IMG/VR virus record: IMGVR_UViG_3300020050_013619
Span: 1-64,000 of that record
Length of the DNA: 64,000 nucleotides
From: a virus
Lineage: Duplodnaviria > Heunggongvirae > Uroviricota > Caudoviricetes
Reading direction: 5' to 3' (one strand)
Below the pieces are notes generated by a model. The model was not told the DNA's origin and searched no databases. It saw nothing but the letters and a program-made list of their open reading frames with translations. Numbering within the stretch: the first letter of the stretch is position 1; each line of letters starts with the position of its first letter. Below are positions 1-64,000 of this stretch, in pieces. The position numbers and the translations under genes were made by a program.

Positions 1-29
1 TTGAACTCAACTCTTCGTGGGTCTCGTTC

Positions 30-590
30 ATGGTTTTTGGAAACGGTGAAAAAAAGAACTTTTCATCAAAAAAGAACTTTATCAACTATTCAGCAAGAAC
101 GCCGCATCTTGTTCATTTGTGGCGACAACAGGCAAAAAATGCCGATAAATTGATACCAATGAGCGAAAAAGAAACGGCAGATGCAACGCCCAGTCAAAAG
201 CAAGTACAGGATGAGCAATTTACAAAGTTTTGTGCCGAGCATAACCTTGTCGAAAGCGAATTGACAAATGAGATATTTGTACCCTATCGTATGAAGTGGT
301 TTGATTGGTGTATGAAATACAATTCATCATTTGCAAAAATGAATTGGCAAGAATTCGGAGATAAGTACGGCGAGCATTATCAGAATTCTTGCACACGCCA
401 CGCACTGCGCACGCTTGACCAATTCATAAAAAACCTTTTAACGCCTATTTGGATACGTGATGTACCGTTCAATATTAAGGGTAAAATTGGCGATGGTGAT
501 GCAGTTGAATTTGAAGTGAATTACAAGAACAATATTGAGATTGTATTTGAGCAAGCTAAAAAAGAAGTGATTAAAGATGGGGAACAATAA
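30..590 (+). CDS. hypothetical protein (186 aa)
   Basis: Long ORF in the track; no recognisable motif. Confidence 0.45.
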   Translation: MVFGNGEKKNFSSKKNFINYSARTPHLVHLWRQQAKNADKLIPMSEKETADATPSQKQVQDEQFTKFCAEHNLVESELTNEIFVPYRMKWFDWCMKYNSSFAKMNWQEFGDKYGEHYQNSCTRHALRTLDQFIKNLLTPIWIRDVPFNIKGKIGDGDAVEFEVNYKNNIEIVFEQAKKEVIKDGEQ

Positions 591-643
591 ATCAACAACG
601 GAATATTTTAAATCAATTATCTAACGTTTTAAATTAAATTTTT

Positions 644-1408
644 ATGAATTTTAAAAAAATTAAGTTTGGAAGACTTTTGATTATCATTATCGGATATTTA
701 TCCGCCTTTACTTTTTTGCAAAAAATTGCGTCAGACCCAAGTTTGTCTGGACTTTATGCGTGGCTTCCATATATTGGATACGCTCTACTTATTTCAAGTA
801 TATTTTGGGGGCGCATAACAATGTCTAAATGGATTGGTACAATTCCGATTTTATTGGTATTTTTCTCATCTTGCAATTACATCGCTTCTGACAAAATTGG
901 TGTACGTGCTGAAAATTTTGGAAAGTCTCCAAGTGACTTCCATTTAGTGTACGGTAAATTTCCGCAAGATTGGTCTGCGTCATCGTGGAATATTGAATAT
1001 CCAGGACAATCGTTTGGGATTCCCGTTGATGGGTTTAATGTGTATTGCAAGGACGGTGTGTCACTATGGTGCGACCCCTCAGTATTGTGCGAATTGATAA
1101 GAACCGACGAAGCTTGTCAAAAGTATGCTTTTAAATTTTCGGCGTACCCAAGTCAAGAACAATTTGAAAAAGCTATCCAACAGGTTATTTTAAAGGAGTG
1201 CTTAGATGCTGTTAGAAATACGATAAACGAGTCTATTTCAGATTCAATTATCTTCAATCGTGCCAAGTACGAAACGCTGATGCAAAACCAATTATCAAAA
1301 GTTTTATTGGATAAATACGGCATTAATCTAAGTCAATTTTCTACAATTCTTGTACCACCACAGGAACTACAAAAAGCGATTAATGACCGCTTATTGGCGC
1401 ACTGTTAA
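644..1408 (+). CDS. hypothetical membrane protein (254 aa)
   Basis: N-terminal hydrophobic helices (LLIIIIGYLSAF, WLPYIGYALLISSIFWG, IPILLVFF); no catalytic motif seen. Confidence 0.45.
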   Translation: MNFKKIKFGRLLIIIIGYLSAFTFLQKIASDPSLSGLYAWLPYIGYALLISSIFWGRITMSKWIGTIPILLVFFSSCNYIASDKIGVRAENFGKSPSDFHLVYGKFPQDWSASSWNIEYPGQSFGIPVDGFNVYCKDGVSLWCDPSVLCELIRTDEACQKYAFKFSAYPSQEQFEKAIQQVILKECLDAVRNTINESISDSIIFNRAKYETLMQNQLSKVLLDKYGINLSQFSTILVPPQELQKAINDRLLAHC

Positions 1409-1814
1409 ATCTGTAAAGCAGCTTGTGTATAAAGTATTCAGTCAATACCTTATCGTCTGTTTCATCAGATAATCCTTTATACTCTTCGCAAATCGCACTA
1501 AGTTTTTGCTGTCGATTGTACCAAAATCTTTGTACAAGTTCATCAACTTCTTTATCGTCTGCCCCAAAGAAATCTTTATACTCATCGAGTATTTGAGGGA
1601 GCGTAGTTCCTGAATTAGACGTTGCGATAAACTCACCGATGCTGTACGCTCTAGCAAGTTGGTCTAATCCGAATACGGCACTACCTGTATCAACACCTAC
1701 GTGCGATATTCTCTTATTTTTAACTTTCCCATTAATTGAAAATAAAAAAATAATGTCTAAGTAATCCTTTTTTTCCTTTTTCTTCTTCATGTTGATTGCT
1801 TGTTTTACCCCCAA
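1380..1814 (-). CDS. hypothetical protein (144 aa)
   Basis: ORF directly downstream of the 1881..2666 gene on the same strand. Confidence 0.4.
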   Translation of the reverse strand: MGVKQAINMKKKKEKKDYLDIIFLFSINGKVKNKRISHVGVDTGSAVFGLDQLARAYSIGEFIATSNSGTTLPQILDEYKDFFGADDKEVDELVQRFWYNRQQKLSAICEEYKGLSDETDDKVLTEYFIHKLLYRFNSAPISGH

Positions 1815-1880
1815 ATAATCGCCGCCATCAGCAAGGCGATAAGGAGAATTTTGATTAATTTAGTTCCTATCGTTATTTGA

Positions 1881-2666
1881 TTAATTTTGTTCAATTCTTT
1901 TGAATTCGACGACCCAAACAAAAGGGTTGCTATCGAGCGATTCTTTGCCGTTTAGTTTTTCCCAAAGTGTATAATAACTCTCTTTTGCTTCATACGGAAA
2001 GTGTTCAAAAGAACCGTCTGGCTTACGTGTTGGATAGCCATGTTCCATATCATCAAGGTAGTTTCTGTAACAATTACGATGACCACCACTGTCGGGGTCG
2101 TAGAAAGACGGTCTCCAGTTCATGTCACCTTCTATTTCTTCAACACCTTCCGCAATCGCGTCTGCTTCGCTAATTTCATGCAACCGTTCAATTGAACGTT
2201 CAGTAATTTGCAATTTGATACGGCAAGCGTGTTTGGGCATAAAAAGCGACGGTCTCTTACGCCATCCAGTAATTTCTCTTTTTTTTTCTAATTGCTTTGG
2301 CGGGCAATCGGCATATAAGTACGCTTTTGATGTCGCAAGTGTCCAGTCTTGGAACTTCCATTTTTGAGTACCTTTTTTAGTCGTGCCATTCTTTACCCAA
2401 TGCCCGTAAGCGTAAAACGTTTCACGAACCCAAAGCACATCGCCCACTTGACCGTAAGGGCATTTGCCTATCGAAAAATACTTTTCAGTCGGTTCATTAT
2501 TTTCGAATATCTCAAAGTAGTATTCGTTTTCATGGTAACTATCAAAACGACAATCTTTTGACGTTACTAACTTTTTTGAATTTACCGTCCGTCTCGTTTG
2601 TGTCTTCGTTCCGTTAAGTAAAGCACGAACCATGTCTGTGCTGAATAAAATTGCGTGTTCTTTCAT
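1881..2666 (-). CDS. ASCH (PUA-like) domain-containing protein
   Basis: N-terminal LFSTDMVRALLNGTKTQTRR plus GDVLWVRETF resembles the ASCH/YqfB signature (G-K-T-x-T-R, GDVLRV). Confidence 0.45.
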   Translation of the reverse strand: MKEHAILFSTDMVRALLNGTKTQTRRTVNSKKLVTSKDCRFDSYHENEYYFEIFENNEPTEKYFSIGKCPYGQVGDVLWVRETFYAYGHWVKNGTTKKGTQKWKFQDWTLATSKAYLYADCPPKQLEKKREITGWRKRPSLFMPKHACRIKLQITERSIERLHEISEADAIAEGVEEIEGDMNWRPSFYDPDSGGHRNCYRNYLDDMEHGYPTRKPDGSFEHFPYEAKESYYTLWEKLNGKESLDSNPFVWVVEFKRIEQN

Positions 2667-2920
2667 TGTAAATCAAGTTGAATTTGTTTAGAATAGCCCA
2701 TTTGGGCAGGTGTTACCAATTCATCGGTATTGTAATCGTACTGAAAAAAATTATTGATAAACTTAGTCTCGTATGTTTTTTTATCAATTTCGACCAATAT
2801 CATATTGCAGTCACGGCAATGCGTTTCCTTTTTTGGGCAATTGTGCGCGACTGCTTCACATGTCGGGTCGATGCAAACTTTGAGGACTTTTTTATCCTGT
2901 TTATCCATTACGTTGTCCAT
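2663..2920 (-). CDS. small zinc-ribbon protein (85 aa)
   Basis: Cys/His pattern CIDPTC...HNC...HCRDC; start and stop abut the neighbouring genes. Confidence 0.4.
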   Translation of the reverse strand: MDNVMDKQDKKVLKVCIDPTCEAVAHNCPKKETHCRDCNMILVEIDKKTYETKFINNFFQYDYNTDELVTPAQMGYSKQIQLDLQ

Positions 2921-4701
2921 TACGCTACCCGTTTTTTAGTCAAATAAGATGTTTTAATAACGCCATGCAACGACTCGACAAGAGCTTTAGCAATGGCAGG
3001 GGGAACGGCGTTTCCAATGAATTTCTTCATATCGGCTTGCGTACCACATAGGATATAATCCTTTGGAAAGCCTGTGATGAGTTTGAGCTCCTGCACGTTG
3101 AGCATCCGCATCTTTATTTCATAGATGCCGTAAATGCTCATAAATTCCTTGATTTGTTTGGTTGCTGGACTGTCGTCGTCCTTAATTTCAATAGCCAATT
3201 CGCCCGTCTCTGCTGTTACAAGATAAGGGGGCATCTTGTCCATTCGCGCAATCAAAGTGAAACAAGGGTCATCAACACTCCGACCATTTGACTTGTATTG
3301 CGGATTCAATAACCAAGACTTTTTACCGCTGACTGTTATCATTGATAGCCTATCTTTCGTTGTAACCGTAGGCGATGGCTCATCAATACTTGCTACGTTC
3401 TGACCTGATTTATAATACTTCGCTAAAAACGTGCAATGTATTTTGGATAATGCGTCTTTTGTACGCACTGTCGGCGCAGGATTGTCAATACTCGCCACAT
3501 GACCGTCGCCACTGTAATACTTTGCTAAAAACTGTTGTGCCGAAATGATGTACAATTGACCACCACTTGCTGTTAATGTGCGCGCAGGTGCATTGAGTGA
3601 CGGATTGCGCCCATTTGCACCAAAATTGTTTTGCATTAAGAATTTAGCAGTCGCCAAACCTAAGCGACCTTGACACGTCACCGTTGGGCATGGTCTATTG
3701 ACATCGCAACCAGCGTTGATACCTGTTTTGGCGTTATTGCTCAAAAACTTAGGCATAAAGTGAGCCTTGACAACCGATGCGTGTGGAATGGTTGTAATTG
3801 TACCAATAGGCTGCTCAATACTACTTACTTTATGCTCGGGTTTTCCGCTGTAATAATTGGCGATAAACGAATCTTTACCACCAGCGACATATTTGACCAA
3901 TCCCGCGTAAATACGCTCCAAAGTCTTTTCACTGAGGGGTATCTTACGGTCAAAAATGCAATTGCCTTCATCCTCAAAATTAAGGCACTCTTTGACAGGT
4001 CGCCACGGTTTGAGGTTTGACGAAAAAAGCGTACCCACTTTAGCAACCTTTGAGTGCGTGGGTTGCGGAAAGCGGATTTCGTACCCCTTTTTTGCAAAAA
4101 TGCCAAAGTAACGAACACGTGTTGTCGGTGCGCCGTAGTCGGCACAGTTCAAAATGCGATACTCGTAATTGAATCCATACGAGCACATTTTCTTGACCCA
4201 TTTTATGTAGTCCGTACCCTTGTCTTTACTGATGGGTTTGCCGTTTTCGTCCAATTTGCCCCAACTCATAAACTCCTCTACATTCTCGATGTAGATAAAG
4301 TCGAAGTCAAATACTTCCTCGTATCTGAAAAGGCTATTAGCTAATGTACGGCTGTCCTCATTCCGTGCGCCGCCACCTTTGGCTTTTGAGAAATGGACAC
4401 ACTCCAGCGAAAACCAGCCACATTTCTTAGCGTATGGGTTTTCTTGCAATTCCTTGTCCATCAACTTTTTGATAGGTTCAAGGTGTGCTGTGCGTATGTC
4501 TTCAATAGCGTGATAACAGTCAGGATAATTAGCACTGTGCGACATAATGGCTTTTGGGTCATGGTTGATACACGCAACCACTTTTGCAACACTGTTACCG
4601 TTCGAGTCAACAGCTTCGTGAATGCCGTGCGTTGTACCGCCTGCACCGCAAAAGCCATCAATAAAAAGTTGGGTGATATTATCGTTTACTTGCTTTGTCA
4701 T
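2920..4701 (-). CDS. DNA (cytosine-5)-methyltransferase with six tandem TRD-like repeats
   Basis: Motif I FCGAGG, motif IV-like ECVHFSKAKGG, motif VI ENV, motif VIII TTRVRYFG, motif X GNAV; six ~33-aa repeats of the form FLxxYxxG...PxPTxT between motifs VIII and IX. Confidence 0.8.
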   Translation of the reverse strand: MTKQVNDNITQLFIDGFCGAGGTTHGIHEAVDSNGNSVAKVVACINHDPKAIMSHSANYPDCYHAIEDIRTAHLEPIKKLMDKELQENPYAKKCGWFSLECVHFSKAKGGGARNEDSRTLANSLFRYEEVFDFDFIYIENVEEFMSWGKLDENGKPISKDKGTDYIKWVKKMCSYGFNYEYRILNCADYGAPTTRVRYFGIFAKKGYEIRFPQPTHSKVAKVGTLFSSNLKPWRPVKECLNFEDEGNCIFDRKIPLSEKTLERIYAGLVKYVAGGKDSFIANYYSGKPEHKVSSIEQPIGTITTIPHASVVKAHFMPKFLSNNAKTGINAGCDVNRPCPTVTCQGRLGLATAKFLMQNNFGANGRNPSLNAPARTLTASGGQLYIISAQQFLAKYYSGDGHVASIDNPAPTVRTKDALSKIHCTFLAKYYKSGQNVASIDEPSPTVTTKDRLSMITVSGKKSWLLNPQYKSNGRSVDDPCFTLIARMDKMPPYLVTAETGELAIEIKDDDSPATKQIKEFMSIYGIYEIKMRMLNVQELKLITGFPKDYILCGTQADMKKFIGNAVPPAIAKALVESLHGVIKTSYLTKKRVA

Positions 4702-4837
4702 TATTTGTAGAAGATTTTTGAATATAGTAAGAAAGCGGAGGGGATTTAGGCAAAACGGGCATACTTACACCCAACTCCATAAGTACCGTAAGCCAAAGAC
4801 TTTGATAGATTTGTTTAGCTGTCATTGAATTGATATT

Positions 4838-4912
4838 TAATATTCCGTTGAAAAATAATTTTCACAAAGATATAATTAAATAATCTTAATCACAAATTTA
4901 ACATCTGTATTT
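4838..4912 (-). promoter_or_regulatory. early promoter region for the methyltransferase operon
   Basis: On the minus strand: TAAATTTG and TATCTTTG (TAnnTTTG-type -7 elements), the TGATTnnnATTATTTAAT box and the TTCAACGGAATAT leader motif. Confidence 0.5.
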
Positions 4913-4959
4913 TTAAAAAAATCAGATAATTTGCAGACAAACAAATCTGATTATCAATA

Positions 4960-5550
4960 ATGGCTGAATATATTGAATTACCGAGCAATAATCTTTACTC
5001 AAACGGATACCTAACGACACTTGACGACGGTGCTGTTGTCTTGGAGCGGAAACCCTTACGTATTGCGCCGCAAGAACAAGACCGTTGGCACATCGTTGAG
5101 TATGAGGATATGCTGGATGAATTGGCACATCGATATTACGGACAAATCGTTGACGATTCAGCTAAACTGTGGTGGATGATAGCCGATGCCAATGGACTGA
5201 CAAACCCTTTGGATTTGTCCAATAATATTGGCTCGTTGCTTTTGATTCCAGAGTATTTCAGAGTGCAACGATTGGCTTCAATTGACCAAACTGCCGATGA
5301 TACGGAACTACCCAATTACTTTCAAGTTGTTGGCAATCCACCTACGCCGATTAATCCACCAGACACACCAACCGAGGACGGTTCAGGTGTTGTTGATACA
5401 CCGTCTGAAAATGCGCCGCAATGGTTATTCTTAAAGCAGCCCAATGGAGGCTTTACGCTTGTTTCGGCTGACAATAACGGAATGCCAGAATTTACGCCTG
5501 CTAATCCGAACGATTTTGCTTCTTCGGTTATCTTTGAGGCAAAACCTTAG
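4960..5550 (+). CDS. hypothetical protein with Pro-rich C-terminal part (196 aa)
   Basis: Long ORF; NPPTPINPPDTPTEDGSG low-complexity segment. Confidence 0.45.
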   Translation: MAEYIELPSNNLYSNGYLTTLDDGAVVLERKPLRIAPQEQDRWHIVEYEDMLDELAHRYYGQIVDDSAKLWWMIADANGLTNPLDLSNNIGSLLLIPEYFRVQRLASIDQTADDTELPNYFQVVGNPPTPINPPDTPTEDGSGVVDTPSENAPQWLFLKQPNGGFTLVSADNNGMPEFTPANPNDFASSVIFEAKP

Positions 5551-5562
5551 TTTTTATCAAAA

Positions 5563-5601
5563 ATAAAAAGCCGTTATACCCCCTCAGTATAACGGCTTTG
5601 T
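5563..5601. terminator. bidirectional intrinsic terminator between convergent genes
   Basis: Stem GCCGTTATA/TATAACGGC with the CCCCCTCAG motif in the loop, followed by a T-run. Confidence 0.6.
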
Positions 5602-5615
5602 TTTTTACTCAAATA

Positions 5616-6512
5616 TCAAAACGGTAAATCCTTAGAACGAAAACCAGCCGCATTCTTATGTCCACCGCCTTTGCGACCCTCAAACTCAAATTGTGATGCC
5701 AGCTCTGCACAGTCAACAGGATTTTCCTTGTTTGCACCTTGACGCAGCGACACTTTCCAAGATTTTGTCTCATAAACATAATAAGCGAATGCCAATAAAT
5801 CGGGTTGCTCCTGGGCGTATCGTGGTGTGTTGTACCACATAGCACCATCGCCACCACCGATTGAAAGGAGTGTTTTATGACCCCGCCATTCAATGAGATT
5901 GGCAAACTTAGATTCCTTGTTGACCTGACTTTGTAAGTAGCCCAAAATGCAAACACCTTCGTGATATAGGCGCAAAACAGGAGCTTTTTCAATTGCCGCA
6001 AAATCACTTACTTTAGAGACCGCACCACGTACGGCATATTCAAAAGGCAATATTTCTGTTTCCCAATCATTTGAGCCAAAGCCATCAAACACATCATACC
6101 GACCAACCAATTCGACGAACTTAGGCTCTGTTTGATTGGGGTAGAAATACCGCCAAGTTAAACGGCACGCTGCCATTGTGCCGTACTTGATGATGCACAA
6201 GTCTTTGAGTCTGTCAAATGCTTCGTCATACGTTTTTTTGTGGTGGTCAATCCATGTCAACTGATTGAATATCGCTAATTCAACCATATCCTCCAACGGT
6301 AACGAAATATCCAGCATATAGACCAACGACCTGCGTGGAATGCTTTTGATTTCATCCAATGACCGACCGTAATCATAGCCGATTAGAACAACTTCAAAAT
6401 CAATTTCTAAAAGGGCTTTTTGGGCGATGTAGGCAGACAACAAACCGTCGTTGTCCGCATCGTGGTGAATGATATATACCTTACTCATTGTCAATAAAGT
6501 TTTTAAGTTCAA
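5616..6512 (-). CDS. DHH/DHHA1-family phosphoesterase (NrnA/RecJ-like nanoRNase or phosphodiesterase)
   Basis: Motif I IIHHDADNDG, DHH motif WIDHH, DHHA1 motif GGGHKNAAGF. Confidence 0.8.
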   Translation of the reverse strand: MNLKTLLTMSKVYIIHHDADNDGLLSAYIAQKALLEIDFEVVLIGYDYGRSLDEIKSIPRRSLVYMLDISLPLEDMVELAIFNQLTWIDHHKKTYDEAFDRLKDLCIIKYGTMAACRLTWRYFYPNQTEPKFVELVGRYDVFDGFGSNDWETEILPFEYAVRGAVSKVSDFAAIEKAPVLRLYHEGVCILGYLQSQVNKESKFANLIEWRGHKTLLSIGGGDGAMWYNTPRYAQEQPDLLAFAYYVYETKSWKVSLRQGANKENPVDCAELASQFEFEGRKGGGHKNAAGFRSKDLPF

Positions 6513-6711
6513 TAATCATTTTTACAAACTCATCTTTCATCAGTTTGATGTCGGCTGGCAGTATCCGAGCCGTACCAAACTGATTCATTTTTTGCGTTAA
6601 CTTGATGCGCGCCTCTTTGCCCAATGTGGGATACATGCGCTTTGCCAATTCCGAGCGTTTGATAAAATCGGGAATTTGCGGTTTTTCGTTCTTAGGTTTG
6701 TCCATATCCAT
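6481..6711 (-). CDS. hypothetical small protein (76 aa)
   Basis: ORF overlapping the DHH gene start by 32 nt, in the same operon. Confidence 0.35.
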   Translation of the reverse strand: MDMDKPKNEKPQIPDFIKRSELAKRMYPTLGKEARIKLTQKMNQFGTARILPADIKLMKDEFVKMIIELKNFIDNE

Positions 6712-6776
6712 AATTGAGAATATTATTTTAGCCAGCTTTTTACGGCTGGCTTTGTTGGTGAAAAAATGTATTTTAA

Positions 6777-7676
6777 TTATTGTGCGAAAATAGTCTTAGC
6801 GATTGGCTTACAAAGTTGTTTTGTTGCATACAAAGCGTTATCCGTAATTTTTCTTTGCCATGCCGAGTAAGTAGGCGACCAACGATAACCGTGCGATTTG
6901 AGTTCTTTACGTGTTTTGTCATCGGGTTTTTCATCAAATAAAATCTGAACTCTATCGGCTTCATAATTCACTTGTACCTCACCACCATCAAACTGCCAAC
7001 CTTTGACTTCACCTGATTCTTTTTGTTTTTCACGCAAAGCAATTTTGTTTTCCAATTCCTCTACACGACTTTCAAGCCTTTTGATATTGGCATTGTTATT
7101 CGTTAATTCATAGGACTGAAAACCTTTTGATTGATAGCTGTATGGCGGGTTAAGTAAACTATGTATGGTTTGTGGTTTAATACCCATTTCTGTCAATAAT
7201 TCAACCGCATTACTTTTGCGACAAATAGCGTTGATTTCTTTCATGTACTTCTGCTTGTATGAACGTCTCGCCAAATCAGTACGTGCCTTTTCCAATTCAC
7301 CATCGGGCGTTGTGGGTCTTGCCTCTCTGTTGACACGTTTGAAGAACTTATTACGCCAATCATTAAAGATATTATAGGCGTTTTCCTCCGACCGATTGGC
7401 TTTTTCCGCTTTACGTGTTGGGAACTTAGATGGTCCTGTTATCATAGACGAAAAGCAATTGCACTTACGGTGCATCCAAGCAACAAAAAGGTTTTCAAAC
7501 TTTGTCTCATAGCGAGATATGGTTTCATCATCAGCACCACCGTTACGCAGTTGTTCAATATCAGAGTCAAGCATTTGACTGTATTCGCGGACATACATTT
7601 CACCACGTTGTTCGGGTCTGAAACTTGTCCAGTAGTGCGCTCTTACGCACAATTCTAAGTGTTTTTGTAATTTCAT
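6777..7676 (-). CDS. hypothetical protein (299 aa)
   Basis: Long ORF with a central coiled-coil region; no motif recognised. Confidence 0.5.
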   Translation of the reverse strand: MKLQKHLELCVRAHYWTSFRPEQRGEMYVREYSQMLDSDIEQLRNGGADDETISRYETKFENLFVAWMHRKCNCFSSMITGPSKFPTRKAEKANRSEENAYNIFNDWRNKFFKRVNREARPTTPDGELEKARTDLARRSYKQKYMKEINAICRKSNAVELLTEMGIKPQTIHSLLNPPYSYQSKGFQSYELTNNNANIKRLESRVEELENKIALREKQKESGEVKGWQFDGGEVQVNYEADRVQILFDEKPDDKTRKELKSHGYRWSPTYSAWQRKITDNALYATKQLCKPIAKTIFAQ

Positions 7677-7744
7677 TATTAAGATATTGAAATTAGCTCA
7701 ACCATCTAAAATAGCTAATTGAGCTAAGGATAATTTAAGAATTG

Positions 7745-8602
7745 TTAAAATAAACCAGCAATGATACGATCATCAATAAATGACTTGTCAACTACATCAA
7801 CCTTGCCCAATGCTGTTTTGTAGCAATATTTATTTGCCTCGTCAACAACGGACACTATTGTACAATCACTTTCACCATTGGATTTTAGCAGTCTTTCAAT
7901 ACATAATAAAACCTTGTCGTCATCTGATTTGACCACCGCCTTAACCTTGACATACTGCGCAATCTTATCAAAATAGTAACCCCCAATGCGATTACCACCT
8001 GTATCAAAACACTCGGCATAAAACCGACCTGCCGTAATCGTGCTTTCCTTTGACAGATACGACGTGATGATTTTCTCTTTGCCCAAACGATTGACTAAAA
8101 CATAGCCTGCCGAAAGTGTTTGCCAAAATGCTGCAAACTGCTCGGCTGTTTTGATTTGCGATAAGTCAACAACCGACTCACTCACTTTCTCCGTTTTGTC
8201 GGAAACAGTTGATGGAGTGGTGGGCTTCTGTTTTTGTTTAGGGGCTTGCAAATCAGTAACAACTAACAGGATTGTTTTGAGGTCATCTGCTTTCATCTCA
8301 AAACGACCTTTATCATTTTTGGTGAAAACAGGATTGACCTGTTTAGCGGCTTTCAAAAGTGTTGCTTTGTCGCAACCAACAGGACCAACTGAATCAGCCC
8401 ACAATGAACGGTTCAATGCCGTCAACTCGTTGAAAGTAATTGTTTGCGGATTTTCAGCAACAACTGGCTCAACCGTTTTAGATTCCTCAACCCCCTCAGT
8501 AACGGCTTCTTTCTCAATCCGTTCGCGGTTCATATTGAACAGCCGTTTGGCAATTGCATTGATACCGCATTGCACAATCGGCAGTCTGTTACCCGAAAGC
8601 AA
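7745..8602 (-). CDS. hypothetical protein (285 aa)
   Basis: Long ORF, no motif recognised. Confidence 0.5.
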   Translation of the reverse strand: MLSGNRLPIVQCGINAIAKRLFNMNRERIEKEAVTEGVEESKTVEPVVAENPQTITFNELTALNRSLWADSVGPVGCDKATLLKAAKQVNPVFTKNDKGRFEMKADDLKTILLVVTDLQAPKQKQKPTTPSTVSDKTEKVSESVVDLSQIKTAEQFAAFWQTLSAGYVLVNRLGKEKIITSYLSKESTITAGRFYAECFDTGGNRIGGYYFDKIAQYVKVKAVVKSDDDKVLLCIERLLKSNGESDCTIVSVVDEANKYCYKTALGKVDVVDKSFIDDRIIAGLF

Positions 8603-8614
8603 TTGCGTTACATC

Positions 8615-8761
8615 TTAGCGAACAAAGCGTTTGCCTTCTCCTGCAAGGCGTTGCGATACATAAGCGAGAATCTCGGTTTCGCTTTTTGCGGTTTTGGCAA
8701 ATTTGATTAATGCCGTTGTGGTTTCTTTTACTGAATCCGATACTTGAACTTGTGATTTCAT
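8615..8761 (-). CDS. possible small protein (48 aa), first gene of the minus-strand early operon
   Basis: My own translation gives MKSQVQVSDSVKETTTALIKFAKTAKSETEILAYVSQRLAGEGKRFVR. The ATG sits just downstream of the AACGGAATATC leader motif and promoter; it is below the ORF-track size cutoff. Confidence 0.3.
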   Translation of the reverse strand: MKSQVQVSDSVKETTTALIKFAKTAKSETEILAYVSQRLAGEGKRFVR

Positions 8762-8803
8762 CTCTTAGATATTTTAATTATTAAAAAAATATGATTTAGA
8801 TAT

Positions 8804-8840
8804 TCCGTTTTTTCTTTCACAAAGATATATCTGTTTGTTT
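8804..8840 (-). promoter_or_regulatory. early promoter (minus strand) for the 8761..5616 operon
   Basis: On the minus strand: TATATCTTTGTGAAAG (TAnnTTTG) followed by AAAAACGGAATATC. Confidence 0.45.
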
Positions 8841-8964
8841 AGATTATCAAATATTGAATGATAATTTTTACATAATTTTTAAATATTTTTTCTTGCTCGT
8901 TATTGATGAAATCTTTGATTAAATAAATGAAAGTCCGTTACTTGCCAAAAGACTAAATAGCTTA

Positions 8965-9825
8965 TTGATAATGGAGAAAAAAAACAGGACTGAAAATGCG
9001 ACAAAAAAGGCTTCGCAGACCGCAGAAGCTAAAAAGAGAATAGCTATAACACGGATAAAAGAAATGGCGGTCAATTGCTATACCTTGACAGACGTATGCG
9101 AGAAATCAGGTGTTGAGATGCGAACCTTTGAAAATTGGTGTAAAAAGAACCCTAAACTTAGAGATGAAATAAAAGAGCTACTCAAAAAGAATTTTAAAGT
9201 CCGAAAGCAGGTATTTGAAAACGGTGATAGGGAAATCACTTTTACGTATGCCGACGTGGTAAAAAACAATGCTCGGTACAACGATGAGGAAAAACGTAAA
9301 GTAACAGATATGCTTTGCTACGCTGTCGAAAACGGCATACCAATAGCCCAAATATGTAAGGAAATAGACTTTTCCATGTCTCTGTTTTTTAAGTGGGTCA
9401 ATCCCGAACACGGTAGTCATTACCACTACGCCTCCGAAAAGTACAGCGAAGCCAAAAAAACACGGCGATTGATGATTAATGACATGGACGTGTTTACGGC
9501 ACGTACCAAACTTCAATCACGCCTTGAAAACCGCGAAGTGACCAATACGACATTGCATTACGAAACACGTGGTGCCAATGGCGAGAATGAGATATTAAAA
9601 GGTAAAACCGTCCACAAGCGCACCCTTGAAGCAGACTTACCAGCAATCTCTTTGGTGCTTAACAATCTGGACGGTGACTTCAATAAGAAGATGCTGACGC
9701 AAGAACAAATAGACAGCGAGGAATTTGTCAACATGAACGCCGAACAATTGCGCGAGGAATTGGAAAAAGAACGGGCACGGCGTGTATTGCTGGATTCGGG
9801 AAGTTTCATAAACGAAGAAGAATAA
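8965..9825 (+). CDS. putative terminase small subunit / DNA-binding protein
   Basis: Directly upstream of the terminase large subunit; two HTH-like segments (TLTDVCEKSGVEMRTFENW, IPIAQICKEIDFSMSLFFKW). Confidence 0.4.
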   Translation: MIMEKKNRTENATKKASQTAEAKKRIAITRIKEMAVNCYTLTDVCEKSGVEMRTFENWCKKNPKLRDEIKELLKKNFKVRKQVFENGDREITFTYADVVKNNARYNDEEKRKVTDMLCYAVENGIPIAQICKEIDFSMSLFFKWVNPEHGSHYHYASEKYSEAKKTRRLMINDMDVFTARTKLQSRLENREVTNTTLHYETRGANGENEILKGKTVHKRTLEADLPAISLVLNNLDGDFNKKMLTQEQIDSEEFVNMNAEQLREELEKERARRVLLDSGSFINEEE

Positions 9826-9829
9826 TCAC

Positions 9830-11491
9830 ATGGGCGTACCATTACGCAATATAAAACCCACTGACAGAGAAGCCCGATTGATGTTGCAGCTTCTCAAATT
9901 GGAACGCTATGAAAATTATAGGCGTGACCCGTTGCTGTGGGCAAAAGACGTGCTGGGCGAAAACCCCGAAAACTTTGAGTGGTCACTGCATGGTGGGGCA
10001 TACAAAAACCACGTTTGGGACGGTGACGAAAACCCCCTCAGTACTGCGTGGCGTGCATTGGCTCGAAAACAGTGGGTAGGCGTAGCAGCGGCAACAGGTA
10101 CATCAAAAACCTACTGGTTATCAAGAGTTATGTTGTGGTTTTTGGACTGCTTTGAGGATGCCTTAGTTATTACAACTGCTCCTAAACAGGACCAGTTATC
10201 ATTGAACCTATGGGGCGAGGTTTCCAAGATAGTTGACCAATTTGCTAAAACCCGACCTTATACACGTGTTACATCATTGCGATTACAGCCCGAGGGTTTC
10301 AATAACAACTATAAGTATAAGGACACGCACCATGCAATAGGTTTTGTCGCTGGCGTTGTCGCTGGCGAGGAAGTAGCTACGAAAGCTGCTGGTTTTCACC
10401 GTAAAAATATGCTTATTATTTGCGAGGAAATGCCAGGTATGAGCAGTGCGATTTTTGAAGCCTTTCAAAATACGTCCGTTGGCTCTAATAACTTAATGCT
10501 TGGCGTAGGTAATCCCGACAGCGAGACAGATGAATTGTATAAATTCTGTCAGTTGCCAAATGTACGATCATTACGCATATCTGCTTACGATTACCCCAAT
10601 GTGGTTTTAGGTAAAGAGATTTATCACGGAGCTGTTTCCCAAGCCTCAATTGACAGACGTAAAGCAAAATACCTGTCAGAGTCCCATCCATTATATCTAT
10701 CGCGTGTGCGAGGTATTACGCCGAGTGGCTCGGAGCATAGCCTTATCAAAGGGTCATGGATAGATATGTGCAATAAGCATCACCCCAATTTCAAAGGGTA
10801 TAAAAATTACAATGAAACGGGAGAGCGATTGATGGTGTCTTATAATGCCGTAGGTGTTGACGTAGCAAACTCAGAGGATGGAGACAAAGCTTGTTTAGCA
10901 TGGGGGCAAGGTCAGTTTTTGATAGATGTTCACGAGTTTCAATGTCCTAATGCAATGCACTTGGCATATAATATCATTCAAAGCGATGATATTCTGTTTG
11001 ATAAAAATAGGACAATATACAATACTCGTAAAATCCAAGACCTCAATATCATGCCTCAATGTATTGGCGTTGATACGGTTGGTGTGGGTGTATCAACCCT
11101 AAATACGTTACTTGAGGAAAACTATGAAGCGACTTCGTTAAGCGGTGGACCGTGGACAGAGGACGGTATCATCCCCCACGATGCGCAGGGTAAGCCAATG
11201 TACTCTTTTCAAGGGCTAAGGTCGCAGATGATTTGGGAGTTGGCAGTTGATATACAGAATGGCAATATTGTATTTGATATAGAAGATGCCGAAGTTATGG
11301 CAAGGTTGAAAAAAGAACTTGTTACACCCAAGTTCCTATTGTCTTCAGGTGTTGTGGCGATAGAAAAAAAGGAGCATATCATAAAACGCATTGGCAAGTC
11401 ACCCAATATGCTTGACTCTGTCGCTTATTGGAACTGGGTGCGCAAAGGATACCGTTTGAGCGTCGGCGTTATGCCGATGGTTTACGGCTAA
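9830..11491 (+). CDS. terminase large subunit
   Basis: Walker A-like VGVAAATGTSKT, Walker B-like LIICEEM, 553 aa, located upstream of the morphogenesis block. Confidence 0.75.
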   Translation: MGVPLRNIKPTDREARLMLQLLKLERYENYRRDPLLWAKDVLGENPENFEWSLHGGAYKNHVWDGDENPLSTAWRALARKQWVGVAAATGTSKTYWLSRVMLWFLDCFEDALVITTAPKQDQLSLNLWGEVSKIVDQFAKTRPYTRVTSLRLQPEGFNNNYKYKDTHHAIGFVAGVVAGEEVATKAAGFHRKNMLIICEEMPGMSSAIFEAFQNTSVGSNNLMLGVGNPDSETDELYKFCQLPNVRSLRISAYDYPNVVLGKEIYHGAVSQASIDRRKAKYLSESHPLYLSRVRGITPSGSEHSLIKGSWIDMCNKHHPNFKGYKNYNETGERLMVSYNAVGVDVANSEDGDKACLAWGQGQFLIDVHEFQCPNAMHLAYNIIQSDDILFDKNRTIYNTRKIQDLNIMPQCIGVDTVGVGVSTLNTLLEENYEATSLSGGPWTEDGIIPHDAQGKPMYSFQGLRSQMIWELAVDIQNGNIVFDIEDAEVMARLKKELVTPKFLLSSGVVAIEKKEHIIKRIGKSPNMLDSVAYWNWVRKGYRLSVGVMPMVYG

Positions 11492-11526
11492 AAAGACATT
11501 ATAGCATTTCAATTTGGTGTGAAGGC

Positions 11527-11566
11527 TCGGTCTCGTTTGGGATTGAGCCTTTTTTTACTTTTTCCG
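11527..11566. terminator. bidirectional intrinsic terminator
   Basis: Stem AAGGCTC...GAGCCTT then TTTTTTT, between convergent genes. Confidence 0.55.
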
Positions 11567-11764
11567 TAAATGGGTACCAAGAAGCTGTTGCATAGTTTCT
11601 TGCGTCCAACCTTTTTCTATCCATACCTTATCGGCTAATAAGGCTAATCGTTGTGCCTTAAAAGCGATGATGAGTTTTTTTAAATCCAACATTTCATCAT
11701 CATTCAAATCTTTAGTCATCTCCAAGAGCGACATTTGCGCATCGCTTAAATCAGGTAAATCCAT
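11555..11764 (-). CDS. hypothetical small protein (69 aa)
   Basis: ORF only. Confidence 0.4.
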   Translation of the reverse strand: MDLPDLSDAQMSLLEMTKDLNDDEMLDLKKLIIAFKAQRLALLADKVWIEKGWTQETMQQLLGTHLRKK

Positions 11765-11884
11765 TTGCTGTTTTTATGACAAAGCTAAATGCTTTCGTTT
11801 TACAGAATAAATAAATCTGAAAATAAATAATTATTATTTAAAAAATAATTGAAAAATTATTGTGTATTTCAAAAGTTTGTTTAA

Positions 11885-11896
11885 TTTTGTGGTATT
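11885..11896 (+). promoter_or_regulatory. candidate -7 element for the 11921.. operon
   Basis: TAATTTTG matches the Bacteroidetes -7 consensus TAnnTTTG, ~25 nt upstream of the ATG. Confidence 0.35.
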
Positions 11897-11920
11897 AATT
11901 GACAATCTAAAAAATGAGAG

Positions 11921-12151
11921 ATGGCTTCATATAAAAAAGGCGAAAGGGTAAAAATTACTGCTCCGCTATCTTTAAAATCAATGGATTCTTTTCTCACAAA
12001 AGAAAAGGATGAATTCTACTTGCATATTGGTGAAGTATTCGAGTGTATCGACCACTCGCAACCTGACTTCATGGAATACTTAAATGTTTTTTGTCATAAA
12101 AGGCGAGTTGATTTTGAACTGCCTATGGAATTTGTAAAAAGATTAGAGTAA
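11921..12151 (+). CDS. hypothetical small protein (76 aa)
   Basis: ORF only. Confidence 0.4.
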   Translation: MASYKKGERVKITAPLSLKSMDSFLTKEKDEFYLHIGEVFECIDHSQPDFMEYLNVFCHKRRVDFELPMEFVKRLE

Positions 12152-12166
12152 TTTAAAAAATTCACA

Positions 12167-12526
12167 ATGAAAAAAGACTTCATATTCTCAAACCTCACAG
12201 ATGAAGAAATGGCTCACAGCCTTTCGCCTAGTGAGCACCCAAGATATAGCCAGTTGTCGGATACCCAAAAGCAAATCGTTATTGATGGCTGCAAGTTATT
12301 TGTGCCATTATCCAATACATCTAATGATAAGATGGATGAGGCATTGGAGTCTGTTAATCCACGTGTTTTCCAATCGGACGGCAGATTACTGGTGTGGGAG
12401 CAAGACTTTATAGACATTCCCAATATGGTTATAATTGGTAAACCAGCAAATCGTATGACTGTTATACAAACAAGTATGAAAGCATCAACACAAGTATTTT
12501 TCAATAACTTATTGAATTTTAAATAA
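12167..12526 (+). CDS. hypothetical protein (119 aa)
   Basis: ORF only. Confidence 0.45.
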   Translation: MKKDFIFSNLTDEEMAHSLSPSEHPRYSQLSDTQKQIVIDGCKLFVPLSNTSNDKMDEALESVNPRVFQSDGRLLVWEQDFIDIPNMVIIGKPANRMTVIQTSMKASTQVFFNNLLNFK

Positions 12527-12681
12527 TGAAAGAATATAATTCGATTATAGATATTCACATAGATATTTTAAGTTCAAAAATCAAGGATGGCGATACTGTT
12601 TCAATATACTCTGATATTGATAAAGACGGCAACGCTTTCAAGGGTGACTATAAAGTATCACTAAAAGATGGTAAGGTGTAG
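12526..12681 (+). CDS. possible small protein (51 aa)
   Basis: My own translation gives MKEYNSIIDIHIDILSSKIKDGDTVSIYSDIDKDGNAFKGDYKVSLKDGKV; the ATG overlaps the preceding stop (TAATG). Confidence 0.3.
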   Translation: MKEYNSIIDIHIDILSSKIKDGDTVSIYSDIDKDGNAFKGDYKVSLKDGKV

Positions 12682-12740
12682 CTATGCTTAATTGCTAAAC
12701 CAACACATATTAATATACAAATTGGTTCAATAAAATAAAA

Positions 12741-13040
12741 ATGAGTGTAGTAAAAAAAGGCGGTCAACGTCAAGGTTCTGGGCGCAAGAACAAAGGACTG
12801 AAAAACGAGACATTTTCGCTTAGATTAGACGAGCGAGAATTAATTGGTGATTTTCTTAACCGTAATTTAGCCGTGCGTTATGCCATCCGCAAAACGTTTG
12901 GTCTGTGTCTGCACCCCATTATTTCAATGGATGACAACGGTAAAAAGTGCGAGATTTGTGGACAGGAAAACCCCGATGAATATACGGGTCATTTCTTGAC
13001 GGTGGATGATGTGGATGGATTGAGTAGTTTTGGTGAGTAA
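12741..13040 (+). CDS. hypothetical protein with a CxxC pair (99 aa)
   Basis: ORF; CEICGQE motif. Confidence 0.4.
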   Translation: MSVVKKGGQRQGSGRKNKGLKNETFSLRLDERELIGDFLNRNLAVRYAIRKTFGLCLHPIISMDDNGKKCEICGQENPDEYTGHFLTVDDVDGLSSFGE

Positions 13041-13067
13041 TTTTTTCAACAATAAAAAACTAAGTAC

Positions 13068-13481
13068 ATGATAGATATTAACGAAATCAGAATTGGTAAT
13101 TTCTTAATGCAAAACAAGATTTTTATTCGTGAAGTTAAAATAGAAGATTTTCAAAGCTCATTTTTTTTAGATGCTATTAAAGCAGGGAATTTAAATCCAA
13201 TTCCGCTAACTGACGGATGGCTTGAAAAGGCTGGCTTCTCGCTACATAGTCGTCACCTTTCATGGTATAAAGAAATCAATGTCAATTGGCGCAAAAAGCC
13301 TATTATTCTGCACATTATAGATAAAAGCAGAGTAAGTACGGGATATGAAGAAGAAAAAAAACTTTGTAGATATTCTATTGAATACAGTGGTGGGTACTTA
13401 ACTCACTTCGATTACGTGCACGAGTTTCAGAATTTGTATTTTTGGCTTTTGCGACACGAGGTTACTTTCTCTAATCAATAA
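13068..13481 (+). CDS. member of a phage paralog family (NEIRIGN...IP.T.W...GF...Y.HE.QNL.F)
   Basis: Shares the N-terminal M..NE(L/I)RIGN, a central IP(L/I)T..WL...GF and the C-terminal YVHEFQNLYFWL with three tandem paralogs at 43579..44797. Confidence 0.5.
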   Translation: MIDINEIRIGNFLMQNKIFIREVKIEDFQSSFFLDAIKAGNLNPIPLTDGWLEKAGFSLHSRHLSWYKEINVNWRKKPIILHIIDKSRVSTGYEEEKKLCRYSIEYSGGYLTHFDYVHEFQNLYFWLLRHEVTFSNQ

Positions 13482-13539
13482 ACTTACAATTACCTAGCAT
13501 AAATACTAAATCATAATATCAACAATAAAAAACAATATC

Positions 13540-13824
13540 ATGTACGGTTTTCAAGTAAAAATTATTAAGTCAGAATTATTAGATAAATGGGAGCGCAAAC
13601 AGGTTCGATTTCCAAAATCTAAAAAGAAACGTATCAGACAAAAGTGGGCTAAGAAAGGCTATAACTTTAGAGGTGTCTTTGCTAAAAATTTTGATACGGT
13701 TGTCAATAACGATACCAATGTTGTGCTTATGTCAACGGCGGCTTATGATGCGTATATGGCTAAGATAAACTCACAGAGGACGATATGGGTATTTATGCCA
13801 AATGTTGCGAGAGATGCGGTGTAA
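13540..13824 (+). CDS. hypothetical protein (94 aa)
   Basis: ORF only. Confidence 0.4.
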   Translation: MYGFQVKIIKSELLDKWERKQVRFPKSKKKRIRQKWAKKGYNFRGVFAKNFDTVVNNDTNVVLMSTAAYDAYMAKINSQRTIWVFMPNVARDAV

Positions 13825-13979
13825 AGTATATGGGGTATAATCTCATTCGATTCAAATGGGTGCGTCAATGCCCACCTCCTTTTACAAGCCAAACGGAATG
13901 GCTGGCATTTTGCGACGAAAAGGAAGCGGAGTTTAGAAATGCAAATACAATTGATTTTTTGAAAACTAATAAAAATTAG
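13785..13979 (+). CDS. hypothetical small protein (64 aa)
   Basis: ORF that overlaps the previous one by 40 nt; Cys-rich CCERCGVKY. Confidence 0.3.
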   Translation: MGIYAKCCERCGVKYMGYNLIRFKWVRQCPPPFTSQTEWLAFCDEKEAEFRNANTIDFLKTNKN

Positions 13980-14082
13980 TTGTACTTTTGCATCTCAATA
14001 AAAATAATTGGATCGTGGTGTCCACGTTCGGCAAGAGGCTAAGCCATAGGCTTGACTTTTTGTTTTAACCACTGCCAATTTA

Positions 14083-14117
14083 AAGCTTTACTCACCACCG
14101 AGTAAGGCTTTTTTTAT
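14083..14117 (+). terminator. intrinsic terminator ahead of the portal gene
   Basis: AAAGCTTTACTC...GAGTAAGGCTTT stem then TTTTTTT. Confidence 0.55.
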
Positions 14118-14179
14118 TAATAGTTGTTTTTTCGGTTCATAGCACTATATTTATTCAAATAGAAAAACAACTATCAATA

Positions 14180-16573
14180 ATGGCTTTCATTGATTATTTT
14201 AGGAGACTGAATCCGTTTAGACCATCGGAGCAAGTGAATAAGGCGGCTAATGTTGAGCAACCGAGCCAAGAAACAGGCACATTACCTGTTTTGGGCGGGC
14301 GGTCGTCTGTGTCCGACTCTCAAACAATGTTCACAGGTATCAATGGGAAAATACAGGTCAAGCCATTGTTTCCAAAGGAGTTCATTATGACTCTTGAGGG
14401 CTTATCTATTCATCATCCCGACATTTCGCACGCCGTAGCCAACATTGTTGAATTGGGTTGTACGGAACACAATATCACATTTGAGGACACAGTATCCAAT
14501 ACAGTTGCAAGAAAAGCACGTGCGCACATTGAAAGCATCAAGAAAACAATATACAACAGCGAGGGTGTAAAGGGTTTGATAACCGATTTACTGCGTCAAG
14601 CGGCTGTGTCAGGTGCTGTGAGTGCTGAAATTGTGCCGAGATTGGATTTAAAAGGCGTTGACAGTGTTGTATTGGTTGCGCCATGGCAAATCGAGTTTTT
14701 GTATAATTCAGAAACAAAGAAAAATGAAGTCTATCAACGCCCTGTTGGATTAGCCAGTTATTCGGATGGTGAAACCGATTTTGTTGGATTGATACGTTTG
14801 AATCCGATAACATTTAAGTTTTTGGTTACACAGCGCATCAATGACAATCCTTACCCAATACCACCATTCATTGCGGCTCTCGAAAATACAGGCATCGGCA
14901 AACACCTGCTTTCAGCAATTAAGCACATTGCGGAAAATTTAGGCATTTTGGGTGTTATGACTTTCTTATCAGAAGCTCCGTTGCCATTACCAGGAGAATT
15001 GCCCACGTCGCTTTCATACCAAGATAGATGTATCGCTTATCTGTCAACATGGCGAGGAGAGATAGAGAAAGGTATGAAGAACGGTATTGTCGTCGGCTTC
15101 AAAAAAGCGCACGAAATTGATGTGCATCCAACGCACACGGACGCAAAGGGGGCAAAGGAGATATTTGACATCAACGACCAACAGTTAATGTCTGCGCTCA
15201 AACAAGAACCGTCGCTGTTGGGTCGTGACATGAAGACGAGTGAGGCGTTTGCAAAAATCGCTTTCAAAATATTGGCTTCGCGGATTGGCTCTTTTCAAGA
15301 TGTGGTGGCTATTTTCCTTTCTGAACTGTATCGAATCGAGTTACAACTGAGGGGGTTTGCAATCAAGACGGTCAATGTGCAGTTTGAAAAAGTGGACGTA
15401 GCAGACAAGTTGCTGGATGAGCAAGCAGAAACGGCACGCATCAACAATGTCAAATCAAAATATGATTTTGGTATCATCAATATGCAACAGGCAGCAAATG
15501 AACTCGGCTATGAAAAACCCGACCAATTGGTGCCACGAACTGCCGCACAGAGTCCGAATACTGAGGGGGATAAAACCGCTGAAAAAAAAAAGTTAAGTCA
15601 TAACTGTTTGCATGATCCACTGAACCGCTTTGATTATGAAAGTGAGGACATCGCCAATGCGACACGTGAAGAGAGTTTATCTTTTGAGGGCGACGACTTA
15701 TTTGACGACGAAGAAATGCAAAGCCTTTATGACGAATACGTCAAGAAAGTAAAAAAGGCTTATAAGGCATCTATCACAGAGGCTTTATCGGCATTTGAAA
15801 CATCTCTTTTAGCTATTGGAGTAGCGTTGGGGGTTGATGAGTTGATTGATAAGGTTTTGTATCACTTAGCGGACAGTTTTCAGTCATCCTATTCAGAAAG
15901 GCTTAAAAACATCGTACCCAAATACATTGACAAAGGCTATAAGAAATTCAGATTAGACAGTTCGATTTTTGGTACAAAGGCAGTTGGTGAGGCGGTTTTA
16001 GAAATGCCTGATTTTAGGGCATTGGCTTATTTCAAAACGAGTGACGAATTGTATCTTGGTAAATTCATAACGGATGCCGATACACGACAACGGTTGACGG
16101 ACTTCATCAAAGAAACTTATCTAAGAGACGGTGAAGCGATAAGCCACAATCCGCAAGCCATCGCCCGATTCAGAGCGTCATTGAAAACGCAATTGTTGGC
16201 AGAAGATTGGAAAGTCAATCGCGTCATTGCAACAACGGTCAATAAGATGCGCAACTATGCCGCAGTCAATTACATGGCGCAGGCAGAAGTCAAGTGGTTT
16301 GAAATACGTGGTGTGAACGATAGAAAGCAGTGCGATTATTGTAAAAATATGCAAGGTCGGCGGTTTTCAGTCACAGAGGTAGCAGCTAAGATTGATAAAA
16401 TAGTGGGCGACTCACCCGAGTTTGTAGCGGATGATTCACCATTTGTCACATCGGTTTTTAAAACGCCAAACGATATGAAAGGCTTGACGGACAGCGAGAT
16501 GTTTGATAGAGGGATTCACGCCCCACCTTTCCATCCCAATTGCCGTGACTTAGTTGTACCTATAATTGAATAA
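14180..16573 (+). CDS. portal protein fused to a MuF/SPP1-gp7-like minor head protein domain
   Basis: 797-aa ORF immediately after the terminase region; the C-terminal EIRGVNDRKQCDYCKNMQGRRF resembles the MuF-like D-x-R...C..C...G motif. Confidence 0.55.
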   Translation: MAFIDYFRRLNPFRPSEQVNKAANVEQPSQETGTLPVLGGRSSVSDSQTMFTGINGKIQVKPLFPKEFIMTLEGLSIHHPDISHAVANIVELGCTEHNITFEDTVSNTVARKARAHIESIKKTIYNSEGVKGLITDLLRQAAVSGAVSAEIVPRLDLKGVDSVVLVAPWQIEFLYNSETKKNEVYQRPVGLASYSDGETDFVGLIRLNPITFKFLVTQRINDNPYPIPPFIAALENTGIGKHLLSAIKHIAENLGILGVMTFLSEAPLPLPGELPTSLSYQDRCIAYLSTWRGEIEKGMKNGIVVGFKKAHEIDVHPTHTDAKGAKEIFDINDQQLMSALKQEPSLLGRDMKTSEAFAKIAFKILASRIGSFQDVVAIFLSELYRIELQLRGFAIKTVNVQFEKVDVADKLLDEQAETARINNVKSKYDFGIINMQQAANELGYEKPDQLVPRTAAQSPNTEGDKTAEKKKLSHNCLHDPLNRFDYESEDIANATREESLSFEGDDLFDDEEMQSLYDEYVKKVKKAYKASITEALSAFETSLLAIGVALGVDELIDKVLYHLADSFQSSYSERLKNIVPKYIDKGYKKFRLDSSIFGTKAVGEAVLEMPDFRALAYFKTSDELYLGKFITDADTRQRLTDFIKETYLRDGEAISHNPQAIARFRASLKTQLLAEDWKVNRVIATTVNKMRNYAAVNYMAQAEVKWFEIRGVNDRKQCDYCKNMQGRRFSVTEVAAKIDKIVGDSPEFVADDSPFVTSVFKTPNDMKGLTDSEMFDRGIHAPPFHPNCRDLVVPIIE

Positions 16574-16791
16574 TGGAAAGGTGTATCATAAAAAAGGAAA
16601 ATTGGTCTATTGCCAGTGGTTTTAGACTACCTTTTATTGAGTGTCCAAACTGTGGTCAATCTTTATTAGGTAACTCAACACATAGCATTAGTACCAATGG
16701 AGATGTAAATGCAAGCGTCATTTGTCCATGTGGTTTTCACAAGTTTGTAAGTCTTGAAAAATGGACTGGAATTGAAATAAAAAGTAAATAG
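16573..16791 (+). CDS. small zinc-ribbon protein (72 aa)
   Basis: CPNCGQ...CPCGFH. Confidence 0.35.
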   Translation: MERCIIKKENWSIASGFRLPFIECPNCGQSLLGNSTHSISTNGDVNASVICPCGFHKFVSLEKWTGIEIKSK

Positions 16792-16818
16792 TTTTAATAA
16801 TCAACGGAATATCAAATC

Positions 16819-18381
16819 ATGCCAAAAAATAAGTTGCAATTGCAGTTGCGTGGCTCGGGTGTCATCATCAAAGGCGATACACCGCCGCAAATCGCCAAAG
16901 AAATCAAATATGGGTTTTGGTCCACCGCCGAAAACAGTAATTTCTATGGTGATGATGTTAAAACGGCTGCCGATGTCATTCCTCGACCAGAACAGTACAT
17001 GCTTGTACCTTTCCGCTTTATTTCGGCAACCATCGTCGGCAAGGAGTCATGGAAAGCGACAAAGTTTACAGCCGATGCGCTCAAAGCAAGCATGGACAAA
17101 CTTTTGGGCGCACCTGTTTATACCGACCACGACACGTCAACGGTTGGTAACTGTATCGGACATATCGAATCAGTTGAATGGCAAGAGGAATACACCGATG
17201 AATCAGGCAATGTCATTCCTGCGGGTATCAATGGTAATTACGCGATTGACTGCACAATTGCGCCAAACATCGCCCGTAACCTTTATACAGGTTCGATTGG
17301 CTCAAACTCCGTAACGGTTGAGTTCTATTGGGAACCATCACACCAGTTCCCCGATAATGATTTCTATTACAAAATTGGTAGCTACGATGATAAGGGCAAT
17401 CCGATTTGTCGTGTCGTGACAGAGATTTTGCAATACTTGGAAACATCGCCTGTTTTCCGTGGCGCAGACCCATTTGCAAAGAAATTGGACAGTGATGGAA
17501 AGGTGATTAAGCCCGACATGACAATGGCGCAATACTCAAAGGAAGAAGCAGACGAAAAGTTCAATGCAACTTCTTTTGAAATAAGTTGCAAAAATGAAAT
17601 AAACGTTTTACGTTTAAGTAAATCACAGATGTCCTATCAGCAGCAAGAAAAAGCGGCAAAAACGGACGGTAACGACAATAATTCAAAATCAGTTATAAAA
17701 ATGAATAAAGAATTTTTGCTTTTTGTCATGGCAACACTCGGTTTGACGGAAGAGATTACAGAAATGACCGAGGATATGCAAGTCAAATTTACGGCAGCAA
17801 TCAAAGAGCAAACGGAGCTTGCCAAAAAAATGAAATGCTCAAAATGCGAAGGTGATATGGAGTGTGGCAAATGTGGCAACAAAACCGTCACAGAAAATGC
17901 ACTTGAAGTTGCCGACCTTTTGACACGTTCGGGTATAGAGGTGACATCTAAGGATTTGGCATCTCTTACAGTCGTTAAAACGGCTGACCTTGAAAGCGGC
18001 CAAGTAACAGCGCAAAACCTTCAGTTAGAAGTGGACCGCCTCAAGCCATTGGCTCAACAAGGTGAGGCATACATCACAGAATTGCGTGCTGAAGCTGAAC
18101 GCCTGCACAACGTTGCGGCAAACGGCAAAACCATTGAAGCGACATTGAACCTCATCAAAACGGCACCCATTGACGTTGTGAAAGGTTTGATTGAATCTTT
18201 CGGTGGTCAAATCACATCGCACCAATACAAGGCAACTTGTACCAAATGTGGCACAGGTGATAACGTCTCTTTCCAACTTTCTCAAAACAGCAATGCAGGT
18301 ACGGGCAATACCATCGTCGAAGATGGCACACCAACGTATGAGCGTGTTGTGAGCAAGTTTGAAAAAGACAATGCAATCTAA
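16819..18381 (+). CDS. putative scaffolding / prohead-processing protein
   Basis: Sits between portal and capsid genes; C-terminal half is helical and coiled-coil-like with Cys clusters (KCSKCEGDMECGKCGNK); leader motif upstream. Confidence 0.4.
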   Translation: MPKNKLQLQLRGSGVIIKGDTPPQIAKEIKYGFWSTAENSNFYGDDVKTAADVIPRPEQYMLVPFRFISATIVGKESWKATKFTADALKASMDKLLGAPVYTDHDTSTVGNCIGHIESVEWQEEYTDESGNVIPAGINGNYAIDCTIAPNIARNLYTGSIGSNSVTVEFYWEPSHQFPDNDFYYKIGSYDDKGNPICRVVTEILQYLETSPVFRGADPFAKKLDSDGKVIKPDMTMAQYSKEEADEKFNATSFEISCKNEINVLRLSKSQMSYQQQEKAAKTDGNDNNSKSVIKMNKEFLLFVMATLGLTEEITEMTEDMQVKFTAAIKEQTELAKKMKCSKCEGDMECGKCGNKTVTENALEVADLLTRSGIEVTSKDLASLTVVKTADLESGQVTAQNLQLEVDRLKPLAQQGEAYITELRAEAERLHNVAANGKTIEATLNLIKTAPIDVVKGLIESFGGQITSHQYKATCTKCGTGDNVSFQLSQNSNAGTGNTIVEDGTPTYERVVSKFEKDNAI

Positions 18382-18448
18382 GGTATCAGGTCTCCCGAAA
18401 GGGTTTTGATAAATCATTTTTTTATAACAAGATAAAAAATCAAGAAAG

Positions 18449-18910
18449 ATGGCATATACAAATGCTCCACTGACGGGTCTTGACACAACAGAAGCCGCAC
18501 GGCTGACCCGAATTAATGAGAGTGCCGTTTGCATCTCATTTCCAACTGAAACGGCTTTGCCAGTTGGTACGCCTGTTAAATTCACCAGCGATTTGATTGT
18601 TGCTGCCGAAAATGCTATGGCAATCGGTATCGTTACCGTTCCATACTCTGCGGCAAACGCACAGTCTGTCCGCAAAGGCTATTGCACGGTCATGGTGTAC
18701 GGCTTTGCAGAGGTGAAAGGTATCACAACAGGTTCAACATCTGCTGGTGCGGAGTTGAAGTATGTTGGTATCGACAGCACAACAGGTCACCTCAAGTTTA
18801 CGGCAGCGGCTCAAAATGACATTGTTGTGGCACTTGCAGGTGTGGCAAGCAGCGCAGGCGCAGTCAACAGTAAAATCGTGATGCTTCACGGTAGCTACAA
18901 GAAACCGTGA
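18449..18910 (+). CDS. hypothetical head-associated protein (153 aa)
   Basis: Between the scaffold and capsid genes; Ala/Gly/Thr-rich. Confidence 0.4.
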   Translation: MAYTNAPLTGLDTTEAARLTRINESAVCISFPTETALPVGTPVKFTSDLIVAAENAMAIGIVTVPYSAANAQSVRKGYCTVMVYGFAEVKGITTGSTSAGAELKYVGIDSTTGHLKFTAAAQNDIVVALAGVASSAGAVNSKIVMLHGSYKKP

Positions 18911-19002
18911 GTCTTTATGACTTAGTAAAGGCTTAGACCTTTCGGAAAGAATCGGAAAGAAGTTGTAAAAATTATTAATTAATCAACGGAATATCATCAA
19001 TC

Positions 19003-20217
19003 ATGTCAAATACGACTGAAAAAACAATATCGCAAGAAATCTCCCTTGCGGTTAAAAATAAGCCAAAGGAGATGACTTTTCGTAAGTTCGGCAAACAAAC
19101 ACAAGTCAAAGGCAAGCCGTTGGCTTATTCGTTGATGTCGGACATTAAGGAGGCGGTTAGCGAGATGAACATCTTGCGCCAAGGCTCAAGCGAGGCAGCA
19201 GCCATTGACCTTTCTTTTGGTGAATATGCCATCGAGCGTTGGGGTATTGGTTCATTGAGTGACTTTATGAATTTGTGTGGCATTGACCCTGCCAAAATCA
19301 CGGTTCAATCGCTTTACTCTTTGCCTGACCTCCCTGCGGACTCGCGCTGGATTTTGCCCGAAATTTTCCTTGACCCAATTCGCACAGGCTTCCGTCGCCC
19401 TGCAATGTTCACGGACTTGATTCGTGATACAGTGCCTGTGTCTCAATTGGAAGTAACCGTTCCGCAAATCAAAATGGCTGATGCAAACATGCAGAAGCTC
19501 AATGAGGGTGAAACAATCCCGATGGGTACGGTCTCTTATGGTGGCAAAACGGGTCGCTCGTTCAAAATTGGTCGCGGCTTCCGCTTTACGGATGAGGTCG
19601 TTATGTTCTCAACCATTCAAATGCTTGCTCCATTCCTTGAGGACTTGGGTGTTCGTATGAATATGAGTCAGAACGCCTTGGCGGTCAAGATGCTCATCGA
19701 GGGCGAAACAACGGCAAATGCGGCGGCAACAATCGGTGTCAAAGACACAGGTGTGGGCTTCCAATACCGTGACTTCTTGTACGCACACGCACAGTTCGAG
19801 CGTATCGGTCGCAGTGCAGACGTGTCGTTGGTGGACGTAAACACTTACGTTGACATCAAAGATATGCCTGAGGTCAAAGGTTTGATTGGTACGAATCAGT
19901 TGCTTCGCGTGGATGCAGACGTAAAAACGTTGGCAAGTCAATCAATGCGTATCCACGGTTTGATGCCTGCTGGTAAAATCATGTTTGTGGACAAAATGAA
20001 CGCTTTGCGCCGTTTGATGGTCAAACCATTGATGGTTGAGAGTGACCGCATTGTGTCAAAACAAAGCACAGAGGTTGTGGCAACCGCAATCTTGGGCTTT
20101 ATGACAATCTTGCGTGATGGTCGCTTCTTGATGGATGCGGCGTTAGACGTTGCCGACAACGATTTCCCAACTTGGATGAATCCTTCGGCTTACGAGTCTG
20201 CGACTTTCGAGGAGTAA
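19003..20217 (+). CDS. putative major capsid protein
   Basis: 404 aa, after the scaffold gene; leader motif upstream; strong terminator downstream; codon usage typical of a highly expressed gene. Confidence 0.5.
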   Translation: MSNTTEKTISQEISLAVKNKPKEMTFRKFGKQTQVKGKPLAYSLMSDIKEAVSEMNILRQGSSEAAAIDLSFGEYAIERWGIGSLSDFMNLCGIDPAKITVQSLYSLPDLPADSRWILPEIFLDPIRTGFRRPAMFTDLIRDTVPVSQLEVTVPQIKMADANMQKLNEGETIPMGTVSYGGKTGRSFKIGRGFRFTDEVVMFSTIQMLAPFLEDLGVRMNMSQNALAVKMLIEGETTANAAATIGVKDTGVGFQYRDFLYAHAQFERIGRSADVSLVDVNTYVDIKDMPEVKGLIGTNQLLRVDADVKTLASQSMRIHGLMPAGKIMFVDKMNALRRLMVKPLMVESDRIVSKQSTEVVATAILGFMTILRDGRFLMDAALDVADNDFPTWMNPSAYESATFEE

Positions 20218-20242
20218 TCATTTTTGAAATAGAATATAGTAA

Positions 20243-20290
20243 AAAAGGGGTGGTTAAGTTTTTAACTTTTCTACCCCTTTTTCAAAAAGA
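20243..20290 (+). terminator. intrinsic terminator after the capsid gene
   Basis: AAAAGGGGTGG...CTACCCCTTTTTT hairpin. Confidence 0.6.
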
Positions 20291-20325
20291 CATTATTTTT
20301 TCAAAAACAATAATCTATTTCTGAC

Positions 20326-20670
20326 ATGAAAAAGAATTCTAAAAAAGTTGACAAAACAAAAACGTTGCCGTTGGAGACCGCTGAAACAGTATTGCCTGAA
20401 CCAACAGAGGTGGCACCGCTTGGCGACAAAGAAGTACCTGTTATCGTCATTGATGAAATTGCAGATGCACTCAAAGCCGAACCAACAGAGGAAAAGATTT
20501 GGATAAAATTACTCGATACGGGTTCATGCTGGGGTGTCGGTAAGTACCACCTTGCCAATCGCCAGGTTAAGCAAGTACCTTTTGATAATATTGTCAGATT
20601 GGGTATTCGCGACAAAGCCATCGTTCAGATAACTGAACAAGAGGCAAATGATATTTTAGCCAAAAAATAA
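20326..20670 (+). CDS. hypothetical protein (114 aa)
   Basis: ORF in the late block. Confidence 0.4.
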   Translation: MKKNSKKVDKTKTLPLETAETVLPEPTEVAPLGDKEVPVIVIDEIADALKAEPTEEKIWIKLLDTGSCWGVGKYHLANRQVKQVPFDNIVRLGIRDKAIVQITEQEANDILAKK

Positions 20671-20714
20671 GTTGCAAAGTCAAATTTCTCTCATTTATAT
20701 CGAATTAAAGGTGA

Positions 20715-21368
20715 TTGCTGTTTCGGCAGTTACCTTTTTTTAATGATTCTTTCAAATTCTTTCAATCACCACTCAGTATGCCAAATCACAATACCAGCCG
20801 AACTGTTTTGCAATTGATTGCGGTAAGACTGCCGCAAGTTGACACAACGGACACGGATATTATAGCGACAATGTCCACCATCACTTTTGATGTCATGTCC
20901 GAATTAGAGAAATGCTTTAAGGTGCGCTATCGGTCTTTTACTGAGGGGGTCATTGTGTATAATGAGCAAGTGATAGAAAATGAGGAAATAGGCAATATAG
21001 GGAATGAGGATTTTTACACCAATGCTGAAAAGTCCATCATTGCCGATATGGTGTGTATGCAGTGGATTTTCTCGGATGCTGTCAATCGCTCATCTACCAT
21101 TACAAGTACAACAGCACCCACTTTTGTAAAAAAGGCTAAAGCAGGCAGCGCAGAGGTCGAATACGATAAGGCAGACAGTAAGACTTTGCCTTTCTTGATT
21201 GATGCAGGCAAAATGATGGACAAATTCAAGGCAGATGCACAACGAAAGGCTTTATCGCTTGGCTGTGTGATTGATATTTGTGATGACTGTACTTACAAAG
21301 CGTACCTGTCAAATCCTGCGGCTTTCATACCAATCAATTTCTTAGTTGTCCGTTCTGGATGCTCATAA
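20715..21368 (+). CDS. hypothetical head/neck protein (217 aa)
   Basis: ORF in the morphogenesis block. Confidence 0.4.
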   Translation: MLFRQLPFFNDSFKFFQSPLSMPNHNTSRTVLQLIAVRLPQVDTTDTDIIATMSTITFDVMSELEKCFKVRYRSFTEGVIVYNEQVIENEEIGNIGNEDFYTNAEKSIIADMVCMQWIFSDAVNRSSTITSTTAPTFVKKAKAGSAEVEYDKADSKTLPFLIDAGKMMDKFKADAQRKALSLGCVIDICDDCTYKAYLSNPAAFIPINFLVVRSGCS

Positions 21369-21380
21369 ATATAATAACAA

Positions 21381-21827
21381 ATGCCATCACTGATTTCACC
21401 ACAGCAGTTTGAGAATATATACGACTCAATAAGAGATGTTACAGATACATTCTTTACAACGTCTGTCACTTACCGCCTTGCAAAGCCTAAGATTGACCGC
21501 TACGGCGAAGGTCAGAATACAGGCTCAACGGCTTCGTTCGATGATAAGACAATGCTGTGTATGGTAGAATACGGCTTAGAAGATATTGACGGACAAGTCA
21601 TTGGGTCGGCAAACTTTCAAAATGCCAGACTGACATTCAACAGTGAGGTATGGGCAAGTAATGGGCTTTACACAAACGGTGTGCTGTCCACCAACGGCAC
21701 AAAAGACTATGTCATTGCCAACGGACGGACTTATAAGGTGTTGCAAATAACACCCGACGGACCATTTGAAACGCAGAATGTATTAATTGTCGTCACGGCT
21801 GTCTTACAGCCACAAACAACGATGTAA
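21381..21827 (+). CDS. hypothetical neck/connector protein (148 aa)
   Basis: Position in the block; contiguous with neighbouring ORFs. Confidence 0.4.
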   Translation: MPSLISPQQFENIYDSIRDVTDTFFTTSVTYRLAKPKIDRYGEGQNTGSTASFDDKTMLCMVEYGLEDIDGQVIGSANFQNARLTFNSEVWASNGLYTNGVLSTNGTKDYVIANGRTYKVLQITPDGPFETQNVLIVVTAVLQPQTTM

Positions 21828-22315
21828 TGAGTGTACGCAGAACAGGTAATTGGAGGGGTATATCGCGCTTCATGGGCGAATTACCTAAGACCTTACAGGA
21901 ATCTCGGCAACTGTCCTTGCGCCGTTGGTCACTCAAAGCAGAGGGATTGGCAAAAGGTCACATGAGTGCGCAGGACTTAGGCTGGACACCTTTAGCGGCA
22001 AAAACCGTTGCAGCGAAACTAAGGAAAGGGCAATCCGAATTAATACTCATTGCGACATCGTCTTATTTTCAGTCCATTACATCGTGGGCGACCAATGACA
22101 AGGCTTTGGTTGGTGTTCGGCGAGGCATTCGCGGCAAAGATGGGCAATTGATTGAAGTCGTTGCACGCACGCACGAGTTTGGCGCACCTGCTAAAAACAT
22201 TGTGGCACGTCCACTTTGGAAGCCTGTTTTAGACGAGACCATGAAGTGGCACAATAACAACAACCGACCTGAATATCTATTCAGATTGGCAGCTAAAAAA
22301 ATACTCAACGCATGA
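21827..22315 (+). CDS. hypothetical neck/tail-completion protein (162 aa)
   Basis: ATGA overlap with the upstream gene; position in the block. Confidence 0.4.
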   Translation: MSVRRTGNWRGISRFMGELPKTLQESRQLSLRRWSLKAEGLAKGHMSAQDLGWTPLAAKTVAAKLRKGQSELILIATSSYFQSITSWATNDKALVGVRRGIRGKDGQLIEVVARTHEFGAPAKNIVARPLWKPVLDETMKWHNNNNRPEYLFRLAAKKILNA

Positions 22316-22998
22316 CAACTTATTCGCTGGAGCAATTGGATCGTACGATTTTCGAACACCTACGCCTTGAGGTTGTGCGCGCGGGCTACCTGCCCGATAT
22401 TACGCAATACACAACAGGCACGGCTTGGCAGGCGGCACGCAATACACTGAGGGGTACAATCGGCGGTCAATTGATTGACGTATTTGGCGTAGGCAGTGGC
22501 GATGAGAGAGAGGAATTGACAGGTGCAAAAATCATTGTCAACCGCACAGATGAACGCAATGGAGACATTGGCGCAGGCGGTACAATTATGACACCTATTG
22601 TAGGTGGTTTTACGAAGTCCACCTTACCACAAACGTGTTCAAGCATCACTTATGAGATTGTTATCAATGCGGACAGCGTCAAGTATGAAAGGCTGATGTC
22701 AAACATTGTAAGTCGGGCATTTGGTAAGATGAAGCACATAGCGGTTGCCAATTCAAACGGCTCATTGAGTAGCACCCACAGGCTTTTTATTCGGTTGGTT
22801 CAAAAATTCGACCAATCTAATTTGAATTTTCTACAAAAACTATGCACTTTCATAGTGGACGATATATTCCTATCAACAGACGTGACGGTTAACGATGTGG
22901 ATATAGTGCCAATCAATTCGATTGAATTTGTGATTTACGCACGCAGCGTATCGGGTAAAATTCCCGAATCGCTTGTAACAACGGAATATCAAAATTAA
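22312..22998 (+). CDS. hypothetical structural protein (228 aa)
   Basis: ATGA overlap with the upstream gene; its 3' end encodes the CAACGGAATATCA motif. Confidence 0.4.
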   Translation: MTTYSLEQLDRTIFEHLRLEVVRAGYLPDITQYTTGTAWQAARNTLRGTIGGQLIDVFGVGSGDEREELTGAKIIVNRTDERNGDIGAGGTIMTPIVGGFTKSTLPQTCSSITYEIVINADSVKYERLMSNIVSRAFGKMKHIAVANSNGSLSSTHRLFIRLVQKFDQSNLNFLQKLCTFIVDDIFLSTDVTVNDVDIVPINSIEFVIYARSVSGKIPESLVTTEYQN

Positions 22999-23006
22999 TA
23001 TTCAGT

Positions 23007-24185
23007 ATGGCTTTAGACACACGACACGGTGTTACATACATTAAAAAAACGAGGGCGCAAATTGAAGCGTTGCGATTGGCTGGCGAGCTTATCGCTGGTT
23101 GTCTGTATGAAACAACGGATGAACCAAATGGTGAACCTCGGCGTGGTCGTGCCGTAAAGGTGGATAAAATACTGTGGGACGCAAGGATATACGATGAGGA
23201 ATACGACAGTGACCAAGATGCAATGGATAGAGGCAATTTAAGTGTTGGCGATTCTTATATTTTAAGCGCGAACAATGAAGTCGGTATTCCTGGCATACAC
23301 AAGAAGATATTGGCAGCGATTGTTTTTATTATTATGTCCATCGCATCGTCAAATGCTCAAATCGTACAGCGTTCGGGATTGCCCAATGTAAACCCAACAA
23401 CCAACGGTGCATACATTTGGCACGATACGCTGAATAAGCAGTTGTTTCAGTATAAGCGTCCGAAATGGTACTTGTTGAGCACTATTATCAATGAGACAGA
23501 ACCCGCATTTGAGTCAACGACAAGCGGCGTGACCGTTAGCAATACTGAGGCAGAGTGGTATAAGCCTTCATTGGGTCGGTACAAATACCAAAACAGCAAG
23601 TGGACAGCTTACGGACAAATAAGTAGTGAATCTGCACCAACTATCAGCACCTCAACTGTAAATAATGCACAGGCGACGTGGTATAAACCCTCAACGGGCA
23701 AATATTACAGGGTGTCGGGTTCAGCATGGGTCAATAACGACAATGTAAATCTTGATAGCCTTGTAACTATCCACTATGAGCAAACGATACTTGGTAAAAA
23801 GCGATTTGCCGATACAGTAAAAGCGGATAAAGGCTTGATTTCAAGCGGATTAATTGACAGCAAAGGTGTAAAAAGCGATGGGAGTTCAACCGTTGCGGCG
23901 ATAAATGCAAACGGTGTTCAAAAATCTGCAACGGTTACAATTACAGGCAATGCAACGCTCGACGGTACTTACAATACCATCTATGCAAACACGGCAAGCG
24001 GAAATATTACCGTTACGCTCCCCTCAGTAACAAGCAATAATACAGGATGGTCATACAGTATCATGAAAACATCGTCGTCAAATACGCTTTTCATCGCTCG
24101 ACCGTCATCATCTGCAATAACAATAGTAAGTAACAATTATTCAATCACAGTAAAAAATAACGGTACATCATGGGAAGTACAGTAA
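23007..24185 (+). CDS. putative fibre/structural protein with WYKPSxG repeats
   Basis: Internal repeats AEWYKPSLGRYKY and ATWYKPSTGKYYR; Ser/Thr/Asn-rich. Confidence 0.45.
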   Translation: MALDTRHGVTYIKKTRAQIEALRLAGELIAGCLYETTDEPNGEPRRGRAVKVDKILWDARIYDEEYDSDQDAMDRGNLSVGDSYILSANNEVGIPGIHKKILAAIVFIIMSIASSNAQIVQRSGLPNVNPTTNGAYIWHDTLNKQLFQYKRPKWYLLSTIINETEPAFESTTSGVTVSNTEAEWYKPSLGRYKYQNSKWTAYGQISSESAPTISTSTVNNAQATWYKPSTGKYYRVSGSAWVNNDNVNLDSLVTIHYEQTILGKKRFADTVKADKGLISSGLIDSKGVKSDGSSTVAAINANGVQKSATVTITGNATLDGTYNTIYANTASGNITVTLPSVTSNNTGWSYSIMKTSSSNTLFIARPSSSAITIVSNNYSITVKNNGTSWEVQ

Positions 24186-25264
24186 GAATTTATAGTCTCA
24201 TTGCAGCGTGTATGCTGCTTTTTTCAGTAACAGCTTCGGCACAGTTAATGCCAACTTCAACGATTTGGGGGAATAGTAAAATACCTATGCGTACAACGGG
24301 CGATGATACGCTCGGTTACGCAAAACTCGCAGACTTGAAAAGCTACTTTGCGGCTGGCTTGGCTGGGGGTACGGTTACGAGTGTGGCGGTTAGTGTTCCG
24401 ACAGGATTGAGTGTTTCAGGTTCGCCTATAACATCGTCTGGCACAATCGCAATTACAAGCAATATGTCGGCTGGTTATGTATCAAGTTCGGGTGTTGGTG
24501 GTTCGCTTACTTCATCTGCAACCATACCAACTACGGCGTTAAGTGGTACGATTACAAACGCTCAACTTGCTGGGAGTATTGACCTCACAACAAAAGTGAC
24601 AGGTGTTCTACCTGTTGCGAATGGTGGTTCGGGTGCTTCGACGTTGACGGGATATTTGAAAGGTAACGGCACGTCTGCGTTTACGGCAGCTTCGACTGTT
24701 CCTACTTCGGACTTGTCGGGTACGGTTTCAAACGCTCAGCTCGCAAATAGTACCGTTGCTGTTTCGGCTGGAACAAGTGGCTCGGACGTAGGTATTTCGG
24801 GTTCGCCTGTTGCGCTTGGTGGAACGGTTACGATTAACATTCCTGATGCTGGGGCAAGTGCACGAGGGTTGGTGACAACTGGCACACAAACAATCGCTGG
24901 GGCAAAAACGCTAACAGGTAATACAACTATAAGCGGCACACTAACAAGCTCATCTAAGACAACGCTTTCGGGTGCACTTGTGGACGGTACGGCGGCGATT
25001 AGTAGCACAACAACACTATCAAGTACAAGCAATGTCGTTTTTGCTGATGCAACTTCGGCGGCGTTTACAGTCACTTTACCTGCCGCGAATGAGGCTGGGC
25101 GAACAATTAAGGTAATTCGTACCAACACAAACGGCAATAATCTGACAATTACAAGGGCGGGAACTGACACGATACAGGGGGCAACATCAGTAGTTGTGTC
25201 ATCCCCTACAACTATTACGCTTCGTTCGGATGGCACGTCGAAATGGTATTATGAGTTTAACTAA
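24170..25264 (+). CDS. Ser/Thr/Gly-rich repeat protein with N-terminal signal peptide (fibre-like)
   Basis: MGSTVRIYSLIAACMLLFSVTASAQ signal-like N-terminus; repeats SGTITNAQLAGS and SGTVSNAQLANS. Confidence 0.45.
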   Translation: MGSTVRIYSLIAACMLLFSVTASAQLMPTSTIWGNSKIPMRTTGDDTLGYAKLADLKSYFAAGLAGGTVTSVAVSVPTGLSVSGSPITSSGTIAITSNMSAGYVSSSGVGGSLTSSATIPTTALSGTITNAQLAGSIDLTTKVTGVLPVANGGSGASTLTGYLKGNGTSAFTAASTVPTSDLSGTVSNAQLANSTVAVSAGTSGSDVGISGSPVALGGTVTINIPDAGASARGLVTTGTQTIAGAKTLTGNTTISGTLTSSSKTTLSGALVDGTAAISSTTTLSSTSNVVFADATSAAFTVTLPAANEAGRTIKVIRTNTNGNNLTITRAGTDTIQGATSVVVSSPTTITLRSDGTSKWYYEFN

Positions 25265-25274
25265 AAAATAGTCT

Positions 25275-27554
25275 ATGAAATTACGTTTTCTCATATTGGC
25301 ACTTTGCTTTTTCTCGATTGGTTCGCTTTTCGGGCAAAAGCAATACCCTTTCAGAACGGTTGATAATGATAGTGTTGGATACTCGGATGAATCAGCACTT
25401 GCGCCCGATTGGTTGATATGGAAAGTCGGAGGTAACACGGTGTCGGCGAACAGCGTGTTTGGTACAAATGCGGCGTATGATTTGATTTTTAGAACCAATT
25501 CGACGGAAAGAATGCGGATTCTTTCGGGTGGAAGTGTGGGAATAGGCACAACAGGAAACAGCTTAATTAGATTAGCCGTATCCGCGGCTGATAATACGTC
25601 GTCGGGGTATTCGCTTACAGCAGAAAACAGTGACGGGAATGCAGGATTGGCGGTACGTAACGACAGTCGAGTTGGGATTAATACGTACAATCCAAGAGGG
25701 GCTTTGGAGGTTAGAGGGAATATGTACTTAACAACAATGTTAACAGGCAGTAGTTCTGATAGCATTGTTACGACATTGTCGGGGTTAATCAACAAGCGTA
25801 GCATAGAAGATGTGGTAGGATGGAAATACAACGGCGCGGGGACAAATATATATAATGCTAATTCGGGGGGCATAACAATCGGAAGCACATCCGCACCTCT
25901 GTCGGGCTACAAACTCGATATTCACGGCGGGGCGATAACAAGGAGTACTACGCCAAATTCGGCTACAGTGTACGGTTATAACACAGCGACGTCTGGACAA
26001 AATTACGGGGTTTTTGGTCAATTGACAGAGACAAATGCGAGCGGTTGGGGTATTGGCGTTTATGGTTCTGCGACAGGCGTAACAAGTAAGAACGTAGGTG
26101 TTATTGGCGTTGCAACAAATGCTACAAGTAATATACAATTATTACTTGGTACAAGTGCTGTCCCAACTGGGAATTTCGCTATCTACTCGGCATCGGCGCA
26201 TCTATCAAGACTGGCGGGCGAATTACAATTAACTGTACTGAATAGCGGTGCAATTACTGACAGCACCGTGACAGTAGATGCAACAGGGGTTTTGAAAAAG
26301 CGTACAGTTGCATCACTTGTTGCAACATACCTTTCCGCAAACGGTATAATCACACCGACTATACGCCTAACCACAGGCGCAACAAATGGCTACATCGCAA
26401 CAAGTGATGCAAGCGGAAACCTTAGCTGGACAAATCCGACAAGCATCACAACCGCTACACCCACACTTGCCGCAGTCGTCGCAGTCAATAACAATGCAAA
26501 TAATCCTATCAATTTTCCTTACGGAAGTGGCATCGGTGCAGGAATTGCAACCGAAACTTATAGCCGCTGGGGGCAAAATCGTCACAGATTCGGATTGAAC
26601 GTGGGAAGCGCAGCAGACCAGTACAGTAATGGTAACGCCACAACATCGTTAAGCGGTTACGGCGGCGTAAATCTTGTTACAACGGATTCGACACGGCTAA
26701 GAATTAATGATGCTGGTTTTGTAGGCATTAACACTATTAATCCATCTGCATTGCTGGACGTTAACGGATTGGCAAAAACTTCAACTCTGCAAGTCACAAC
26801 ACTCAACATCGCCGCAAGCGGAGATGCGTTTGTAATGCACGCATCTGGCTTGATGAAATCATTATCGAGACAATCTGTTATGCTCACAGGGGGGAATATA
26901 CCCGCAGGTGAAATAACCTTTGGAACTGCCAATAATCAAGATGTTACATTAATACGGAACAATGCGTACAGGCTTAATTTATTGGCAAATACAGCGTCTT
27001 TTTTGAATAATGAGTATATGGAAATACTCACCAACACGGCAAATAAGCCAAGTTTGCGCTTTTCGAGCAATGGCGTTACAGGCGATTGGCATACAGCGAA
27101 TAGTATAGCAACGTCGGTATCTGTTGCCAATAACGGCGACATTTTATATTCTCCAAACGCTTCTACGCTATCCCTAAAGGTTAACGACAAACGAAAAGAC
27201 ATTGCGTTTGGTGTTAATACAAAACAGCTATTCAACTCATCATTCACGGACGGTTCTGATAGTTCTTTTGTGACCATATCGGACACAACAAGAACGCTTA
27301 GGGTTACAAATTCGGGTGTAACATCGCACGCTCGAATCAATATGCCGCAAAACCCTCAAAACGATGTCAAAATAACGGTTTTAATTCAGTCTGCACCAAC
27401 AGACCTAAATTTCAAAATCGTAAGTGGTGTCACAGGGCAGTCTTTTGTAACGACGACCATCTTTACGCCTGCAGCTGGCGATGTGTATGAGATTTGGTTC
27501 GATTCAGATACCGAGGGGGCAGTTGGTGGGAAATGGTATATTAAGAAATTATAA
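25275..27554 (+). CDS. large beta-rich fibre-like protein with N-terminal signal peptide (759 aa)
   Basis: MKLRFLILALCFFSIGSLFGQ signal-like N-terminus; Gly/Thr/Asn/Ser-rich. Confidence 0.5.
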   Translation: MKLRFLILALCFFSIGSLFGQKQYPFRTVDNDSVGYSDESALAPDWLIWKVGGNTVSANSVFGTNAAYDLIFRTNSTERMRILSGGSVGIGTTGNSLIRLAVSAADNTSSGYSLTAENSDGNAGLAVRNDSRVGINTYNPRGALEVRGNMYLTTMLTGSSSDSIVTTLSGLINKRSIEDVVGWKYNGAGTNIYNANSGGITIGSTSAPLSGYKLDIHGGAITRSTTPNSATVYGYNTATSGQNYGVFGQLTETNASGWGIGVYGSATGVTSKNVGVIGVATNATSNIQLLLGTSAVPTGNFAIYSASAHLSRLAGELQLTVLNSGAITDSTVTVDATGVLKKRTVASLVATYLSANGIITPTIRLTTGATNGYIATSDASGNLSWTNPTSITTATPTLAAVVAVNNNANNPINFPYGSGIGAGIATETYSRWGQNRHRFGLNVGSAADQYSNGNATTSLSGYGGVNLVTTDSTRLRINDAGFVGINTINPSALLDVNGLAKTSTLQVTTLNIAASGDAFVMHASGLMKSLSRQSVMLTGGNIPAGEITFGTANNQDVTLIRNNAYRLNLLANTASFLNNEYMEILTNTANKPSLRFSSNGVTGDWHTANSIATSVSVANNGDILYSPNASTLSLKVNDKRKDIAFGVNTKQLFNSSFTDGSDSSFVTISDTTRTLRVTNSGVTSHARINMPQNPQNDVKITVLIQSAPTDLNFKIVSGVTGQSFVTTTIFTPAAGDVYEIWFDSDTEGAVGGKWYIKKL

Positions 27555-27565
27555 AAATATAAGTT

Positions 27566-28099
27566 ATGAAAAAAGTATTCATTTTATTCTTAGCCTTATT
27601 TGCGCTTCAATTGCAAGCGCAAAAATTTGAGTTCCCACAAGGAATCGTTTTGCGCATTGAACTTGATTCAATCACCGAAAACGCTGCCTTTGTTCGGTCT
27701 TTTAAAATCACAAATAAGAAAGATACATTGTTGACACAATTACGTGTTACAGCAAAAGTCAACGGTAATTTTAACACCAACCAAGACAGTTCTGAGTTCA
27801 ACTTCAATATGACATTTGAAGGTGTGCTCGATAGCGCAAAAGGTATTAAAAGATTTGAAAAGGACTTATTTGAGCAAAAACAGGCTCAGATAAGACGTGA
27901 AGAAGCTAAATTGTTGAAGTTGTATGAAAAGAACAAAGACGTATCGCCTTTGCTTAGGGAGAAAAACGCCCAGCCTAAACAACAGCAAAACATTGTACCA
28001 AAGTCATACGGCAGCACGTCATTAGCTAAACCAAACCCAACACATACATTGCTTATTCAGTCTAAAAAAGACGATTATCCACCTCAAAAACGAAATTAA
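27566..28099 (+). CDS. secreted protein (177 aa)
   Basis: MKKVFILFLALFALQLQAQ signal peptide. Confidence 0.45.
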   Translation: MKKVFILFLALFALQLQAQKFEFPQGIVLRIELDSITENAAFVRSFKITNKKDTLLTQLRVTAKVNGNFNTNQDSSEFNFNMTFEGVLDSAKGIKRFEKDLFEQKQAQIRREEAKLLKLYEKNKDVSPLLREKNAQPKQQQNIVPKSYGSTSLAKPNPTHTLLIQSKKDDYPPQKRN

Positions 28100-28100
28100 A

Positions 28101-28319
28101 ATGATGCTGCGTGTAACGACAAATGACCTACTGCAACTGATTGAGCAATCAGAAAACTCTATTTCTGAAAAGTCAGAAATGGAAAAAATGATTAAAGACA
28201 ACGGCGACGAGTTTGTCGCTGAACAAGTTGAAGGTGGTGTATTGTGCATATTCAAAGACGAATCAGAATTTATCATCAAGGGCATAACAATGTCTCAAAT
28301 TTTCAATAACAAGCGATGA
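28101..28319 (+). CDS. hypothetical small protein (72 aa)
   Basis: ORF only. Confidence 0.3.
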   Translation: MMLRVTTNDLLQLIEQSENSISEKSEMEKMIKDNGDEFVAEQVEGGVLCIFKDESEFIIKGITMSQIFNNKR

Positions 28320-28876
28320 AAAAAATACTTTTAATCTTATTAACGCTATCCGTTTTCGTTGCTAAAGCGCAAGAAGTAGATAGCGCATACTCAAAAACAG
28401 TATCCACTGTAACGGCGGTGCATGACGGCGACAGCTACAAAGTGCAAACCATTTTTGCCAACTATGACAGCACAAGCGAAAGTATTGTACTTGATACTTT
28501 GTCAGAGTGGGTACGCATTATGGGTGTTGATTGCCCCGAAGTTATCAGTAACCACATCACAGCTAATCAACCCAAAGGCGTTGAAATTGGTGATTCGTTA
28601 CGGCTTTTACTAAAGGGTAAAAAGGTAGTTGTAACGACTTTCGGCAAGGATATTTACCGCCGAACGCTTGCAACGATACAATTGGACAGTATAGATATTT
28701 CGGCGTTAATCCTTTCTAAGGGCTGGGGTTGGTATATAAGTAGTAGTTTACCTAATGACACACGAAAGCATTATCAAAAGTTACGTGATACGGCAAAAAA
28801 GAAAAAATTAGGTGTTTGGTCTGACAAAAGCCCGACAGAACCTAAAAAATGGCGGCGTTCATATTGGAGAGAGTAA
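28316..28876 (+). CDS. secreted thermonuclease (staphylococcal nuclease / SNase-like)
   Basis: Signal peptide MKKILLILLTLSVFVAKAQ; SNase motifs DGDSYKV, RIMGVDCPE and YGKDIYRRTLA. Confidence 0.75.
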   Translation: MKKILLILLTLSVFVAKAQEVDSAYSKTVSTVTAVHDGDSYKVQTIFANYDSTSESIVLDTLSEWVRIMGVDCPEVISNHITANQPKGVEIGDSLRLLLKGKKVVVTTFGKDIYRRTLATIQLDSIDISALILSKGWGWYISSSLPNDTRKHYQKLRDTAKKKKLGVWSDKSPTEPKKWRRSYWRE

Positions 28877-29042
28877 AAATCATTATTCACCTGTTAAATT
28901 AAAAGAAAATAAATACAGCTATCATCATCGGTATTTTGTTTGTCGTCTGTATTATTGGCGGCGCAACTTTTTGGTATTTTTCGGTAGCTAAAGACGGTGC
29001 GGAAAATATACCCGATACAAAGGAAAGTGAAAACGGTTTACT

Positions 29043-29552
29043 ATGACCTACACAATCCAAAAGGGCGAACATTACAGTTCGCCTCGTACCAACTTACTAC
29101 CCCTCAGTACACACACGGTTGAAGCGACTTGGGTTTTTGACGAAAGCGTAAAATACCAAGCCGATGAGGAAAACGACCAAAATAAATTGTTTGGCATTTG
29201 GTTCATGCCACCGATTTCTTGGATTTTCAAGAATCCGACGAAAATGACACGGTATAACTGCGCAATGGTGACATTCAGATGGAAAGATGGTCGGTTGGAA
29301 TTATCGCCCTACCTACATAGGAATGGTAGTTTAGAATATGCCGAAAAATTAGGCGGCGCGATTATTCCTTGTGAAATTGGACAACCAATCGCAACACGTA
29401 TTCAAGTGCTTTCAAACTTAGTTCTTTTTCAAATTAACGATAAGAATTTTGTTTATGAGTTCCCAAAACACAATAGCCTGGCGTTTACCGTTCAACCGTA
29501 TTTTGGCGGTCAAGCAGTTGCGCCACACGATATTTTAATTCAAAAAACGTAA
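29043..29552 (+). CDS. hypothetical protein (169 aa)
   Basis: ORF only. Confidence 0.4.
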   Translation: MTYTIQKGEHYSSPRTNLLPLSTHTVEATWVFDESVKYQADEENDQNKLFGIWFMPPISWIFKNPTKMTRYNCAMVTFRWKDGRLELSPYLHRNGSLEYAEKLGGAIIPCEIGQPIATRIQVLSNLVLFQINDKNFVYEFPKHNSLAFTVQPYFGGQAVAPHDILIQKT

Positions 29553-29578
29553 TTTAATCATCATTAAAAAACTCGATA

Positions 29579-30118
29579 ATGAAAAAGTGTATTTTTCGCT
29601 CAATGCTCGCAATGCTTACAATGATGTTGTTCTCATCACTCACAGCACAAATTCCGAAAGAAACGTCTTGGAAAGTCAAGGCGGTTAAAGTGGTCAACCA
29701 CGACAGACAGTCAAACGTCTTGGACACGCTGACGGCGTTTCCGTTAAGCACGGCATTTCCCAATGTAGAGCTTGTCTCAAAGGCTGCATCCGACAGTGTC
29801 AATGTCTGCTTGCAAACCTTTACGCTGCCCAATTTGAGCAAATCGGCTGATTTCAATATCTTATGCTCCACCTTCAGCTACCAAAGTTCGGACAGTATTT
29901 TTACTGCTGCCATTGGTCGGGTGTTGTTTAAGTCCAGCAGTTCGGCACGTAAAATATTTACAACGGCTGTCACGGGCGCAAATAAGACTTACGCCGTGTA
30001 TTCCGCAACCAAAGCCATTACGACGCTGTACGCAGGTTATATTGTTCGACTGCATTACATCGCCACCACGCCCACGACAGGAACATGGTACATCAGTGAG
30101 CCAATTGCGATTCGATAA
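29579..30118 (+). CDS. secreted protein (179 aa)
   Basis: MKKCIFRSMLAMLTMMLFSSLTAQ signal peptide. Confidence 0.45.
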   Translation: MKKCIFRSMLAMLTMMLFSSLTAQIPKETSWKVKAVKVVNHDRQSNVLDTLTAFPLSTAFPNVELVSKAASDSVNVCLQTFTLPNLSKSADFNILCSTFSYQSSDSIFTAAIGRVLFKSSSSARKIFTTAVTGANKTYAVYSATKAITTLYAGYIVRLHYIATTPTTGTWYISEPIAIR

Positions 30119-30236
30119 AGCTTTAATAAAAAAGCCTTGTTATTTGCAAATGCAGCGCAAAATATCTTAATTGCTATTGTTAAAATAGTATTATCAACAG
30201 AGGCTTCACTAAGCCTTTAATCAACGGAATATCAAA

Positions 30237-31742
30237 ATGAGCGGTTTAGCGAAAGCAAAAATAACAATAACAGATAGTTCTGTCGTAAACACCAATGGTG
30301 CAAAAGGTATTTGCGCTGTATTGGGCATCACCGAACGTGGTCGGGTCAATCAACCTGTCTTGGTGTCGAGCTGGTTTGAGTACCAACGTGAATTTGGTGG
30401 ACTCATCAGTTCATCAGACTTTCCTTTGCTCTGTAAACGTGCTTTGGACGGTGGCGCAAAACTCTATGTCAGTCGAGTGGCGCACTACACAGACATCGCC
30501 GATGCCAGCACACTGACAGGCGTGAGAGCGACAAGCTCAACCTTGTTTCGCGCCAAAAATCTTGGCACGTGGGGCAATGGCTTGACCGTCACAACCACCA
30601 CCAATGCGCTTGATTCGGCAAAATTGGACATTAAAATTGCCCTTGCTGGCTACGCATCATTCACGCAGACCATTACAGGCATCACAGCCGTTTTGACGGC
30701 TGATGATATTGCGCGATTCAACGCATCGTCTTATTTTGTTGATATTATCGCTGCGGCTGCAACGGAGCTTGATACGGATACCTCATACACCTTTTCATCA
30801 GGTACGGCAACGGGTAGTTTTGCCAATTCGGATTTTATTGGCAATGCCTCAACAGGTACAGGCTTGTACGCCTTTGACCAAATTACGGACGCTTGGTACA
30901 TCGCTGTACCCGAAAAAGCTGTCAACGCTATTGATTTGGCAACTGTTGCTTATGCCGATGCACGTGGCGACATGCGTCCAATCCTTCGTACACCTGTTGG
31001 TTTGACGAAATCGGGCGTTTTGGCTTACCGCAATGCCACAGGCTCGTATTCAGGTACGGCGGTCAACTCATGGCGAGCGATGATGTTTACAGGTGGTTTG
31101 AAGGTCCAGCATCCAACGACCAACGCAACGATTGACATCACTGAAATTGCAGACGTGATTGCCCGTATTTCGGTCAAAGACAATGTCGGTAACCCATGGG
31201 ATGCTTTCAGCGGATCAACCAATGGTAAGATACCAAACACCATCGGCGTTGTTGTCAACTACGGCAGTCCAGCCTTAGAAAGTGATGCGGCGGTTATCAT
31301 TGCATCGGGTGTCAATCCTGTTATCAATCATCCGACATTCCGCACCGTTATTTGGGGTAATCGCTCAATGTCGCTCGATACGGCAAAGATGCTTTTTTAT
31401 GCGCACGTCGGTGATATTGTCATGCACCTGCAACGTTTTATCAAACCCATCGCTGGTGCGGCTTTGTTTTCGCCAAACGATGTTGAGACGTGGAAAGGCT
31501 TGTACAATGCCATTATGCCCGAATTGGAAAACTTGATTTCGCAACGGGCTATCCGCAAATACGAATACTACGGCGACCAATTCGTTGACAAATACGAGGA
31601 CGTGTCAGTGAACAATATTGCTGATTTGGATGAGGGTAAATATGTTGCCATCATTCGCATCTATCCAACGTCAAAATTGGAATACCTTGATGTGAAACTC
31701 GACATCATCAACGGTGCCGTGTCGCTTGAAGTTCAAAACTAA
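30237..31742 (+). CDS. putative contractile tail sheath protein
   Basis: 501 aa, immediately upstream of the tube gene; leader motif upstream. Confidence 0.5.
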   Translation: MSGLAKAKITITDSSVVNTNGAKGICAVLGITERGRVNQPVLVSSWFEYQREFGGLISSSDFPLLCKRALDGGAKLYVSRVAHYTDIADASTLTGVRATSSTLFRAKNLGTWGNGLTVTTTTNALDSAKLDIKIALAGYASFTQTITGITAVLTADDIARFNASSYFVDIIAAAATELDTDTSYTFSSGTATGSFANSDFIGNASTGTGLYAFDQITDAWYIAVPEKAVNAIDLATVAYADARGDMRPILRTPVGLTKSGVLAYRNATGSYSGTAVNSWRAMMFTGGLKVQHPTTNATIDITEIADVIARISVKDNVGNPWDAFSGSTNGKIPNTIGVVVNYGSPALESDAAVIIASGVNPVINHPTFRTVIWGNRSMSLDTAKMLFYAHVGDIVMHLQRFIKPIAGAALFSPNDVETWKGLYNAIMPELENLISQRAIRKYEYYGDQFVDKYEDVSVNNIADLDEGKYVAIIRIYPTSKLEYLDVKLDIINGAVSLEVQN

Positions 31743-31773
31743 TCATTCACCTTTTTAAATTCAGTTCTACAAA

Positions 31774-32211
31774 ATGTCACAATTAGGAGATACTAAAAAA
31801 AGTTTCCGATTCGCCATTGATTTGAACGGCGTTCAACAAATGTCGGTACAAAAGGTGAGTGGATTAGAGGCAGAAATTGAACCTGTTGCTCACGGCGAGG
31901 GCGATTCAGATGTGTTTACGCCAGGTCGTACCAAGTTTGGTAAAGTTACATTGGAGCGTGTGCAGACTGTATTTGGCACAGATAACAGCATGTGGCTTTG
32001 GTTGCAATCCGCAAGAGTTATTGGCTCACGTGCAAAAAAAACATTTACAGTTCGTCAGCTTAGTGCGGATGGCATTACATCGGTTGCCATTTGGCAGATA
32101 TTGGATGCGTTTCCGACGAAAGTATCGCAAGGCGAAAATGTGCGTACATCATCAGACAACGTCATGGAAACGGTCGAATTGTCGGTTGATAAAATTGTTA
32201 GGTTGTTGTAA
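31774..32211 (+). CDS. tail tube protein
   Basis: 145 aa; FRFAIDLNG...VSGLEAEIEPV...PGRTKFGKVTLERV...WLW resembles the conserved contractile-tail tube family. Confidence 0.6.
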   Translation: MSQLGDTKKSFRFAIDLNGVQQMSVQKVSGLEAEIEPVAHGEGDSDVFTPGRTKFGKVTLERVQTVFGTDNSMWLWLQSARVIGSRAKKTFTVRQLSADGITSVAIWQILDAFPTKVSQGENVRTSSDNVMETVELSVDKIVRLL

Positions 32212-32242
32212 AAATGTATAATAGTTGGTGACGAAAAAATCT

Positions 32243-32300
32243 CGTCAGAGGGATTTTTTCGATATTTAGAAAGGCTGCCGTCGTGCGGTCTTTCTTTTTT
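32243..32300 (+). terminator. terminator region after the tail tube gene
   Basis: Two hairpins (GACGAAAAAATCTCGTC; GAAAGGCTGCCG...CGGTCTTTC) followed by TTTTTTT. Confidence 0.45.
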
Positions 32301-32345
32301 TGTGATTAAAATTAAATAATTTCAATCACAAAACATAAATTTAAG
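32296..32345 (+). promoter_or_regulatory. candidate promoter for the GroES-like gene
   Basis: TGTGATTAAAATTAAATAA box resembling the early-promoter box; no exact TAnnTTTG match. Confidence 0.3.
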
Positions 32346-32386
32346 CCTATCGAAATTTCTCTATCAATAACAAAAAAAACGTTCTT

Positions 32387-32746
32387 ATGACGGATTCAAC
32401 AATTCCATTCCTTGACCCCTCAGTAGTTGGGGCATTCCAAGACCGCATCATTGTTTTCCCTGACCCAGCAGAAGCAGTTACCAAAGGCGGTATTATCATT
32501 CCCGATACAGCTAAAGAAAAGCCTAAAAAAGGCACAGTCGTATTGATTGGTGACGACGTAACCGAACCGATTAATGTGGGCGATAAAGTTCACTACGGTA
32601 AATATTCGGGGCAAGCCTTTGAAATTAATGGTGTTGAGTACGACGCAATTCGCCCAACCGATGGTGTTATTTATTTGCGCAAAGGCAAAAGTGAGGAGGT
32701 GGCTGTTATCAAGCCCAAAACACAAAAAGCCACTATGACAACGTAG
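32387..32746 (+). CDS. GroES-like co-chaperonin (phage Gp31/CocO-type)
   Basis: FQDRIIVFPD...TKGGIIIPDTAKEKPKKGTVVLIGDDV...VGDKVHYGKYSGQAFEINGVEY matches GroES architecture. Confidence 0.7.
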   Translation: MTDSTIPFLDPSVVGAFQDRIIVFPDPAEAVTKGGIIIPDTAKEKPKKGTVVLIGDDVTEPINVGDKVHYGKYSGQAFEINGVEYDAIRPTDGVIYLRKGKSEEVAVIKPKTQKATMTT

Positions 32747-32802
32747 TGACTTATCCCCCTCAGTATTTACACCATTTTTCACATTTTCAACGGAATATCA
32801 AT

Positions 32803-33651
32803 ATGACCAGAGTTTTTAAATTGCCAAGTGGCGTTGAGGCAGAGGTTGACGAAATGATAACCAAACACCAACGCCTTATGACCGAACAAAAAGGTGGCAC
32901 AGGCATAGACCGTCTCAATGCCTTGGTTGAAAGCCTGCTTGTTCGTGTCGGTTCATTGCATCTCAATACTTTGTCAAAAGAAGAAAAAACACAGATTGTT
33001 CTCGACCTTGCTTCGCGCGACAAACGAGAAATCCTTGTTCAGATTCGACAGTACACGCTGGATGACGACAAAACGATGTCCATGCAGTACAAATACAAAT
33101 CGAGGAAAGCAGGCGATGAATACGGCATGGAGAAAACGGCAGACGTTAGTGGTACGCTTTATTTTGAATACGGACGCTACCAAGTGCCGACAGATAAGAC
33201 AGACGCATTGGGCTATCCTATTTATAAGGACATGGAAGCCAATGAGTATAAAGATGTCCAAAAAGATTTTATTGTCACATTGCCAAAATCGCAAATGAAG
33301 GTGCGCTTTTCCATCCTTGATGGTCATGGCGAAAAGAGAGCTTCGCTTTTAAAGCGTGATGATATTTCCTCCAATTCAGTTATCGAAATTCGCAATCCTG
33401 TTTATTTGGTCACGACAAACAAACAAGGCGAAAAACTCAAAGAGCCTGTTTGGATTAAGCTGGACATTGACAAACTCAAAATCAAAGACACGGAATTTTT
33501 GCGCAAAGTGATAAAAAGTGTCGAGGGTGTGTCCGTAACGAACTTCACTTTTCAGCATCCCGAAGCAAGTATTTTGGACGAGGATAGCCAATATGTCACC
33601 ATTGATGCGCTCGGTGAACACGCTTTTTTCTTCCCGTCGGGAGTGATTTAA
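32803..33651 (+). CDS. hypothetical protein (282 aa; start adjusted to the ATG after the leader motif)
   Basis: TTCAACGGAATATCAAT immediately precedes ATG 32803, in frame with track ORF 32746..33651. Confidence 0.45.
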   Translation: MTRVFKLPSGVEAEVDEMITKHQRLMTEQKGGTGIDRLNALVESLLVRVGSLHLNTLSKEEKTQIVLDLASRDKREILVQIRQYTLDDDKTMSMQYKYKSRKAGDEYGMEKTADVSGTLYFEYGRYQVPTDKTDALGYPIYKDMEANEYKDVQKDFIVTLPKSQMKVRFSILDGHGEKRASLLKRDDISSNSVIEIRNPVYLVTTNKQGEKLKEPVWIKLDIDKLKIKDTEFLRKVIKSVEGVSVTNFTFQHPEASILDEDSQYVTIDALGEHAFFFPSGVI

Positions 33652-33912
33652 ACATTCTGGACGCTCCACTTGATGCCCAATGGGTGTATCTGGTCACAGG
33701 CGGGTTATCATCACTTTCATTGACAGAGTTTGAGCATTTATCTATTCAGAGGCGCATCAATTTATTGACTTGGATTGATGCGATGGAGAAGAAAAACGCC
33801 AAATATGTCGAAGACATCAAGGCAGGCAATAAACCTTGAGTGCATTGTGTGTCTTGATTTTTTGTTTTATATTGAAAATATTTTCTGTAACTTATCAACA
33901 CAAAAATCAGAA

Positions 33913-34470
33913 ATGATCCTTACGGCAAATCAGATTTTTCACAGATTGAGCAAAGGCGAAATCGTTATCAAGCCTTATCACGCTAAGAAATTACAGCCCA
34001 ATGGCTACGACCTACACCTGCACCCAACGGTTTTAGTACCACGTGTCAAAGGTGAGTGGGACGTAAAGAAGCCAATGGAATACGATAAATTCGAGATTGG
34101 TGAAGATGGATTTTTGCTTTTACCTGGCATACTTTACATCATGTCCACCTTAGAATACACCGAATCGCATACGTGCATTCCAGTCATCGAGGGAAAATCA
34201 AGCTTGGCGCGCAACGGCATATCTGTACACCAAACAGCGGGCTTTGGCGAGATTGGTTTTTGTGGCAATTGGACATTGGAGGTCAGTGTAATTTATCCGA
34301 CGCGTATTTATGCACGGATGCCCATTGCGCAAATCATCTACCATGAACCATGTGGTACGTATGATACAGTTTATGGTCAACACGGCAATCATTACCAAGG
34401 GCAAATTGAGCCAACACCAACCGCTTTGTGGAAAGGTTTTGAGAATAAGATTTTACCTTTAGAAGAATAA
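33913..34470 (+). CDS. dcd: dCTP deaminase (Dcd/dUTPase superfamily)
   Basis: MILTANQIFHRLSKGEIVIKPY...NGYDLHL and GKSSLARNGISVHQTAGFGEIGFCGNWTLEV match Dcd; start adjusted to the internal ATG that matches the Dcd N-terminus. Confidence 0.65.
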   Translation: MILTANQIFHRLSKGEIVIKPYHAKKLQPNGYDLHLHPTVLVPRVKGEWDVKKPMEYDKFEIGEDGFLLLPGILYIMSTLEYTESHTCIPVIEGKSSLARNGISVHQTAGFGEIGFCGNWTLEVSVIYPTRIYARMPIAQIIYHEPCGTYDTVYGQHGNHYQGQIEPTPTALWKGFENKILPLEE

Positions 34471-34477
34471 AACAGTC

Positions 34478-34957
34478 ATGGCAACATTCAGCACAACCGA
34501 AGAGCTTTTGTATCTCGTCAATGTCCAAACGCCAAGTGAGCGGGTCAAGATTCAGTTCTTTCCCAACGAGCTTCCCTTTGAGCGTATGCCAAAGGTGAAC
34601 GATATTGACATCATTGGGCGTAACAATCCATTGAACCACTATACAGGCGGTGCAACATCTTTTAATTTGACGCTCGATTTTTACGGTGAGAGCGACGATT
34701 TAAAAGATGTGATGCAGCGCATTAATATGGTGTTATCGTGGACGTACAATGAGAAAGGCAAAGGCATTCCAACGATAAAAGTTATTTGGGGTGATTTGTT
34801 CAAAGACGAAGTATGGGTCATTAAAAAGTGTAGTTATCGCCTATTGCAATTTGATAAACGCAATGCGGCAATGCCACGACAAGCCTACATGGATTTGACC
34901 TTTTCGCTGGATACCAATAATGATAAAAAAGCGGGGGATATTCGGGAACGGTACTGA
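34478..34957 (+). CDS. hypothetical protein (159 aa), possibly tail-associated
   Basis: ORF only. Confidence 0.4.
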   Translation: MATFSTTEELLYLVNVQTPSERVKIQFFPNELPFERMPKVNDIDIIGRNNPLNHYTGGATSFNLTLDFYGESDDLKDVMQRINMVLSWTYNEKGKGIPTIKVIWGDLFKDEVWVIKKCSYRLLQFDKRNAAMPRQAYMDLTFSLDTNNDKKAGDIRERY

Positions 34958-34985
34958 GGGGTGTTTTTTGGGGATGAAAAAAGCC

Positions 34986-35023
34986 GTGTCATTGAGTTGG
35001 CACGGCTTTTTTATTGCAGACAG
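34986..35023. terminator. bidirectional terminator
   Basis: AAAAAGCCGTGTC...GGCACGGCTTTTTT between convergent genes. Confidence 0.6.
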
Positions 35024-35040
35024 AAGCATAATTGTTCGCC

Positions 35041-35265
35041 TCAATCAACCATTTTAATAACAAACATTCTCAAATAAGAACGGAGTTTTTTAAATAATTC
35101 ATTCAAGGCTTCGGCTTCTTGCTCGGTAAAATGTATAGCATCCGTTTTTTCACGACAAAAGCTATATTCTAAAGAATCATTCCAACCCAAATAATCTAAA
35201 TACTCGAATTGACCAGAATCATGGTTATCGTACATGATAACGTATTTATTTTCGCTATTTTCCAT
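35041..35265 (-). CDS. hypothetical small protein (74 aa)
   Basis: ORF in the minus-strand early island. Confidence 0.35.
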   Translation of the reverse strand: MENSENKYVIMYDNHDSGQFEYLDYLGWNDSLEYSFCREKTDAIHFTEQEAEALNELFKKLRSYLRMFVIKMVD

Positions 35266-35313
35266 TTATCTATTTTTTAGGTGTGATTAAAGGTGAATAA
35301 TACCCCAATTTGT

Positions 35314-35553
35314 CTAATAAATAATAGTTTTAAACTTACCACATTTTTCACAGCAAAAGACTTCTGTAACTTTTGTTATTTCATAAAACTCAACAGGAAC
35401 GTTTTTAGCAAATAAAAATGTTTGATTGTATTCTGCTTTAGGCATTGCTACACGCTTGATTTTATCTTCAACTTTTCGGATTGAGTTGAACTTGTGTCGG
35501 CAAAATAATTGTGCTATTCCCATTTTATACTGAGTGGTTTTTAGATGATTCAT
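35314..35553 (-). CDS. hypothetical small protein with CxxC motif (79 aa)
   Basis: CCEKCGK. Confidence 0.35.
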   Translation of the reverse strand: MNHLKTTQYKMGIAQLFCRHKFNSIRKVEDKIKRVAMPKAEYNQTFLFAKNVPVEFYEITKVTEVFCCEKCGKFKTIIY

Positions 35554-35881
35554 AAACTTCGGTGACTTCTAATCCCCCAAAAATCTGATTGACAAATTGC
35601 TCAAAAGTCAAATTAACCAAATAGGTTTTCGTGGATTTGTCTTTAAAAAATTTGACCAAACAAACCTCAATAGCATTTTGAGTGAATCTTTCGATAGACA
35701 GTTCGTAGCGCAAAACCATGTCCTTTTCGTCGTTCGGATATGGCAAACTACCGCGTGACATCGCCGACAATTCGGCTATGATATTGGTTTTAAATCGCTG
35801 CATAGACACACCTTGGTAGGCATATCGTTGAACGCCTATCGGAATCATTTTGACTATCTTTTCTTGCTCTACTGTCATCAT
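35525..35881 (-). CDS. hypothetical protein (118 aa)
   Basis: ORF only. Confidence 0.4.
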   Translation of the reverse strand: MMTVEQEKIVKMIPIGVQRYAYQGVSMQRFKTNIIAELSAMSRGSLPYPNDEKDMVLRYELSIERFTQNAIEVCLVKFFKDKSTKTYLVNLTFEQFVNQIFGGLEVTEVYESSKNHSV

Positions 35882-35922
35882 GTCGCTATTAGGTTTGAAA
35901 TACGGTTTTGTACTAAGTGCTA

Positions 35923-36177
35923 TTATTCAAAATAGAAAACACGGACATCGCCAGTTTCATTTCTGCCATCAACAATACTTTGTAATTCCTGCTTTATTTC
36001 TGATATAATCTTCACTTTGGTTTCAATAAATTCAGCTTCTTTATTGAAATTATGCTCTCTTAAAAAGCGTAATTTACTAAGCATTTCATTTTCTTTTTTT
36101 GATAAACAGGCTAAAAACTTAGTTATTTTTTCCATCGTTGATTTTATTTTAAGACTTAAACTTCGGCAAAATACCAA
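35923..36177 (-). CDS. hypothetical small protein (84 aa)
   Basis: ORF only. Confidence 0.35.
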   Translation of the reverse strand: MVFCRSLSLKIKSTMEKITKFLACLSKKENEMLSKLRFLREHNFNKEAEFIETKVKIISEIKQELQSIVDGRNETGDVRVFYFE

Positions 36178-36553
36178 GATAAAAATACCGATTTTCTATT
36201 TGATTGAATGTCATGTAAAAGTCCACTTTTTTGAAGTTACCTTTCATTGAATCTTCTTGATATTCACAATCACCGCCTTGCAAAAGTCCTTTGTTTAAGT
36301 ACGCTGGAACTCTGCAATCCCGAACATAGTCAATTAGGTGCTCATCAACTTCGCAGGGATATTTAAGGTATTTATCTAAATCCAATCCCGAATCTTCCCA
36401 ACCTTGACGGGTTTTAATCGTATTTTTCACCGTTTGGGCAAAGTCGCAAAGCGAGCCAAAATCGACAACAATCTTGTCATTTTCTTTGATTTCAGCAGGC
36501 AAGCCAAAATACTTTTCAGTCACCAATTCGTATTCGCATCTTTCAAGTGCCAT
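36149..36553 (-). CDS. hypothetical protein (134 aa)
   Basis: ORF only. Confidence 0.45.
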   Translation of the reverse strand: MALERCEYELVTEKYFGLPAEIKENDKIVVDFGSLCDFAQTVKNTIKTRQGWEDSGLDLDKYLKYPCEVDEHLIDYVRDCRVPAYLNKGLLQGGDCEYQEDSMKGNFKKVDFYMTFNQIENRYFYLGILPKFKS

Positions 36554-36612
36554 AATAGTTGATTTTAGAAATTATAAAATATTTTATTGATTGCGATAAC
36601 TGCTAAGCTAAA

Positions 36613-36861
36613 TCACGCAAACCACAACAGAATCATTGCGATGATAATTCCCGCTATTGCACGTTTGATTTTGACTTGTTTTTCTACGTGCTTTTTGTGG
36701 CGTGGCGAATAGTCGTAAAATTCGCCGCTAATTTTGATGTTATTTCTCATTTTTATAAAGTTTTTTATACTGTTCAATGCCAAATACAAGTGCAAAAAGT
36801 GGTGTAAATGCCGTACCAAATGCCTGTTTATTGATGTAGCAGTGGTACGAATAATCCTCAC
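36613..36861 (-). CDS. small membrane protein (probably starts at the internal Met near 36750)
   Basis: C-terminal TM segment AIAGIIIAMILLWFA; the track ORF overlaps 36740..37006, so the shorter start is more plausible. Confidence 0.3.
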   Translation of the reverse strand: MRIIRTTATSINRHLVRHLHHFLHLYLALNSIKNFIKMRNNIKISGEFYDYSPRHKKHVEKQVKIKRAIAGIIIAMILLWFA

Positions 36862-37006
36862 CTCTGATTATTTGAATGTCCTTGTCTTTTTGGAAATCCA
36901 TGATGTCAGAAAGATTGAAGTTCTTTTTGACATATTTATTCTCGGATTCAATCGCTTTGTCCATCTGATTGTTTTTCATAATCAATATCTTTAATCCTTT
37001 GCTCAA
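36740..37006 (-). CDS. hypothetical small protein (probably starts at the internal Met MKNNQMDK)
   Basis: ORF; its 5' overlap with 36948..37235 argues for the internal start. Confidence 0.3.
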   Translation of the reverse strand: MSKGLKILIMKNNQMDKAIESENKYVKKNFNLSDIMDFQKDKDIQIIRGEDYSYHCYINKQAFGTAFTPLFALVFGIEQYKKLYKNEK

Positions 37007-37235
37007 AATCTCTCAAAATTGCAACCAAGTCATCCGATGAACCAACCGCAAACCGATTCGTTTCAATGACGATGTAATAATCTTTTTCATCGTCCTTGTC
37101 GTTTTTGTCGTACAAATGAAGGAGCGCGGGCTGCGCCGTAACTGTTAATGTCTGCATTATTTGCCTTTCATCGCTGTCATCGGGCTCTATGAGGTATTCT
37201 ATCGTCACCTTTCCAATTTTTATGCTTTTATCCAT
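36948..37235 (-). CDS. hypothetical small acidic protein (95 aa)
   Basis: ORF only. Confidence 0.35.
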   Translation of the reverse strand: MDKSIKIGKVTIEYLIEPDDSDERQIMQTLTVTAQPALLHLYDKNDKDDEKDYYIVIETNRFAVGSSDDLVAILRDFEQRIKDIDYEKQSDGQSD

Positions 37236-37236
37236 C

Positions 37237-37614
37237 TTAGTTATCTAAATCCGTTTGTGAAATAATAGACGTATCACCGTGTTCTGTACCTGTAATCTCA
37301 TCAATCATTTCAGAACCATTGATGAGATTCATAGCCAATTGTGCATTTACTTCGGATAGCAGTCGAAACATATTTGACGTGGCAGTAAGTTTGTGTTCTA
37401 ACAACCGCTTATTGCCGTTGAAATCTTTTTGTAGATTTGCTTTGAATCTTATGTTCTCATTTTCAATCTTCGCAATTGAATACGATGGATTGATTTTGAG
37501 TAGGAATTCAGCGAACCCCTCAGTATGAAGTACAACCGTTCCAGCGACATCTTCTCTATCGAGTATGGCTTTGATTTCGGCTAAAATGCGTTTTAGTTTT
37601 GGACTGTATTGCAT
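37237..37614 (-). CDS. hypothetical protein (125 aa)
   Basis: ORF only. Confidence 0.4.
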   Translation of the reverse strand: MQYSPKLKRILAEIKAILDREDVAGTVVLHTEGFAEFLLKINPSYSIAKIENENIRFKANLQKDFNGNKRLLEHKLTATSNMFRLLSEVNAQLAMNLINGSEMIDEITGTEHGDTSIISQTDLDN

Positions 37615-37630
37615 GGTTTTTTATTATTTT

Positions 37631-38482
37631 TCAAATTATACAAGCACAGGGCTTCGGTACTTCACCAACTTTTAACCCATACTTCTTTTTTAATATTGTC
37701 ACAAATTTTTGTGCGCTTTGGTGTTCCGTTGCCTCTATTCCGTCTTGCTGCATTTGCTCAAAATAATGAGCGAGTTCAAAAAGGAATAAATTACTTGTTT
37801 CTTTATCGGTTGTTACTCGATTGACTGAATAATCCAAGTCTATTTCTAATTGTGAGGCTTCATTAAATCCTTCTCTATCATGTACAAAAGTCACGTACCA
37901 ATGGAGAATACCTCCTTTTAAACAACCTGTACAATTTGCGTGTTTCCACACTGAATATGTTAGAGGGGGTTCTATACCTATCTCACGAGTGCTGTAAATT
38001 GTTCTTTCTTTCCAAAATGCAAGCGGATAATCCGATTTATAGCCCATTCCAGATAAAATACCTACACGCCTTTTTATACGAGCTTTCTCAACTAAATCAA
38101 ACCCATAATAGACTGTCACCTGCTCACCAAACAGAGTATTAAAGTTATTGATTCTCAAATACTTGTCAAATGGTTCAGTTTTTAGTTTTGCCGTACAAAT
38201 AGCGTTACCATCTTGTGATGTAATAGCCCCCGCCTCACGACAAACATCAAATTGATTGGGTATATCATCGCCTATTAATCCTTTATGATTCTGAAATGTT
38301 ATGTCAATTCCTAAATATCTTGCCACCTCTTTTTTAAATCTCTTAATGTCGGCGTTTTCTTTTTTAGGATTTATGTCATGGTTCAGAAGAATAACATTTT
38401 CCTTTCCAAACCTGCGCGTTACCTCTATTGCAACCAACGCGGATGAGTGCCCCCCCCCCGAATAACAAACTAAATGTTTCAT
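37631..38482 (-). CDS. PP-loop ATP-pyrophosphatase family protein (PAPS-reductase/QueC-like)
   Basis: N-terminal VCYSGGGHSS resembles the PP-loop SGGxDS (His replaces Asp); C-terminal Cys pairs CTGC and CAC; first gene after a minus-strand early promoter. Confidence 0.5.
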   Translation of the reverse strand: MKHLVCYSGGGHSSALVAIEVTRRFGKENVILLNHDINPKKENADIKRFKKEVARYLGIDITFQNHKGLIGDDIPNQFDVCREAGAITSQDGNAICTAKLKTEPFDKYLRINNFNTLFGEQVTVYYGFDLVEKARIKRRVGILSGMGYKSDYPLAFWKERTIYSTREIGIEPPLTYSVWKHANCTGCLKGGILHWYVTFVHDREGFNEASQLEIDLDYSVNRVTTDKETSNLFLFELAHYFEQMQQDGIEATEHQSAQKFVTILKKKYGLKVGEVPKPCACII

Positions 38483-38496
38483 GTTTTTAACTTATG

Positions 38497-38575
38497 TTAC
38501 TTGATACTCCGTTGAATTATTTTCACAAAGGTAATTTTAAATAAATACAATCACAAATTTAACACACAGAAAAAT
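38497..38575 (-). promoter_or_regulatory. early promoter (minus strand) for the 38482..35041 island
   Basis: On the minus strand: GTTAAATTTGTGATTGTATTTATTTAAAA ... TTCAACGGAGTATCA ... ATG. Confidence 0.5.
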
Positions 38576-38623
38576 TAAAAAATCTGTAAATTGGCTTAAA
38601 TTAAATTTTACTGTCAATAGGGG

Positions 38624-39304
38624 ATGGAAGTAGTCAATCAATTAAGAGAAGCTGTACGGCAAGATGGTTTAGAGAATGCACTTGACCGTTATTACTCGGT
38701 GTATCGCGGCACGGTCGTGGACAACGAAGACCCCGAATTTCGAGGACGGCTAAAAGTCAGTTGTGTTGATGCTTACGGCAGCGAATATTTAGACGATTGG
38801 GCTTTACCGATGGGCATACCGTCGGGTGGCACAACGCTTTGGCAAATTCCATCTGTTGGCAATACGGTTTGGATTCAATTTGAATACGGTGATGTCCGCT
38901 TTCCTGTTTGGTCGTGGGGCTGGTTCAAAGACGGTAGCGCACCACAAAGCGCAAAGGTGGACGGCAATAAAATAGCGGCAACCATTTGGCAATCGGCTTC
39001 TGGTCATCGCATCGTGATGGATGATAAAAATGGTATTGTGAGCATACGCAACGTATCAGGTGATGAGATTGAAATGAGTAAAACAGGTATTGCCGTAAAA
39101 TCAAACAATATTGCTGTCGGTGGCACAGTAGAAAAAGCCGTAAAAGGTAATACCTTAACATCGCTGCTTTCTCGCTTACTGACAACAATCAGCACAGCGA
39201 CAACGGTGGACGGTAAACCTTTGAATCCTGCAACGATACAGCAATTGACACAAATTTCAACTGAATTACAAACAGTTTTGTCACAAAAAGTAACTTTAGA
39301 ATAA
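38624..39304 (+). CDS. baseplate central spike protein (P2 gpV / Mu gp45-like)
   Basis: YRGTVVDNEDPEFRGRLKVSC...WALPMGIPSGG...PSVGNTVWIQFEYGDVRFPVW is the classic gpV/gp5 OB-fold signature. Confidence 0.75.
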   Translation: MEVVNQLREAVRQDGLENALDRYYSVYRGTVVDNEDPEFRGRLKVSCVDAYGSEYLDDWALPMGIPSGGTTLWQIPSVGNTVWIQFEYGDVRFPVWSWGWFKDGSAPQSAKVDGNKIAATIWQSASGHRIVMDDKNGIVSIRNVSGDEIEMSKTGIAVKSNNIAVGGTVEKAVKGNTLTSLLSRLLTTISTATTVDGKPLNPATIQQLTQISTELQTVLSQKVTLE

Positions 39305-39690
39305 TGAATTACGCATATCTCGGAACGGCAATAAAGACCCCCCTCAGTATCTTGTCAAATGGGCGTGCTGAAACAATCGGATCAACAGAAACGGTTCGGC
39401 AAGCCATTGAACGGCTTTTGTCAACACCCAAAGGTTCTGTCTTTTTCAATCGGCAGTACGGCTGTCGTTTGGAAGAACTACTGTTTGAGACAAACGACAC
39501 GGTTCTTGCTGCTATGATTCGACAATTCATTCTTGAAGCCATCCGCGATTGGGAACCACGTGTCAAATTCTTGGACGCTCAAATCACGATTGACGACAAC
39601 ACCTGCAATTGTTATATCCGTTATCGGATATTGGCATCCAATGAGATTGATGCACTTATCTATCCATTTTACCGTACAACAAAATATTAA
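39304..39690 (+). CDS. baseplate protein gpW/gp25-like
   Basis: PLSILSNGRAETIGSTETVRQAIERLLSTPKGSVFFNRQYGCRLEELLFE matches the GPW/gp25 family pattern. Confidence 0.65.
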   Translation: MNYAYLGTAIKTPLSILSNGRAETIGSTETVRQAIERLLSTPKGSVFFNRQYGCRLEELLFETNDTVLAAMIRQFILEAIRDWEPRVKFLDAQITIDDNTCNCYIRYRILASNEIDALIYPFYRTTKY

Positions 39691-39692
39691 AA

Positions 39693-41366
39693 ATGGCAAA
39701 CGTTAATATACCCTACGTCAATCGTAGCTATCAGCAAATCAAAGAGTTTATCTTGACACGGCTTTTTGGCGTGCGCGATGACAACGGACAGTTTGTGCCA
39801 GGTGCTGGGCTTGTGCCTGAAGTAACCGACCATACGGAAAACAGTCTTTTGGTGCGCATTATTTCAGTTTGGGCAGGACTCATTGAAATGCTCAATTACT
39901 ATATTGACAATGCCAGTACCGAAACTTTCTTGGCAACGTGTCGGCGTTATCGGTCGGGTGTTTTGATTGCACGATTCTATGACTATCGCATCAAATGCCG
40001 CACGGCTGCAACTGTCAATATCACTTTTTATCTGTCGGCTGCGCACACGTCAACCGTTACGATTCCAGCCAATACCATCGTTCTGACCGCCGACGGTATC
40101 AATTTCTACACAACGCAGGATTTGGTTATTGCCATTGGCGATACGCGCGGCACGGTCGGCGCACGGCAAGCGAGTAATATTGGGTTCACGACACTTGGCA
40201 CCAGCAACGGCAAAGCCAATCAGGTATTTGAATTGGCGACGACAACGGCTTTCAATTCTGTATCTATCCGTATTGGCGGCGTATCATACGCTTCAAAAGA
40301 TACGTTTGCCTTTTCGACACCTACGGACAAGCATTTTGTCGAGACGGTGAATGAATCGGGCGTGCCAATTGTCAAATTTGGAGACGGTTACTTTGGTATC
40401 ATTCCAGCAAGTGGCGCAACGATTGAAGTATCGTATAAAACGACATTTGGGGTATTTGGTAATGTTGCGCCGTATCTCATCAATACGATTGTCTCATCGC
40501 TCACGTTACCATCGGGCATAACGGCAACTTGTTCAAATCTCAATGCCGCTTCAGGTGGTGGCGAGATTGAAAGTTTGGCAGAATTAAAACGCCGTGTACC
40601 CCTCAGTAACAGAACCCGAATGGCAGCAGTGCCAAAACAAGATTATATTGATTTGACAGAAACGTATCCATCGGTTCAAAAAGCAGGTGTTGAATACTCG
40701 TGCGGTGCGGACATCAAATTGTACATCGTGCCCACAGGTGGGGGTATTGCTTCAACGGAGTTGTTGGCAGACGTAACGACGTACATGGATGATAAGAAAA
40801 TCATGGGTCGGCGGTTATCGGTCTTACCAACTGGACAGGTGCGTATAAAGTTGGGTATTCGTTTACGGATTCGACCAGACTACAACCAAACGGCGGTGTA
40901 TGCGGCGGTCAAGGCAAAACTCACAACGTTTGGCAGTTATCTGAATCAACAGATTGGCGGCGCAATAGAATTAAATGATGTGATTGCGGAAATTGAATCT
41001 ACTGAGGGGGTGATTGTTTCGAAAGTAGATACGATGACAACGATACCCTTTGCGCGACCTTTGGGCGATTGGCAAACACTCGATTGGACAGTCGCAACGG
41101 GCGTAAACTCCAGCGAAACAGTACAGTGGAAAATCAGTTTTACAGCCGTTGACCGTTTTCAATTGTTGCGCAATGGTTCATACATTGGCACGTATGATGT
41201 CGGCGATACGGTGACACGCAATGAAATGGTTTTTACCATCAATGACGAGTACGCCATCGGTGATGAGTGGGTGTTTACGACCTATCCGTATTTTGGTTCG
41301 GTTATTTTATCGGAAATGTCGCTGCCTGTAATTTTGGAGGGGGATATTGCTTTGTCGGGTTACTGA
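39693..41366 (+). CDS. baseplate J-like (gp6/gpJ) protein
   Basis: 557 aa, immediately after the gpW-like gene; gpV-W-J order. Confidence 0.55.
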   Translation: MANVNIPYVNRSYQQIKEFILTRLFGVRDDNGQFVPGAGLVPEVTDHTENSLLVRIISVWAGLIEMLNYYIDNASTETFLATCRRYRSGVLIARFYDYRIKCRTAATVNITFYLSAAHTSTVTIPANTIVLTADGINFYTTQDLVIAIGDTRGTVGARQASNIGFTTLGTSNGKANQVFELATTTAFNSVSIRIGGVSYASKDTFAFSTPTDKHFVETVNESGVPIVKFGDGYFGIIPASGATIEVSYKTTFGVFGNVAPYLINTIVSSLTLPSGITATCSNLNAASGGGEIESLAELKRRVPLSNRTRMAAVPKQDYIDLTETYPSVQKAGVEYSCGADIKLYIVPTGGGIASTELLADVTTYMDDKKIMGRRLSVLPTGQVRIKLGIRLRIRPDYNQTAVYAAVKAKLTTFGSYLNQQIGGAIELNDVIAEIESTEGVIVSKVDTMTTIPFARPLGDWQTLDWTVATGVNSSETVQWKISFTAVDRFQLLRNGSYIGTYDVGDTVTRNEMVFTINDEYAIGDEWVFTTYPYFGSVILSEMSLPVILEGDIALSGY

Positions 41367-41382
41367 TTTATATGAGGTGTAA

Positions 41383-41421
41383 AAAAGCCGTTTGGGTGTT
41401 AAGTCCAAACGGCTTTTTCAT
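41383..41421. terminator. bidirectional terminator
   Basis: AAAAGCCGTTTGG...CCAAACGGCTTTTT. Confidence 0.6.
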
Positions 41422-41502
41422 AAATAAGAGTGTCCACGTCCCCCAATTCTGGTCACGACCTTACTGAAATTATCTGTCGGGAGTCGTGGACTATCGTGAT
41501 TT

Positions 41503-42066
41503 TTACTCTTTATTTTTAGGAAATGCTCTACTAAACGGCTTCACAAAATTATTTTCAGTCTTAACACTGCTTAACCAGCCATCGGTTCTAATCTGTGCAG
41601 TAAGTCCCGAATATTCTCTGATTTCTTGAATCATCTCAATGGCACTGATTTTACCTGCCATATTCTTATCAAGTATCGGTAACAAACCTTTGGTTGTTTC
41701 ATCGTTTCCTTCGAAATTAAAGCCAATATTATTTATACTAATACTTGAGCCATCTTCGAACACAAATGAAGCCAATAAGCCATTGACATAAACAATACGC
41801 CCATTATCGGAGTTGACATCGCTCATAATACCAATAAGCGTTTTATGCGCGACTTGATAAAGAAAGCGCAGCTTTGGCGGGTTAAGTTCATCACCACCGT
41901 ATTCTATTTTGGTGCGCTCAATAACGCCAAACTGATAAGGGTTTTGGTCAATTCGATTCAATTCTTCGAATTCATGTTCGATGAGGTAATTGATAGCTTC
42001 CTGTGCTGTATCAAATTCCTCAATCGCTGTAACGTGTCTTTTTTCCATTGTGATTTTTTTACTCAA
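41503..42066 (-). CDS. hypothetical protein (187 aa)
   Basis: Last gene of the minus-strand early island. Confidence 0.45.
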   Translation of the reverse strand: MSKKITMEKRHVTAIEEFDTAQEAINYLIEHEFEELNRIDQNPYQFGVIERTKIEYGGDELNPPKLRFLYQVAHKTLIGIMSDVNSDNGRIVYVNGLLASFVFEDGSSISINNIGFNFEGNDETTKGLLPILDKNMAGKISAIEMIQEIREYSGLTAQIRTDGWLSSVKTENNFVKPFSRAFPKNKE

Positions 42067-42475
42067 AGATAGATAAAGTATGTTCAGTCTTGATAGTGAC
42101 CGTCGGCAATATTGGATTGATAAAAATTGTCATTCCGCTCGGTACGTCTTCGCCATCCATTTTGACAACACGATAAACAAAGTGTCTGTGCGTGGGCGAA
42201 TAGCCGTTGTACTCGATTTTGTATTCCGTTACATCGCCTGTATTTGTTGGGTTTACGGCTTTGATAACATTCGCTGTTTTCTCAAAACTGCGGAGCATTT
42301 TTGCGCTCAATGTGTCCGATTTACCCTCATAGTTCTTTGTCGCTGTCAAGTGATTTGTGAAGACCTTGAAATCAAAGTCTTTTTGAGCTTGCATACTGAG
42401 GGGTAGTACAAGTAGGAGAAATACGAGTTTTTTCATTGTTTTATTCTGTCTATAAGTGAGATAATATTTTGACAA
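42059..42475 (-). CDS. secreted protein (mature start probably Met at 42436: MKKLVFLLLVLPLSMQAQ)
   Basis: Signal peptide at the internal Met. Confidence 0.45.
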   Translation of the reverse strand: MSKYYLTYRQNKTMKKLVFLLLVLPLSMQAQKDFDFKVFTNHLTATKNYEGKSDTLSAKMLRSFEKTANVIKAVNPTNTGDVTEYKIEYNGYSPTHRHFVYRVVKMDGEDVPSGMTIFINPILPTVTIKTEHTLSIFE

Positions 42476-42786
42476 GCTTCTTTTGGCTGGTCAATTTGCA
42501 AAGCATATTTTTTAGCGATGTGTTCATAATAGTAAAATGAATTCATATCGCGCACATCTATGTCGTAGTGCAGTTTTTTGGTTGCAAATTCAATGCACAG
42601 GCGTAATCTTTCAGATAGAGAAAGTTTGGGCCTAATGACGTTGTAATCAAGCATCATAAGTCTAAAAGTGTCTGTCGTCATAAAACAAACCCTGCGGTCA
42701 CGCCTTTGTTCCGATACGGTTTGACAAGGGACAATAGTTGAGACAGACCAAAAGTCACTTGGTAAAAGCATATTTATGAGAGCCAT
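42433..42786 (-). CDS. hypothetical protein (117 aa)
   Basis: ORF only. Confidence 0.4.
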   Translation of the reverse strand: MALINMLLPSDFWSVSTIVPCQTVSEQRRDRRVCFMTTDTFRLMMLDYNVIRPKLSLSERLRLCIEFATKKLHYDIDVRDMNSFYYYEHIAKKYALQIDQPKEACQNIISLIDRIKQ

Positions 42787-42946
42787 ATTGTTTAATTATT
42801 CAGTTTTAATGATACGTTTTACAGTTGCGATAATGATTAAGACCAGCAATTGAGCTGATAAAAAGGTAAACACAAACTTACCAAGCGTATCTCCTCTAAA
42901 AACAGAGAAAACTATACTTACTAAGCCTGTAATTAAATGCGTTGTT

Positions 42947-43183
42947 TTATATCTGTTTATATTCATTTTCCAATTTTTGACATTCTTTTACTATTGTTAA
43001 TTGAAATTTACACTCATTAATATATTCAGTCTCCTTAGTACCAATTAAGTCCTTTTGACTTTCCATAACAAAAACACGCAACCCTTGACAATCATGCACT
43101 ACTGACACGCTATTGTAGGGCAGACCTAAACCCATTAAATAACTGTGCATTTGCCTCATGGCTGTATAATTGTATTCTTGCAT
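42947..43183 (-). CDS. hypothetical small protein (78 aa)
   Basis: ORF only. Confidence 0.35.
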   Translation of the reverse strand: MQEYNYTAMRQMHSYLMGLGLPYNSVSVVHDCQGLRVFVMESQKDLIGTKETEYINECKFQLTIVKECQKLENEYKQI

Positions 43184-43191
43184 AACTGCTT

Positions 43192-43542
43192 TTATAAAAC
43201 TTGGTAATTAAATGATGATTTAAAGCACCCTTTGACATAAGCAAAGTCAGGATTGCCGAGGGTTGTGTAACCAGCTTTTACAGGCTTATTCATGCCCATT
43301 AGCATGATGAACATTTTTAGGTCGTTCAACTCACCTTTTCCGACTTGGTAAAACCCTTGTCTTTCGCCTGCCATAAAAGGTCTCAACCCTAATAATGTGT
43401 TTTCAGCAATAAGATATTTACCCGATACGTCATGGTAATACAGCACTTTCTCATCAGACTTTATAAGTTCTGATTTCATGGGCGTTGTATTGGTGGCGGT
43501 TGTTTCATTTTCTAATCCGTCGAAAATATTTGCTTTGCTCAT
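43192..43542 (-). CDS. hypothetical protein (116 aa)
   Basis: ORF only. Confidence 0.4.
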   Translation of the reverse strand: MSKANIFDGLENETTATNTTPMKSELIKSDEKVLYYHDVSGKYLIAENTLLGLRPFMAGERQGFYQVGKGELNDLKMFIMLMGMNKPVKAGYTTLGNPDFAYVKGCFKSSFNYQVL

Positions 43543-43578
43543 TTATTATAGTTTTAAAAAAGCTCCTATGTTATTAAT

Positions 43579-43932
43579 TTATTGTTGATTTATTTCCAAT
43601 ACTTCGCCTCTCAAGACAAATATTAAGTTTTGCAATTGGTGTATATATTGCACATTGAATATTATCTTGCTGTTGAACCAAAACGAATAAACTGGCTCAC
43701 TACCGTCGTTGTGGTCAAAGCTATAAAGTTGGACATTAGAAATCTTTTTCTGCCACTCCTCGGTTACAGGTATAGGCTCAATAATAACACCCGAAGCATC
43801 AATAAAACCTTTTACAGCATCGCTACCAGTTAATTCGAGTGCTTCAATACCATTTACTGACATAGCAGCAATTTTATAAATACCATTGCCACTTTTAACC
43901 AAATTGCCAATCATTAACTCATTTACATTCAT
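43579..43932 (-). CDS. paralog family member 1 of the tandem triplet
   Basis: MNVNELMIGNL...IPVTEEWQKKI...QYIHQLQNLIFVLRGEVLEI. Confidence 0.5.
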   Translation of the reverse strand: MNVNELMIGNLVKSGNGIYKIAAMSVNGIEALELTGSDAVKGFIDASGVIIEPIPVTEEWQKKISNVQLYSFDHNDGSEPVYSFWFNSKIIFNVQYIHQLQNLIFVLRGEVLEINQQ

Positions 43933-44366
43933 TCTTTAATAAATTTTAGTTCCTGCCTATCATTCACATAAAAGCAGATGTTTTGCAATTCATGTACATA
44001 ATCGCACCGAATAAGTGCCGCAAAGCCGTTTGGTTGAACGCCAAAATGTTCTTTATTGTGCTCATGGAAGCTGAACACAACTTTTGGATTAGTTGACAAT
44101 ACATAGATGTTACCATATTCATGCTTTAACTCGAATCCAAGATTTAACAGCAGTTCTTTTGTGATAGGTATGGGCTTGCAATTATCTAAATCAACGATAT
44201 AGCCTCGCTCAATTTTGTCGCCTCTATACGCATCAATTAACAGTTGACAGCCTTCATTTGTATCGCACCGCGTGAGGTGCTCATGGGGTTTAAATCCGTT
44301 AATTTTGGCAATCAGTCCTTCATCATCAATGATTAGGTTTCCAATTCTTAGTTCGTTTGCTTTCAT
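43929..44366 (-). CDS. paralog family member 2
   Basis: MKANELRIGNL...IPITKELLLNLGF...DYVHELQNICFYV; ATGA overlap with its neighbours. Confidence 0.5.
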   Translation of the reverse strand: MKANELRIGNLIIDDEGLIAKINGFKPHEHLTRCDTNEGCQLLIDAYRGDKIERGYIVDLDNCKPIPITKELLLNLGFELKHEYGNIYVLSTNPKVVFSFHEHNKEHFGVQPNGFAALIRCDYVHELQNICFYVNDRQELKFIKE

Positions 44367-44797
44367 GCTTTAATTAATATTAGTTCTTCACCTGCCAAGG
44401 CAAAGAACAAGTTTTGAATTTGATGGATAAATTGAACCTCTATGTATGAGTCTGCATCGTGAATATGAAAAATATTAAAGAGGTAACAACCATCTGTTTT
44501 GGACTTATAGATACCGTGATTTTCATTTACCCATGCAAATAGCTCGGGCGTGTATATAAACCCGAATCTTTTAAGCCACTCCTCAGTAATTGGAATAGCT
44601 TCAATGTACTTAATAAACTGATGAAAATCCTCGTAATATTGATTTGGCTTTCTTTCTAATTCAACCAAACTAATAGAGTATTCATCGTGCATTTCTGAAA
44701 TACCCCTTACGACAACAGGAATATCTTTCATGCCTGGATGATACTCTTTGTTGTTTATTGTCACTATGTTGCCTATCCTTAATTCTTCAGGTTTCAT
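44363..44797 (-). CDS. paralog family member 3
   Basis: MKPEELRIGNI...IPITEEWLKRFGF...QFIHQIQNLFFALAGEEL. Confidence 0.5.
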   Translation of the reverse strand: MKPEELRIGNIVTINNKEYHPGMKDIPVVVRGISEMHDEYSISLVELERKPNQYYEDFHQFIKYIEAIPITEEWLKRFGFIYTPELFAWVNENHGIYKSKTDGCYLFNIFHIHDADSYIEVQFIHQIQNLFFALAGEELILIKA

Positions 44798-44803
44798 AAC
44801 TTC

Positions 44804-45292
44804 TCATTTATCCAGCACAAAAAAATCATCATTGATTCTTTTGCACCACGTTCTATAATGCGATTTCCTAATTAGGCGTAAATCAACGCCCAGTTTCAAG
44901 ACTGAAAAAATATTATACTCGACCTTGATTGAACCATCACTCAGTTGATAGGCTTTAGTATAATCAAGTGTCTTTCCTATTCTCATTTCAGCAAATCGAG
45001 ATGCTTCAATCACGATAATGTTTGCAAAACGACTTGTCTTTTCAGTTGCGTTATTGTGGTAATGTTCGTTACCACCGACGTATGTTTTGATTTCGACAAT
45101 TTTAGTGATGCCGTTAAAGTTGCAAATAGCATCAAACTCGAACTTAACCTTGTCAATCACTACCTCTCGATTAGGCAATACATCACATTGATACGACAGC
45201 CAGCCACGAATAATATTTTCGATGTGCGTTGACAGGATATTGCGAATGAAGGATTTCTGACTGTTTGATTTGTTTAGATTTACTTTTCGCAT
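44804..45292 (-). CDS. hypothetical protein, possibly PD-(D/E)xK-like
   Basis: FDAIC...ITKIVEIKTY is weakly D...E-x-K-like; otherwise unassigned. Confidence 0.35.
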   Translation of the reverse strand: MRKVNLNKSNSQKSFIRNILSTHIENIIRGWLSYQCDVLPNREVVIDKVKFEFDAICNFNGITKIVEIKTYVGGNEHYHNNATEKTSRFANIIVIEASRFAEMRIGKTLDYTKAYQLSDGSIKVEYNIFSVLKLGVDLRLIRKSHYRTWCKRINDDFFVLDK

Positions 45293-45306
45293 GGGATTAA
45301 GACTTT

Positions 45307-45546
45307 TTAATCATTGATTTTTTGGTAATATTCAATGATGGTCGCCAACTCTTTTGCGTTGCATTGGCGTATCTCAATATCTTGTTTTTGTTGCGCCAAG
45401 GCATCTTTCCAAAAACTGACTAAATCTTTAGTCAGTTGCTCAAGAATGGCTTTTTGCTGTTTGAAGTCAAAGTTGTTGCAGATGTATGCAACTGTTTGTG
45501 TGGCATATTGAAGATGCGGCTCTTGTGGTACTGGGTCTCCTATCAT
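45307..45546 (-). CDS. hypothetical small protein (79 aa)
   Basis: On the minus strand, AATCAACGGAATAAATC directly precedes the ATG. Confidence 0.45.
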   Translation of the reverse strand: MIGDPVPQEPHLQYATQTVAYICNNFDFKQQKAILEQLTKDLVSFWKDALAQQKQDIEIRQCNAKELATIIEYYQKIND

Positions 45547-45569
45547 GATTTATTCCGTTGATTTTAAAT

Positions 45570-45833
45570 TTATTTTAAAAAATTGATTCCTTTTTCCGTT
45601 AACCCAACTTTCAAACGTTTGGCGTTTACGTGCGCACAAACGATATATTTATTGTCCTTCAGCCACTGATAGTGTTTAACTTGTAGCGTTCGGACATTGA
45701 GATAATGCGCCAAATCAACAAATACAAGCTGCGTACTGAGGCTTGATTTCTCGGCAATGTCATCCAAATATTTCCGTGCTGTTTTTTCCATTGACAACGA
45801 ATTTACAGAGTTCCAAAAATGACTCAAACACAA
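45570..45833 (-). CDS. hypothetical small protein (start uncertain)
   Basis: ORF; overlaps 45760..46104 in another frame. Confidence 0.3.
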   Translation of the reverse strand: MCLSHFWNSVNSLSMEKTARKYLDDIAEKSSLSTQLVFVDLAHYLNVRTLQVKHYQWLKDNKYIVCAHVNAKRLKVGLTEKGINFLK

Positions 45834-46104
45834 ACACGTCCCATCCTTCTGTCAACATGTGCATAATCAACTCAAAGTCTCTTTCTGTTTGCACAAAGCC
45901 TTTTAATTCAATTTTATGCGAATGAAAACCTTCGTTTAGGTCATATATATAGTAGTACGTTTTTGCGTAATTCGATACCTTATGTATGCCAATGCCTGCA
46001 AAAACACCATCCTTTACAAAAAGCAAAGGTTTTTTGTCATACTTCGCTTCACTTAATGCTTCATTCACGATTTTACGAAGGTTTGGCAGTTCAATTTTTT
46101 CCAT
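45760..46104 (-). CDS. hypothetical protein (114 aa)
   Basis: ORF only. Confidence 0.4.
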   Translation of the reverse strand: MEKIELPNLRKIVNEALSEAKYDKKPLLFVKDGVFAGIGIHKVSNYAKTYYYIYDLNEGFHSHKIELKGFVQTERDFELIMHMLTEGWDVFVFESFLELCKFVVNGKNSTEIFG

Positions 46105-46279
46105 GCGCTTTTTTACTATTTAAAAGATAATACAAAAAATAGATAATAAAAATATCATCAATTAGCCTTGCAACAACATAATCAAATAAGGTAAACTTGT
46201 GCGGTATAGGCAGTGTCCACGACCAAATTGTTATAACAAAGCCTATCAATGAAAAATGATAGTTCAAGTTGTTTTTCAT
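46091..46279 (-). CDS. small membrane protein (62 aa)
   Basis: Hydrophobic FSLIGFVITIWSW segment. Confidence 0.3.
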   Translation of the reverse strand: MKNNLNYHFSLIGFVITIWSWTLPIPHKFTLFDYVVARLIDDIFIIYFLYYLLNSKKAHGKN

Positions 46280-46746
46280 TTTGATTCCTCTAAAGCCAAA
46301 CCTTTTGAAATAAGACCCAACACATCAAATCGGCAGGATAAAAGGTATAAATGCACGCTCGTTGGTACTTTGATATTGCTTGGCGTTATTATCCAAATAG
46401 AACCCATATAGCCAATGCGAAGTGCTTCATTAAACCAATCATTTTCTATTGTAATCAATATAGAATTTGAGTAAACATCAAAACTGTAATCCGTTTCGGG
46501 ATAGGTTACTTCTGGGTGAATGATTCTTTTCAATACTTCAATCGCTTCATTTTTCTTCATATCTCTAATTAAACGTAAAATAGGCTTGACTACCGAGGGG
46601 TCAAAATTAGCCCGCTCACAAATCACTTTATTGGCGACAATGTCAACACCTTCAATGGTTGCAGGTGTGCCAACAGCCTTATCAGTAGAATCAAAAATCA
46701 TACATGGAAAGCCTATGTATAGAGCGAATTCAGATATTGAAATCAT
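46276..46746 (-). CDS. hypothetical protein (156 aa), first gene of the island
   Basis: ORF directly downstream of a minus-strand early promoter. Confidence 0.45.
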   Translation of the reverse strand: MISISEFALYIGFPCMIFDSTDKAVGTPATIEGVDIVANKVICERANFDPSVVKPILRLIRDMKKNEAIEVLKRIIHPEVTYPETDYSFDVYSNSILITIENDWFNEALRIGYMGSIWIITPSNIKVPTSVHLYLLSCRFDVLGLISKGLALEESK

Positions 46747-46774
46747 TAGCTTTTAATTTTCAACAAAGATAAAT

Positions 46775-46815
46775 TAAATAATTACAATCACAAAATTAAC
46801 ATCTTGAAAATCTAA
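46775..46815 (-). promoter_or_regulatory. early promoter (minus strand) for the 46746..41503 island
   Basis: On the minus strand: GTTAATTTTGTGATTGTAATTATTTAATTTA (TAATTTTG -7 element plus the box). Confidence 0.5.
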
Positions 46816-46860
46816 AAAAATCTATAAATTGACACATCTCATAATAATCTATCAATAGTC

Positions 46861-47496
46861 ATGCTTTTCAAAGATAAAATATTCAGCCTACTCGGTCCAA
46901 ACGAAAAAAGGACGGATAGTAATAAGAATTCAAGCGGCAAAGGCACGCTTGAACGCTACATGTCGGCTTTTGGCGATGATATTGATACGAATATTGTACC
47001 GCTCATCGAAAACTTGGTTCAAAACACCACCGATATAGAACTGATGTTTACACGGTTCTTAGATGTTCAAGAGGAAACGAGGGGTGTTTTACCGCTCTCT
47101 TTTTCGCGCGGCTCATCGGACGAGGAGGAACGTATCAAAGACGAGTGGATGCGTCGGCGACTGTTGCTACACATCGAAAAGATACTGGCTGTCAGAGGTA
47201 CAAAAAAAGGTTTTCAATTGCTTTTCAGATTGATTGACAGTACCATCACCGTTATCACCATCAACGAGGCTTTTTCGGAAAATTTCTACGACGAATCGGA
47301 GTTTGACGATGGATTGAAATTCGACGTATCTATTTGCTCTGAATGCCCTGTTTACTCGATTGTCATTGTATCGGATGGCACAACCGAACCAACGGACTAT
47401 ATCATCAAGTGCGCCAAATCAATCATCGCATTCAACCAGCCGATTGACGTAAAACTGGGTACAATCACATACAACGGGTTCGCCATTTCTCTATAA
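46861..47496 (+). CDS. putative baseplate wedge / tail-fibre-associated protein (211 aa)
   Basis: Resumes the late block after the island, immediately upstream of the fibre gene. Confidence 0.4.
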   Translation: MLFKDKIFSLLGPNEKRTDSNKNSSGKGTLERYMSAFGDDIDTNIVPLIENLVQNTTDIELMFTRFLDVQEETRGVLPLSFSRGSSDEEERIKDEWMRRRLLLHIEKILAVRGTKKGFQLLFRLIDSTITVITINEAFSENFYDESEFDDGLKFDVSICSECPVYSIVIVSDGTTEPTDYIIKCAKSIIAFNQPIDVKLGTITYNGFAISL

Positions 47497-47526
47497 TTCT
47501 CTATCATAATAATTCAACGGAATATC

Positions 47527-49266
47527 ATGCAAAAGCGTTTTTTCAATTATAAGGACATTATCAAATCGTTTGATGCCAATCAAAGGGATTTTGCCATTGC
47601 GCCGAGTGGCGTATATGCTGGCTTTGATGAAATACAAGATGCGTCGGTGGGCGAAATACCCCTTTCAAGTGGCGATGTCGGTATTCGGTTTTTGCACACC
47701 ACAACAGCGATGCGATATATTGATGATAACGGCGACGATGCTATGCTGTCATGCGTCAAGTCAGAGCAAGGCGCAATCATCACCGAAACTACACGCATCA
47801 CACTACCCATTACGTCAGACCCTACATTGGATCGTATTGATGCCATCGTGTTGCGGCACGCCTATACTGAAGTATCTGGCGGCGCAGCGGCAACGTATGA
47901 AGTTATACAAGGCACTGAGGGTGAAACCGTAGAACCAACAATTTCTATTGATACGGAGCGGACGGTTATTGGTTGGCTTTTGGTCAAAGCAGGTGCCGCA
48001 GATGCAAGCGACATGGTTTGGCTGCGGAAAGAAACACCACAGTTTGGCAACAAAGATTTTCGGCAGCATCAATTGTCACTCAAAGCCATGTTGTCCGTTG
48101 CGGAACATGATGCTGTTTTAACTTTCACCAGCAATGACTTAAATCTGCCATTTACGGGCAATATCTACAAGGTGAAAGCACGTGCAACAACAGGTCAAAA
48201 CATCGTTCATCAAATGCCAGCGCGCACACGCAAGGTTTTTGGTACGGATGAAGTTGGGGCGATTGTTTGGCTGCATGTAACGGATGATTCGGTGCCGTTT
48301 ATTCTCTATGATAAGGAGAACCTACTTGAAATGGGCGCAACAGAACCCGATAGCGGCTATAAGTGGATAAAGACAGGTGCAGGTAAAGAAATATCAGTAG
48401 CAGCGGGAGGTATCGTGCAACTGATTGAACGTACCGAGTTTTGGGAGGTAACGGGTGTTATAGATTCGGCAATACACCCTAATACTCTTGCTGATAAAAT
48501 CAATAACAAAGGCACATGGTGGCTTGAAGATGATTTTATTAGTGCTGTTCGTGCCTCACTTGGTCACACTTTAGTCATTCATGGGCGTAAGGCGGTCAAT
48601 GTCAATAGTTCAGGATTTATTGAAATTGGTTTAGCAGCAACACAACGCAATGTGTTTGAAATTACCGTACCAACGGGCGTGACAGATATTTTTGGGTTAG
48701 ATGAAACATTGAAATTTACAGACCTTATAACGGGTTATGGCGCAGAGGTCATATTGAGATTCGTAACGGTTACACCTGGACGAGCCTTTCTTCGCTTAGG
48801 CTCACAACCTAATCACTTCAAAGCACAAAACGGTTTTGATTACATTGTCAAGGCGGGGTCAATCGTTAAGTGTTTACAAACAGATACAGGGCTATTCATT
48901 ATTTCGGGTGATGCCTATGAGAAATGGATAACCCCCTCAGTACCTGGCACCGTATCAACGCTGATTCGCAACGGCGCATTCCGTTACAAGATTGGTGTGG
49001 ATGGTAAAATACAATTTGAAGGTTCTGTTGAGGTAGCCATTGGTGAGACAGCGGATATTTTGGTTTTACCAACGTCGCTTTTTGCATCGGAGAATCTTTT
49101 AGGCGTGCAGGAAATCAACGTTTTCCCACTTTCGCCAGCCGTTCCAAATGCTTACAGCCGTATGACTTACGCCAATGATGGCACAAATGTAACCTTTACG
49201 ATTGAAGCGGGTAGTGGCGCATCACAAACGTTCAATTTTAAGGGAACGTACATCAATTATCGGTAG
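47527..49266 (+). CDS. putative tail fibre protein (579 aa)
   Basis: Large beta-rich ORF; TTCAACGGAATATC directly precedes the ATG; terminator downstream. Confidence 0.5.
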   Translation: MQKRFFNYKDIIKSFDANQRDFAIAPSGVYAGFDEIQDASVGEIPLSSGDVGIRFLHTTTAMRYIDDNGDDAMLSCVKSEQGAIITETTRITLPITSDPTLDRIDAIVLRHAYTEVSGGAAATYEVIQGTEGETVEPTISIDTERTVIGWLLVKAGAADASDMVWLRKETPQFGNKDFRQHQLSLKAMLSVAEHDAVLTFTSNDLNLPFTGNIYKVKARATTGQNIVHQMPARTRKVFGTDEVGAIVWLHVTDDSVPFILYDKENLLEMGATEPDSGYKWIKTGAGKEISVAAGGIVQLIERTEFWEVTGVIDSAIHPNTLADKINNKGTWWLEDDFISAVRASLGHTLVIHGRKAVNVNSSGFIEIGLAATQRNVFEITVPTGVTDIFGLDETLKFTDLITGYGAEVILRFVTVTPGRAFLRLGSQPNHFKAQNGFDYIVKAGSIVKCLQTDTGLFIISGDAYEKWITPSVPGTVSTLIRNGAFRYKIGVDGKIQFEGSVEVAIGETADILVLPTSLFASENLLGVQEINVFPLSPAVPNAYSRMTYANDGTNVTFTIEAGSGASQTFNFKGTYINYR

Positions 49267-49295
49267 GTTTGAACGAGTTTAAAGTTTAAATATTT

Positions 49296-49342
49296 TCATG
49301 CTAGACGAACGCTTGTTGGATAATACCAGCAAGCGTTTTTTG
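49296..49342 (+). terminator. intrinsic terminator after the tail fibre gene
   Basis: AACGCTTGTTGG...CCAGCAAGCGTTTTTTG. Confidence 0.6.
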
Positions 49343-49379
49343 TTTCCCTAAAAAACGCATTGTTTGACTTTTTGCAGAG

Positions 49380-50147
49380 ATGCACTATATTGTATCAGTT
49401 CATAAATACCTATCAACAATGGATGCGTCATCAAAAGGACTTATCACGGAAGCGATAAAAACAAAAATCGAAAGAATCATCAATGTTTTTGAAAACGATG
49501 ATTTTGATAAGCCCAATTACGGCTTACTGAAGGTCTATCAAGATGGGCGCAAGGTGAGAGGTATGAAAACTTTTCAAATCACCTACGGTGTGAAGCAAAC
49601 CACCGAGCAGGGCAGTTTAGCAGATTTGATTGAACTGTACTGCGCGACAACGGGCGCAAAGTTTGGAAGCGAGCTGCGTAAGTATTTGCCGCAAATTGGT
49701 ATCAAACCTTTGTACAACAACGGCTCATTCAAAAGGCTACTCATTGCGGCAGGTGATGATCCAATCATGAAGCAATGCCAAGACCAATTTTTTGATGATG
49801 TGTATTGGAAACCTGCGAAGAATTGGTTTGATGCTTTCGGGTTTAAGCTACCCCTCAGTATGTTGGTGATTTACGATAGTCAGATTCATTCAGGCGGCGT
49901 GTTACAGTTTTTGCGCAACCGATTCACCGAAAAGCCGCCAAGTTTTGGGGGCGATGAAAAACGCTGGGTTGGTGATTATGTCAAGGAGCGCGATAAATGG
50001 CTTGAATTCAATGAAGATTCCTTGCTCCGTAAAACAGATTATCGAACAGACTGCTTTTTAGAGCAAATGAGAAATGACAATTGGCTACTTGACAAAACGG
50101 TACGCATACTTGACGGTAATGGTCATTTGAAAGCCAATGTCTTGTAA
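49380..50147 (+). CDS. putative endolysin, lysozyme-like superfamily (GH46/chitosanase-like fold)
   Basis: ENDDFD...YQDGRKVRGMKTFQITYG resembles the GH46 N-terminal catalytic region; precedes a spanin-like gene pair. Confidence 0.45.
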   Translation: MHYIVSVHKYLSTMDASSKGLITEAIKTKIERIINVFENDDFDKPNYGLLKVYQDGRKVRGMKTFQITYGVKQTTEQGSLADLIELYCATTGAKFGSELRKYLPQIGIKPLYNNGSFKRLLIAAGDDPIMKQCQDQFFDDVYWKPAKNWFDAFGFKLPLSMLVIYDSQIHSGGVLQFLRNRFTEKPPSFGGDEKRWVGDYVKERDKWLEFNEDSLLRKTDYRTDCFLEQMRNDNWLLDKTVRILDGNGHLKANVL

Positions 50148-50232
50148 AAAGGTGTAGATTGAAGAGTATTGAAAAGAACTGCTGACAATGATATGAACAT
50201 ATCTCGTAATAATCCAAACAACTCAACAAAAA

Positions 50233-50604
50233 ATGAATAATCAGTTTACGCCTGATAAAACGGGCTATAAGGTCATTGACGCAGTTCTTTATTGTTTTTC
50301 GTATTTATTCTCAACGTCACGAAAGGACATAAGAGCTTTTTCGTTGGTTGCCTTTATTCTCATCGCGGTCGTTGGTTGGGGGCTTTTTGTGAGAGAGGTT
50401 ATCGCAACGCCAAAGAAAATAGACAATGCACGAAAAGAGGAAAGAGAACTGTGTCGTGTTGAAATATCACTTTTGAGAAGGGATATTGACACATTGAAAA
50501 AACAATTTCTTGAATTAGAAATCGAATACAAAAAGTCGGAAAAGGAGGCAAATGAATCTATTACCCGACTATATGAAAGAATCATTAAAAATAAGGAACA
50601 ATGA
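50233..50604 (+). CDS. i-spanin-like protein (N-terminal TM plus coiled coil)
   Basis: TM segment FSLVAFILIAVVGWGLFV followed by a charged coiled-coil region; stop overlaps the next gene's start. Confidence 0.35.
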   Translation: MNNQFTPDKTGYKVIDAVLYCFSYLFSTSRKDIRAFSLVAFILIAVVGWGLFVREVIATPKKIDNARKEERELCRVEISLLRRDIDTLKKQFLELEIEYKKSEKEANESITRLYERIIKNKEQ

Positions 50605-50861
50605 AATCAGCTTTCTTTTTAGCCATATTTTTCGCATCGTGCATTGCACTGCCTTTTCAGTCACAGAAGATAACGGATCAATTCAACAATGACTGCTGCC
50701 CAAAAGAGGGACACAAATCCGCGATAACGCCCTCTTTTGCAGACACGACAAAACAGCTCAAACAAGAGCGAGATAGTTTGAAAAAGGACCGACTGAAAAA
50801 GCAAAGGGCGATTGAGCGCATGTTGAATGAGGAGGCTAAAACGAAAGCCAAAAAACCTTAA
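50601..50861 (+). CDS. o-spanin-like lipoprotein
   Basis: Signal peptide with a lipobox-like FASC, Cys pair, basic C-terminus; ATGA overlap with the upstream gene. Confidence 0.35.
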   Translation: MKSAFFLAIFFASCIALPFQSQKITDQFNNDCCPKEGHKSAITPSFADTTKQLKQERDSLKKDRLKKQRAIERMLNEEAKTKAKKP

Positions 50862-50872
50862 AAACCTAAATA

Positions 50873-51610
50873 ATGGAAAAGAAAAATCGGATAGCTGTTA
50901 ATCTTATATGGTGTATCATTGGTATCATCATCGGTGCGGTTGGTATGACTGCTTACAAAAAAGGCGATGTAAAGCCGACGGATAACACGTCTATCATCGT
51001 TGCTGCTCAACCTACACTGGGGCATATACTTGACTCATTAGAGTACGCCAAAAATGCCACAGCATTATTGGTTGCGAGAGATTCAGTGACGGTGCTTGAA
51101 AAAAAGTATCGTCAATTATTGGGCAAGTTCGTAATTGGCGACACGGTTAGAACTAAAGTTCAGGCATCAACGCCCATTCCGCAGACAGTCATCATTCGTA
51201 TTCGCGACACAGTTTGTCCTGATGATATACTTGTGAAAGCTAAAATAGACACCCCTCAGTATAAGTCGCAGTATGGATTGAAATTGCCTTACGAACTCAA
51301 TATTGAAAATGCGTTTGTGGGTATTTCAATTGGCATCAATAAGGATTCTGCCATACTTCGGCAGTTGAATATTTACAGTCAGGTTGAGGTTGAAAAATCA
51401 GAAAAGAATTTGCCTGGTTATAAGATTCAGCGCACGGTCATGTTCAAACGAAGTAATCCTTACATAACCGCTTTTTCAGACGGTTATATCGAAGAACCAA
51501 GATTGACAAATAAGGGACTCATACTCAAACAGGCTAAAGTAGCTGCGTGGACCATTCCGATAACCTTTGCAGCCACTTATTTTTCAGTTAAACAGGGTTG
51601 GATTAAATAG
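50873..51610 (+). CDS. membrane-anchored protein (245 aa)
   Basis: N-terminal TM segment IWCIIGIIIGAVGMTAY. Confidence 0.4.
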   Translation: MEKKNRIAVNLIWCIIGIIIGAVGMTAYKKGDVKPTDNTSIIVAAQPTLGHILDSLEYAKNATALLVARDSVTVLEKKYRQLLGKFVIGDTVRTKVQASTPIPQTVIIRIRDTVCPDDILVKAKIDTPQYKSQYGLKLPYELNIENAFVGISIGINKDSAILRQLNIYSQVEVEKSEKNLPGYKIQRTVMFKRSNPYITAFSDGYIEEPRLTNKGLILKQAKVAAWTIPITFAATYFSVKQGWIK

Positions 51611-51682
51611 TAAACATTAGGCAATCAGACTGCCAACAACGGAATATCAAGTAATTACTCATATTTTTAAAACGTTTTAGAG

Positions 51683-52228
51683 ATGAAATTTAAAAAGTTC
51701 TTGTTCTTATCATTTGCATTTTTGCTTTCATTTGCGCCGATGGATAACATTGCTGCGCAGGCAGCAAGCCCCACAGTCGCCGACACCCCAGCAGTGGCAC
51801 AGTCAACGGCTGTCAAAACAACACAACCGTCCGAGACAGCAGCATTGCCTGCGGCAACTAATACCGATACCAATCTGATTGGTACGGTTGAGTTGCGGAA
51901 GTTGGACTTCAGTACGCCGCAAAATGCAAAAGACACCATTATTTGGTTACTCACAACGCTTCTTGCCATATTGTTTGGCTACTCAAAAACGGTTAAGGAG
52001 TGGGCGGCAAAAGACGCTAATCTAAAGGGGCTAAGAATTGGTGTTGCAATTGTGCCAGTTATTGTCGTTGGATTATTATTTGGTTTCAAAGGCGATTGGT
52101 TGCAATTGTTGTGGGATACCATCTCGACTTTGTTTTTTGCTGGGGGTGCTGTTGGTATATTTATTAACCCTCTTGTAAAATCAACTAAACAATACGATGT
52201 CAATAAATTTGACGGGTCATTGAATTAA
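51683..52228 (+). CDS. membrane protein, possible holin-like (181 aa)
   Basis: Signal-like N-terminus plus three hydrophobic segments in the C-terminal half. Confidence 0.35.
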   Translation: MKFKKFLFLSFAFLLSFAPMDNIAAQAASPTVADTPAVAQSTAVKTTQPSETAALPAATNTDTNLIGTVELRKLDFSTPQNAKDTIIWLLTTLLAILFGYSKTVKEWAAKDANLKGLRIGVAIVPVIVVGLLFGFKGDWLQLLWDTISTLFFAGGAVGIFINPLVKSTKQYDVNKFDGSLN

Positions 52229-52320
52229 AGTTATATTCTTTTTTTTATTTTGAGAGAGAGATATTAAATTGACTATATTTGCAAGATGATTAATAATCAA
52301 CGGAATATCTTTTTAACATT

Positions 52321-52364
52321 AAAACGCTTTATTATACATTTTGTATAATAAGGCGTTTTTTCAT
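52321..52364 (+). terminator. strong hairpin with T-run upstream of the HU-like gene
   Basis: 16-bp stem AACGCTTTATTATACA/TGTATAATAAGGCGTT, loop TTT, then TTTTTT. Confidence 0.55.
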
Positions 52365-52381
52365 TAACCTATGACACATAT

Positions 52382-52693
52382 ATGATTACTCAAAAACATT
52401 TATTGGATATTGTAGCCAAAAAAAAAGGATTTGGTCGATATACGCTCGAATATTATACCAATTGCTTATTGATGGAAATTGCCGAACAACTAAAAAAAGG
52501 TGAAACGGTTGATTTAGGTGAATTTGGGCAGTTCAAGCCATCGGCAGTCAAAGAGCATGTACTTTCCTTCAATAGTAAAGTCACCGTTCCAGCCCATACC
52601 AAAATCACTTTTTCAAATAGTGATATTCTGAAAGGATACATCAACGATGATATTAAGCTGTTTAAGATGGAAACAAAAAAACCCCCTCAGTAA
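52382..52693 (+). CDS. HU/IHF-like DNA-binding protein
   Basis: VDLGEFGQFKP...VTVPAHTKITFSNSDILK matches the HU-family core (L.GFG.F...IP....V.F...LK). Confidence 0.55.
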   Translation: MITQKHLLDIVAKKKGFGRYTLEYYTNCLLMEIAEQLKKGETVDLGEFGQFKPSAVKEHVLSFNSKVTVPAHTKITFSNSDILKGYINDDIKLFKMETKKPPQ

Positions 52694-52705
52694 CTGAGAG
52701 GGTTC
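52676..52705. terminator. hairpin after the HU-like gene, carrying the CCCTCAGT motif as an inverted pair
   Basis: ACCCCCTCAGTAACTGAGAGGGTT. Confidence 0.45.
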
Positions 52706-52740
52706 ACTAATCAACGGAATATCAAATCAACTACTAGGAG

Positions 52741-53158
52741 AGAGATGATATTACTATCTTTATACCCAGTGCACAAAACGCAGTGGGTTATTTTTTTTTG
52801 CCTTAGGGATACGTATTATTGTAAGTTATGTGCTGCTGTTTTGGTTGGATTTTTTCTCAAAGATGTTCAATTAGATGGTTGCGTATGGCAAAAGTAGTTA
52901 TAAGCTGCTGAAAAATCAAAATTTTTTATTTACAATATAAATGATTTTTAATCAAAAAAATCGTTTTTAAGTACAATTTGATACATTTTTAACCATTTTA
53001 GATTACAAACAATCATATTTTTAACAAAAAATAAATAATTAACAAGTCTATTTTGAATGTTACTTTTTCGTTAAATCAGTCTGCCTGCTATTTTTTGAAC
53101 GGTGTGAATTATTTTTTGTTAAATTTGTGATTTTATTACAAAACTAACTGAGTTAAAA
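52741..53158. other. 418-bp AT-rich non-coding region at the late/early boundary (candidate origin or regulatory region)
   Basis: No ORF; repeated ATTTTTAA-type words; ends in an early promoter (TAAATTTG at 53120..53127). Confidence 0.4.
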
Positions 53159-53548
53159 GTGAGAGAGTTCAAACGATTTAAAGCCGAACCAAACTCGGTT
53201 CGGGCAAGGGTAAAAGTACCTTTTGTGTTAAAAAACAGGGTTGAGGTCTTTTTTCATAAATGGATTAGATATGAAAAAGGCATAAGACTTACTGATGCTT
53301 ACATCTATTGCCTACAAGAATGTATTAATTGCCACCTAAACGATGCTGATTTTTTTAACGACATTATTGGAAAGGAGCTGTATAAGGAAGATGTAACGGG
53401 CGAAGAGTCAATGATAATTCTCCCTCGTGATGTTTCAAACGGTATTGATATGCTGAAAGATGTGATGCGTTACAACAACAAGCAAAAGACAATTATCTCA
53501 TGTATTGGCGTTGGCATCACTTTGTTCGAGAAGCAAATGGCGGTCTAG
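53159..53548 (+). CDS. hypothetical protein, paralogous to 53649..54029 (GTG start in the track; start uncertain)
   Basis: Shared pattern RA.VP..L.NR....F...I.Y..I...D.Y with the downstream paralog; early promoter upstream. Confidence 0.4.
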   Translation: MREFKRFKAEPNSVRARVKVPFVLKNRVEVFFHKWIRYEKGIRLTDAYIYCLQECINCHLNDADFFNDIIGKELYKEDVTGEESMIILPRDVSNGIDMLKDVMRYNNKQKTIISCIGVGITLFEKQMAV

Positions 53549-53603
53549 TACTTGTTTTTTTTCTATTACGAGAAAAAAAATTTTGTGGTTCAGATTAAAC
53601 TGT

Positions 53604-53632
53604 TAATTTTGTGACTGAAATTAAATAAAAAA
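53604..53632 (+). promoter_or_regulatory. early promoter
   Basis: TAATTTTGTGACTGAAATTAAATAA. Confidence 0.5.
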
Positions 53633-53648
53633 AATTAAAGTCAAAATC

Positions 53649-54029
53649 ATGGTAGATACTTTTGAGGATAAAGCAACCGATAATATAGTCATAGAAAGAT
53701 TACCCGAAGAGGGTATTACAATTCGTGCGTCAGTGCCAATTCGCCTACAAAACAGGATACGGGAAAGATTTGAAGGTACAATCAAGTACGCCGAGATAAG
53801 CATACGTGATGTGTACGGCGCATTGATTCGTCGGGCATTAAATTTGCCACAAGAAGAATTTGACAACTTCGCCAATTGCGAGGATGGTGAATACAAGCTA
53901 TCCGTTGGTACGCATTTTCACATGCCGACCGATATATCGAAAGGGCTGGATAGAGTTCGTGAGGAAAGACGTATCTTGAAAAAAGAGGCGTTTTTGTTGG
54001 CTCTTAGAGTTGGATTCGCATCGCTGTAA
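53649..54029 (+). CDS. hypothetical protein, paralogous to 53159..53548
   Basis: IRASVPIRLQNRIRERFEGTIKYAEISIRDVYGALI aligns with the upstream paralog. Confidence 0.45.
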   Translation: MVDTFEDKATDNIVIERLPEEGITIRASVPIRLQNRIRERFEGTIKYAEISIRDVYGALIRRALNLPQEEFDNFANCEDGEYKLSVGTHFHMPTDISKGLDRVREERRILKKEAFLLALRVGFASL

Positions 54030-54065
54030 AAATTTGAAGATACTCTCTTAGATATTGAATTGATG

Positions 54066-54101
54066 AAAGCCGCACGTAAGATGCGGCTTTTTTTATGCCC
54101 A
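54066..54101 (+). terminator. intrinsic terminator
   Basis: AAAGCCGCACGTAAGATGCGGCTTTTTTT. Confidence 0.6.
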
Positions 54102-54178
54102 AAATAAGGTTTTCACAAAGTCACAAAAATTTATTTCATTTTTTTTCATATAACTATTGCATTGTCAAAAATAGATGT

Positions 54179-54227
54179 TAAATTTGTGACTGAAAATAAA
54201 TAATAAAATTCAACGGAATATTTAAAC
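54179..54227 (+). promoter_or_regulatory. early promoter plus leader motif
   Basis: TAAATTTGTGACTGAAAATAAATAATAAAATTCAACGGAATATTT. Confidence 0.5.
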
Positions 54228-54237
54228 AACTTTTCCC

Positions 54238-54912
54238 ATGTATAAAAATGTGTCTGAAAAATACATCAACGCCTGCGGTTCTTCAATCGCATTGGTTACG
54301 ACCAGAATAAAACAGGGTTCTGTTTTTAACCGTCATTACAGTCATGTATCAAAATCGGTAATTGAGCCAGTTGCAAACGCCATTACAGTTATCGGCTATG
54401 AATCACATGATGTGGTTTATTTCGGCGAACATGATAAAATGCCCACTATTGAGCGTCGGTACAATCTTATTTATGAGGATAATACTGAGGGGGGATTGGG
54501 TCGCACAACGGATTATACAGAATTGGTTAATTGCCCATCTTGGGTTGTGGGTATGAATTTTTCTAGTTTTTCTGATTTCCTACGCTTTTACGGTAAAATG
54601 GAATCAAACAAAGACTACGTGCGCTACGCCGATAAAATCGCTGCCTACTACACAGAAAAATTATCTGAACGCGATTGTATTGATGTTCAGTTGACAAGCC
54701 TGCAAACATGGGCTTTCAACGATAATTTTGTAAAGGGTCGTTACATCAAAAACATTATTATGGCGACTATGAACAGTGGTGATGCCGTTATTTCAGAGTG
54801 TGGCAATATCGTTCGCCGATTGGATAAATTGGGGCGATTGGATAAAATACCGCAGTTTATGGAACTGCTTGCAACCAAAATTAATATCAAATTATTCAAT
54901 GAGAATATTTGA
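54238..54912 (+). CDS. hypothetical protein (224 aa)
   Basis: ORF after a promoter. Confidence 0.45.
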   Translation: MYKNVSEKYINACGSSIALVTTRIKQGSVFNRHYSHVSKSVIEPVANAITVIGYESHDVVYFGEHDKMPTIERRYNLIYEDNTEGGLGRTTDYTELVNCPSWVVGMNFSSFSDFLRFYGKMESNKDYVRYADKIAAYYTEKLSERDCIDVQLTSLQTWAFNDNFVKGRYIKNIIMATMNSGDAVISECGNIVRRLDKLGRLDKIPQFMELLATKINIKLFNENI

Positions 54913-54931
54913 TTTTGTGGTGTAAATGTGT

Positions 54932-54978
54932 TAAATTTGTGATTATATTTATTTAATAATTTCAACGGAATATCAAAA
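54932..54978 (+). promoter_or_regulatory. early promoter plus leader motif
   Basis: TAAATTTGTGATTATATTTATTTAATAATTTCAACGGAATATCAAAA. Confidence 0.45.
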
Positions 54979-55119
54979 ATGACTATCGAAGAACTTAACG
55001 CCGACGGCTGGCATGAATTGCAGCCCATCGAGCCACAAACCACAGACATTCGTCCATCTCGCCAAATGCGTGATGAGCTTTTAGAGGCTCAACACTATGA
55101 GTATCTGGACGAGCAGTAA
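54979..55119 (+). CDS. possible small acidic protein (46 aa)
   Basis: The ATG follows the leader motif directly; MTIEELNADGWHELQPIEPQTTDIRPSRQMRDELLEAQHYEYLDEQ; below the ORF-track cutoff. Confidence 0.3.
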   Translation: MTIEELNADGWHELQPIEPQTTDIRPSRQMRDELLEAQHYEYLDEQ

Positions 55120-55156
55120 ATAATATTTTTTTAACAATTCAATCAACGGAGTATTT

Positions 55157-56314
55157 ATGAAAATCGTAAGACCGACAGATGCGATTCCACCTCGCACTAC
55201 AATCGTTATTATCTATGGCGATTCAGGAACTGGGAAAACCTCCTTAGCATTTACAGCTAAAAGACCATTATTGTTAGCCTTTGAAGAAGGCGTTGAGCGT
55301 TCGTTCGCAGATGGACGCGGTATTTTTGTGCCTGTTGCAACATGGCAAGAATTATTAGTCGAAATGGATTCAGATAATGGTGAATTGGTTACGCTAATCC
55401 GTGAAGAAAACATTCAGACACTTATTGCGGACACTGCTGGAACGGCTATTCAGTCACAAATTACTGACTACGTAAAGTCGTTGGGAGGTAAACTGACGAC
55501 TAAGGGCGGTTCTGCTTTGTCAATGGATGGATGGCAGCACGCAAGCAATGAGTTTGGTAAACTTATCAAGTTCGCTAAAAAATTCAATTTAGACCTTATC
55601 TGTTTGGCTCACTCAAAAGGTGATGGTAAAGAGCAAAAGATGGATATTGATGTGCAAGGTTCGGCACGTGGTATCTTGACCAAACACAGCGACATCATCG
55701 CTTACATTTCAACAGATGGTCGTGGTCAACGCTGGATTGAATTAGACGGTACAGAAGACAAAGTCGGCAAAAATCCTGCTCGTATTGGCAGACAAATGAT
55801 TCCCGCTTGCTCAACCAAAGATAAATACCCAACATTCTTAGAAAATGAAATCATATCTAAGACTAAGGCGGCTATGTTTGGGCAAACAGAGCAACAGCGT
55901 AAAGTTGCGGACCTTTACAAGTCGCTCAACGAGCAATTGAATAAGGCAGAAGAATTCAGTGAAGTTGCTGAATTGTTTGGTAAAGCCACTACACTACCTA
56001 CTTCACTGCAATTTGCATTTATTGACGGTTGCAAAAAGGCGATGAAAACCTTATACACTACCAAGATTCTTGCAACAGTTAAAAAAGCCACGGAGTTAAC
56101 TACATTAGTAAAGGGTTTCCGCAATGATACAGAAATCCCTAAAATACTACAAGATGCCGTTGGTGCAGCAATTATGAGCCGTTCTAAAGAGTTGGGATTT
56201 ACATTTTCAACAGAAAAAGGCAAGTTTATTAAAGCCGACGGTACAGAGGAAGAAACACCAGCAGCGGAAGACAAGGTAAACGAAACAGCAAATGAGGAAG
56301 CTACTCAAAATTAG
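55157..56314 (+). CDS. P-loop ATPase (RecA-like/Sak4-type recombination or replication ATPase)
   Basis: Walker A IYGDSGTGKTS; Walker-B-like DLICLAHSKG; leader motif upstream. Confidence 0.55.
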   Translation: MKIVRPTDAIPPRTTIVIIYGDSGTGKTSLAFTAKRPLLLAFEEGVERSFADGRGIFVPVATWQELLVEMDSDNGELVTLIREENIQTLIADTAGTAIQSQITDYVKSLGGKLTTKGGSALSMDGWQHASNEFGKLIKFAKKFNLDLICLAHSKGDGKEQKMDIDVQGSARGILTKHSDIIAYISTDGRGQRWIELDGTEDKVGKNPARIGRQMIPACSTKDKYPTFLENEIISKTKAAMFGQTEQQRKVADLYKSLNEQLNKAEEFSEVAELFGKATTLPTSLQFAFIDGCKKAMKTLYTTKILATVKKATELTTLVKGFRNDTEIPKILQDAVGAAIMSRSKELGFTFSTEKGKFIKADGTEEETPAAEDKVNETANEEATQN

Positions 56315-56993
56315 TCCATCTACACTTAGCCAATTCTGTGCCTATCAGACTGAAAAGTTTGAGGGCACAGATTGGCAGGTGACAAAAGAAGGCTTGATTG
56401 CTTTCTTAAAAGGTCAAAAACTGTGGTCGCCTGCTTTGACCAAAGGACATATCTTTCACAAACTTTTGGAGTTGGGTACTGAGGGGTATGTGCAAACAGA
56501 TGGCAGTTTGCGTGTGGCTTCAAAATCTAAAAACGAAACAATCTATTTTGACGACTACACACGGCGACTGATTGACCGTTTTCGGGAATTGCATCCCGAA
56601 ATGATTCACGAAGTACCGTGTCAACTCAAAATGTCGGTGTTGGGATATGAAATCATATCTAATATGCGAATGGATGCCATTAATCCATTTCCACTACGGA
56701 TTCACGATTTCAAAACCTCATCAAAGCAATACGGACGTGTTTTTGAGGATGAGTATTATGACTCGATGCAGTGGCGCATGTATTTGCTTGCGTGCGATGA
56801 TGTCGATAATTTTCAGTACGACATCTTTCATTTTCAAGATAACGTACCTGGCGCAACACGTTCAATCGAGTATTACAATTTTCAGTTTTGGCGCGAATCG
56901 GACATGGAAAGCCTTGTCGGTGAGTACATGATGGGGTTGATTCAATTTTGCGAAAGGAATGGATTAATTGATTTTTTAACAGTTAAAAGCTAA
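56292..56993 (+). CDS. PD-(D/E)xK nuclease (RecB/Cas4/lambda-Exo-like)
   Basis: MRMDAINPFPLRIHDFKTSSK resembles the ID...D-x-K(T) motif; overlaps the ATPase gene end. Confidence 0.45.
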   Translation: MRKLLKISPSTLSQFCAYQTEKFEGTDWQVTKEGLIAFLKGQKLWSPALTKGHIFHKLLELGTEGYVQTDGSLRVASKSKNETIYFDDYTRRLIDRFRELHPEMIHEVPCQLKMSVLGYEIISNMRMDAINPFPLRIHDFKTSSKQYGRVFEDEYYDSMQWRMYLLACDDVDNFQYDIFHFQDNVPGATRSIEYYNFQFWRESDMESLVGEYMMGLIQFCERNGLIDFLTVKS

Positions 56994-56997
56994 TAAA

Positions 56998-57249
56998 ATG
57001 GATGAATTTGAATACTTTGGTTTAGAAGCAGCAGCCATGCAAGCAGAAGCCGAGGCATACGCTGAGGCAGAATATGCACAACAACAAGCTGAGGCAGAAT
57101 ACAATTATGAACAAGAGCAACGAGAATTCGAAATTACTCAAGCTAATTTAATGCTTGATAAAATCAATGATGAAATCGAAAACTTACGAGAAAGAATTTT
57201 AGAATTACAGGAAAAAAAGCAAGAAATTTTATCATCTATAAAAAGCTAA
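56998..57249 (+). CDS. small acidic coiled-coil protein with an AEAEAY low-complexity run (83 aa)
   Basis: EAAAMQAEAEAYAEAEYAQQQAEAEY. Confidence 0.4.
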   Translation: MDEFEYFGLEAAAMQAEAEAYAEAEYAQQQAEAEYNYEQEQREFEITQANLMLDKINDEIENLRERILELQEKKQEILSSIKS

Positions 57250-57256
57250 AATAACA

Positions 57257-57670
57257 ATGTCATCGTATCAAGCGCAAGGCACACTTATTAAAACTTTCCC
57301 AACGGAGCAAGTCTCCGACAAATTTCAAAAACGGTCGTTGTGGCTGCGTACTGAGGGGCAGTATGCACAGACGATTGAATTCCAATTGACCCAAACACGG
57401 TGCGATTTACTTGACCAATATGCCGAGGGGATGGAAGTTATCGTACACTTTGATTTGCAAGGTCGTATTTGGAGTGATCCACAGAAAGGCGAACGGGTAT
57501 TCAATACGCTCAATTGCTGGAAACTTGAACGTGTCGGCGCAGCGCATACAGCACAACCAATGCCATCAGCACCGATGCCGCAACCAACGTACCAACAGCC
57601 AACAATGCCCGAGCCGCAAAGCGATTTAGGACTTACAAATACCGACGGAGGTAATGACTTACCGTTTTGA
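57257..57670 (+). CDS. putative single-stranded DNA-binding protein (SSB-like, C-terminal DLPF tail)
   Basis: N-terminal ~100-aa globular part, Pro/Gln-rich linker, terminal GGNDLPF resembling the SSB acidic D-(I/L)-P-F tip. Confidence 0.45.
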   Translation: MSSYQAQGTLIKTFPTEQVSDKFQKRSLWLRTEGQYAQTIEFQLTQTRCDLLDQYAEGMEVIVHFDLQGRIWSDPQKGERVFNTLNCWKLERVGAAHTAQPMPSAPMPQPTYQQPTMPEPQSDLGLTNTDGGNDLPF

Positions 57671-57952
57671 CGTTTTTGTTAAAATTTGACAAAAATATAT
57701 AATCATTATATTTGCACACTTGAAAAAATTATGTATTTTTGCTCACAATTTTAACACAAAATAAAAACATTGATGCTCCGCTTGAAGCTCCGCATTGATA
57801 TGTTCATGGGATTATAATTTGTTGTTGGCGGGCTTTTACGCTTTTATGTAAAAGCCCATCTTTTGAAAAGTAGCCGAACGGCTTTTAAGATAGTTTTTGT
57901 GTTTATTTGTTTTTGATTAGTCGGCGATTGCCTTTGTGTAGTCGCAAACTTT

Positions 57953-58027
57953 AGGAAAGTAGCTTAAAGGTAGAGCATGAGGTAATATATAAACCAAAGA
58001 GCGTTGGTTCGAATCCAGCCTTTCCTA
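57953..58027 (+). tRNA. tRNA-like element with a non-canonical anticodon arm (possible pseudo-tRNA)
   Basis: 7-bp acceptor stem AGGAAAG/CTTTCCT, D-arm GCTT-AAAGGTA-GAGC, T-arm GTTGG-TTCGAAT-CCAGC; 26 nt between the D and T arms do not fold into a canonical anticodon stem. Confidence 0.4.
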
Positions 58028-58189
58028 CATGAGTGTTCGTCCATAGTAAGTTTGTAATAAGTTGTAAGGTAACGGTGGTTATTTGCTGCCGTTACTTTTT
58101 GAAAAGATGTAGATTGTTTTCATTTGGTTTTTTGGGGTTATACGAGCCGTTTTTTCGGAATTGTTAAAGCGGTTCGTTTTTTTAAAAAT

Positions 58190-58263
58190 GGCGGTGTGGA
58201 GTAATGGTAGCTTGCCGAGGCTCATAATCTCGGAGTGTGTAGGTTCGATGCCTGCTGCCGCCA
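58190..58263 (+). tRNA. tRNA-Met/Ile2-type (anticodon CAT)
   Basis: Acceptor GGCGGTG/TGCCGCC, anticodon arm CGAGG-CTCATAA-TCTCG, T-arm GTAGG-TTCGATG-CCTGC; strong similarity to bacterial tRNA-Met. Confidence 0.7.
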
Positions 58264-58386
58264 CAAGACAACTTGATGAAAGGGGCGTACGGTTTTTTGA
58301 ATGTTGGAATGGTTTGAATTCGCTGTTTCAATTTCTTAACGAACGTGGTTAGGATAAAAAAGACTAAACGCCCCGCTTTTTAAAAT

Positions 58387-58468
58387 TGCATAGATGCAGA
58401 TATTGGTTAGCCGCGCAGAGTACATTTCTCTGTCCGAGAGGTTGTAGGTTTGATTCCTGCCTATGCAA
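58387..58468 (+). tRNA. tRNA (isotype uncertain; loop TACATTT, long variable region)
   Basis: Acceptor TGCATAG/CTATGCA, T-arm GTAGG-TTTGATT-CCTGC, anticodon stem CAGAG/CTCTG; the D-stem has an A-C mismatch and the variable region is ~11 nt. Confidence 0.45.
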
Positions 58469-58686
58469 CAACGCATAACAACAAAGGGGCTGCACGTCAG
58501 AAGTGACTGCGACAAATTGAATTGAGCGAATAGGGTTGATTGCCGCATTTAAAAGCGGATATAGTACCATCGTTGGTCTTTGGCTTTTTCTGTTTATGCC
58601 ATTGAAGCACACCAAAACAGAGGATTCAAGGCGTTTAAGGCAGCCACATAATTTTTACTATTCACCAACTATAAATTAATTGAGAG

Positions 58687-59457
58687 ATGCAACAAAAAGA
58701 CATTATCGCCTTTGACTTAGAAACAACAGGCACAGAGATTTCCAAAAGTTATATCATCCAAATAGCTTTAAAAAAGTTGAGACCAACCGAATGCGGTTTT
58801 GACATTATTTCGCAGTGGCAAACGTACATTGAACCACCTATTGATATTCCACCAATCATCACTGAAATCACAGGCATCAGCAATGAGACCGTCAAAGGCG
58901 CACCGACGTTTGCCAGCATTGCGCAAGCTTTCGTCAATAAACTGAGGGGTTGCGATCTGATGACGTACAACGCAATGTCGTTGGACCTTCCGCTTTTAGC
59001 TGAAGAGTGTGACCGTGCAGGTGTGCAGTTTTTGAAACTCAACGAATTCAGATTGGTTGATCCGTATCAAATCTTCGTAAAGAATGAACCAAGGACTTTG
59101 GCAGGTGCGGTTAAATTTTATTGCCACGATACGTTGAGCGATGCGCACGATGCCATGAACGACGTGAATGCAATGATAAAAGTATTCAGCGAACAGCGTA
59201 GTCTTTACGGACTATCTGACGATGTGGCGTATTGGGCGGCAGAATCTAAGCCAGCAACCGATAAGGATTATGCGGATTTTTCGCGTAACCTGTATTGGGA
59301 AAATGACGAGCTGTATTACGGCTTTGGTAAGAATAAGGGGTCTAAAGTGGATGACAATTTGGGCTATGCCCAATGGGTATTGAACAATGAGTTTTCCGCT
59401 TCAACAAAAACCGTGCTTCGCGCCTGGATGAAACGTAAGACACCCGAACTTTTGTAG
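58687..59457 (+). CDS. DnaQ-like 3'-5' exonuclease (DEDDh family)
   Basis: Exo I AFDLETTG, Exo II YNAMSLDLPLL, Exo III HDAMNDVNAM. Confidence 0.7.
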   Translation: MQQKDIIAFDLETTGTEISKSYIIQIALKKLRPTECGFDIISQWQTYIEPPIDIPPIITEITGISNETVKGAPTFASIAQAFVNKLRGCDLMTYNAMSLDLPLLAEECDRAGVQFLKLNEFRLVDPYQIFVKNEPRTLAGAVKFYCHDTLSDAHDAMNDVNAMIKVFSEQRSLYGLSDDVAYWAAESKPATDKDYADFSRNLYWENDELYYGFGKNKGSKVDDNLGYAQWVLNNEFSASTKTVLRAWMKRKTPELL

Positions 59458-59505
59458 TTTTTGTAGTTTAAAAATCCTATTTTATAATTTCTCAACGGAA
59501 TATCA

Positions 59506-60228
59506 ATGGCAGTTCAATTATTTGTCACCGAGGTGACGCAGCAAACCAGCGGCGGCGATGTTTTCATCACCATCCAGCACGGTACGGACAATGCCGTATC
59601 AAAATCAAAAATAAAAGCAGATATTTTCCCTTCTGAATTTTTCGGATTTATCGGCAGTATGAACGACAATTTTAAAACCATTTGCGAATTGGGCGGTGAC
59701 ACCAATTATGCCATCACAGGTTTTAAAATTCGTGATGCAAAGTCAGGCAATCAAGAGATTCAGTTCGTCGTCAATATTCGCACCGATTATATTTTCTTTG
59801 AAAATGCCAAAACGGATTGGTTGGAAATCAGAGAAATTGACACGTCGCAATTGCAAGGCGGCAACTCATCGTATCGAGAAAAAGCCCGCGCCATCAACGC
59901 ATTGATTGACAATTTCAACAATTTACAACTTCTTATCAGAGACAATATCGCTGCATGGCTTGAAATGGAAAGTGAAGAACCACAATTAAGCCTTTTCGAC
60001 ACATCTAAAACCGAGAAACGGACACGTGAACTTTTGGCGGCACATGACGAGTATATGAAAGCAAAGGATTTACCCAATCCAATTGAGCAGTTTCACAAAG
60101 AGATGCAAGAAATGTCCGACAAGAACGGCACAACAATGACCATTTCATCTAATAAAAGCACAAAGTCAGTAACGTTCAAGCCAAAAAATGATGCGGAAAC
60201 GCTTGCTGCGCAATTAAACGAGATTTAG
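59506..60228 (+). CDS. hypothetical protein (240 aa)
   Basis: Leader motif TCAACGGAATATCA precedes the ATG directly. Confidence 0.45.
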   Translation: MAVQLFVTEVTQQTSGGDVFITIQHGTDNAVSKSKIKADIFPSEFFGFIGSMNDNFKTICELGGDTNYAITGFKIRDAKSGNQEIQFVVNIRTDYIFFENAKTDWLEIREIDTSQLQGGNSSYREKARAINALIDNFNNLQLLIRDNIAAWLEMESEEPQLSLFDTSKTEKRTRELLAAHDEYMKAKDLPNPIEQFHKEMQEMSDKNGTTMTISSNKSTKSVTFKPKNDAETLAAQLNEI

Positions 60229-60259
60229 AATCACTCTCTCTCAATAACTTTTGATTTTA

Positions 60260-60296
60260 AGGCTATCCCATCAAAGGATAGCCTTTTTTATTATTT
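60260..60296 (+). terminator. intrinsic terminator
   Basis: AAGGCTATCC...GGATAGCCTTTTTT. Confidence 0.6.
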
Positions 60297-60342
60297 TTTT
60301 TAAATATCTCAAAAAAACAGTTGCGAATTAAAAAAGTTCTGT

Positions 60343-60385
60343 TAAATTTGTGATTGAAATTAAATAATTCAACGGACTATCAATA
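60343..60385 (+). promoter_or_regulatory. early promoter plus leader motif
   Basis: TAAATTTGTGATTGAAATTAAATAATTCAACGGACTATCA. Confidence 0.5.
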
Positions 60386-60401
60386 TTACATCAATCGGAA
60401 A

Positions 60402-61232
60402 ATGGAAAAGAGGAAGAACGGCACGCTGTTAAAGTATCCCATTACGGACGAATTCCTTGAATTCATGCGTCAGAATTACTTAATCAAAACCAACAAGCAG
60501 TTATTGGAAATGATAAGTCAAAAGCCTGAATGGTCATGGTGTAATTTTGGCGCATTGACAGCGATTAAGCACCGTTACAGATTTATCAAGCAGGAGCAGG
60601 TGAATTACACGCCCGAAGAAATACAGTTTGTCAAGGACAACTATTTGACAATGGGCGATGTAGAAATGGCGCAAATTTTAGGACGCAAGTTCAAAAGCCT
60701 GCACAAATTACGGCGTGTCACTCTGAACTTGCACAGAGATAAAGAAAGTTTAGCAGTGCTTATGAAGCAAGTTGCCCAAAAAGGACACGAAGGCAGAGCG
60801 AGAAAGATGTCAGAAGGAACATTTTACAACCCACGTTACAGGCTTTTAGGCGAAATTTATAGAAATAAGTGCAGCCGTAATTATTGGCTCATAAAGCCCA
60901 GCAGCGATAAGCTGTCAAGACCGATTTATCTACATCGCTTCCTTTGGGAGCGTGAATTCGGTCCTGTTCCGAAAGGTTACGTGATTCGTTTTAAAAACGG
61001 CATCATCCCCGATGACCCCCTCAGTATCACAACCGATATTTTAGAGTGCGTTACAAATGGCGAACACGCTCAAAAAGTCACTCAATTGATGAGTGATAGA
61101 TACTTGGCTGGTCGCTTTCACTACAAAGTCAGAGGTATTGATTTGGCAGCATTGAAAGCATCGGGCTTACTGGATGCCAAACGCCAGCAAATAGAAATAA
61201 GTCGAAAAATTCATTCATTCAATAACAAATAA
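60402..61232 (+). CDS. HNH-like (possibly degenerate) endonuclease-domain protein (start adjusted to the ATG after the leader)
   Basis: IYLHRFLWEREFGPVPKGYVIRFKNG resembles the HNH_3 HR..we...G..p.g core, but the second His is not evident. Confidence 0.4.
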   Translation: MEKRKNGTLLKYPITDEFLEFMRQNYLIKTNKQLLEMISQKPEWSWCNFGALTAIKHRYRFIKQEQVNYTPEEIQFVKDNYLTMGDVEMAQILGRKFKSLHKLRRVTLNLHRDKESLAVLMKQVAQKGHEGRARKMSEGTFYNPRYRLLGEIYRNKCSRNYWLIKPSSDKLSRPIYLHRFLWEREFGPVPKGYVIRFKNGIIPDDPLSITTDILECVTNGEHAQKVTQLMSDRYLAGRFHYKVRGIDLAALKASGLLDAKRQQIEISRKIHSFNNK

Positions 61233-61243
61233 ATTTAGTCCTA

Positions 61244-61747
61244 ATGGCAAGTAAATTTGAGCTGACATCACAGCAAGAAAAGCGTATCAACGCATTATTA
61301 GAAAAAAGGGTACAATATAACGCAATGGAGATTGTACCAAAATCCTTTAAAATGATCCGCGACAGCAATCGCGAAACCGAAATGGCGAAACTCATTGTCG
61401 TTTCATCAGATTACCAAATCTTCGCCATCAACTTCGATGACATCAATATCTTCCTTGGTCAATGCCAGGTTCTTGGTGATGCAAAAAATATGGTCTCTTA
61501 TATTGCTCCATTAGCGGCGCAATTGCCACAAGTGCCACAAGTGCAGCAAGAGCTTCAATCGGTTAAGAAGTCGGACCTTGAAAAAATGCGCGATGGCTTG
61601 ATGGGTGTTTTTGAAGGCATTGAAAAAGAGGAAGATGATGAGAGATTGAACCGCAAACTAAAAAAAGCCAATGCTATGCAAAAAGCATCAGCGCAGGTTT
61701 TGCGTGTTGCAGGTATGGAGTTGACGATTAGGAAGTCTTTACAGTAG
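61244..61747 (+). CDS. hypothetical protein (167 aa)
   Basis: ORF only. Confidence 0.4.
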   Translation: MASKFELTSQQEKRINALLEKRVQYNAMEIVPKSFKMIRDSNRETEMAKLIVVSSDYQIFAINFDDINIFLGQCQVLGDAKNMVSYIAPLAAQLPQVPQVQQELQSVKKSDLEKMRDGLMGVFEGIEKEEDDERLNRKLKKANAMQKASAQVLRVAGMELTIRKSLQ

Positions 61748-61806
61748 CTTTTTTCCCCCCCTCAGTATTTTTTTTTCAATATCAACGGAGTATCAATATC
61801 TAACAA

Positions 61807-62859
61807 ATGTCAAAATTAAAAAAAGAAGTAGGGGTATTACACCCCGAACAAAAAGAACTTATAAGTCTCTTTGAACAAGCTGCTTATCGGCATTCCTATT
61901 GGGATACGTTCAATACGCTTCTCGACTACGGTATCAGTCAATACATCTTTACAGGCTTTACAAAATCCGATGATTTTCAATTCGACAGCAATTGGAATGA
62001 TAAGGAAATAGGGCTATTTCCTAAAATGCTGGATGAAGTCATCCGCTTAAACCGTGAACGGTGTCGTCTGTGGACAGGTCAAAGCGGTTGGTATGATGCC
62101 TTTGGGTGTTTATTTGAATCACTCGTTGGTAATTTTGGCAAATCCGCCATGGGTCAATTCTTCACACCTGAAGTTATGTGTGATTTAATGGCTCAAATAG
62201 TCATTGGTAGCAGTGATGGCGAGAACAGTATTGGTGAATTGGGCGACATCTTAACAGCTGTTGACGGTAATATCGGACGGCAAAAAACACAGTACAAACC
62301 CGAGACAATAGCCGAACCTGCCTGTGGTTCTGGTCGCTTAATACTTGCTGCCAACAATATCAACCCTGCGTTGTACATCGTCGCCAACGACCTTGATAAG
62401 GTGTGCGCCAAAATGTGCGCGCTCAATATGTGCCTAAACGGTGCTATTGGTGAGGTGAGTTGCAACGATGGTCTTTTTGCGACAGAAAACAATTTTAGAT
62501 TCGCTTACCGTGTTGTGCCACTTACTTCAATCATCACAGACAGTTTTTCTTCACTGCATTTTCTGAAAATGGTCATGCCAAGTGTGGTCAAGCAATACTG
62601 CTTAATACCTATGCAATTTAAGGATTGCCGCTACAACGATGAAAAAGTCTATGCCGAACAAAACAGGAAACATAAGGAGCAGCAAGAAAGTTTGGCGGCA
62701 ATGCGAGAGCAACACGACGCACATAGAAAAGCCATTCATCCAGATACTTTTCAAGGTGTTTTGTTTGAAGCGGAAAAAGTCGCCAAGGCAGCAAAACCCA
62801 AAGCGGCAAATAAGCAAGTTCAAAAAATATCTTTTGAACCATTACCAACACTGTTTTAA
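61807..62859 (+). CDS. N6-adenine DNA methyltransferase-like protein (HsdM/gamma-class N-terminal half, lacking a canonical NPPF/DPPY motif)
   Basis: FFTPEV motif, SAM motif I EPACGSG, CAKMCALNMCLNG (a.mN..l.G) as in HsdM-type MTases; no (N/D/S)PP(Y/F) found downstream. Confidence 0.55.
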   Translation: MSKLKKEVGVLHPEQKELISLFEQAAYRHSYWDTFNTLLDYGISQYIFTGFTKSDDFQFDSNWNDKEIGLFPKMLDEVIRLNRERCRLWTGQSGWYDAFGCLFESLVGNFGKSAMGQFFTPEVMCDLMAQIVIGSSDGENSIGELGDILTAVDGNIGRQKTQYKPETIAEPACGSGRLILAANNINPALYIVANDLDKVCAKMCALNMCLNGAIGEVSCNDGLFATENNFRFAYRVVPLTSIITDSFSSLHFLKMVMPSVVKQYCLIPMQFKDCRYNDEKVYAEQNRKHKEQQESLAAMREQHDAHRKAIHPDTFQGVLFEAEKVAKAAKPKAANKQVQKISFEPLPTLF

Positions 62860-62869
62860 CAGGCTTATA

Positions 62870-63112
62870 ATGACAAACAATAATCTCGTTATTTATCCTT
62901 TTGCGCCACGTGAAACGATTTTTTATTTTGAAGTCAAGTTACCGTATCAGAAGGGTGTGAATCAGTATTACAGAAAGATGGGTATTGTAGAAATTAAAAT
63001 CAATCCACGATATGGCGATAATGAGAAAACGGCATGGAATAAAATAAAAATGCTTTATCCACAGAGTAACGCTATTCATAAGTTTGTGAAAATGAAAGAA
63101 AGCGATACGTAA
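62870..63112 (+). CDS. hypothetical small protein (80 aa; start adjusted to ATG at 62870)
   Basis: The upstream in-frame portion of the track ORF overlaps the MTase-like gene; an ATG sits 10 nt after its stop. Confidence 0.35.
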   Translation: MTNNNLVIYPFAPRETIFYFEVKLPYQKGVNQYYRKMGIVEIKINPRYGDNEKTAWNKIKMLYPQSNAIHKFVKMKESDT

Positions 63113-63124
63113 AAAAATATAAAT

Positions 63125-63646
63125 ATGAAACTTGATGATTATTTAAGTATCGAAAATATTGCTAAAATCAATACAATAGAGCAATCATTTTTTAGCCAAA
63201 ATACAGGCGAATCTGCCAATAATTGCAACTGTAATGAGTGTCAAAATATGTGTCGTCGGTGCGCCTGTTTGGGTACACCTATTGATATTTTAAAACTGTG
63301 TGAAGCTGGTTATGCTGACAGATTATCTATGACTAAGTGGATGGTTGGTTATAACTGGGGCGCAGTTGTCAACGGTGCGCCAGTTGGACCAATAGACATG
63401 ATGCAAGCAACCATTAGACCCGATGGTTCATGTAATTTCTTTGACAAAGCAACAGGCAAATGTGAACTACATGATTTAGGCTTAAAGCCTACTGAGGGGG
63501 TGTGGTCTTCGTGTAAAAAAGATGTAGGCAACGGGAAGCCTACATTGCCATTGACATTGGCGGTTGCATTAACATGGCAGAGTAGTCACAACTTACCCGT
63601 GTGGTTAAAGATAATGCGATACACTAAAAGTTATGACAAAAAATAA
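63125..63646 (+). CDS. Cys-rich hypothetical protein (173 aa)
   Basis: NCNCNECQNMCRRCAC plus further Cys residues. Confidence 0.4.
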   Translation: MKLDDYLSIENIAKINTIEQSFFSQNTGESANNCNCNECQNMCRRCACLGTPIDILKLCEAGYADRLSMTKWMVGYNWGAVVNGAPVGPIDMMQATIRPDGSCNFFDKATGKCELHDLGLKPTEGVWSSCKKDVGNGKPTLPLTLAVALTWQSSHNLPVWLKIMRYTKSYDKK

Positions 63647-63758
63647 ATAATTTGCATAATTTGCAGCGTCAAAATTACTTATTTAATTTTGGCAAATATA
63701 AGCCTTTGGGCTTTCAACGGAATATCAATTATTTTCTCATCAACGGAATATCAATCAA

Positions 63759-64000
63759 TGAGCGTATTGACAAAACTCCTATCGTCAAAGGCTTTTATAG
63801 CCACGAATAAAGTAATTGCTCGCGGTTGCGGCTTGTATGAGGCTATTCTATTAGCCGAGCTGTGCCATTTGCAAGATTTTTTCAATGAATCAAATGGGCT
63901 GGATAATGAAGGTTATTTTTATCGGACAGCAATTGATTTAGAATTAGAAACAACCCTTTCTGAAAAGGTCCAAAAACAACCTTTGGAGAGATTAAAATCA
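63759..64000 (+). CDS. hypothetical protein, 5' portion (runs past the window end)
   Basis: Two tandem TCAACGGAATATCA copies precede the ATG at 63759; the ORF is open at the window end. Confidence 0.4.

Follow-up and report, generated by a model that had tools for sequence, protein, structure and literature searches.

A phage C5-cytosine methyltransferase with six tandem TRD-like units, a candidate multispecific orphan enzyme

Multispecific methylases are a textbook example of how a phage can beat many restriction systems with one protein. To our knowledge, the only examples come from a few Bacillus phages and have two to five recognition domains. M.SPRI, M.Phi3TI, M.SPBetaI, M.Rho11sI and M.H2I are multispecific C5-cytosine methyltransferases (C5-MTases) of temperate Bacillus phages, all of them orphan enzymes with one catalytic core; multiple target-recognition domains (TRDs) are arrayed in one polypeptide against many restriction-modification systems (PMC12707154; PMC8936443), and the enzymes are thought to shield against restriction (PMC12707154). 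Their TRDs, each about 30-47 aa long, follow one another directly between motifs VIII and IX, carry an (S/P)-x-x-T-(L/V/I) core (SPTITT, SHTLSA and PAFTVNT in M.SPRI, spaced 30-47 aa; SPTLTT and PAFTVNT in M.Phi3TI), and have been proven to function independently. Other described enzymes with the same fold and order of motifs I-X, namely the monospecific bacterial enzymes M.HhaI and M.HaeIII and the phage carboxymethyltransferase CmoX (8yf3), have one recognition domain and a canonical Pro-Cys motif IV.

Here, we describe a C5-MTase of 593 aa that shares the phage origin, the orphan status, the single catalytic core and the contiguous modules between motifs VIII and IX with the Bacillus phage enzymes, carries six such units and has an L-E-C motif IV. 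It is encoded in a window (the whole analysed stretch of 64,000 nucleotides) that comes from a phage genome and also carries small terminase and baseplate genes. The three minus-strand open reading frames reported in the first-pass annotation of this DNA were recovered with the limits given in Table 1. A megablast search with the locus found no match among 50,697 phage records, and the hosts are apparently Bacteroidota, going by the closest homologs of the MTase. The gene is an orphan in a phage context: no endonuclease adjoins it here or in the loci of six relatives, and its relatives sit in phage replication or early modules, with no restriction enzyme called alongside.

Table 1. Features of the methyltransferase locus; positions refer to the window.
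Feature	Positions	Strand	Basis or remark
Weak terminator-like hairpin 3' of the three-gene unit	1822..1839	-	Consensus scan; region counts not above shuffle expectation, suggestive
ASCH-fold protein, 261 aa, with insertions and C-terminal extension	1881..2666	-	phrog_874
Cys/His-rich small ORF, 85 aa, possible zinc ribbon	2663..2920	-	Coupled to both neighbours
C5-cytosine DNA methyltransferase gene, 593 aa	2920..4701	-	ORF, PF00145, phrog_116, Foldseek
Motifs IX-X, residues 528-580, with G563-N564-A565-V566	2962..3120	-	PDB sequence matches, GNAV invariance
R6, residues 464-498, type C constant terminal unit, NPQY..PCFTLIARMDKMPPYL	3208..3312	-	Unit HMM 43.0 bits
R5, residues 425-457, type A second copy, core PSPTVTT	3331..3429	-	Unit HMM 47.1 bits
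R4, residues 391-423, type A, core PAPTVRT	3433..3531	-	Unit HMM 41.2 bits
R3, residues 354-389, type G, core PARTLTASGG	3535..3642	-	Unit HMM 29.2 bits
R2, residues 319-353, type D, core PCPTVTC	3643..3747	-	Unit HMM 29.3 bits
R1, residues 279-313, type B, core PIGTITT	3763..3867	-	Unit HMM 39.3 bits
Conserved linker/small-domain segment ahead of the repeats, residues 213-278	3868..4065	-	Invariant columns
Catalytic domain, motifs I-VIII, residues 13-212: FCGAGG, SLECVHFSKAKGG, ENV, TTRVRYF	4066..4665	-	Pfam stretch 13-212, AF2
Motif IV variant S-L-E-C-V-H-F-S-K-A-K-G-G, residues 98-110, catalytic Cys101	4372..4410	-	Homolog invariance

Catalytic core and motif IV

The 593-aa protein is a member of the C5-cytosine MTase family with intact catalytic residues. 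The Pfam profile PF00145, the check proposed in the first-pass annotation, matches it at 86.2 bits (E = 3.8e-24, curated cutoff 22), phrog_116 ('DNA methyltransferase') matches at 3e-60, and Foldseek with the structural model retrieves DNMT1, MET1, M.HaeIII and 3g7u at E-values of 1e-9 to 1e-12, while the TIGR00675 match (4e-18, 66 bits) lies under the model cutoff of 100.65. All motifs quoted earlier are present exactly, with FCGAGG at residue 17, SLECVHFSKAKGG at 98, ENV at 139, TTRVRYF at 193 and GNAV at 563. In the AF2 model, pLDDT is 75-92 across most of residues 13-212 and 50-76 in the segment 213-278, where many columns are invariant, from F211 to G275. The homolog alignment leaves C101, E139-N140-V141, R195 and R197 unchanged, as well as GNAV in motif X, and S98, E100, C101 and F104-G110 are invariant across 12 homologs. 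The best PDB sequence matches (8yf3, DNMT1 and HaeIII) fall in motifs IX-X.

The canonical Pro-Cys dipeptide is absent, with motif IV reading L-E-C and the nucleophilic Cys kept, in contrast to P-C in the Bacillus phage enzymes. The earlier description of a non-canonical catalytic motif therefore stands as to the replaced Pro-Cys, but the variant is not peculiar to this protein: among 150 diverse representatives, motif IV reads x-E-C in 129, x-D-C in 9 and P-C in 1, and x-E-C is conserved over more than a thousand clusters. S-L-E-C is thus a subfamily signature rather than an oddity of one protein. Given the invariance of the Cys, the ENV Glu and the two Arg and the wide conservation of x-E-C, the enzyme is probably active. 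As for the methyl donor, CmoX picks Cx-SAM via an Arg that replaces the motif X Asn and contacts the Cx-SAM carboxylate (PMC12783734), whereas the phage enzyme retains Asn564. On the strength of this residue, the carboxymethyltransferase identity that the 8yf3 match had prompted was rejected, and motif X reads as the signature of a methyl rather than a carboxymethyl donor.

Repeat units and their variation across the family

The six repeats noticed in the first-pass annotation are real and lie, as described there, between motifs VIII and IX, and each has a P-x-x-T-(L/V/I) core; the strings quoted start at residues 279, 319, 354, 391, 425 and 463. Their stated length of about 33 aa is close to the measured period of 34-39 aa between cores, which are found at residues 298, 337, 372, 408, 442 and 479. 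Pairwise z-scores against shuffles reach 22.9 for R4/R5, 12.8 for R2/R5 and about 10 for R1/R4 and R1/R5, and each of the six units scores 29-47 bits with a unit HMM built from the units of other proteins. By unit type, the array has the architecture B-D-G-A-A-C. R4 and R5 are 66% identical at the nucleotide level, and of 33 codons 13 differ synonymously and 12 non-synonymously, so their duplication is old, and residues 466-494 of R6 are nearly invariant among homologs. R3 resembles the single kPSPTLTASGG element that CmoX carries ahead of motif IX.

Residues 269-490 have an AF2 pLDDT below 50 (12-sequence alignment). A unit profile searched against PDB sequences found no solved C5-MTase TRD at E<=10, and the unit HMM matches M.SPRI and M.Phi3TI over 7-13 residues only, that is, over the core, which is too short for homology; it is therefore their motif and their position that point to the units being TRDs. 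The likeness to the Bacillus phage enzymes extends to a common module placed last, PAFTVNT in SPR/phi3T and type C/J in the family described here. Still, BLASTP aligns the protein with the SPR/phi3T enzymes at E = 0.019 across 68 residues in motifs VI-VIII only, phmmer finds nothing between them, and six units (up to 10 in the family) compare with two or three visible cores in phi3T/SPR. While independent module function is proven for the Bacillus enzymes, the units of the present protein are TRD-like by sequence. The enzyme is best read as analogous to the SPR/phi3T enzymes, yet belonging to a separate subfamily.

That subfamily, marked by S-x-E-C, numbers over 1,700 clusters at 50% identity, and its members are plentiful in phages and prophages of gut Bacteroidota. 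For example, enzymes of Bacteroides/Phocaeicola prophages (about 609 aa; Bacteroides phage BS-TP2 gp38, P0078) are 47-48% identical to the protein over 96-99% of its length and share the SLEC motif IV, the constant terminal unit and the phage early-module context. They differ in having 7 units instead of 6, in their unit set, which includes a penultimate type E unit (MNTNF..TITANRK) that is missing here, and in adjoining an N6/N4 MTase rather than the Cys-rich ORF and the 261-aa ASCH-fold protein. P0078 occurs in 1174 index blocks of the contig collection.

Contrary to the earlier suggestion that six units are unusual, the number of units per family member runs from 1 to 10, with a median of 5, and is 7 in 115 of 120 close homologs. 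Protein length follows 382 + 41 x units (r = 0.74), and about 13 unit types form 140 distinct architectures across 151 proteins. The types keep a near-fixed order in which each is variably present and the last is constant: A precedes F in 49:0 cases, F precedes E in 31:0 and E precedes C in 32:1, with B and D found in both orders (26:28), and type C is terminal in 82 of its 83 occurrences. In P0390, a 396-aa relative, the constant terminal unit is the sole unit. Relatives with 65-70% identity already differ in whole units, and identity is 43-57% within a unit type, 51% in the catalytic core and 31% between types. The family thus varies by whole units, which are under purifying selection. The layout of 1-10 modules is the norm in a very large, uncharacterised family of phage enzymes. 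Our literature search, with older classic papers outside its scope, found neither large TRD arrays outside Bacillus phages nor experiments on any member of the S-x-E-C subfamily.

Proposed function and alternative readings

With slightly better than even confidence, we read the protein as a multispecific orphan MTase whose six TRD-like modules serve to protect phage DNA from several restriction systems. It would be an active SAM-dependent phage C5-MTase of the S-x-E-C subfamily, in which six paralogous modules of roughly 35 aa, each built on a P-x-x-T-(L/V/I)-T core, form an ordered array and would work as the tandem TRDs of the Bacillus phage methylases do. A single catalytic core serving alternative recognition modules would methylate several short sequences on progeny phage DNA, which would then enter the next host already guarded against several restriction systems. 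At least two tandem modules are the mark of such enzymes, and six with a T-(L/V/I) core occupy residues 279-498 between motifs VIII and IX. The anti-restriction role proposed in the first-pass annotation, as for the Bacillus enzymes, fits the orphan status and the early-module context of the relatives. From these features we infer TRD function for the units, activity of more than one of them, and an anti-restriction role exerted at the sequences they target. On the other side, the near-fixed unit order would also fit a single ordered repeat domain; moreover, CCGG, GGCC and GATC are almost wholly purged from the phage genome, and the phage is therefore not reliant on methylation at these classical targets, so that some units may be relics. 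GCGC, GCNGC/GCWGC, AGCT and TCGA are sites that the genome does not avoid.

The first of these observations underlies the strongest alternative, which we nevertheless regard as unlikely: that the repeats make up a single composite DNA-binding domain, a scaffold of ordered beta-repeats with one, perhaps relaxed or very short specificity, in which the number of units tunes affinity, reach or processivity and adds no targets. An order kept almost strictly is what ordinal positions in a single repeat domain would typically show, the smallest relative has no unit other than the constant terminal one, the units lack statistical similarity to solved TRDs, and AF2 gives no sign of independent modules. 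However, the internal units are individually dispensable, each type being present in only part of the family, and B and D are found in either order. Furthermore, each type has distinctive loop residues conserved at core-like levels, which a generic scaffold would not need, and the core motif is shared with the experimentally mapped independent TRDs of SPR and phi3T (PMC8936443).

Purging of restriction sites bears on a second alternative, in which most units are inactive relics ('pseudo-domains') and only one or two, possibly just the terminal unit, still work, leaving a mono- or bispecific enzyme. Elimination of CCGG and GGCC from the genome implies that methylation is not the only or main protection, minimal relatives make do with the constant type C/J unit alone, and type A is duplicated in the present protein; additionally, Lange et al. 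reportedly described pseudo-domains in the classical Bacillus phage MTases in 1991. We nonetheless hold this to be quite improbable, given that conservation of the units roughly equals that of the catalytic core and that both copies of the old R4/R5 pair are intact, whereas relics should decay. Finally, it is very improbable that the altered motif IV denotes another chemistry, such as carboxymethyl transfer, or a catalytically dead DNA binder, as the replaced Pro and the best PDB sequence match to CmoX might indicate, since the CmoX determinant is missing from GNAV, no CmoA, TET or glycosyltransferase was found by Pfam among the 31 window proteins scanned, and the catalytic residues and x-E-C are maintained as described above.

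If the units are working TRDs, as the multispecific reading holds, an enzyme family that is unrelated to the Bacillus one and much larger would have evolved the same strategy, with as many as ten units per array. More tentatively, and with rather less than even confidence, the family could be a combinatorial recognition-cassette system, in which each of the approximately 13 unit types corresponds to one DNA target and an enzyme strings together as many as 10 such cassettes in a set order. A single protein of this kind would methylate far more motifs than the multispecific MTases characterised so far, and comparing the unit content of enzymes with their 5mC motifs could reveal which unit stands for which motif. 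Working TRD units would also be a natural source of small, exchangeable DNA-recognition modules with which methyltransferases could be engineered, and would help to explain the large and mobile 5mC methylome diversity of the Bacteroides fragilis group (PMC10333322). Nanodisco motif calls are available for 268 genomes of this group, and prophage enzymes may be silent in lysogens. The interest thus lies in the family-level pattern, as the enzyme studied here is an ordinary family member.

Neighbouring genes and the CCCTCAG element

The MTase gene and the two other genes of the unit are translationally coupled through TAATG and ATGA overlaps. The 85-aa ORF has no match in Pfam, PHROG or NCBIfam and just two homologs among 5.8 billion clusters, with C16, C21, C28, C35, C38, H26 and H34 invariant; the earlier label 'Zn-ribbon' has these conserved Cys and His residues of three sequences as its sole support and finds no profile match. 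For the 261-aa protein, the proposed ASCH domain holds at the level of fold, an ASCH/PUA-like beta-barrel, but not at that of the Pfam ASCH profile: PF04266, the suggested check, is not matched at E<=1, a profile search of PDB sequences found nothing, and a precomputed PF04266 match exists in just 1 of 120 homologs. ASCH proteins (PF04266; 3s9x, the E. coli ac4C amidohydrolase YqfB, PH0355) are about 100-160 aa long, and the phage protein differs from them by an insertion at residues 28-75 and a C-terminal extension.

A conserved synteny of MTase, Cys-rich ORF and ASCH-fold gene was rejected, as both neighbour families are absent from the +/-5 kb around every MTase relative fetched. Likewise, four ASCH-like homologs have small upstream ORFs that are unrelated to one another, and the MTases near those homologs are of the N6/N4 type and lie 3 kb off. 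The co-transcribed Cys-rich ORF and ASCH-fold protein are thus neighbours of the enzyme locally, in this phage lineage, and are not partners conserved alongside it.

The first-pass annotation had also suggested that the MTase may relate to the pervasive motif CCCTCAG, a link that finds no support. CCCTCAG is part of an asymmetric element of 10-11 bp that, among all MTase relatives examined, is found only in this phage lineage; its over-representation is not the pattern expected of a sequence targeted by methylation or restriction, and the link was rejected as unsupported.

The methyltransferase and its coupled neighbours

The three open reading frames that the first-pass annotation placed at 1881-4701 are all present on the minus strand at these coordinates; TAATG and ATGA overlaps couple them translationally, and a weak terminator-like hairpin lies on their 3' side. 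The methyltransferase matches Pfam DNA_methylase, the family proposed for it (PF00145; 3.8e-24, 86 bits against a cutoff of 22), and PHROG 116 'DNA methyltransferase' (3e-60), and its quoted peptides are exact, starting at residues 17 (FCGAGG), 98 (SLECVHFSKAKGG), 139 (ENV), 193 (TTRVRYF) and 563 (GNAV). The reported replacement of the invariant P-C of motif IV by E-C is present, but it is not peculiar to this protein: among 150 representatives of 50%-identity clusters, x-E-C occurs in 129 (L-E-C in 111), x-D-C in 9 and P-C in 1. Invariant across 12 aligned homologs, down to 50% identity, are S98, E100, C101 (the nucleophilic Cys) and F104-G110, and likewise the Glu of ENV, the two arginines of motif VIII and the Gly-Asn of motif X. 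Judged by this conservation, the variant motif IV looks like the hallmark of a subfamily, and the enzyme looks active. Its best PDB sequence match is the phage carboxymethyltransferase CmoX (8yf3), in which Arg-350, at the position of M.HhaI Asn-304, selects Cx-SAM (PMC12783734). Because the query keeps the motif X Asn (GNAV) and lacks the CmoX determinant Arg, ordinary methyl transfer is expected.

Features in the window
Feature	Positions	Strand	Remarks
ASCH-fold protein ORF	1881-2666	-	261 aa
Small Cys/His-rich ORF	2663-2920	-	85 aa
Methyltransferase ORF	2920-4701	-	593 aa
Bidirectional terminator-like hairpin	5567-5599		between convergent genes; perfect 13-14 bp; CCCCCTCAGTA element (5581-5587) forms loop
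DHH/DHHA1 phosphoesterase	5616-6512	-	
Primase-like protein	6777-7676	-	phrog_19458
Glycosyl hydrolase family 46 (chitosanase-like) protein	49380-50147	+	
HNH_3 endonuclease	60354-61232	+	292 aa; N6_Mtase-family gene one gene further on
N6_Mtase-family protein	61807-62859	+	350 aa; second methylase of the window

Neither neighbour is a conserved methylase partner, since no member of either family occurs within 5 kb of the methyltransferase in any relative fetched. The ASCH-fold family has invariant K21, T24, R25, R26 and E82, including a G-x-K-T-x-T-R-R motif; in a profile comparison with weak statistics, this motif lies on G-R-K-T-I-T-I-R of YqfB, with K21 on K21 and T24 on T24. Lys21 and Thr24 are catalytic residues of the E. 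coli YqfB ac4C amidohydrolase, and the correspondence hints at a putative hydrolase rather than a mere reader. ASCH genes that are small and unrelated lie a few kb from the methylase in Bacteroides prophages and phage BS-TP2, at most a loose association. The 85-aa protein has two homologs only in 5.8 billion protein clusters, with which it shares invariant C16, C21, H26, C28, H34, C35 and C38 as well as the conserved segment KKETHC(R/K)DC, and its reported identity as a zinc ribbon is plausible on this residue pattern.

An ordered array of repeat units

The six repeat strings between motifs VIII and IX are exact (starts at residues 279, 319, 354, 391, 425 and 463), and their similarity is borne out by pairwise local scores against shuffled controls, with z = 22.9 for the fourth and fifth units (R4/R5), 12.8 for R2/R5 and about 10 for R1/R4 and R1/R5. 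They score 29-47 bits against a unit HMM built in three rebuilding rounds from about 1,660 units of other proteins, whose consensus reads F-L-x-K-Y-Y-S-G-x-G-x-x-S-I-D-E-P-A-P-T-L-T-T-K-D-x-x-A-L-V; the P-x-x-T-(L/V/I) cores of the query are spaced 34-39 residues apart.

Within its very large family, the query is unexceptional. A word-indexed search returned at least 8,000 matches, the top ones among those listed being full-length proteins of about 609 aa with 47-48% identity from Bacteroides, Phocaeicola and Caudoviricetes, and one such homolog is listed in 1174 blocks of the contig collection's index. When 1.84 billion representatives were searched exhaustively, 1,756 clusters (396-1,213 aa) passed E<=1e-30, and tblastn detected members in 285 deposited phage genomes, including Bacteroides phage BS-TP2 and phages of Cellulophaga, Pseudomonas (F116, PMBT3), Burkholderia, Vibrio, Gordonia and Mycobacterium. 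Six units had been considered unusual and prove typical: HMM counts range from 1 to 10 with a median of 5, seven occur in 115 of the 120 closest homologs, and protein length follows approximately 382 + 41 x units (r = 0.74). Four members, P0376 (1213 aa), P0343 (966 aa), P0275 (880 aa) and P0288 (866 aa), have 10 detected units, long N-terminal extensions or both; the extensions run several hundred residues ahead of motif I and may be fused domains.

Clustering of 829 units from 151 proteins separated about 13 recurring types, each marked by its own loop residues, for example G (FIxQRNGGxPxSKVxSxDxPARTITATGGNQ), H (LDKQYSGxxNHQSIDxPAG), D (..TGxNxGxSxDEPCPTITTQNRLG) and C/J (NPQ..PCFTLIARMDKxPPYL). 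Although 140 distinct architectures occur among these proteins, the order of types is nearly fixed: B and D either way (26:28), then G, A, K, H or I, F, E, and lastly C or J, with A ahead of F in 49:0 and E ahead of C in 32:1 cases. The query array reads B-D-G-A-A-C. Type C/J stands last in 109 of 114 occurrences and varies hardly at all among close homologs, and a 396-aa relative (P0390) has no other unit.

The database label of the family is only 'DNA cytosine methyltransferase', and a 2025 review cites multi-TRD (target-recognising domain) enzymes from Bacillus phages only. We found no description of ordered arrays of 1-10 TRD-like units for this family in the literature, of which older work and REBASE were covered in limited part.

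Possible roles of the units

Bacillus phage methyltransferases array multiple TRDs in one polypeptide, giving protection against many restriction systems (PMC12707154; PMC8936443). In the variable regions of M.Phi3TI (SPTLTT, PAFTVNT) and M.SPRI (SPTITT, SHTLSA, PAFTVNT), taken from the original GenBank records, the cores are spaced 30-47 residues apart and the shared PAFTVNT module comes last. The query resembles both in its core, in the location within the protein and in having variable modules followed by a constant one, while its six units outnumber the two or three cores seen in these enzymes. The likeness is limited to motif and layout: alignment of the unit HMM to the classical TRDs covers 7-13 residues only, a 132-sequence unit profile had no PDB match at E<=10, and no whole-protein relatedness is detectable beyond motifs VI-VIII (E 0.019). 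AlphaFold2 models the catalytic core confidently and residues 269-490, the repeat region, at pLDDT below 50. Because the likeness stops there, the model of the repeat region does not separate beads on a string from one repeat domain, and the fixed type order fits either arrangement, we lean only guardedly towards the units being TRDs that would give one enzyme several targets. That they instead form a single composite domain is doubtful; all types other than C/J are present in part of the family only, and homologs at 65-70% identity already differ from the query by whole units, so units are individually dispensable. An array made up mostly of relics is improbable: between-protein identity within a unit type (43-57%) is close to that of the catalytic core in the same pairs (51%), against 31% between types, which points to selection comparable to that on the enzyme core, and R4 and R5 are only 66% identical in nucleotides (of their 33 codons, 13 differ synonymously and 12 non-synonymously), indicating an old duplication of which both copies were kept.

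Genomic setting, site avoidance and the CCCTCAG element

In the relatives' loci fetched, the gene always lies in a phage replication or early module, beside helicase, replication initiator, SSB, NinG or VRR-NUC genes and frequently near a second N6/N4 methylase, and no restriction enzyme was called beside it; taken by its neighbours, this is the setting of a presumed orphan anti-restriction methylase. The directly downstream gene is PAPS-reductase-like in the closest relative (contig L004, 7752-8957) and Escherichia phage Eeyore, a radical-SAM gene in two further loci (L006/L007, 6908-7753), and elsewhere an N6/N4 methylase; the first two, partners that recur but differ, might hint at additional DNA modification chemistry. 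The window is phage DNA too, and its genes include those for small terminase, baseplate J and V, a primase-like protein and a DHH phosphoesterase. Its glycosyl hydrolase family 46 protein may serve in lysis or as a depolymerase, for which it would be an unusual candidate.

Restriction sites are avoided to an extreme degree in the window: CCGG (0 sites, about 128 expected), GGCC (2, about 157), GATC (15, about 222) and CTAG (7, about 62), and GATATC, ATGCAT, GTATAC, CATATG, GGCGCC, CTTAAG and CTCGAG are missing. No avoidance is seen for GCGC (ratio 0.95), GTAC, GCNGC (190 sites) or GCWGC (95 sites). The purging of CCGG and GGCC suggests, indirectly, that the methylase need not cover them, and unavoided cytosine-containing sites are better candidate targets.

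CCCTCAG occurs 31 times in the 64-kb window, against about 2 expected, on both strands and at about one site per 2 kb from 1076 to 63498 (for example at 3932-3938, within the methyltransferase gene). Its copies fall in several frames and point either way relative to genes. Conservation extends beyond the heptamer to an element of 10-11 bp, (A/C)C-CCCTCAG-TA: position +7 is T at every one of the 31 sites, and position -1 is C at 30 of them. The closest relative's contig is also enriched in the element, with 5 copies in 9 kb, whereas the other relatives' loci lack it. The proposed link to the methyltransferase finds no support, since a long asymmetric word that is over-represented behaves in the opposite way to a methylation or restriction target. 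The element looks like a selected DNA-level signal, putatively a nick site, binding site or Chi/uptake-like site; more speculatively, the HNH_3 endonuclease, a candidate site-specific nickase, could have a connection with it.

Follow-up and report, generated by a model that had tools for sequence, protein, structure and literature searches.

The 64 000-nucleotide stretch analyzed here (hereinafter the window; positions 1 to 64 000 of the IMG/VR record IMGVR_UViG_3300020050_013619) comes from an uncultivated phage of Bacteroidota whose genome also encodes functions for plasmid replication and partition. The plasmid module includes a Rep3 initiator, five iterons of 19–20 nt with inverted copies, a ParA-type ATPase and KilA-N. 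Phage genes bearing a conserved motif flank it at either end; the 8-kb par/rep block itself contains no site. Judging by its sequence, the virus is a phage-plasmid, and its gene content suggests a temperate lifestyle, with lysogeny. An IS605 TnpB insertion is present in a strain variant, and IS1595 in a relative.

The motif, WWTCAACGGAATATCAA (17 bases, approximately 25 bits, positions −3 to +13 counted from the C of CAACGG), is represented by 22 copies in the window, compared with 0.3 expected by chance, so that the recurrent start-adjacent motif reported in the initial annotation is real. This set consists of the matches to the core CAACGGANTAT with at most one mismatch that precede a gene. 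Exact matches to WTCAACGGANTATYA number 13 in the window vs 0.00 expected, and TTCAACGGAATATCA, with at most two mismatches, has 18 vs 0.29 expected. The search recovered all the copies listed previously and added one, at 594–608 (+); the rest of the genome, whose assembly is not closed, contains four further copies outside the window, for a total of about 26. The motif is asymmetric, includes eleven invariant positions and is conserved far above the level of sigma-type promoter elements. In all 22 sites, its strand is the strand of the downstream gene. Among the aligned sites, no conserved element was found at a fixed distance upstream.

A survey of the sites shows that, as originally proposed, the motif precedes both early and late genes, and mapping of boxes against motif copies likewise places it downstream of the TAnnTTTG boxes in the early operons. 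Nine sites are located 9–30 nt past exact host-type TAnnTTTG boxes; in the window, 8 exact intergenic boxes have the motif 9–24 nt beyond them, and two further box–motif pairs lie outside it. On the minus strand, the copy at 4838–4852 lies 14 nt past a TATCTTTG −7 box; another 14 nt separate it from ATG 4825, which opens a 48-aa ORF followed by the C5-methylase operon. This copy had been assigned to the gene at 4701, but the start that it precedes is that of the 48-aa ORF and not the methylase ATG (4701). Strain variants diverge at this locus 6 nt past the motif core and have other small ORFs there. Also on the minus strand, the copy at 8798–8812 (AAACGGAATAT) is located 9 nt past a TATCTTTG box, with ATG 8761 (a 48-aa ORF, then the primase operon) 38 nt further on. 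The copy at 38502–38516 is 11 nt past a TACCTTTG box, and 21 nt separate it from ATG 38482 of a PAPS-reductase-like gene. On the plus strand, three copies follow TAAATTTG: 54209–54223 (24 nt past this sequence, the GTTAAATTTGTGA block, with ATG 54238 a further 16 nt away), 54961–54975 (23 nt past it and 5 nt before ATG 54979) and 60368–60382 (19 nt past it and 21 nt before the ATG of an HNH gene at 60402). The tandem pair at 63713–63727 and 63739–63753 (+) lies 23 nt past a TAATTTTG box, with the second copy 6 nt, and the upstream one 32 nt, from the ATG at 63758 of an O-like replication initiator gene (369 aa) that runs off the window end. The leader copy at 52296–52310 (+), 16 nt past a TATATTTG box, is followed on its 3′ side by an 18-bp hairpin with a T-run (52321–52360; −21 kcal/mol, z = −6.8), beyond which comes an HU/IHF-like gene (52382–52693) with its ATG approximately 71 nt from the copy.

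The late-gene sites favor major virion proteins, namely, protease, capsid, sheath, tape measure and fiber. All on the plus strand, copies are found at 16800–16814 (6 nt before ATG 16819 of a prohead protease-like gene, in a 27-nt spacer), 18982–18996 (8 nt before ATG 19003 of the major capsid gene), 22977–22991 (within the last codons of gene 22312–22998 and 17 nt before ATG 23007), 30220–30234 (4 nt before ATG 30237 of the tail sheath gene, in a 118-nt spacer), 32786–32800 (4 nt before ATG 32803; 282 aa) and 47513–47527, where the last A of the motif is the A of ATG 47527 of a 579-aa fiber-like gene. The other plus-strand copies are 594–608 (AACAACGGAATATTT; 37 nt before ATG 644, in the segment 1–1401 that is inverted relative to other assemblies), 51635–51649 (35 nt before ATG 51683), 52710–52724 (22 nt before ATG 52745 of a 50-aa ORF), 55142–55156 (CAACGGAGTAT; 2 nt before ATG 55157 of the AAA_24 ATPase gene), 59491–59505 (2 nt before ATG 59506; 240 aa) and 61781–61795 (13 nt before ATG 61807 of the N6-methylase gene). 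The minus-strand copy at 45548–45562 (CAACGGAATAA), 3 nt before ATG 45546, is internal to an operon whose own promoter, at 46771–46800, lacks the motif. In addition, two exact cores occur inside genes in the sense orientation, CAACGGACTAT at 47388–47402 (+; gene 46861–47496) and CAACGGATTAT at 54504–54518 (+; gene 54238–54912), compared with about 0.15 expected from base composition; both lack the conserved flanks, and their status is uncertain.

The distances from the TAT of the motif to the ATG are 1, 2, 2, 3, 4, 4, 5, 6, 6, 8 and 13 nt and, for the rest, 14, 16, 17, 21, 21, 22, 32, 35, 37 and 38 nt; the spacing of 0–25 nt given initially holds for 16 of the 22 sites. Half of the sites (11 of 22) are within 8 nt of the ATG, and the first ATG past the motif is the called ORF start in 21 of the 22; the exception is the leader copy at 52296–52310, where the first ATG opens a mere 4-codon mini-ORF. 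In the 15 spacers of at least 45 nt, one of which (site 22979) is mis-measured because the site overlaps the upstream gene, the motif lies near the ATG end (mean relative position 0.24, P = 8e-5 under uniform placement).

This adjacency supports the main rival to the reading favored below, an explanation that appears possible although doubtful, under which the motif would be a start-associated, translation-linked element of mRNA leaders. Transcripts would begin with a very short 5′ UTR consisting largely of the motif, and an RNA-binding factor specified by the phage would recognize it there. In a host without Shine-Dalgarno pairing, this factor would promote or gate the loading of ribosomes at the first AUG. 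The tight spacing, which is shared by the other motif type of the relatives, and the coincidence of the first ATG with the gene start support such a role, as does the GGA-to-AUG distance of 5–12 nt at the 11 sites nearest to the ATG, which is in the range of ribosome-binding sites. Furthermore, the early-gene copies lie downstream of promoters and are therefore transcribed, and within terminator-bounded operons the motif precedes the capsid, sheath, protease, tape-measure and fiber genes and is missing from tRNA genes. A precedent exists in the start-associated sequence SAS of cluster K mycobacteriophages, a 13-bp asymmetric repeat present in 11–19 copies in one orientation, 3–9 bp before the ATG, in some cases preceded by the promoter-containing element ESAS, and of still unknown function (PMC3203893, PMC11373665, PMC12699233). 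The present motif resembles SAS in its asymmetry, single orientation and position just before the ATG, but SAS contains an AGGAG Shine-Dalgarno core, is restricted to non-structural genes and is conserved across subclusters, whereas the motif described here has no rRNA complementarity, also precedes structural genes and is replaced in relatives. Several observations speak against a translational role: ten sites are at 13–38 nt and one is at about 71 nt with a hairpin intervening, which is too distant to position a ribosome; the tail tube gene lacks the motif, even though tube and sheath are required in equal amounts; there is no start codon on which the in-gene cores and the leader copy could act; the swap of motifs among relatives demands a co-evolving factor; and a search of the genome for a factor with an RNA-binding domain found none. 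Complementarity to 16S rRNA is absent as well (−9.1 kcal/mol vs a shuffle mean of −10.5, with the E. coli rRNA as a proxy for that of the Bacteroidota host).

The latter result bears also on pairing of the motif with host rRNA, or binding of a host factor, as a Shine-Dalgarno substitute that would require no phage factor. Half of the sites are in the position of a ribosome-binding site, but complementarity to 16S rRNA does not exceed that of shuffled controls with the E. coli proxy, the 3′ tail of the Bacteroidota 16S rRNA shows none, and close relatives, which probably have related hosts, carry an unrelated sequence at the same places. The different motif at the junctions of relatives, together with the lack of 16S complementarity, weakens this mechanism, which appears highly improbable.

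Comparison with relatives reveals lineage-specific turnover. A relative at 87% capsid identity keeps an identical motif within diverged flanks, whereas relatives at 60–63% have ATCACTAATACTTAAT at the same junctions, before the protease, capsid, 371-aa and sheath genes, and those at 66% and 49% have intermediate forms (TTACGAAATATCAAA; AACGGAATAA). All the motif types have the ATCA...AATA part in common and differ in the remainder. At the junction that matches 22977–22991, the relative L120 carries a motif of its own type, and adjacency to the ATG is kept in relatives even in spacers of 160–210 nt. The presence of different motifs at the same junctions implies that the site co-evolves with a lineage-specific factor.

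Another explanation is that the motif serves as a core promoter specific to the phage, with transcription starting in it or just after it. The host RNA polymerase, with an unrecognized phage factor, would use it to produce leaderless or nearly leaderless mRNAs of highly expressed genes. Short, lineage-specific and highly conserved motifs just upstream of genes typify phages with their own transcription specificity (T7-type promoters, T4 late promoters with TATAAATA, Thermus phage phiYS40), and in Thermus phages such as phiYS40, middle and late promoters abut the start codon, yielding leaderless mRNAs. Consistent with such promoters are the occurrence of tandem copies, at 63713/63739 and in the relative L121, the behavior of sheath plus tube and of protease plus a 153-aa gene as motif-led units, the absence of any start codon before motif position +12, the TATAAT-like AACTTATAATAC boxes 8–13 nt before the capsid ATG of distant relatives, and the leader copy, which, given the hairpin and T-run behind it, might represent a small-RNA unit. 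However, the approximately 85–90 kb examined yielded no RNA polymerase or sigma domain, and ten sites are immediately behind a good host-type promoter; the motif trails such promoters instead of substituting for them. The genes past the strong terminators at 14082, 20707, 32268 and 49307 lack the motif, as does the tRNA cluster, which has a TATATTTG box. Moreover, at three sites the ATG is 1–2 nt past the TAT, which leaves no space for a start site after a −10-like element. The motif is not the element that starts transcription units. The lack of a polymerase or sigma gene, the swap of motifs in relatives, the plasmid module and the terminator pattern together weaken the late-promoter option of the initial annotation, and a core promoter is unlikely; by the same evidence, the binding site of a regulator is favored among the three roles proposed there, and the initial interpretation is, overall, partly supported.

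One variant of the DNA-binding explanation names the factor: the phage's own HU/IHF-like protein (52382–52693) would bend DNA at gene starts as an architectural regulator. The E. coli IHF consensus is WATCAANNNNTTR, and the motif (WATCAACGGAATA) fits it at 8 of the 9 specified positions, with an A/T-rich upstream flank; the HU-like gene, furthermore, has a motif copy in its own leader. This match, however, was spotted post hoc, with a chance estimate of about 1%, and involves an E. coli consensus from which the specificity of Bacteroidota HU-like proteins may differ; the motif type of the relatives fits it poorly, and the eleven invariant positions exceed what is usual for the indirect readout of IHF-type proteins. 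This identity of the factor seems quite improbable.

The explanation that we favor, tentatively and at somewhat less than an even chance, is that the motif sites form an operator/stoperator-like network of a phage-made repressor. In support of a repressor, the approximately 26 sites are asymmetric, well conserved and all co-oriented with transcription, the motif turns over by lineage at the same gene junctions, the gene set is of the temperate plasmid type, the position behind the TAnnTTTG boxes is operator-like (in the relatives L120, L220 and L218, a TTTG box lies 4–8 nt before the motif of the capsid gene), the motif is missing after strong terminators and at the tRNA cluster, and some copies (the leader copy before the terminator-like hairpin and the two in-gene cores) serve no start codon. 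On the opposite side, a search of the genome, which is not closed, identified no repressor or other motif-binding protein. The low-confidence candidate regulator is a 156-aa ORFan driven by the motif-free host-type promoter at 46771–46800 (−; GTTAATTTTGTGA then TATCTTTG), but its structure model is unusable (pLDDT 52). The sites lie closer to the ATG than a roadblock requires, the preference for major virion genes resembles an expression signal, and lysogeny is deduced from gene content. The late-operon heads at 4960, 8971, 38624 and 46861 have no site and would therefore need other control.

Repressor networks of this kind have precedents in the C1 operators of P1 and the stoperators of L5. 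The P1 operators overlap early-function promoters, and the P1 late genes are controlled through Lpa, whereas the present sites are found before the capsid, sheath and tape-measure genes as well. The two phages are not related in sequence, but P1 is a plasmid-prophage myovirus of approximately 90–100 kb with 22 dispersed asymmetric 17-bp C1 operators (ATTGCTCTAATAAATTT; PMC8546580), comparable to the approximately 26 asymmetric 17-bp sites that accompany Rep, iterons and ParA here. In L5, more than 20 asymmetric 13-mers, with a single orientation, occupy promoters and the short gaps between genes (PMC9283540, PMC5712189), and heteroimmune cluster A phages differ in the consensus while having one half in common (PMC3029335, PMC6550527). 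The present sites are similar in number (>20 copies of 13–17 bp), asymmetry, location, orientation and the differing consensus with a shared half among relatives, and some cluster A phages have par genes and exist as extrachromosomal prophages (PMC9283540, PMC3029335, PMC6550527, PMC5712189). The differences are that no repressor homologue is recognized here, that the host phylum and the phage type (here a myovirus) are distinct, that the sites abut start codons even in long spacers and favor major virion genes, and that for this phage we infer that a protein binds, that it acts on DNA and not on RNA, and that it represses; what the sequences show are the sites, their orientation and positions, their turnover between lineages, and the plasmid module.

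Under the repressor explanation, the motif would be the DNA recognition site of a phage-encoded sequence-specific regulator; if the phage is a plasmid-type prophage, this would most likely be its immunity (master) repressor. A copy located a few to about 25 nt past the −7 box would act as an operator, overlapping the transcription start and blocking RNA polymerase, whereas the intra-operon copies right before start codons would be stoperator-like roadblocks that function in a single orientation only. In a host that does not rely on Shine-Dalgarno sequences, mRNA leaders may be short, so that a site at the transcription start, or at the last position for a roadblock, would adjoin the ATG. Such roadblocks may silence the lytic genes for as long as the phage persists in plasmid form.

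A repeated leader motif, described in the initial annotation from the sequence alone, is borne out by counting: exact WTCAACGGANTATYA occurs 13 times in the window against 0.00 expected, TTCAACGGAATATCA is found 18 times when two mismatches are allowed (0.29 expected), and the core CAACGGANTAT with at most one mismatch adds further copies at 596, 8810, 45560 and 55144, for 22 gene-proximal sites; 4 extra copies lie outside the window in the same genome. In the alignment of the 22 sites, a block from −3 to +13 (WWTCAACGGAATATCAA, ~25 bits) is conserved, with 11 nearly invariant positions. The motif is asymmetric (non-palindromic), its 5′ flank is merely A/T-rich, and no element at a fixed distance upstream is conserved among the aligned sites. 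Its orientation is that of the downstream gene in all 22 cases, and 21 sites are intergenic or overlap a stop codon. Exact cores are also found within genes at two positions (47390 and 54506; ~0.15 expected by chance from base composition), in the sense orientation and without the conserved flanks. An Rfam search detected no known RNA family at the motif, only two tRNAs.

The proximity of the motif to start codons stands as originally proposed, but the proposed range of 0–25 nt does not: the distance from TAT to ATG is 1–8 nt at 11 of the 22 sites and 13–38 nt at 10, and the copy at 52296–52310 lies ~71 nt from the ATG of the HU-like gene, with an 18-bp hairpin (−21 kcal/mol, z = −6.8) and a T-run in between. 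With genes called by a simple first-ATG rule, the first ATG 3′ of the motif is the called ORF start at 21 of the 22 sites, and where the spacer is 45 nt or longer, the motif is placed towards the ATG (mean relative position 0.24, P = 8e-5). This tight, conserved adjacency to the first ATG, along with the preference for protease, capsid, sheath, tape-measure and fibre genes, is best accounted for by a leader or translation element analogous to the start-associated sequences (SAS) of cluster K mycobacteriophages (PMC3203893, PMC11373665, PMC12699233), with which the motif has the closeness to the start codon in common. Such an element is nevertheless unlikely: it fits the 13–71 nt spacings poorly, the tube gene has no motif, the leader copy and the in-gene copies are ill explained, and the motif turns over by lineage although no RNA-binding factor is recognisable (domain searches detected neither ribosomal protein S21 nor RNA-binding domains). 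The SAS themselves lie 3–9 bp before the ATG; 11 of the 22 window sites are within 8 nt of it, the others being farther away. They have a Shine-Dalgarno core with extended 16S 3′ pairing, whereas the window motif has no complementarity beyond that of shuffles; they also occur before non-structural genes only and are kept from one related subcluster to the next, whereas the window motif precedes structural genes and is replaced in relatives.

The Bacteroidota are a phylum without Shine-Dalgarno initiation. It is conceivable, but distinctly unlikely, that the motif acts as an RNA tag accounting for nearly the entire 5′ UTR; a factor encoded by the phage would recognise it and either recruit ribosomes or protect tagged mRNAs while the host is shut off. 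The outcome would be a code for translation initiation that is specified by the virus and differs among related phages.

The window is a strain variant of the JGI contig Ga0206648_1000027 (75.9 kb, 99.2–99.9% identical), which has no terminal overlap; the genome is not closed. The phage is a myovirus with small and large terminase subunits, a portal fused to a MuF-like domain, prohead protease, capsid, sheath, tube, baseplate J and tape measure, and with replication genes for a primase, an AAA_24 ATPase, an SSB-like protein, an exonuclease and an O-like initiator; two DNA methylases, a dCTP deaminase, GroES, an HU/IHF-like protein and two tRNAs are encoded as well. Promoters of the Bacteroidota type (TTTG at −33, TAnnTTTG at −7) occur in the early regions, and the contig of one relative was binned with a Saprospiraceae genome, both of which fit a Bacteroidota host. 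No close cultured relative was found. Public phage collections gave zero megablast matches, only single chance matches in an exact motif scan and nothing in contig-end scans, and IMG/VR holds no capsid relative.

Several features of the assemblies are worth recording. Compared with three other assemblies of this phage (L127, L128 and L129), positions 1–1401 of the window are inverted, and the breakpoint truncates a Band_7 gene (254 aa compared with 328 aa elsewhere), reflecting either a true inversion or a contig-end assembly artefact. Coordinate offsets of 7975 and 7675 indicate that the window has ~300 nt more than the JGI record in the interval from the capsid to a 173-aa gene (within 30217–53125), which is an indel between strain variants. 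Four small ORFs of the phage, on the minus strand at 35041–46746 and among the A2 members, match phrog_10066 (function unknown; best E = 6.5e-23) and form a paralogous family. At the contig end of locus L125 (14313–15080), a Hint/intein-domain gene that resembles the intein regions of helicases and terminases adjoins a T5orf172/MUG113 endonuclease gene; with the HNH gene of the window (60402–61232), this shows several homing-type elements.

Relative to transcription signals, the motif occupies a defined position. It follows 8 exact intergenic TAnnTTTG boxes in the window at 9–24 nt, 10 sites (including two outside the window) lie 9–30 nt 3′ of such boxes, and the capsid motif of relatives begins 4–8 nt after the TTTG box. 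Behind promoters, the motif spans approximately +1 to +30 of the predicted transcript, which is operator territory and equally 5′ UTR. The motif is missing at four host-type promoters (46771–46800 on the minus strand, 53118, 53602 and the tRNA promoter near 57707). Genes that lack the motif come after the strong plus-strand terminators at 14082, 20707, 32268, 49307 and 60259, and the late copies at 16802, 18984, 22979 and 30222 lie within units bounded by terminators. The promoter-plus-motif block at 4838–4902 is identical among strain variants, which diverge 6 nt past the motif core into different small ORFs.

These positions bear on the proposal that the motif is a phage-specific promoter, which we regard as improbable. 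Promoters of the T7 or T4 late type are read by a phage polymerase or a sigma-like factor and head transcription units, which the window motif does not. Searches of ~85–90 kb with Pfam and PHROGs found no gene for an RNA polymerase or sigma factor, the genome being unclosed and small divergent factors being able to escape detection. Furthermore, a good host-type promoter stands immediately ahead of ten sites, genes after terminators lack the motif, and at three sites the ATG begins 1–2 nt past the TAT. A named variant of the DNA-binding reading, with the HU/IHF-like protein of the phage as the binder, appears quite improbable.

Other signals in these regions come without the leader motif. A box, AAAAAATC(T/A)(G/A)TAAATTG, is common to the plus-strand late operons lying divergent to early promoters; it occurs at 4903–4959, 38564–38623 and 46801–46860, upstream of the genes starting at 4960, 38624 and 46861, and may represent a separate class of late promoters. 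A non-coding stretch of 1 kb (57671–58686), driven by a TATATTTG box near 57707, contains two tRNAs (57953–58027, detected by Rfam only, and tRNA-Met at 58190–58264) and several hairpins, with a third tRNA-like element possible near 58390–58470.

Comparison with related phages, in which capsid homologues are few and relatives are represented by structural-gene fragments only, reveals turnover of the motif. The relative at L218 (87% capsid identity) has an identical TCAACGGAATATCAA before the protease and capsid genes, with different flanks and spacing. At L120, L121 and L220 (60–63%) and at L123 (43%), the window motif is absent and replaced by (CT)ATCACTAATACTTAAT, which precedes the protease, capsid, 371-aa and sheath genes at 1–15 nt from the ATG and is a tandem pair at one gene. 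Intermediate forms are seen at L219 (66%; TTACGAAATATCAAA) and L221 (49%; ACTTAATAACGGAATAAATTA). The motif types share ATCA...AATA, and the remainder varies by lineage. Thus, the same gene junctions retain a motif next to the start codon, but which sequence it has depends on the lineage, and this is the pattern of a cis site co-evolving with a factor of the phage lineage. Such turnover counts against pairing with conserved host rRNA, and recognition by host rRNA or a host factor is very improbable. Duplex energies of both motif types with 16S rRNA (E. coli 16S and the 16S 3′ tail serving as proxy) are no better than those of shuffles; with E. coli 23S rRNA, there is one marginal match (5 of 200 shuffles) that has no bearing on initiation. 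Four readings, namely the repressor network, the leader or translation element, the phage-specific promoter and the HU/IHF-like binder, have one premise in common: the motif is a cis site recognised by a factor that the phage encodes and that is specific to its lineage. This premise is very probably correct.

Among 40 distant relatives (30–34% capsid identity), exact 9-mer enrichment gave no strong upstream repeat except at L131, which equals L120, and the boxes that are present, AACTT(T)A(T)AA, are weak. An ‘AATAC’ box that seemed to precede the capsid gene throughout the family was rejected as promoter evidence: in two relatives that use Shine-Dalgarno sequences (L191 and L201), GGAATAC is coding and represents the Glu-Tyr-stop of the upstream gene.

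A second repeated word, CCCCTCAGTA, has 26 exact copies in the window (e.g. 5580+, 10034+, 15568−, 32756+, 52683+ and 61758+), and CCCCCTCAGTA with at most one mismatch has 28 compared with 0.2 expected. The word occurs on both strands with unconserved flanks, 23 of the 26 copies lie in coding regions, and all antisense copies are in one codon phase. It is also present at L120, L121, L218, L220 and L221, being kept where the leader motif differs, and looks like a putative DNA-level site (nicking, modification or recombination).

Beyond the end of the JGI contig, the contig of a strain variant (Ga0206652_1000465; locus L223) extends into a plasmid module (L223 11800–19200) that lies past the left end of the window in the same phage. 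The module encodes a KilA-N protein, a ParA/MipZ-type ATPase and a Rep3 initiator, with five 19–20-nt iterons (TTTGGAGTTTTAGTCATAG) 5′ of rep and inverted copies directly before it; a repeat of 8-nt period adjoins parA, and a dense CACTTCGC repeat array occupies 18925–19142. On both flanks, the par/rep block, which itself contains no motif, is bordered by phage genes with the same signals: a tape-measure gene with the motif 4 nt before its ATG on one side and a GTTAAATTTGTGA promoter followed by the motif on the other. Because motif-bearing phage genes are found on both flanks, the block belongs to the phage itself and is no assembly chimera. In addition, an IS605 TnpB (Cas12f-like) gene is present in the strain variant (L223 10001–11341), and an IS1595 transposase gene in the structural region of a relative (L121 1252–2298); these insertions suggest long residence in cells. 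Rep3 with its iterons, the ParA-type ATPase, KilA-N and the IS insertions make up the gene content of a temperate phage, which, as predicted from these genes, is a phage-plasmid. In the same phylum, a phage-plasmid lifestyle has already been proposed for crAssphage (PMC10983915). In the block adjoining Rep3, a cluster of ACGCAAT/ACGCAG repeats (CAACGCAATAATCACGCAATGCAACGCAG...) with a 20-nt palindrome (L223 16955–17065, minus strand), 5′ of the 173-aa gene, is probably the operator of another regulator.

The motif belongs to a known kind, the dispersed asymmetric regulatory repeats of temperate phages; new here are the phylum, the phage type and the mixture of stoperator and SAS traits. The plasmid-prophage myovirus P1 has 22 dispersed asymmetric 17-bp C1 operators (PMC8546580), and L5-type phages have operators and stoperators (PMC9283540, PMC3029335, PMC6550527, PMC5712189). 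Systems of the L5/P1 type comprise more than 15 copies of one dispersed asymmetric 13–17-bp site, compared with 22 + 4 here; the sites lie in promoters and short intergenic regions in one orientation, as in the window phage; and relatives have a different consensus at matching positions, which specifies immunity, as ATCACTAATACTTAAT differs from the window motif. A further trait of such systems is temperate growth with functions that maintain the prophage, and the gene content with Rep3, the ParA-type ATPase, KilA-N and the IS insertions agrees with it. Orientation, promoter placement and lineage-specific consensus are thus common to stoperators and the window motif. Tentatively, and at somewhat less than an even chance, we take the motif for a putative repressor network of operators and stoperators. 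A regulator site explains the high information content, asymmetry, strict orientation and promoter position, as well as the turnover in relatives, the absence from the par/rep block and the plasmid-prophage lifestyle. The adjacency to ATG can be reconciled with a regulator because leaders are short in this phage (~10 nt for gene 46746, whose promoter has no motif); a site placed where transcription begins, or at the last position for a roadblock, would then fall beside the start codon. Searches for a regulator gave no match to a repressor family (Pfam and PHROGs on nearly all ORFs, a PDB sequence search on four candidates), and the AlphaFold model of a low-confidence candidate, the 156-aa ORFan behind the motif-less promoter at 46771–46800, is unusable (pLDDT 52).

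The regulation of Bacteroidota phages, including plasmid-type prophages, is almost uncharted. Under either reading, the motif points to the true start codons and to the layout of operons in this phage group and provides a defined 17-bp bait to find the binding factor. If it is a translation element, it would show a phage directing ribosomes in hosts without Shine-Dalgarno pairing and would help to interpret the SAS of mycobacteriophages, which still lack an explanation. If it is a repressor site, a Bacteroidota phage-plasmid would possess a genome-wide silencing network in the style of P1 and L5, and the motif variants of its relatives would mark immunity groups that can be read from metagenomes.

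Follow-up and report, generated by a model that had tools for sequence, protein, structure and literature searches.

The 64,000-nt stretch of viral DNA analysed here (the window) carries a repeated box of ~27 bp, with the consensus T-GTTAAWTTTG-TGAY-N6-TTAWWTAA, in eight copies, seven of them full, and a ninth copy lies just outside. All copies are intergenic and sense-oriented, with an ORF start 27–67 nt downstream. The units headed by the box are short, and some are bounded by terminators; they contain many ORFans and genes of DNA modification or recombination, including genes for a DNA methyltransferase, a PAPS-reductase-like protein, Sak4, a DUF3127 protein, an HNH protein and an N6-methylase. 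The copies, with their scores against a position weight matrix (PWM) and the genes behind them, are:

53118–53144, plus strand: box in which the 5' core (GTTAAATTTGTGATT) is intact and the 3' half degenerate (16.4 bits; TTG 22 nt upstream of the -7 element); target, by position, the 129-aa gene 53159–53548.
53602–53628, plus strand: full box, GTTAATTTTGTGACTGAAATTAAATAA (38.5 bits; -33 TTG, 18-nt spacer); predicted transcription start site (TSS) 53616/7, leader of 33 nt to the ATG at 53649 (126-aa gene).
54177–54203, plus strand: full box (42.3 bits; TTG at a 19-nt spacer; conserved in relative L022); predicted TSS 54191/2, leader of 47 nt to the ATG at 54238 (224-aa gene).
54930–54956, plus strand: full box with the 3' block in the TTATTTAA orientation (37.7 bits; footprint in four phages); operon of a 46-aa ORF, a Sak4-like gene, a PD-(D/E)XK nuclease-like gene (weak match, its 17.8 bits falling below the curated cut-off of 22), an 83-aa ORF and a DUF3127 protein.
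60341–60367, plus strand: full box, perfect consensus (42.1 bits); operon of an HNH-domain protein (60402), a 167-aa ORF and an N6-methylase-like protein.
4876–4902, minus strand: full box in the divergent module 4826–4962 (35.3 bits; lacking its own -33 TTG); directed at a 48-aa ORF and a 593-aa DNA methyltransferase (2920–4701).
38537–38563, minus strand: full box in the divergent module 38483–38626 (36.1 bits); directed at a PAPS-reductase-like gene (37631–38482) and an ORFan island down to 35041.
46774–46800, minus strand: full box in the divergent module 46740–46863 (35.0 bits); directed at the ORFan island 46746–41503.
L029:13020–13046, ~2 kb past the right end of the window: ninth full box.

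The original prediction of a conserved, repeated box was thus borne out, and both pattern counts and the PWM place it far above chance. The pattern TTTGTGATTGNAATTAAATAA, with up to three mismatches, has seven matches in the window against 0.03 expected; GTTAAWTTTG has nine against 1.2, eight of them intergenic, and TGAYT-N3-4-WWTAWWTAA has nine against 0.2, every one of them within the intergenic 8.6% of the window. The copies had been proposed for alignment into a PWM, and a matrix trained on 13 sites from relatives, none from the window, recovered seven window copies at 35–42 bits, compared with a shuffle maximum of 9.5 bits. Either TAAATTTG or TAATTTTG is present in all eight window copies and in 21 of 21 aligned sites. 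The box occurs at gene starts only, rather than equally often away from them. The five plus-strand positions first reported hold with the exact ranges given above, except that the copy at 53118 retains only its 5' half (16 bits); the three minus-strand copies also exist, at the coordinates listed in place of the approximate ranges given for them. The TTCAACGGAATATC motif, seen as a TTCAACGG... run adjoining several boxes, is a separate element that is also found ahead of late genes.

Within the box, TAAWTTTG corresponds to the Bacteroidetes -7 element (TAnnTTTG or TAHHTTTG), as originally noted, and a TTG is found upstream of it at a spacer of 18–22 nt (mode 20) in 16 of 21 non-redundant sites, the three divergent-module copies of the window having none. 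TAHHTTTG occurs 26 times within the intergenic part of the window, and sigma-70-type matches show no enrichment in the window (67 found against 50.7 +/- 7.9 expected). Because TAAWTTTG matches a -7 element and the TTG lies 18–22 nt before it, the box is best read as a host-RNA-polymerase promoter of the -33/-7 type, and as the shared core of the phage's probable early promoters. The published -7 geometry (T-12 A-11 T-8 T-7 T-6 G-5, with the TSS 4–5 nt downstream; PMC6847099) supports the original view that conservation runs across the predicted +1: with a start 4–5 nt after the G, TGAY would fall at about -4 to -1 and TTAWWTAA at about +6 to +13. The host polymerase with the Bacteroidetes primary sigma factor would accordingly read at least nine promoters of near-identical sequence, of which the window contains eight, in the layout TTG, 18–22-nt spacer, (T)GT-TAAWTTTG, with transcription predicted to begin directly after the conserved TGAY. 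The predicted leaders of 27–67 nt are A/U-rich and unstructured (MFE ~0, most folding to 0 kcal/mol; mean z-score -0.2); in Flavobacterium johnsoniae leaders average 33 nt, and Bacteroidetes translation requires unstructured leaders (PMC6847099). The box resembles primary-sigma (sigma-ABfr) promoters of Bacteroidetes (-33 TTTG, -7 TAnnTTTG) in TAAWTTTG, in the TTG ~20 nt upstream and in its placement 27–67 nt before start codons. It differs from them in being near-invariant at the upstream GT, at the AA/AT inside the -7 element and at TGAY and TTAWWTAA downstream, and in that the full 27-nt box is essentially missing from bacterial genomes: the strict pattern has seven matches in the window and only two in total when a single genome is taken for each of 185,579 species. 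The bases conserved beyond what sigma would need (G-14/T-13, A-10, TGAY at -4 to -1 and TTAWWTAA at about +6 to +13) may be regarded as the signature of a class. Taken as a whole, the data are probably best explained by a family of early host-polymerase promoters with an attached binding site for a phage protein.

As a signal the box is of an ordinary kind for phages, here in a poorly studied group, and by analogy it is comparable to the early promoters of T4 and to PeSL cassettes. The T4 early promoters (Pe) are 'uber' sigma-70 promoters with extra consensus regions, and they likewise form a large set of very good host-type promoters, nearly identical to one another, that head myovirus early genes (PMC2988021). 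The two are alike in being conserved beyond the sigma recognition elements; T4 Pe differ in sigma type and sequence, and their extra conservation lies in UP or extended -10 regions, whereas that of the box lies mostly downstream of the -7 element, across +1. This precedent fits a promoter-only explanation, in which the upstream GT, TGAY and TTAWWTAA serve polymerase contacts (extended -7, discriminator and initial transcribed sequence), no dedicated regulator binds the box and the class is turned off in some other way. The extension would then also provide an A/U-rich, unstructured leader for Shine-Dalgarno-independent translation, in keeping with the strongly unstructured leaders found here and with the dependence of Bacteroidetes translation on unstructured leaders (PMC6847099). 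TTTGTGA is also seen in further promoters of the phage (TATCTTTGTGAAA, TAAGTTTGTGAAA), so TGA may be a mere determinant of promoter strength, and the search for a regulator found none. On the other hand, general A/U-richness does not explain a TTAWWTAA block fixed in position, the strict box is practically missing from bacterial genomes, and the 3' half is found without a -7 element, in palindromes and near other promoters of relatives in both orientations (see below). We therefore regard a promoter and nothing more as possible but unlikely.

The invariance of the 14-nt core, which exceeds what a host -7 element requires, and the rarity of the strict box in host-type genomes could also be accommodated if the box were read not by the host holoenzyme but by a sigma factor or RNA polymerase encoded by the phage. 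This seems very improbable, as the box has a perfect host -7 element with a TTG at canonical spacing, the proteins scanned (a subset of the ORFs) include no sigma factor or RNA polymerase, and early transcription precedes any phage protein unless the enzyme arrives with the virion.

Gene content bears on the timing of the putative class. Within the window, the box is missing from the structural module of head, tail and baseplate genes, and for this reason it most likely marks the immediate-early class of the phage. The original prediction had left open an operator or an extended early-specific promoter; the latter is the best reading, since the box heads non-structural, ORFan and DNA-metabolism units, and the early class itself is likely, judging from the gene content. 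That every early-looking operon carries the box was an overstatement: the island 5616–8602, the HU-like gene and the tRNA genes do without it. The HU-like gene and the tRNAs have TAnnTTTGC promoters, and the minus-strand island has only TATCTTTGTGAAA with a -33 element of its own, so that the box is not common to all early-looking operons:

8818–8827, minus strand: -7 element TATCTTTGTG with TTTG 20 nt upstream and no box; candidate promoter of the island 8602–5616.

Nor does the box drive replication genes in the plus-strand operon at 46861, as had been proposed; that operon lies on the opposite side of the divergent module, and the search for a replication function in it found none.

Boxes are found at orthologous places in L022 (Sak4 74% identical at the amino-acid level) and in L016 and L023 (Sak4 47%). 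The site at 53602 is kept at L022:363–389. The intergenic regions of L022 are 94% identical to those of the window throughout, so box and flanks are not distinguished by comparing these two. In the footprint at 54930, across four phages, the TTG, TGTTAAATTTGTGA and TTAWWTAAT blocks are conserved and the spacers are divergent. Paralogous copies could be homogenized by recombination.

A further explanation, compatible with promoter function, is that the box is a mobile promoter or promoter-terminator cassette whose identity within the genome is maintained chiefly through recombination or gene conversion, and a crossover site at which ORFan genes are exchanged. It has a model in the PeSL (promoter-early stem-loop) cassettes of T4-type phages (PMC2839356, PMC4122927), which the boxes resemble as repeated early-promoter units that flank small ORFan genes and sometimes have a terminator just upstream. 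Terminators precede the 54177 box (hairpin 54066–54094, ~80 nt upstream) and the 60341 box (60259–60285, ending 55 nt before it), and an A/T hairpin precedes the 53602 box. The box-bounded 224-aa gene at 54238 is present with its box in the window and in L022 and is missing between the same neighbours in L016, and the three divergent modules are mutually paralogous over ~120 bp. Unlike in PeSL cassettes, an adjacent stem-loop is found at only 2–3 of the nine boxes, the other copies having none. Moreover, between phages with 47% protein identity the flanks have diverged and the core does not vary, which argues for selection on the sequence itself and not only homogenization. We consider a cassette of this type improbable as the main explanation.

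The 3' part of the box, GTGAY-N5-TTAWWTAA, also occurs without any -7 element and forms two palindromes, one of them in the window:

32298–32333, no strand assigned: 36-bp palindrome TTTTGTGATTAAAATTA-AA-TAATTTCAATCACAAAA, in which two 3' halves overlap and a proper TAnnTTTG is lacking.

This element, previously described as a weak copy of the box at 32296–32320, is the fourth best inverted repeat in the window and has the tail-tube gene's terminator on one side and, on the other, the operon of a GroES-like gene (32387) and a dCTP deaminase (33775). Its right arm carries two substitutions in the 90%-identical relative L028, and it was not found in the same spacer of the 59% relatives L026 and L027. 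The second palindrome, of two 3' halves, is perfect over 43 bp (L150:17947–17989) and lies 16 nt upstream of another TAAATTTG. In relatives, the 3' half adjoins other promoters in both orientations: copies without TTTG occur at L026:20571 and L005:3835, and an inverted one at L027:18207. Single boxes are without dyad symmetry, and no simple dimer model fits both palindromes because their arm geometries differ. The elements also do not resemble a CRP/FNR-type site (TGTGA-N6-TCACA), since a single box has only one TGTGA and the GTGAT and ATCAC blocks of the palindromes are 20 and 33 bp apart, not 6. These detached and palindromic copies suggest that GTGAY-N5-TTAWWTAA is a separable, putative protein-binding site, and make the idea of an operator in the 3' part of the box plausible.

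As the block falls at the predicted +6 to +13 of every transcript, it might instead act in the RNA, as a 5' stem-loop or as a leader element bound by a protein or the ribosome. The lack of leader structure described above indicates that the conserved transcribed block is not a hairpin; at orthologous sites the block reads TTAAATAA or its reverse complement TTATTTAA, which are equivalent in DNA and not in RNA, and detached copies occur in apparently untranscribed or oppositely oriented positions. A function at the RNA level is thus hard to credit.

Under the preferred reading, an early promoter joined to a protein-binding site, the GTGAY-N5-TTAWWTAA element would be bound by a phage-encoded protein, which could shut off the whole class together because the site overlaps +1. 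In the three divergent modules, the same element covers the -33 region and spacer of a second promoter. In the first, the TTTG of the 4876 box is followed, at a distance of exactly 20 nt, by a second -7 element, TATCTTTG (4863–4872); the 38537 box is followed by TACCTTTG at 38524–38533 and the 46774 box by TATCTTTG at 46762–46771. With its -33 and spacer covered, the second promoter would be silenced along with the first by one bound protein. No regulator was identified, and the following genes have no family match:

53159–54029, plus strand: paralogous small genes of 129 and 126 aa, each preceded by a box of its own (27% identity, E 4e-8).

This pair (53159/53649) is kept in L016 and partly in L022, and its AF2 model (pLDDT 41) is not interpretable; by inference only, the two are candidate box-binding regulators. 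Further candidates for the cognate DNA-binding protein are the HU-like gene at 52382 and, outside the window, an HTH_17-like gene.

In phage phi29, protein p4 acts as a switch at divergent early and late promoters. In the three paralogous divergent modules, likewise, a box-type (early-like) promoter and promoters of baseplate-type genes point away from each other, with a conserved element resembling a protein site between them. One speculative and rather doubtful extension is that the element is the operator of a phage switch protein, possibly using the conserved box-driven pair 53159/53649, that turns the early class off and adjacent middle or late promoters on. To shut the class off, the protein would occupy +1, or the -33 and spacer of the second promoter in tandem; bound to these sites in the three divergent modules, as well as to the palindromes, it would activate the adjacent middle or late promoters of the form TAAATTG / TAAATTTAG ... 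CTATCAATA-ATG. The phi29 system differs in that there is no p4 or p6 homologue and no sequence similarity here, and binding and activation in this phage are purely hypothetical. If true, the phage would have a phi29-p4-like early-to-late switch that makes use of the unusual promoter architecture of Bacteroidetes.

One additional box-like site overlaps, on the opposite strand, the TATTTTTGCTCAC promoter upstream of the tRNA genes:

57728–57757, minus strand: box-like site GTGTTAAAATTGTGAGCAAAAATACATAAT (PWM 22 bits).

A similar inverted arrangement is also found in L016 (TAATTTTGCTCACATATTTAACA).

The box spans about 27 bp and joins a 5' half containing a -7 element (TAAWTTTG) to a 3' half of the form GTGAY-N5-TTAWWTAA; it is real and well conserved. 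It was present where the original prediction had placed it, with only small corrections needed to the minus-strand ranges. In the window, the 21-nt consensus with up to three mismatches was matched seven times against 0.03 expected, the 5' half (GTTAAWTTTG) nine times against 1.2, and the 3' half (TGAYT-N3-4-WWTAWWTAA) nine times, always in intergenic DNA, against 0.2. The position weight matrix (PWM) proposed as a check, trained on 13 sites from relatives only, gave 35–42 bits at seven window copies, 22 and 16 bits at the weaker sites 57749 (minus strand) and 53124, and 13–15 bits on the palindrome arms at 32299 and 32332; the maximum on shuffled sequence was 9.5 bits. A chance origin of the box was ruled out. 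The predicted link to gene starts also held, each full copy being sense-oriented with an ORF start 27–67 nt downstream. Scanning beyond the window retrieved one further full copy (13020–13046 in L029, a metagenome sequence of the same phage); the left 8 kb contained no copy.

The window represents 64 kb of the genome, about 76 kb in all, of a phage with a contractile tail; the following genes were identified in it.

Identified genes
9830: terminase
14180: portal
16819: protease
19003: major head protein
30237: sheath
38624–41366: baseplate genes
Minus strand: DNA methyltransferase, 593 aa
55157: Sak4-like protein

Searches found no identity for the 579-aa protein at 47527, and no near relatives of the phage in the GenBank phage collection (INPHARED) or IMG/VR. 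The same phage was found in metagenome assemblies L001, L008, L009, L013, L014 and L019–L021, and L029 and L150 together cover a 75.9-kb JGI contig of it. Graded relatives comprised L022 and L028 (74–90% aa), L016, L023, L004, L005, L010 and L015 (Sak4 about 47% aa), and L026 and L027 (sheath 59% aa). TAHHTTTG occurs 26 times in the intergenic 8.6% of the window, and matches to sigma-70-type promoters are not enriched there, both of which fit a Bacteroidetes host. Rfam returned two tRNAs only for the window; ARAGORN reported tRNA-Met (58190–58264) as the sole tRNA, the second (57953–58027, 48.6 bits in Rfam) being absent from its output.

Box copies in the window and the genes they are predicted to drive
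4876–4902, minus strand: a 48-aa ORF and the DNA methyltransferase
38537–38563, minus strand: a PAPS-reductase-like gene and a series of ORFans
46774–46800, minus strand: about 15 ORFans
53118, 53602 and 54177, plus strand: one small function-unassigned gene each, the first two being paralogs
54930, plus strand: an operon of Sak4, a nuclease-like protein and DUF3127
60341, plus strand: an HNH-domain protein and an N6-methylase-like gene

The nuclease-like protein of the Sak4 operon has a weak, sub-threshold PD-(D/E)XK match. The head, tail and baseplate modules contain no box copies. This gene content would be as expected for an early class. The original claim that every early-looking operon is preceded by the box was too strong, the exceptions being the island 8602–5616, the HU-like gene and the tRNAs. 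The island has TATCTTTGTGAAA only (8818–8827), with its own TTTG at 20 nt, and TAnnTTTGC promoters serve the HU-like gene, the tRNAs and others. Nor does the claim extend to the plus-strand operon from 46861, which lies across the divergent module from the box.

When 21 non-redundant sites, drawn from six or more phages, were aligned, they shared a nearly invariant core, T-GTTAAATTTGTGA; after it come Y, T/W, a stretch of five variable bases and TTAAATAA. At four window sites this last block is TTATTTAA, its reverse complement at an unchanged distance. The Flavobacterium johnsoniae -7 element reads T-12 A-11 T-8 T-7 T-6 G-5, with transcription starting 4–5 nt past it and leaders averaging 33 nt (PMC6847099). 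From this geometry, TGAY is predicted to lie at about -4 to -1 and TTAWWTAA at about +6 to +13. The predicted start sites are 53616/7, 54191/2, 54944/5 and 60355/6 on the plus strand and 4888/7, 38549/8 and 46786/5 on the minus strand. A TTG is found 18–22 nt (mode 20) 5' of the -7 element in 16 of the 21 sites, which by sequence qualify as complete -33/-7 promoters. It is thus very likely that the box is a host-type promoter, and the -33/-7 geometry, which is canonical for the host, makes recognition by a phage-specific polymerase unlikely. A CRP-like site was ruled out by spacing, and an RNA hairpin in the transcribed block was rejected (36-nt leaders at about 0 kcal/mol, mean z-score -0.2).

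The three minus-strand copies have no -33 of their own. Their TTTG lies exactly 20 nt 5' of a second -7 element (TATCTTTG or TACCTTTG, then TGAAAAT), so that a tandem promoter has its -33 and spacer within the box. These copies belong to paralogous bidirectional modules of about 120 bp, with a baseplate-like gene (4960), the baseplate operon (38624) and the operon at 46861 on the opposite sides. Upstream of the tRNAs, tandem -7 boxes TATATTTG and TATTTTTG (57707–57741) are separated by a 19-nt spacer; the TTTG of the first can act as -33 for the second, the same design as the box plus TATCTTTG of the divergent modules.

L022 keeps orthologous boxes at each of the three comparable positions, and L016 and L023 have kept them too. 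In a four-phage alignment of the Sak4-operon promoter, the -33 TTG, TGTTAAATTTGTGA, TTAWWTAAT and ACGGAATA are conserved and the spacers between these blocks have diverged. Intergenic comparison of the window with L022 was uninformative because the entire spacer is 94% identical (54030–54240 versus L022:783–989); the flanking proteins are merely 74–84% identical, and control regions may be under stronger constraint than genes or may have been recently exchanged. The strict 27-nt pattern had seven matches in the window and two in 185,579 bacterial and archaeal species (one genome per species). The metagenome collection gave 16 matches, of which at least 10 are this phage or relatives. These counts indicate that the extension is a trait of this phage group and not of host promoters generally. 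Scanning IMG/VR with the 14-nt core yielded single-copy matches only and no multi-copy contigs, and nothing specific was found in the literature on the box, AACGGAATAT or Bacteroidetes phage early promoters.

Palindromes, TTTG-less copies and an inverted copy suggest that the 3' part of the box is a module in its own right. The fourth best inverted repeat of the window (32298–32333), located between the tube-gene terminator and the GroES-like/dCTP-deaminase operon, is a 17+17-nt palindrome of two 3' halves that lacks a usable -7. A perfect 43-bp palindrome (GAGTGATAAAAATTAAATAAT-T-ATTATTTAATTTTTATCACTC), again two 3' halves, lies some 5 kb to the left of the window in the same genome (L150:17947–17989), 16 nt 5' of another TAAATTTG -7 element; four small genes lie downstream of it. 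Among the relatives, L026:20571 and L005:3835 keep GTGAT...TTAWWTAA and have lost TTTG, and the copy at L027:18207 is inverted relative to its neighbours. The operator conclusion is not firm, because single boxes lack dyad symmetry, the geometry of one palindrome is not that of the other, drift has altered the right arm of 32298–32333 in the 90% relative and the element is missing from the 59% relatives, TTTGTGA is present in other promoters of the phage too, and no DNA-binding protein could be assigned to the box. Pfam and PHROGs gave no matches for the genes at 53159, 53649 and 54238, and a PDB sequence search for regulator candidates returned nothing. The paralogs 53159 and 53649 have essentially no homologs beyond this phage group; a single homolog exists among 5.8 billion proteins, and the AF2 model (pLDDT 41) was uninterpretable. 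Further candidate regulators are the HU-like protein (52382) and an HTH_17-like protein encoded left of the window. Our impression is that 53159 and 53649 are putative tandem ribbon-helix-helix proteins, and we propose tentatively, with some doubt, that a regulator binds the 3' half.

On the combined reading, promoter plus operator, which we consider probable, the box represents an early class of phage promoters built on the Bacteroidetes -33/-7 plan, probably overlapped by a site for a regulator. In mode of action it may be likened to the early promoters of T4, host-type promoters of very good quality that carry additional consensus (PMC2988021). There is a partial likeness to PeSL promoter/terminator cassettes, two to three boxes coming directly after a terminator (PMC2839356, PMC4122927); the window and L022 have the cassette of box and gene 54238, which L016 lacks. 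The phi29 p4 switch resembles the divergent early/late modules in layout only. The concept repeats knowledge from T4 and T5 and overturns nothing. Bacteroidetes hosts have a non-canonical promoter code, and to our knowledge the transcription programmes of their phages are almost unstudied. The copies offer a ready set of closely similar natural promoters, probably strong and early, and the PWM tells this class from other promoters within the phage group. The analysis also yields a short list of candidate operator sites and regulators. The box itself is of use in the annotation of related phages from metagenomes and as a source of parts for Bacteroidetes/Flavobacteria genetic tools.

A second motif, (T/A)CAACGGA(A/G)TATCAA, is stronger than the box, its core AACGGARTAT having 20 exact copies against about 0.24 expected (our own estimate).

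Examples of AACGGARTAT
Plus strand: 16803, 18985, 22980, 30223, 32789, 47516, 55145, 59494, 61784, 63742
Minus strand: 4849, 8809, 38513, 45559

All copies are sense-oriented, 1–73 nt (mostly <40) 5' of start codons, and the genes they precede include both late (protease, major head protein, sheath) and box-driven ones. The spacing varies too much for a Shine-Dalgarno-like role, and the motif had no match in the literature. In the 59% relatives, TCACTAATACTTAAT replaces CAACGGAATATCAA before the head-protein, sheath and tape-measure genes (for example L026, upstream of 846, 10001 and 16677; L027, 7750 and 14655), so the start-proximal motif is lineage-specific, as if co-evolving with a phage factor.

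CT(A/G)TCAATA lies directly 5' of the ATG of the portal, GroES-like, baseplate and 46861 genes, with TTATCAATA at 4960 (window positions 4951–4959, 14171–14179, 32361–32369, 38611–38619 and 46849–46857). In four of the five cases it is about 20–30 nt 3' of a variant -7-like TAAATTG, TAAATTTAAG or GATAATTTG; at the portal gene it is merely 8 nt 3' of TATATTTA. L026 and L027 keep it at the GroES-like gene and at one further gene, and it may mark a class of middle or late promoters and leaders. An 18-nt inverted repeat (14114–14180; TTATTAATAGTTGTTTTT ... AAAAACAACTATCAATAA, arms separated by 31 nt and 94% complementary) ends at the start codon of the portal gene. Immediately to the right of the window, L029:11000–11100 contains four to five direct repeats, TTTTGGTCGAAAC(A/T)TGTT, within a 369-aa ORF; they resemble iterons and may be a replication origin inside an initiator gene. 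In the relatives, L005:8809–9252 and L004:1498–1854 are long non-coding stretches with arrays of about nine GAATCAAAATGCTCG and about five GGACATTTTTGTCCGTCTGA, which are probably origins.
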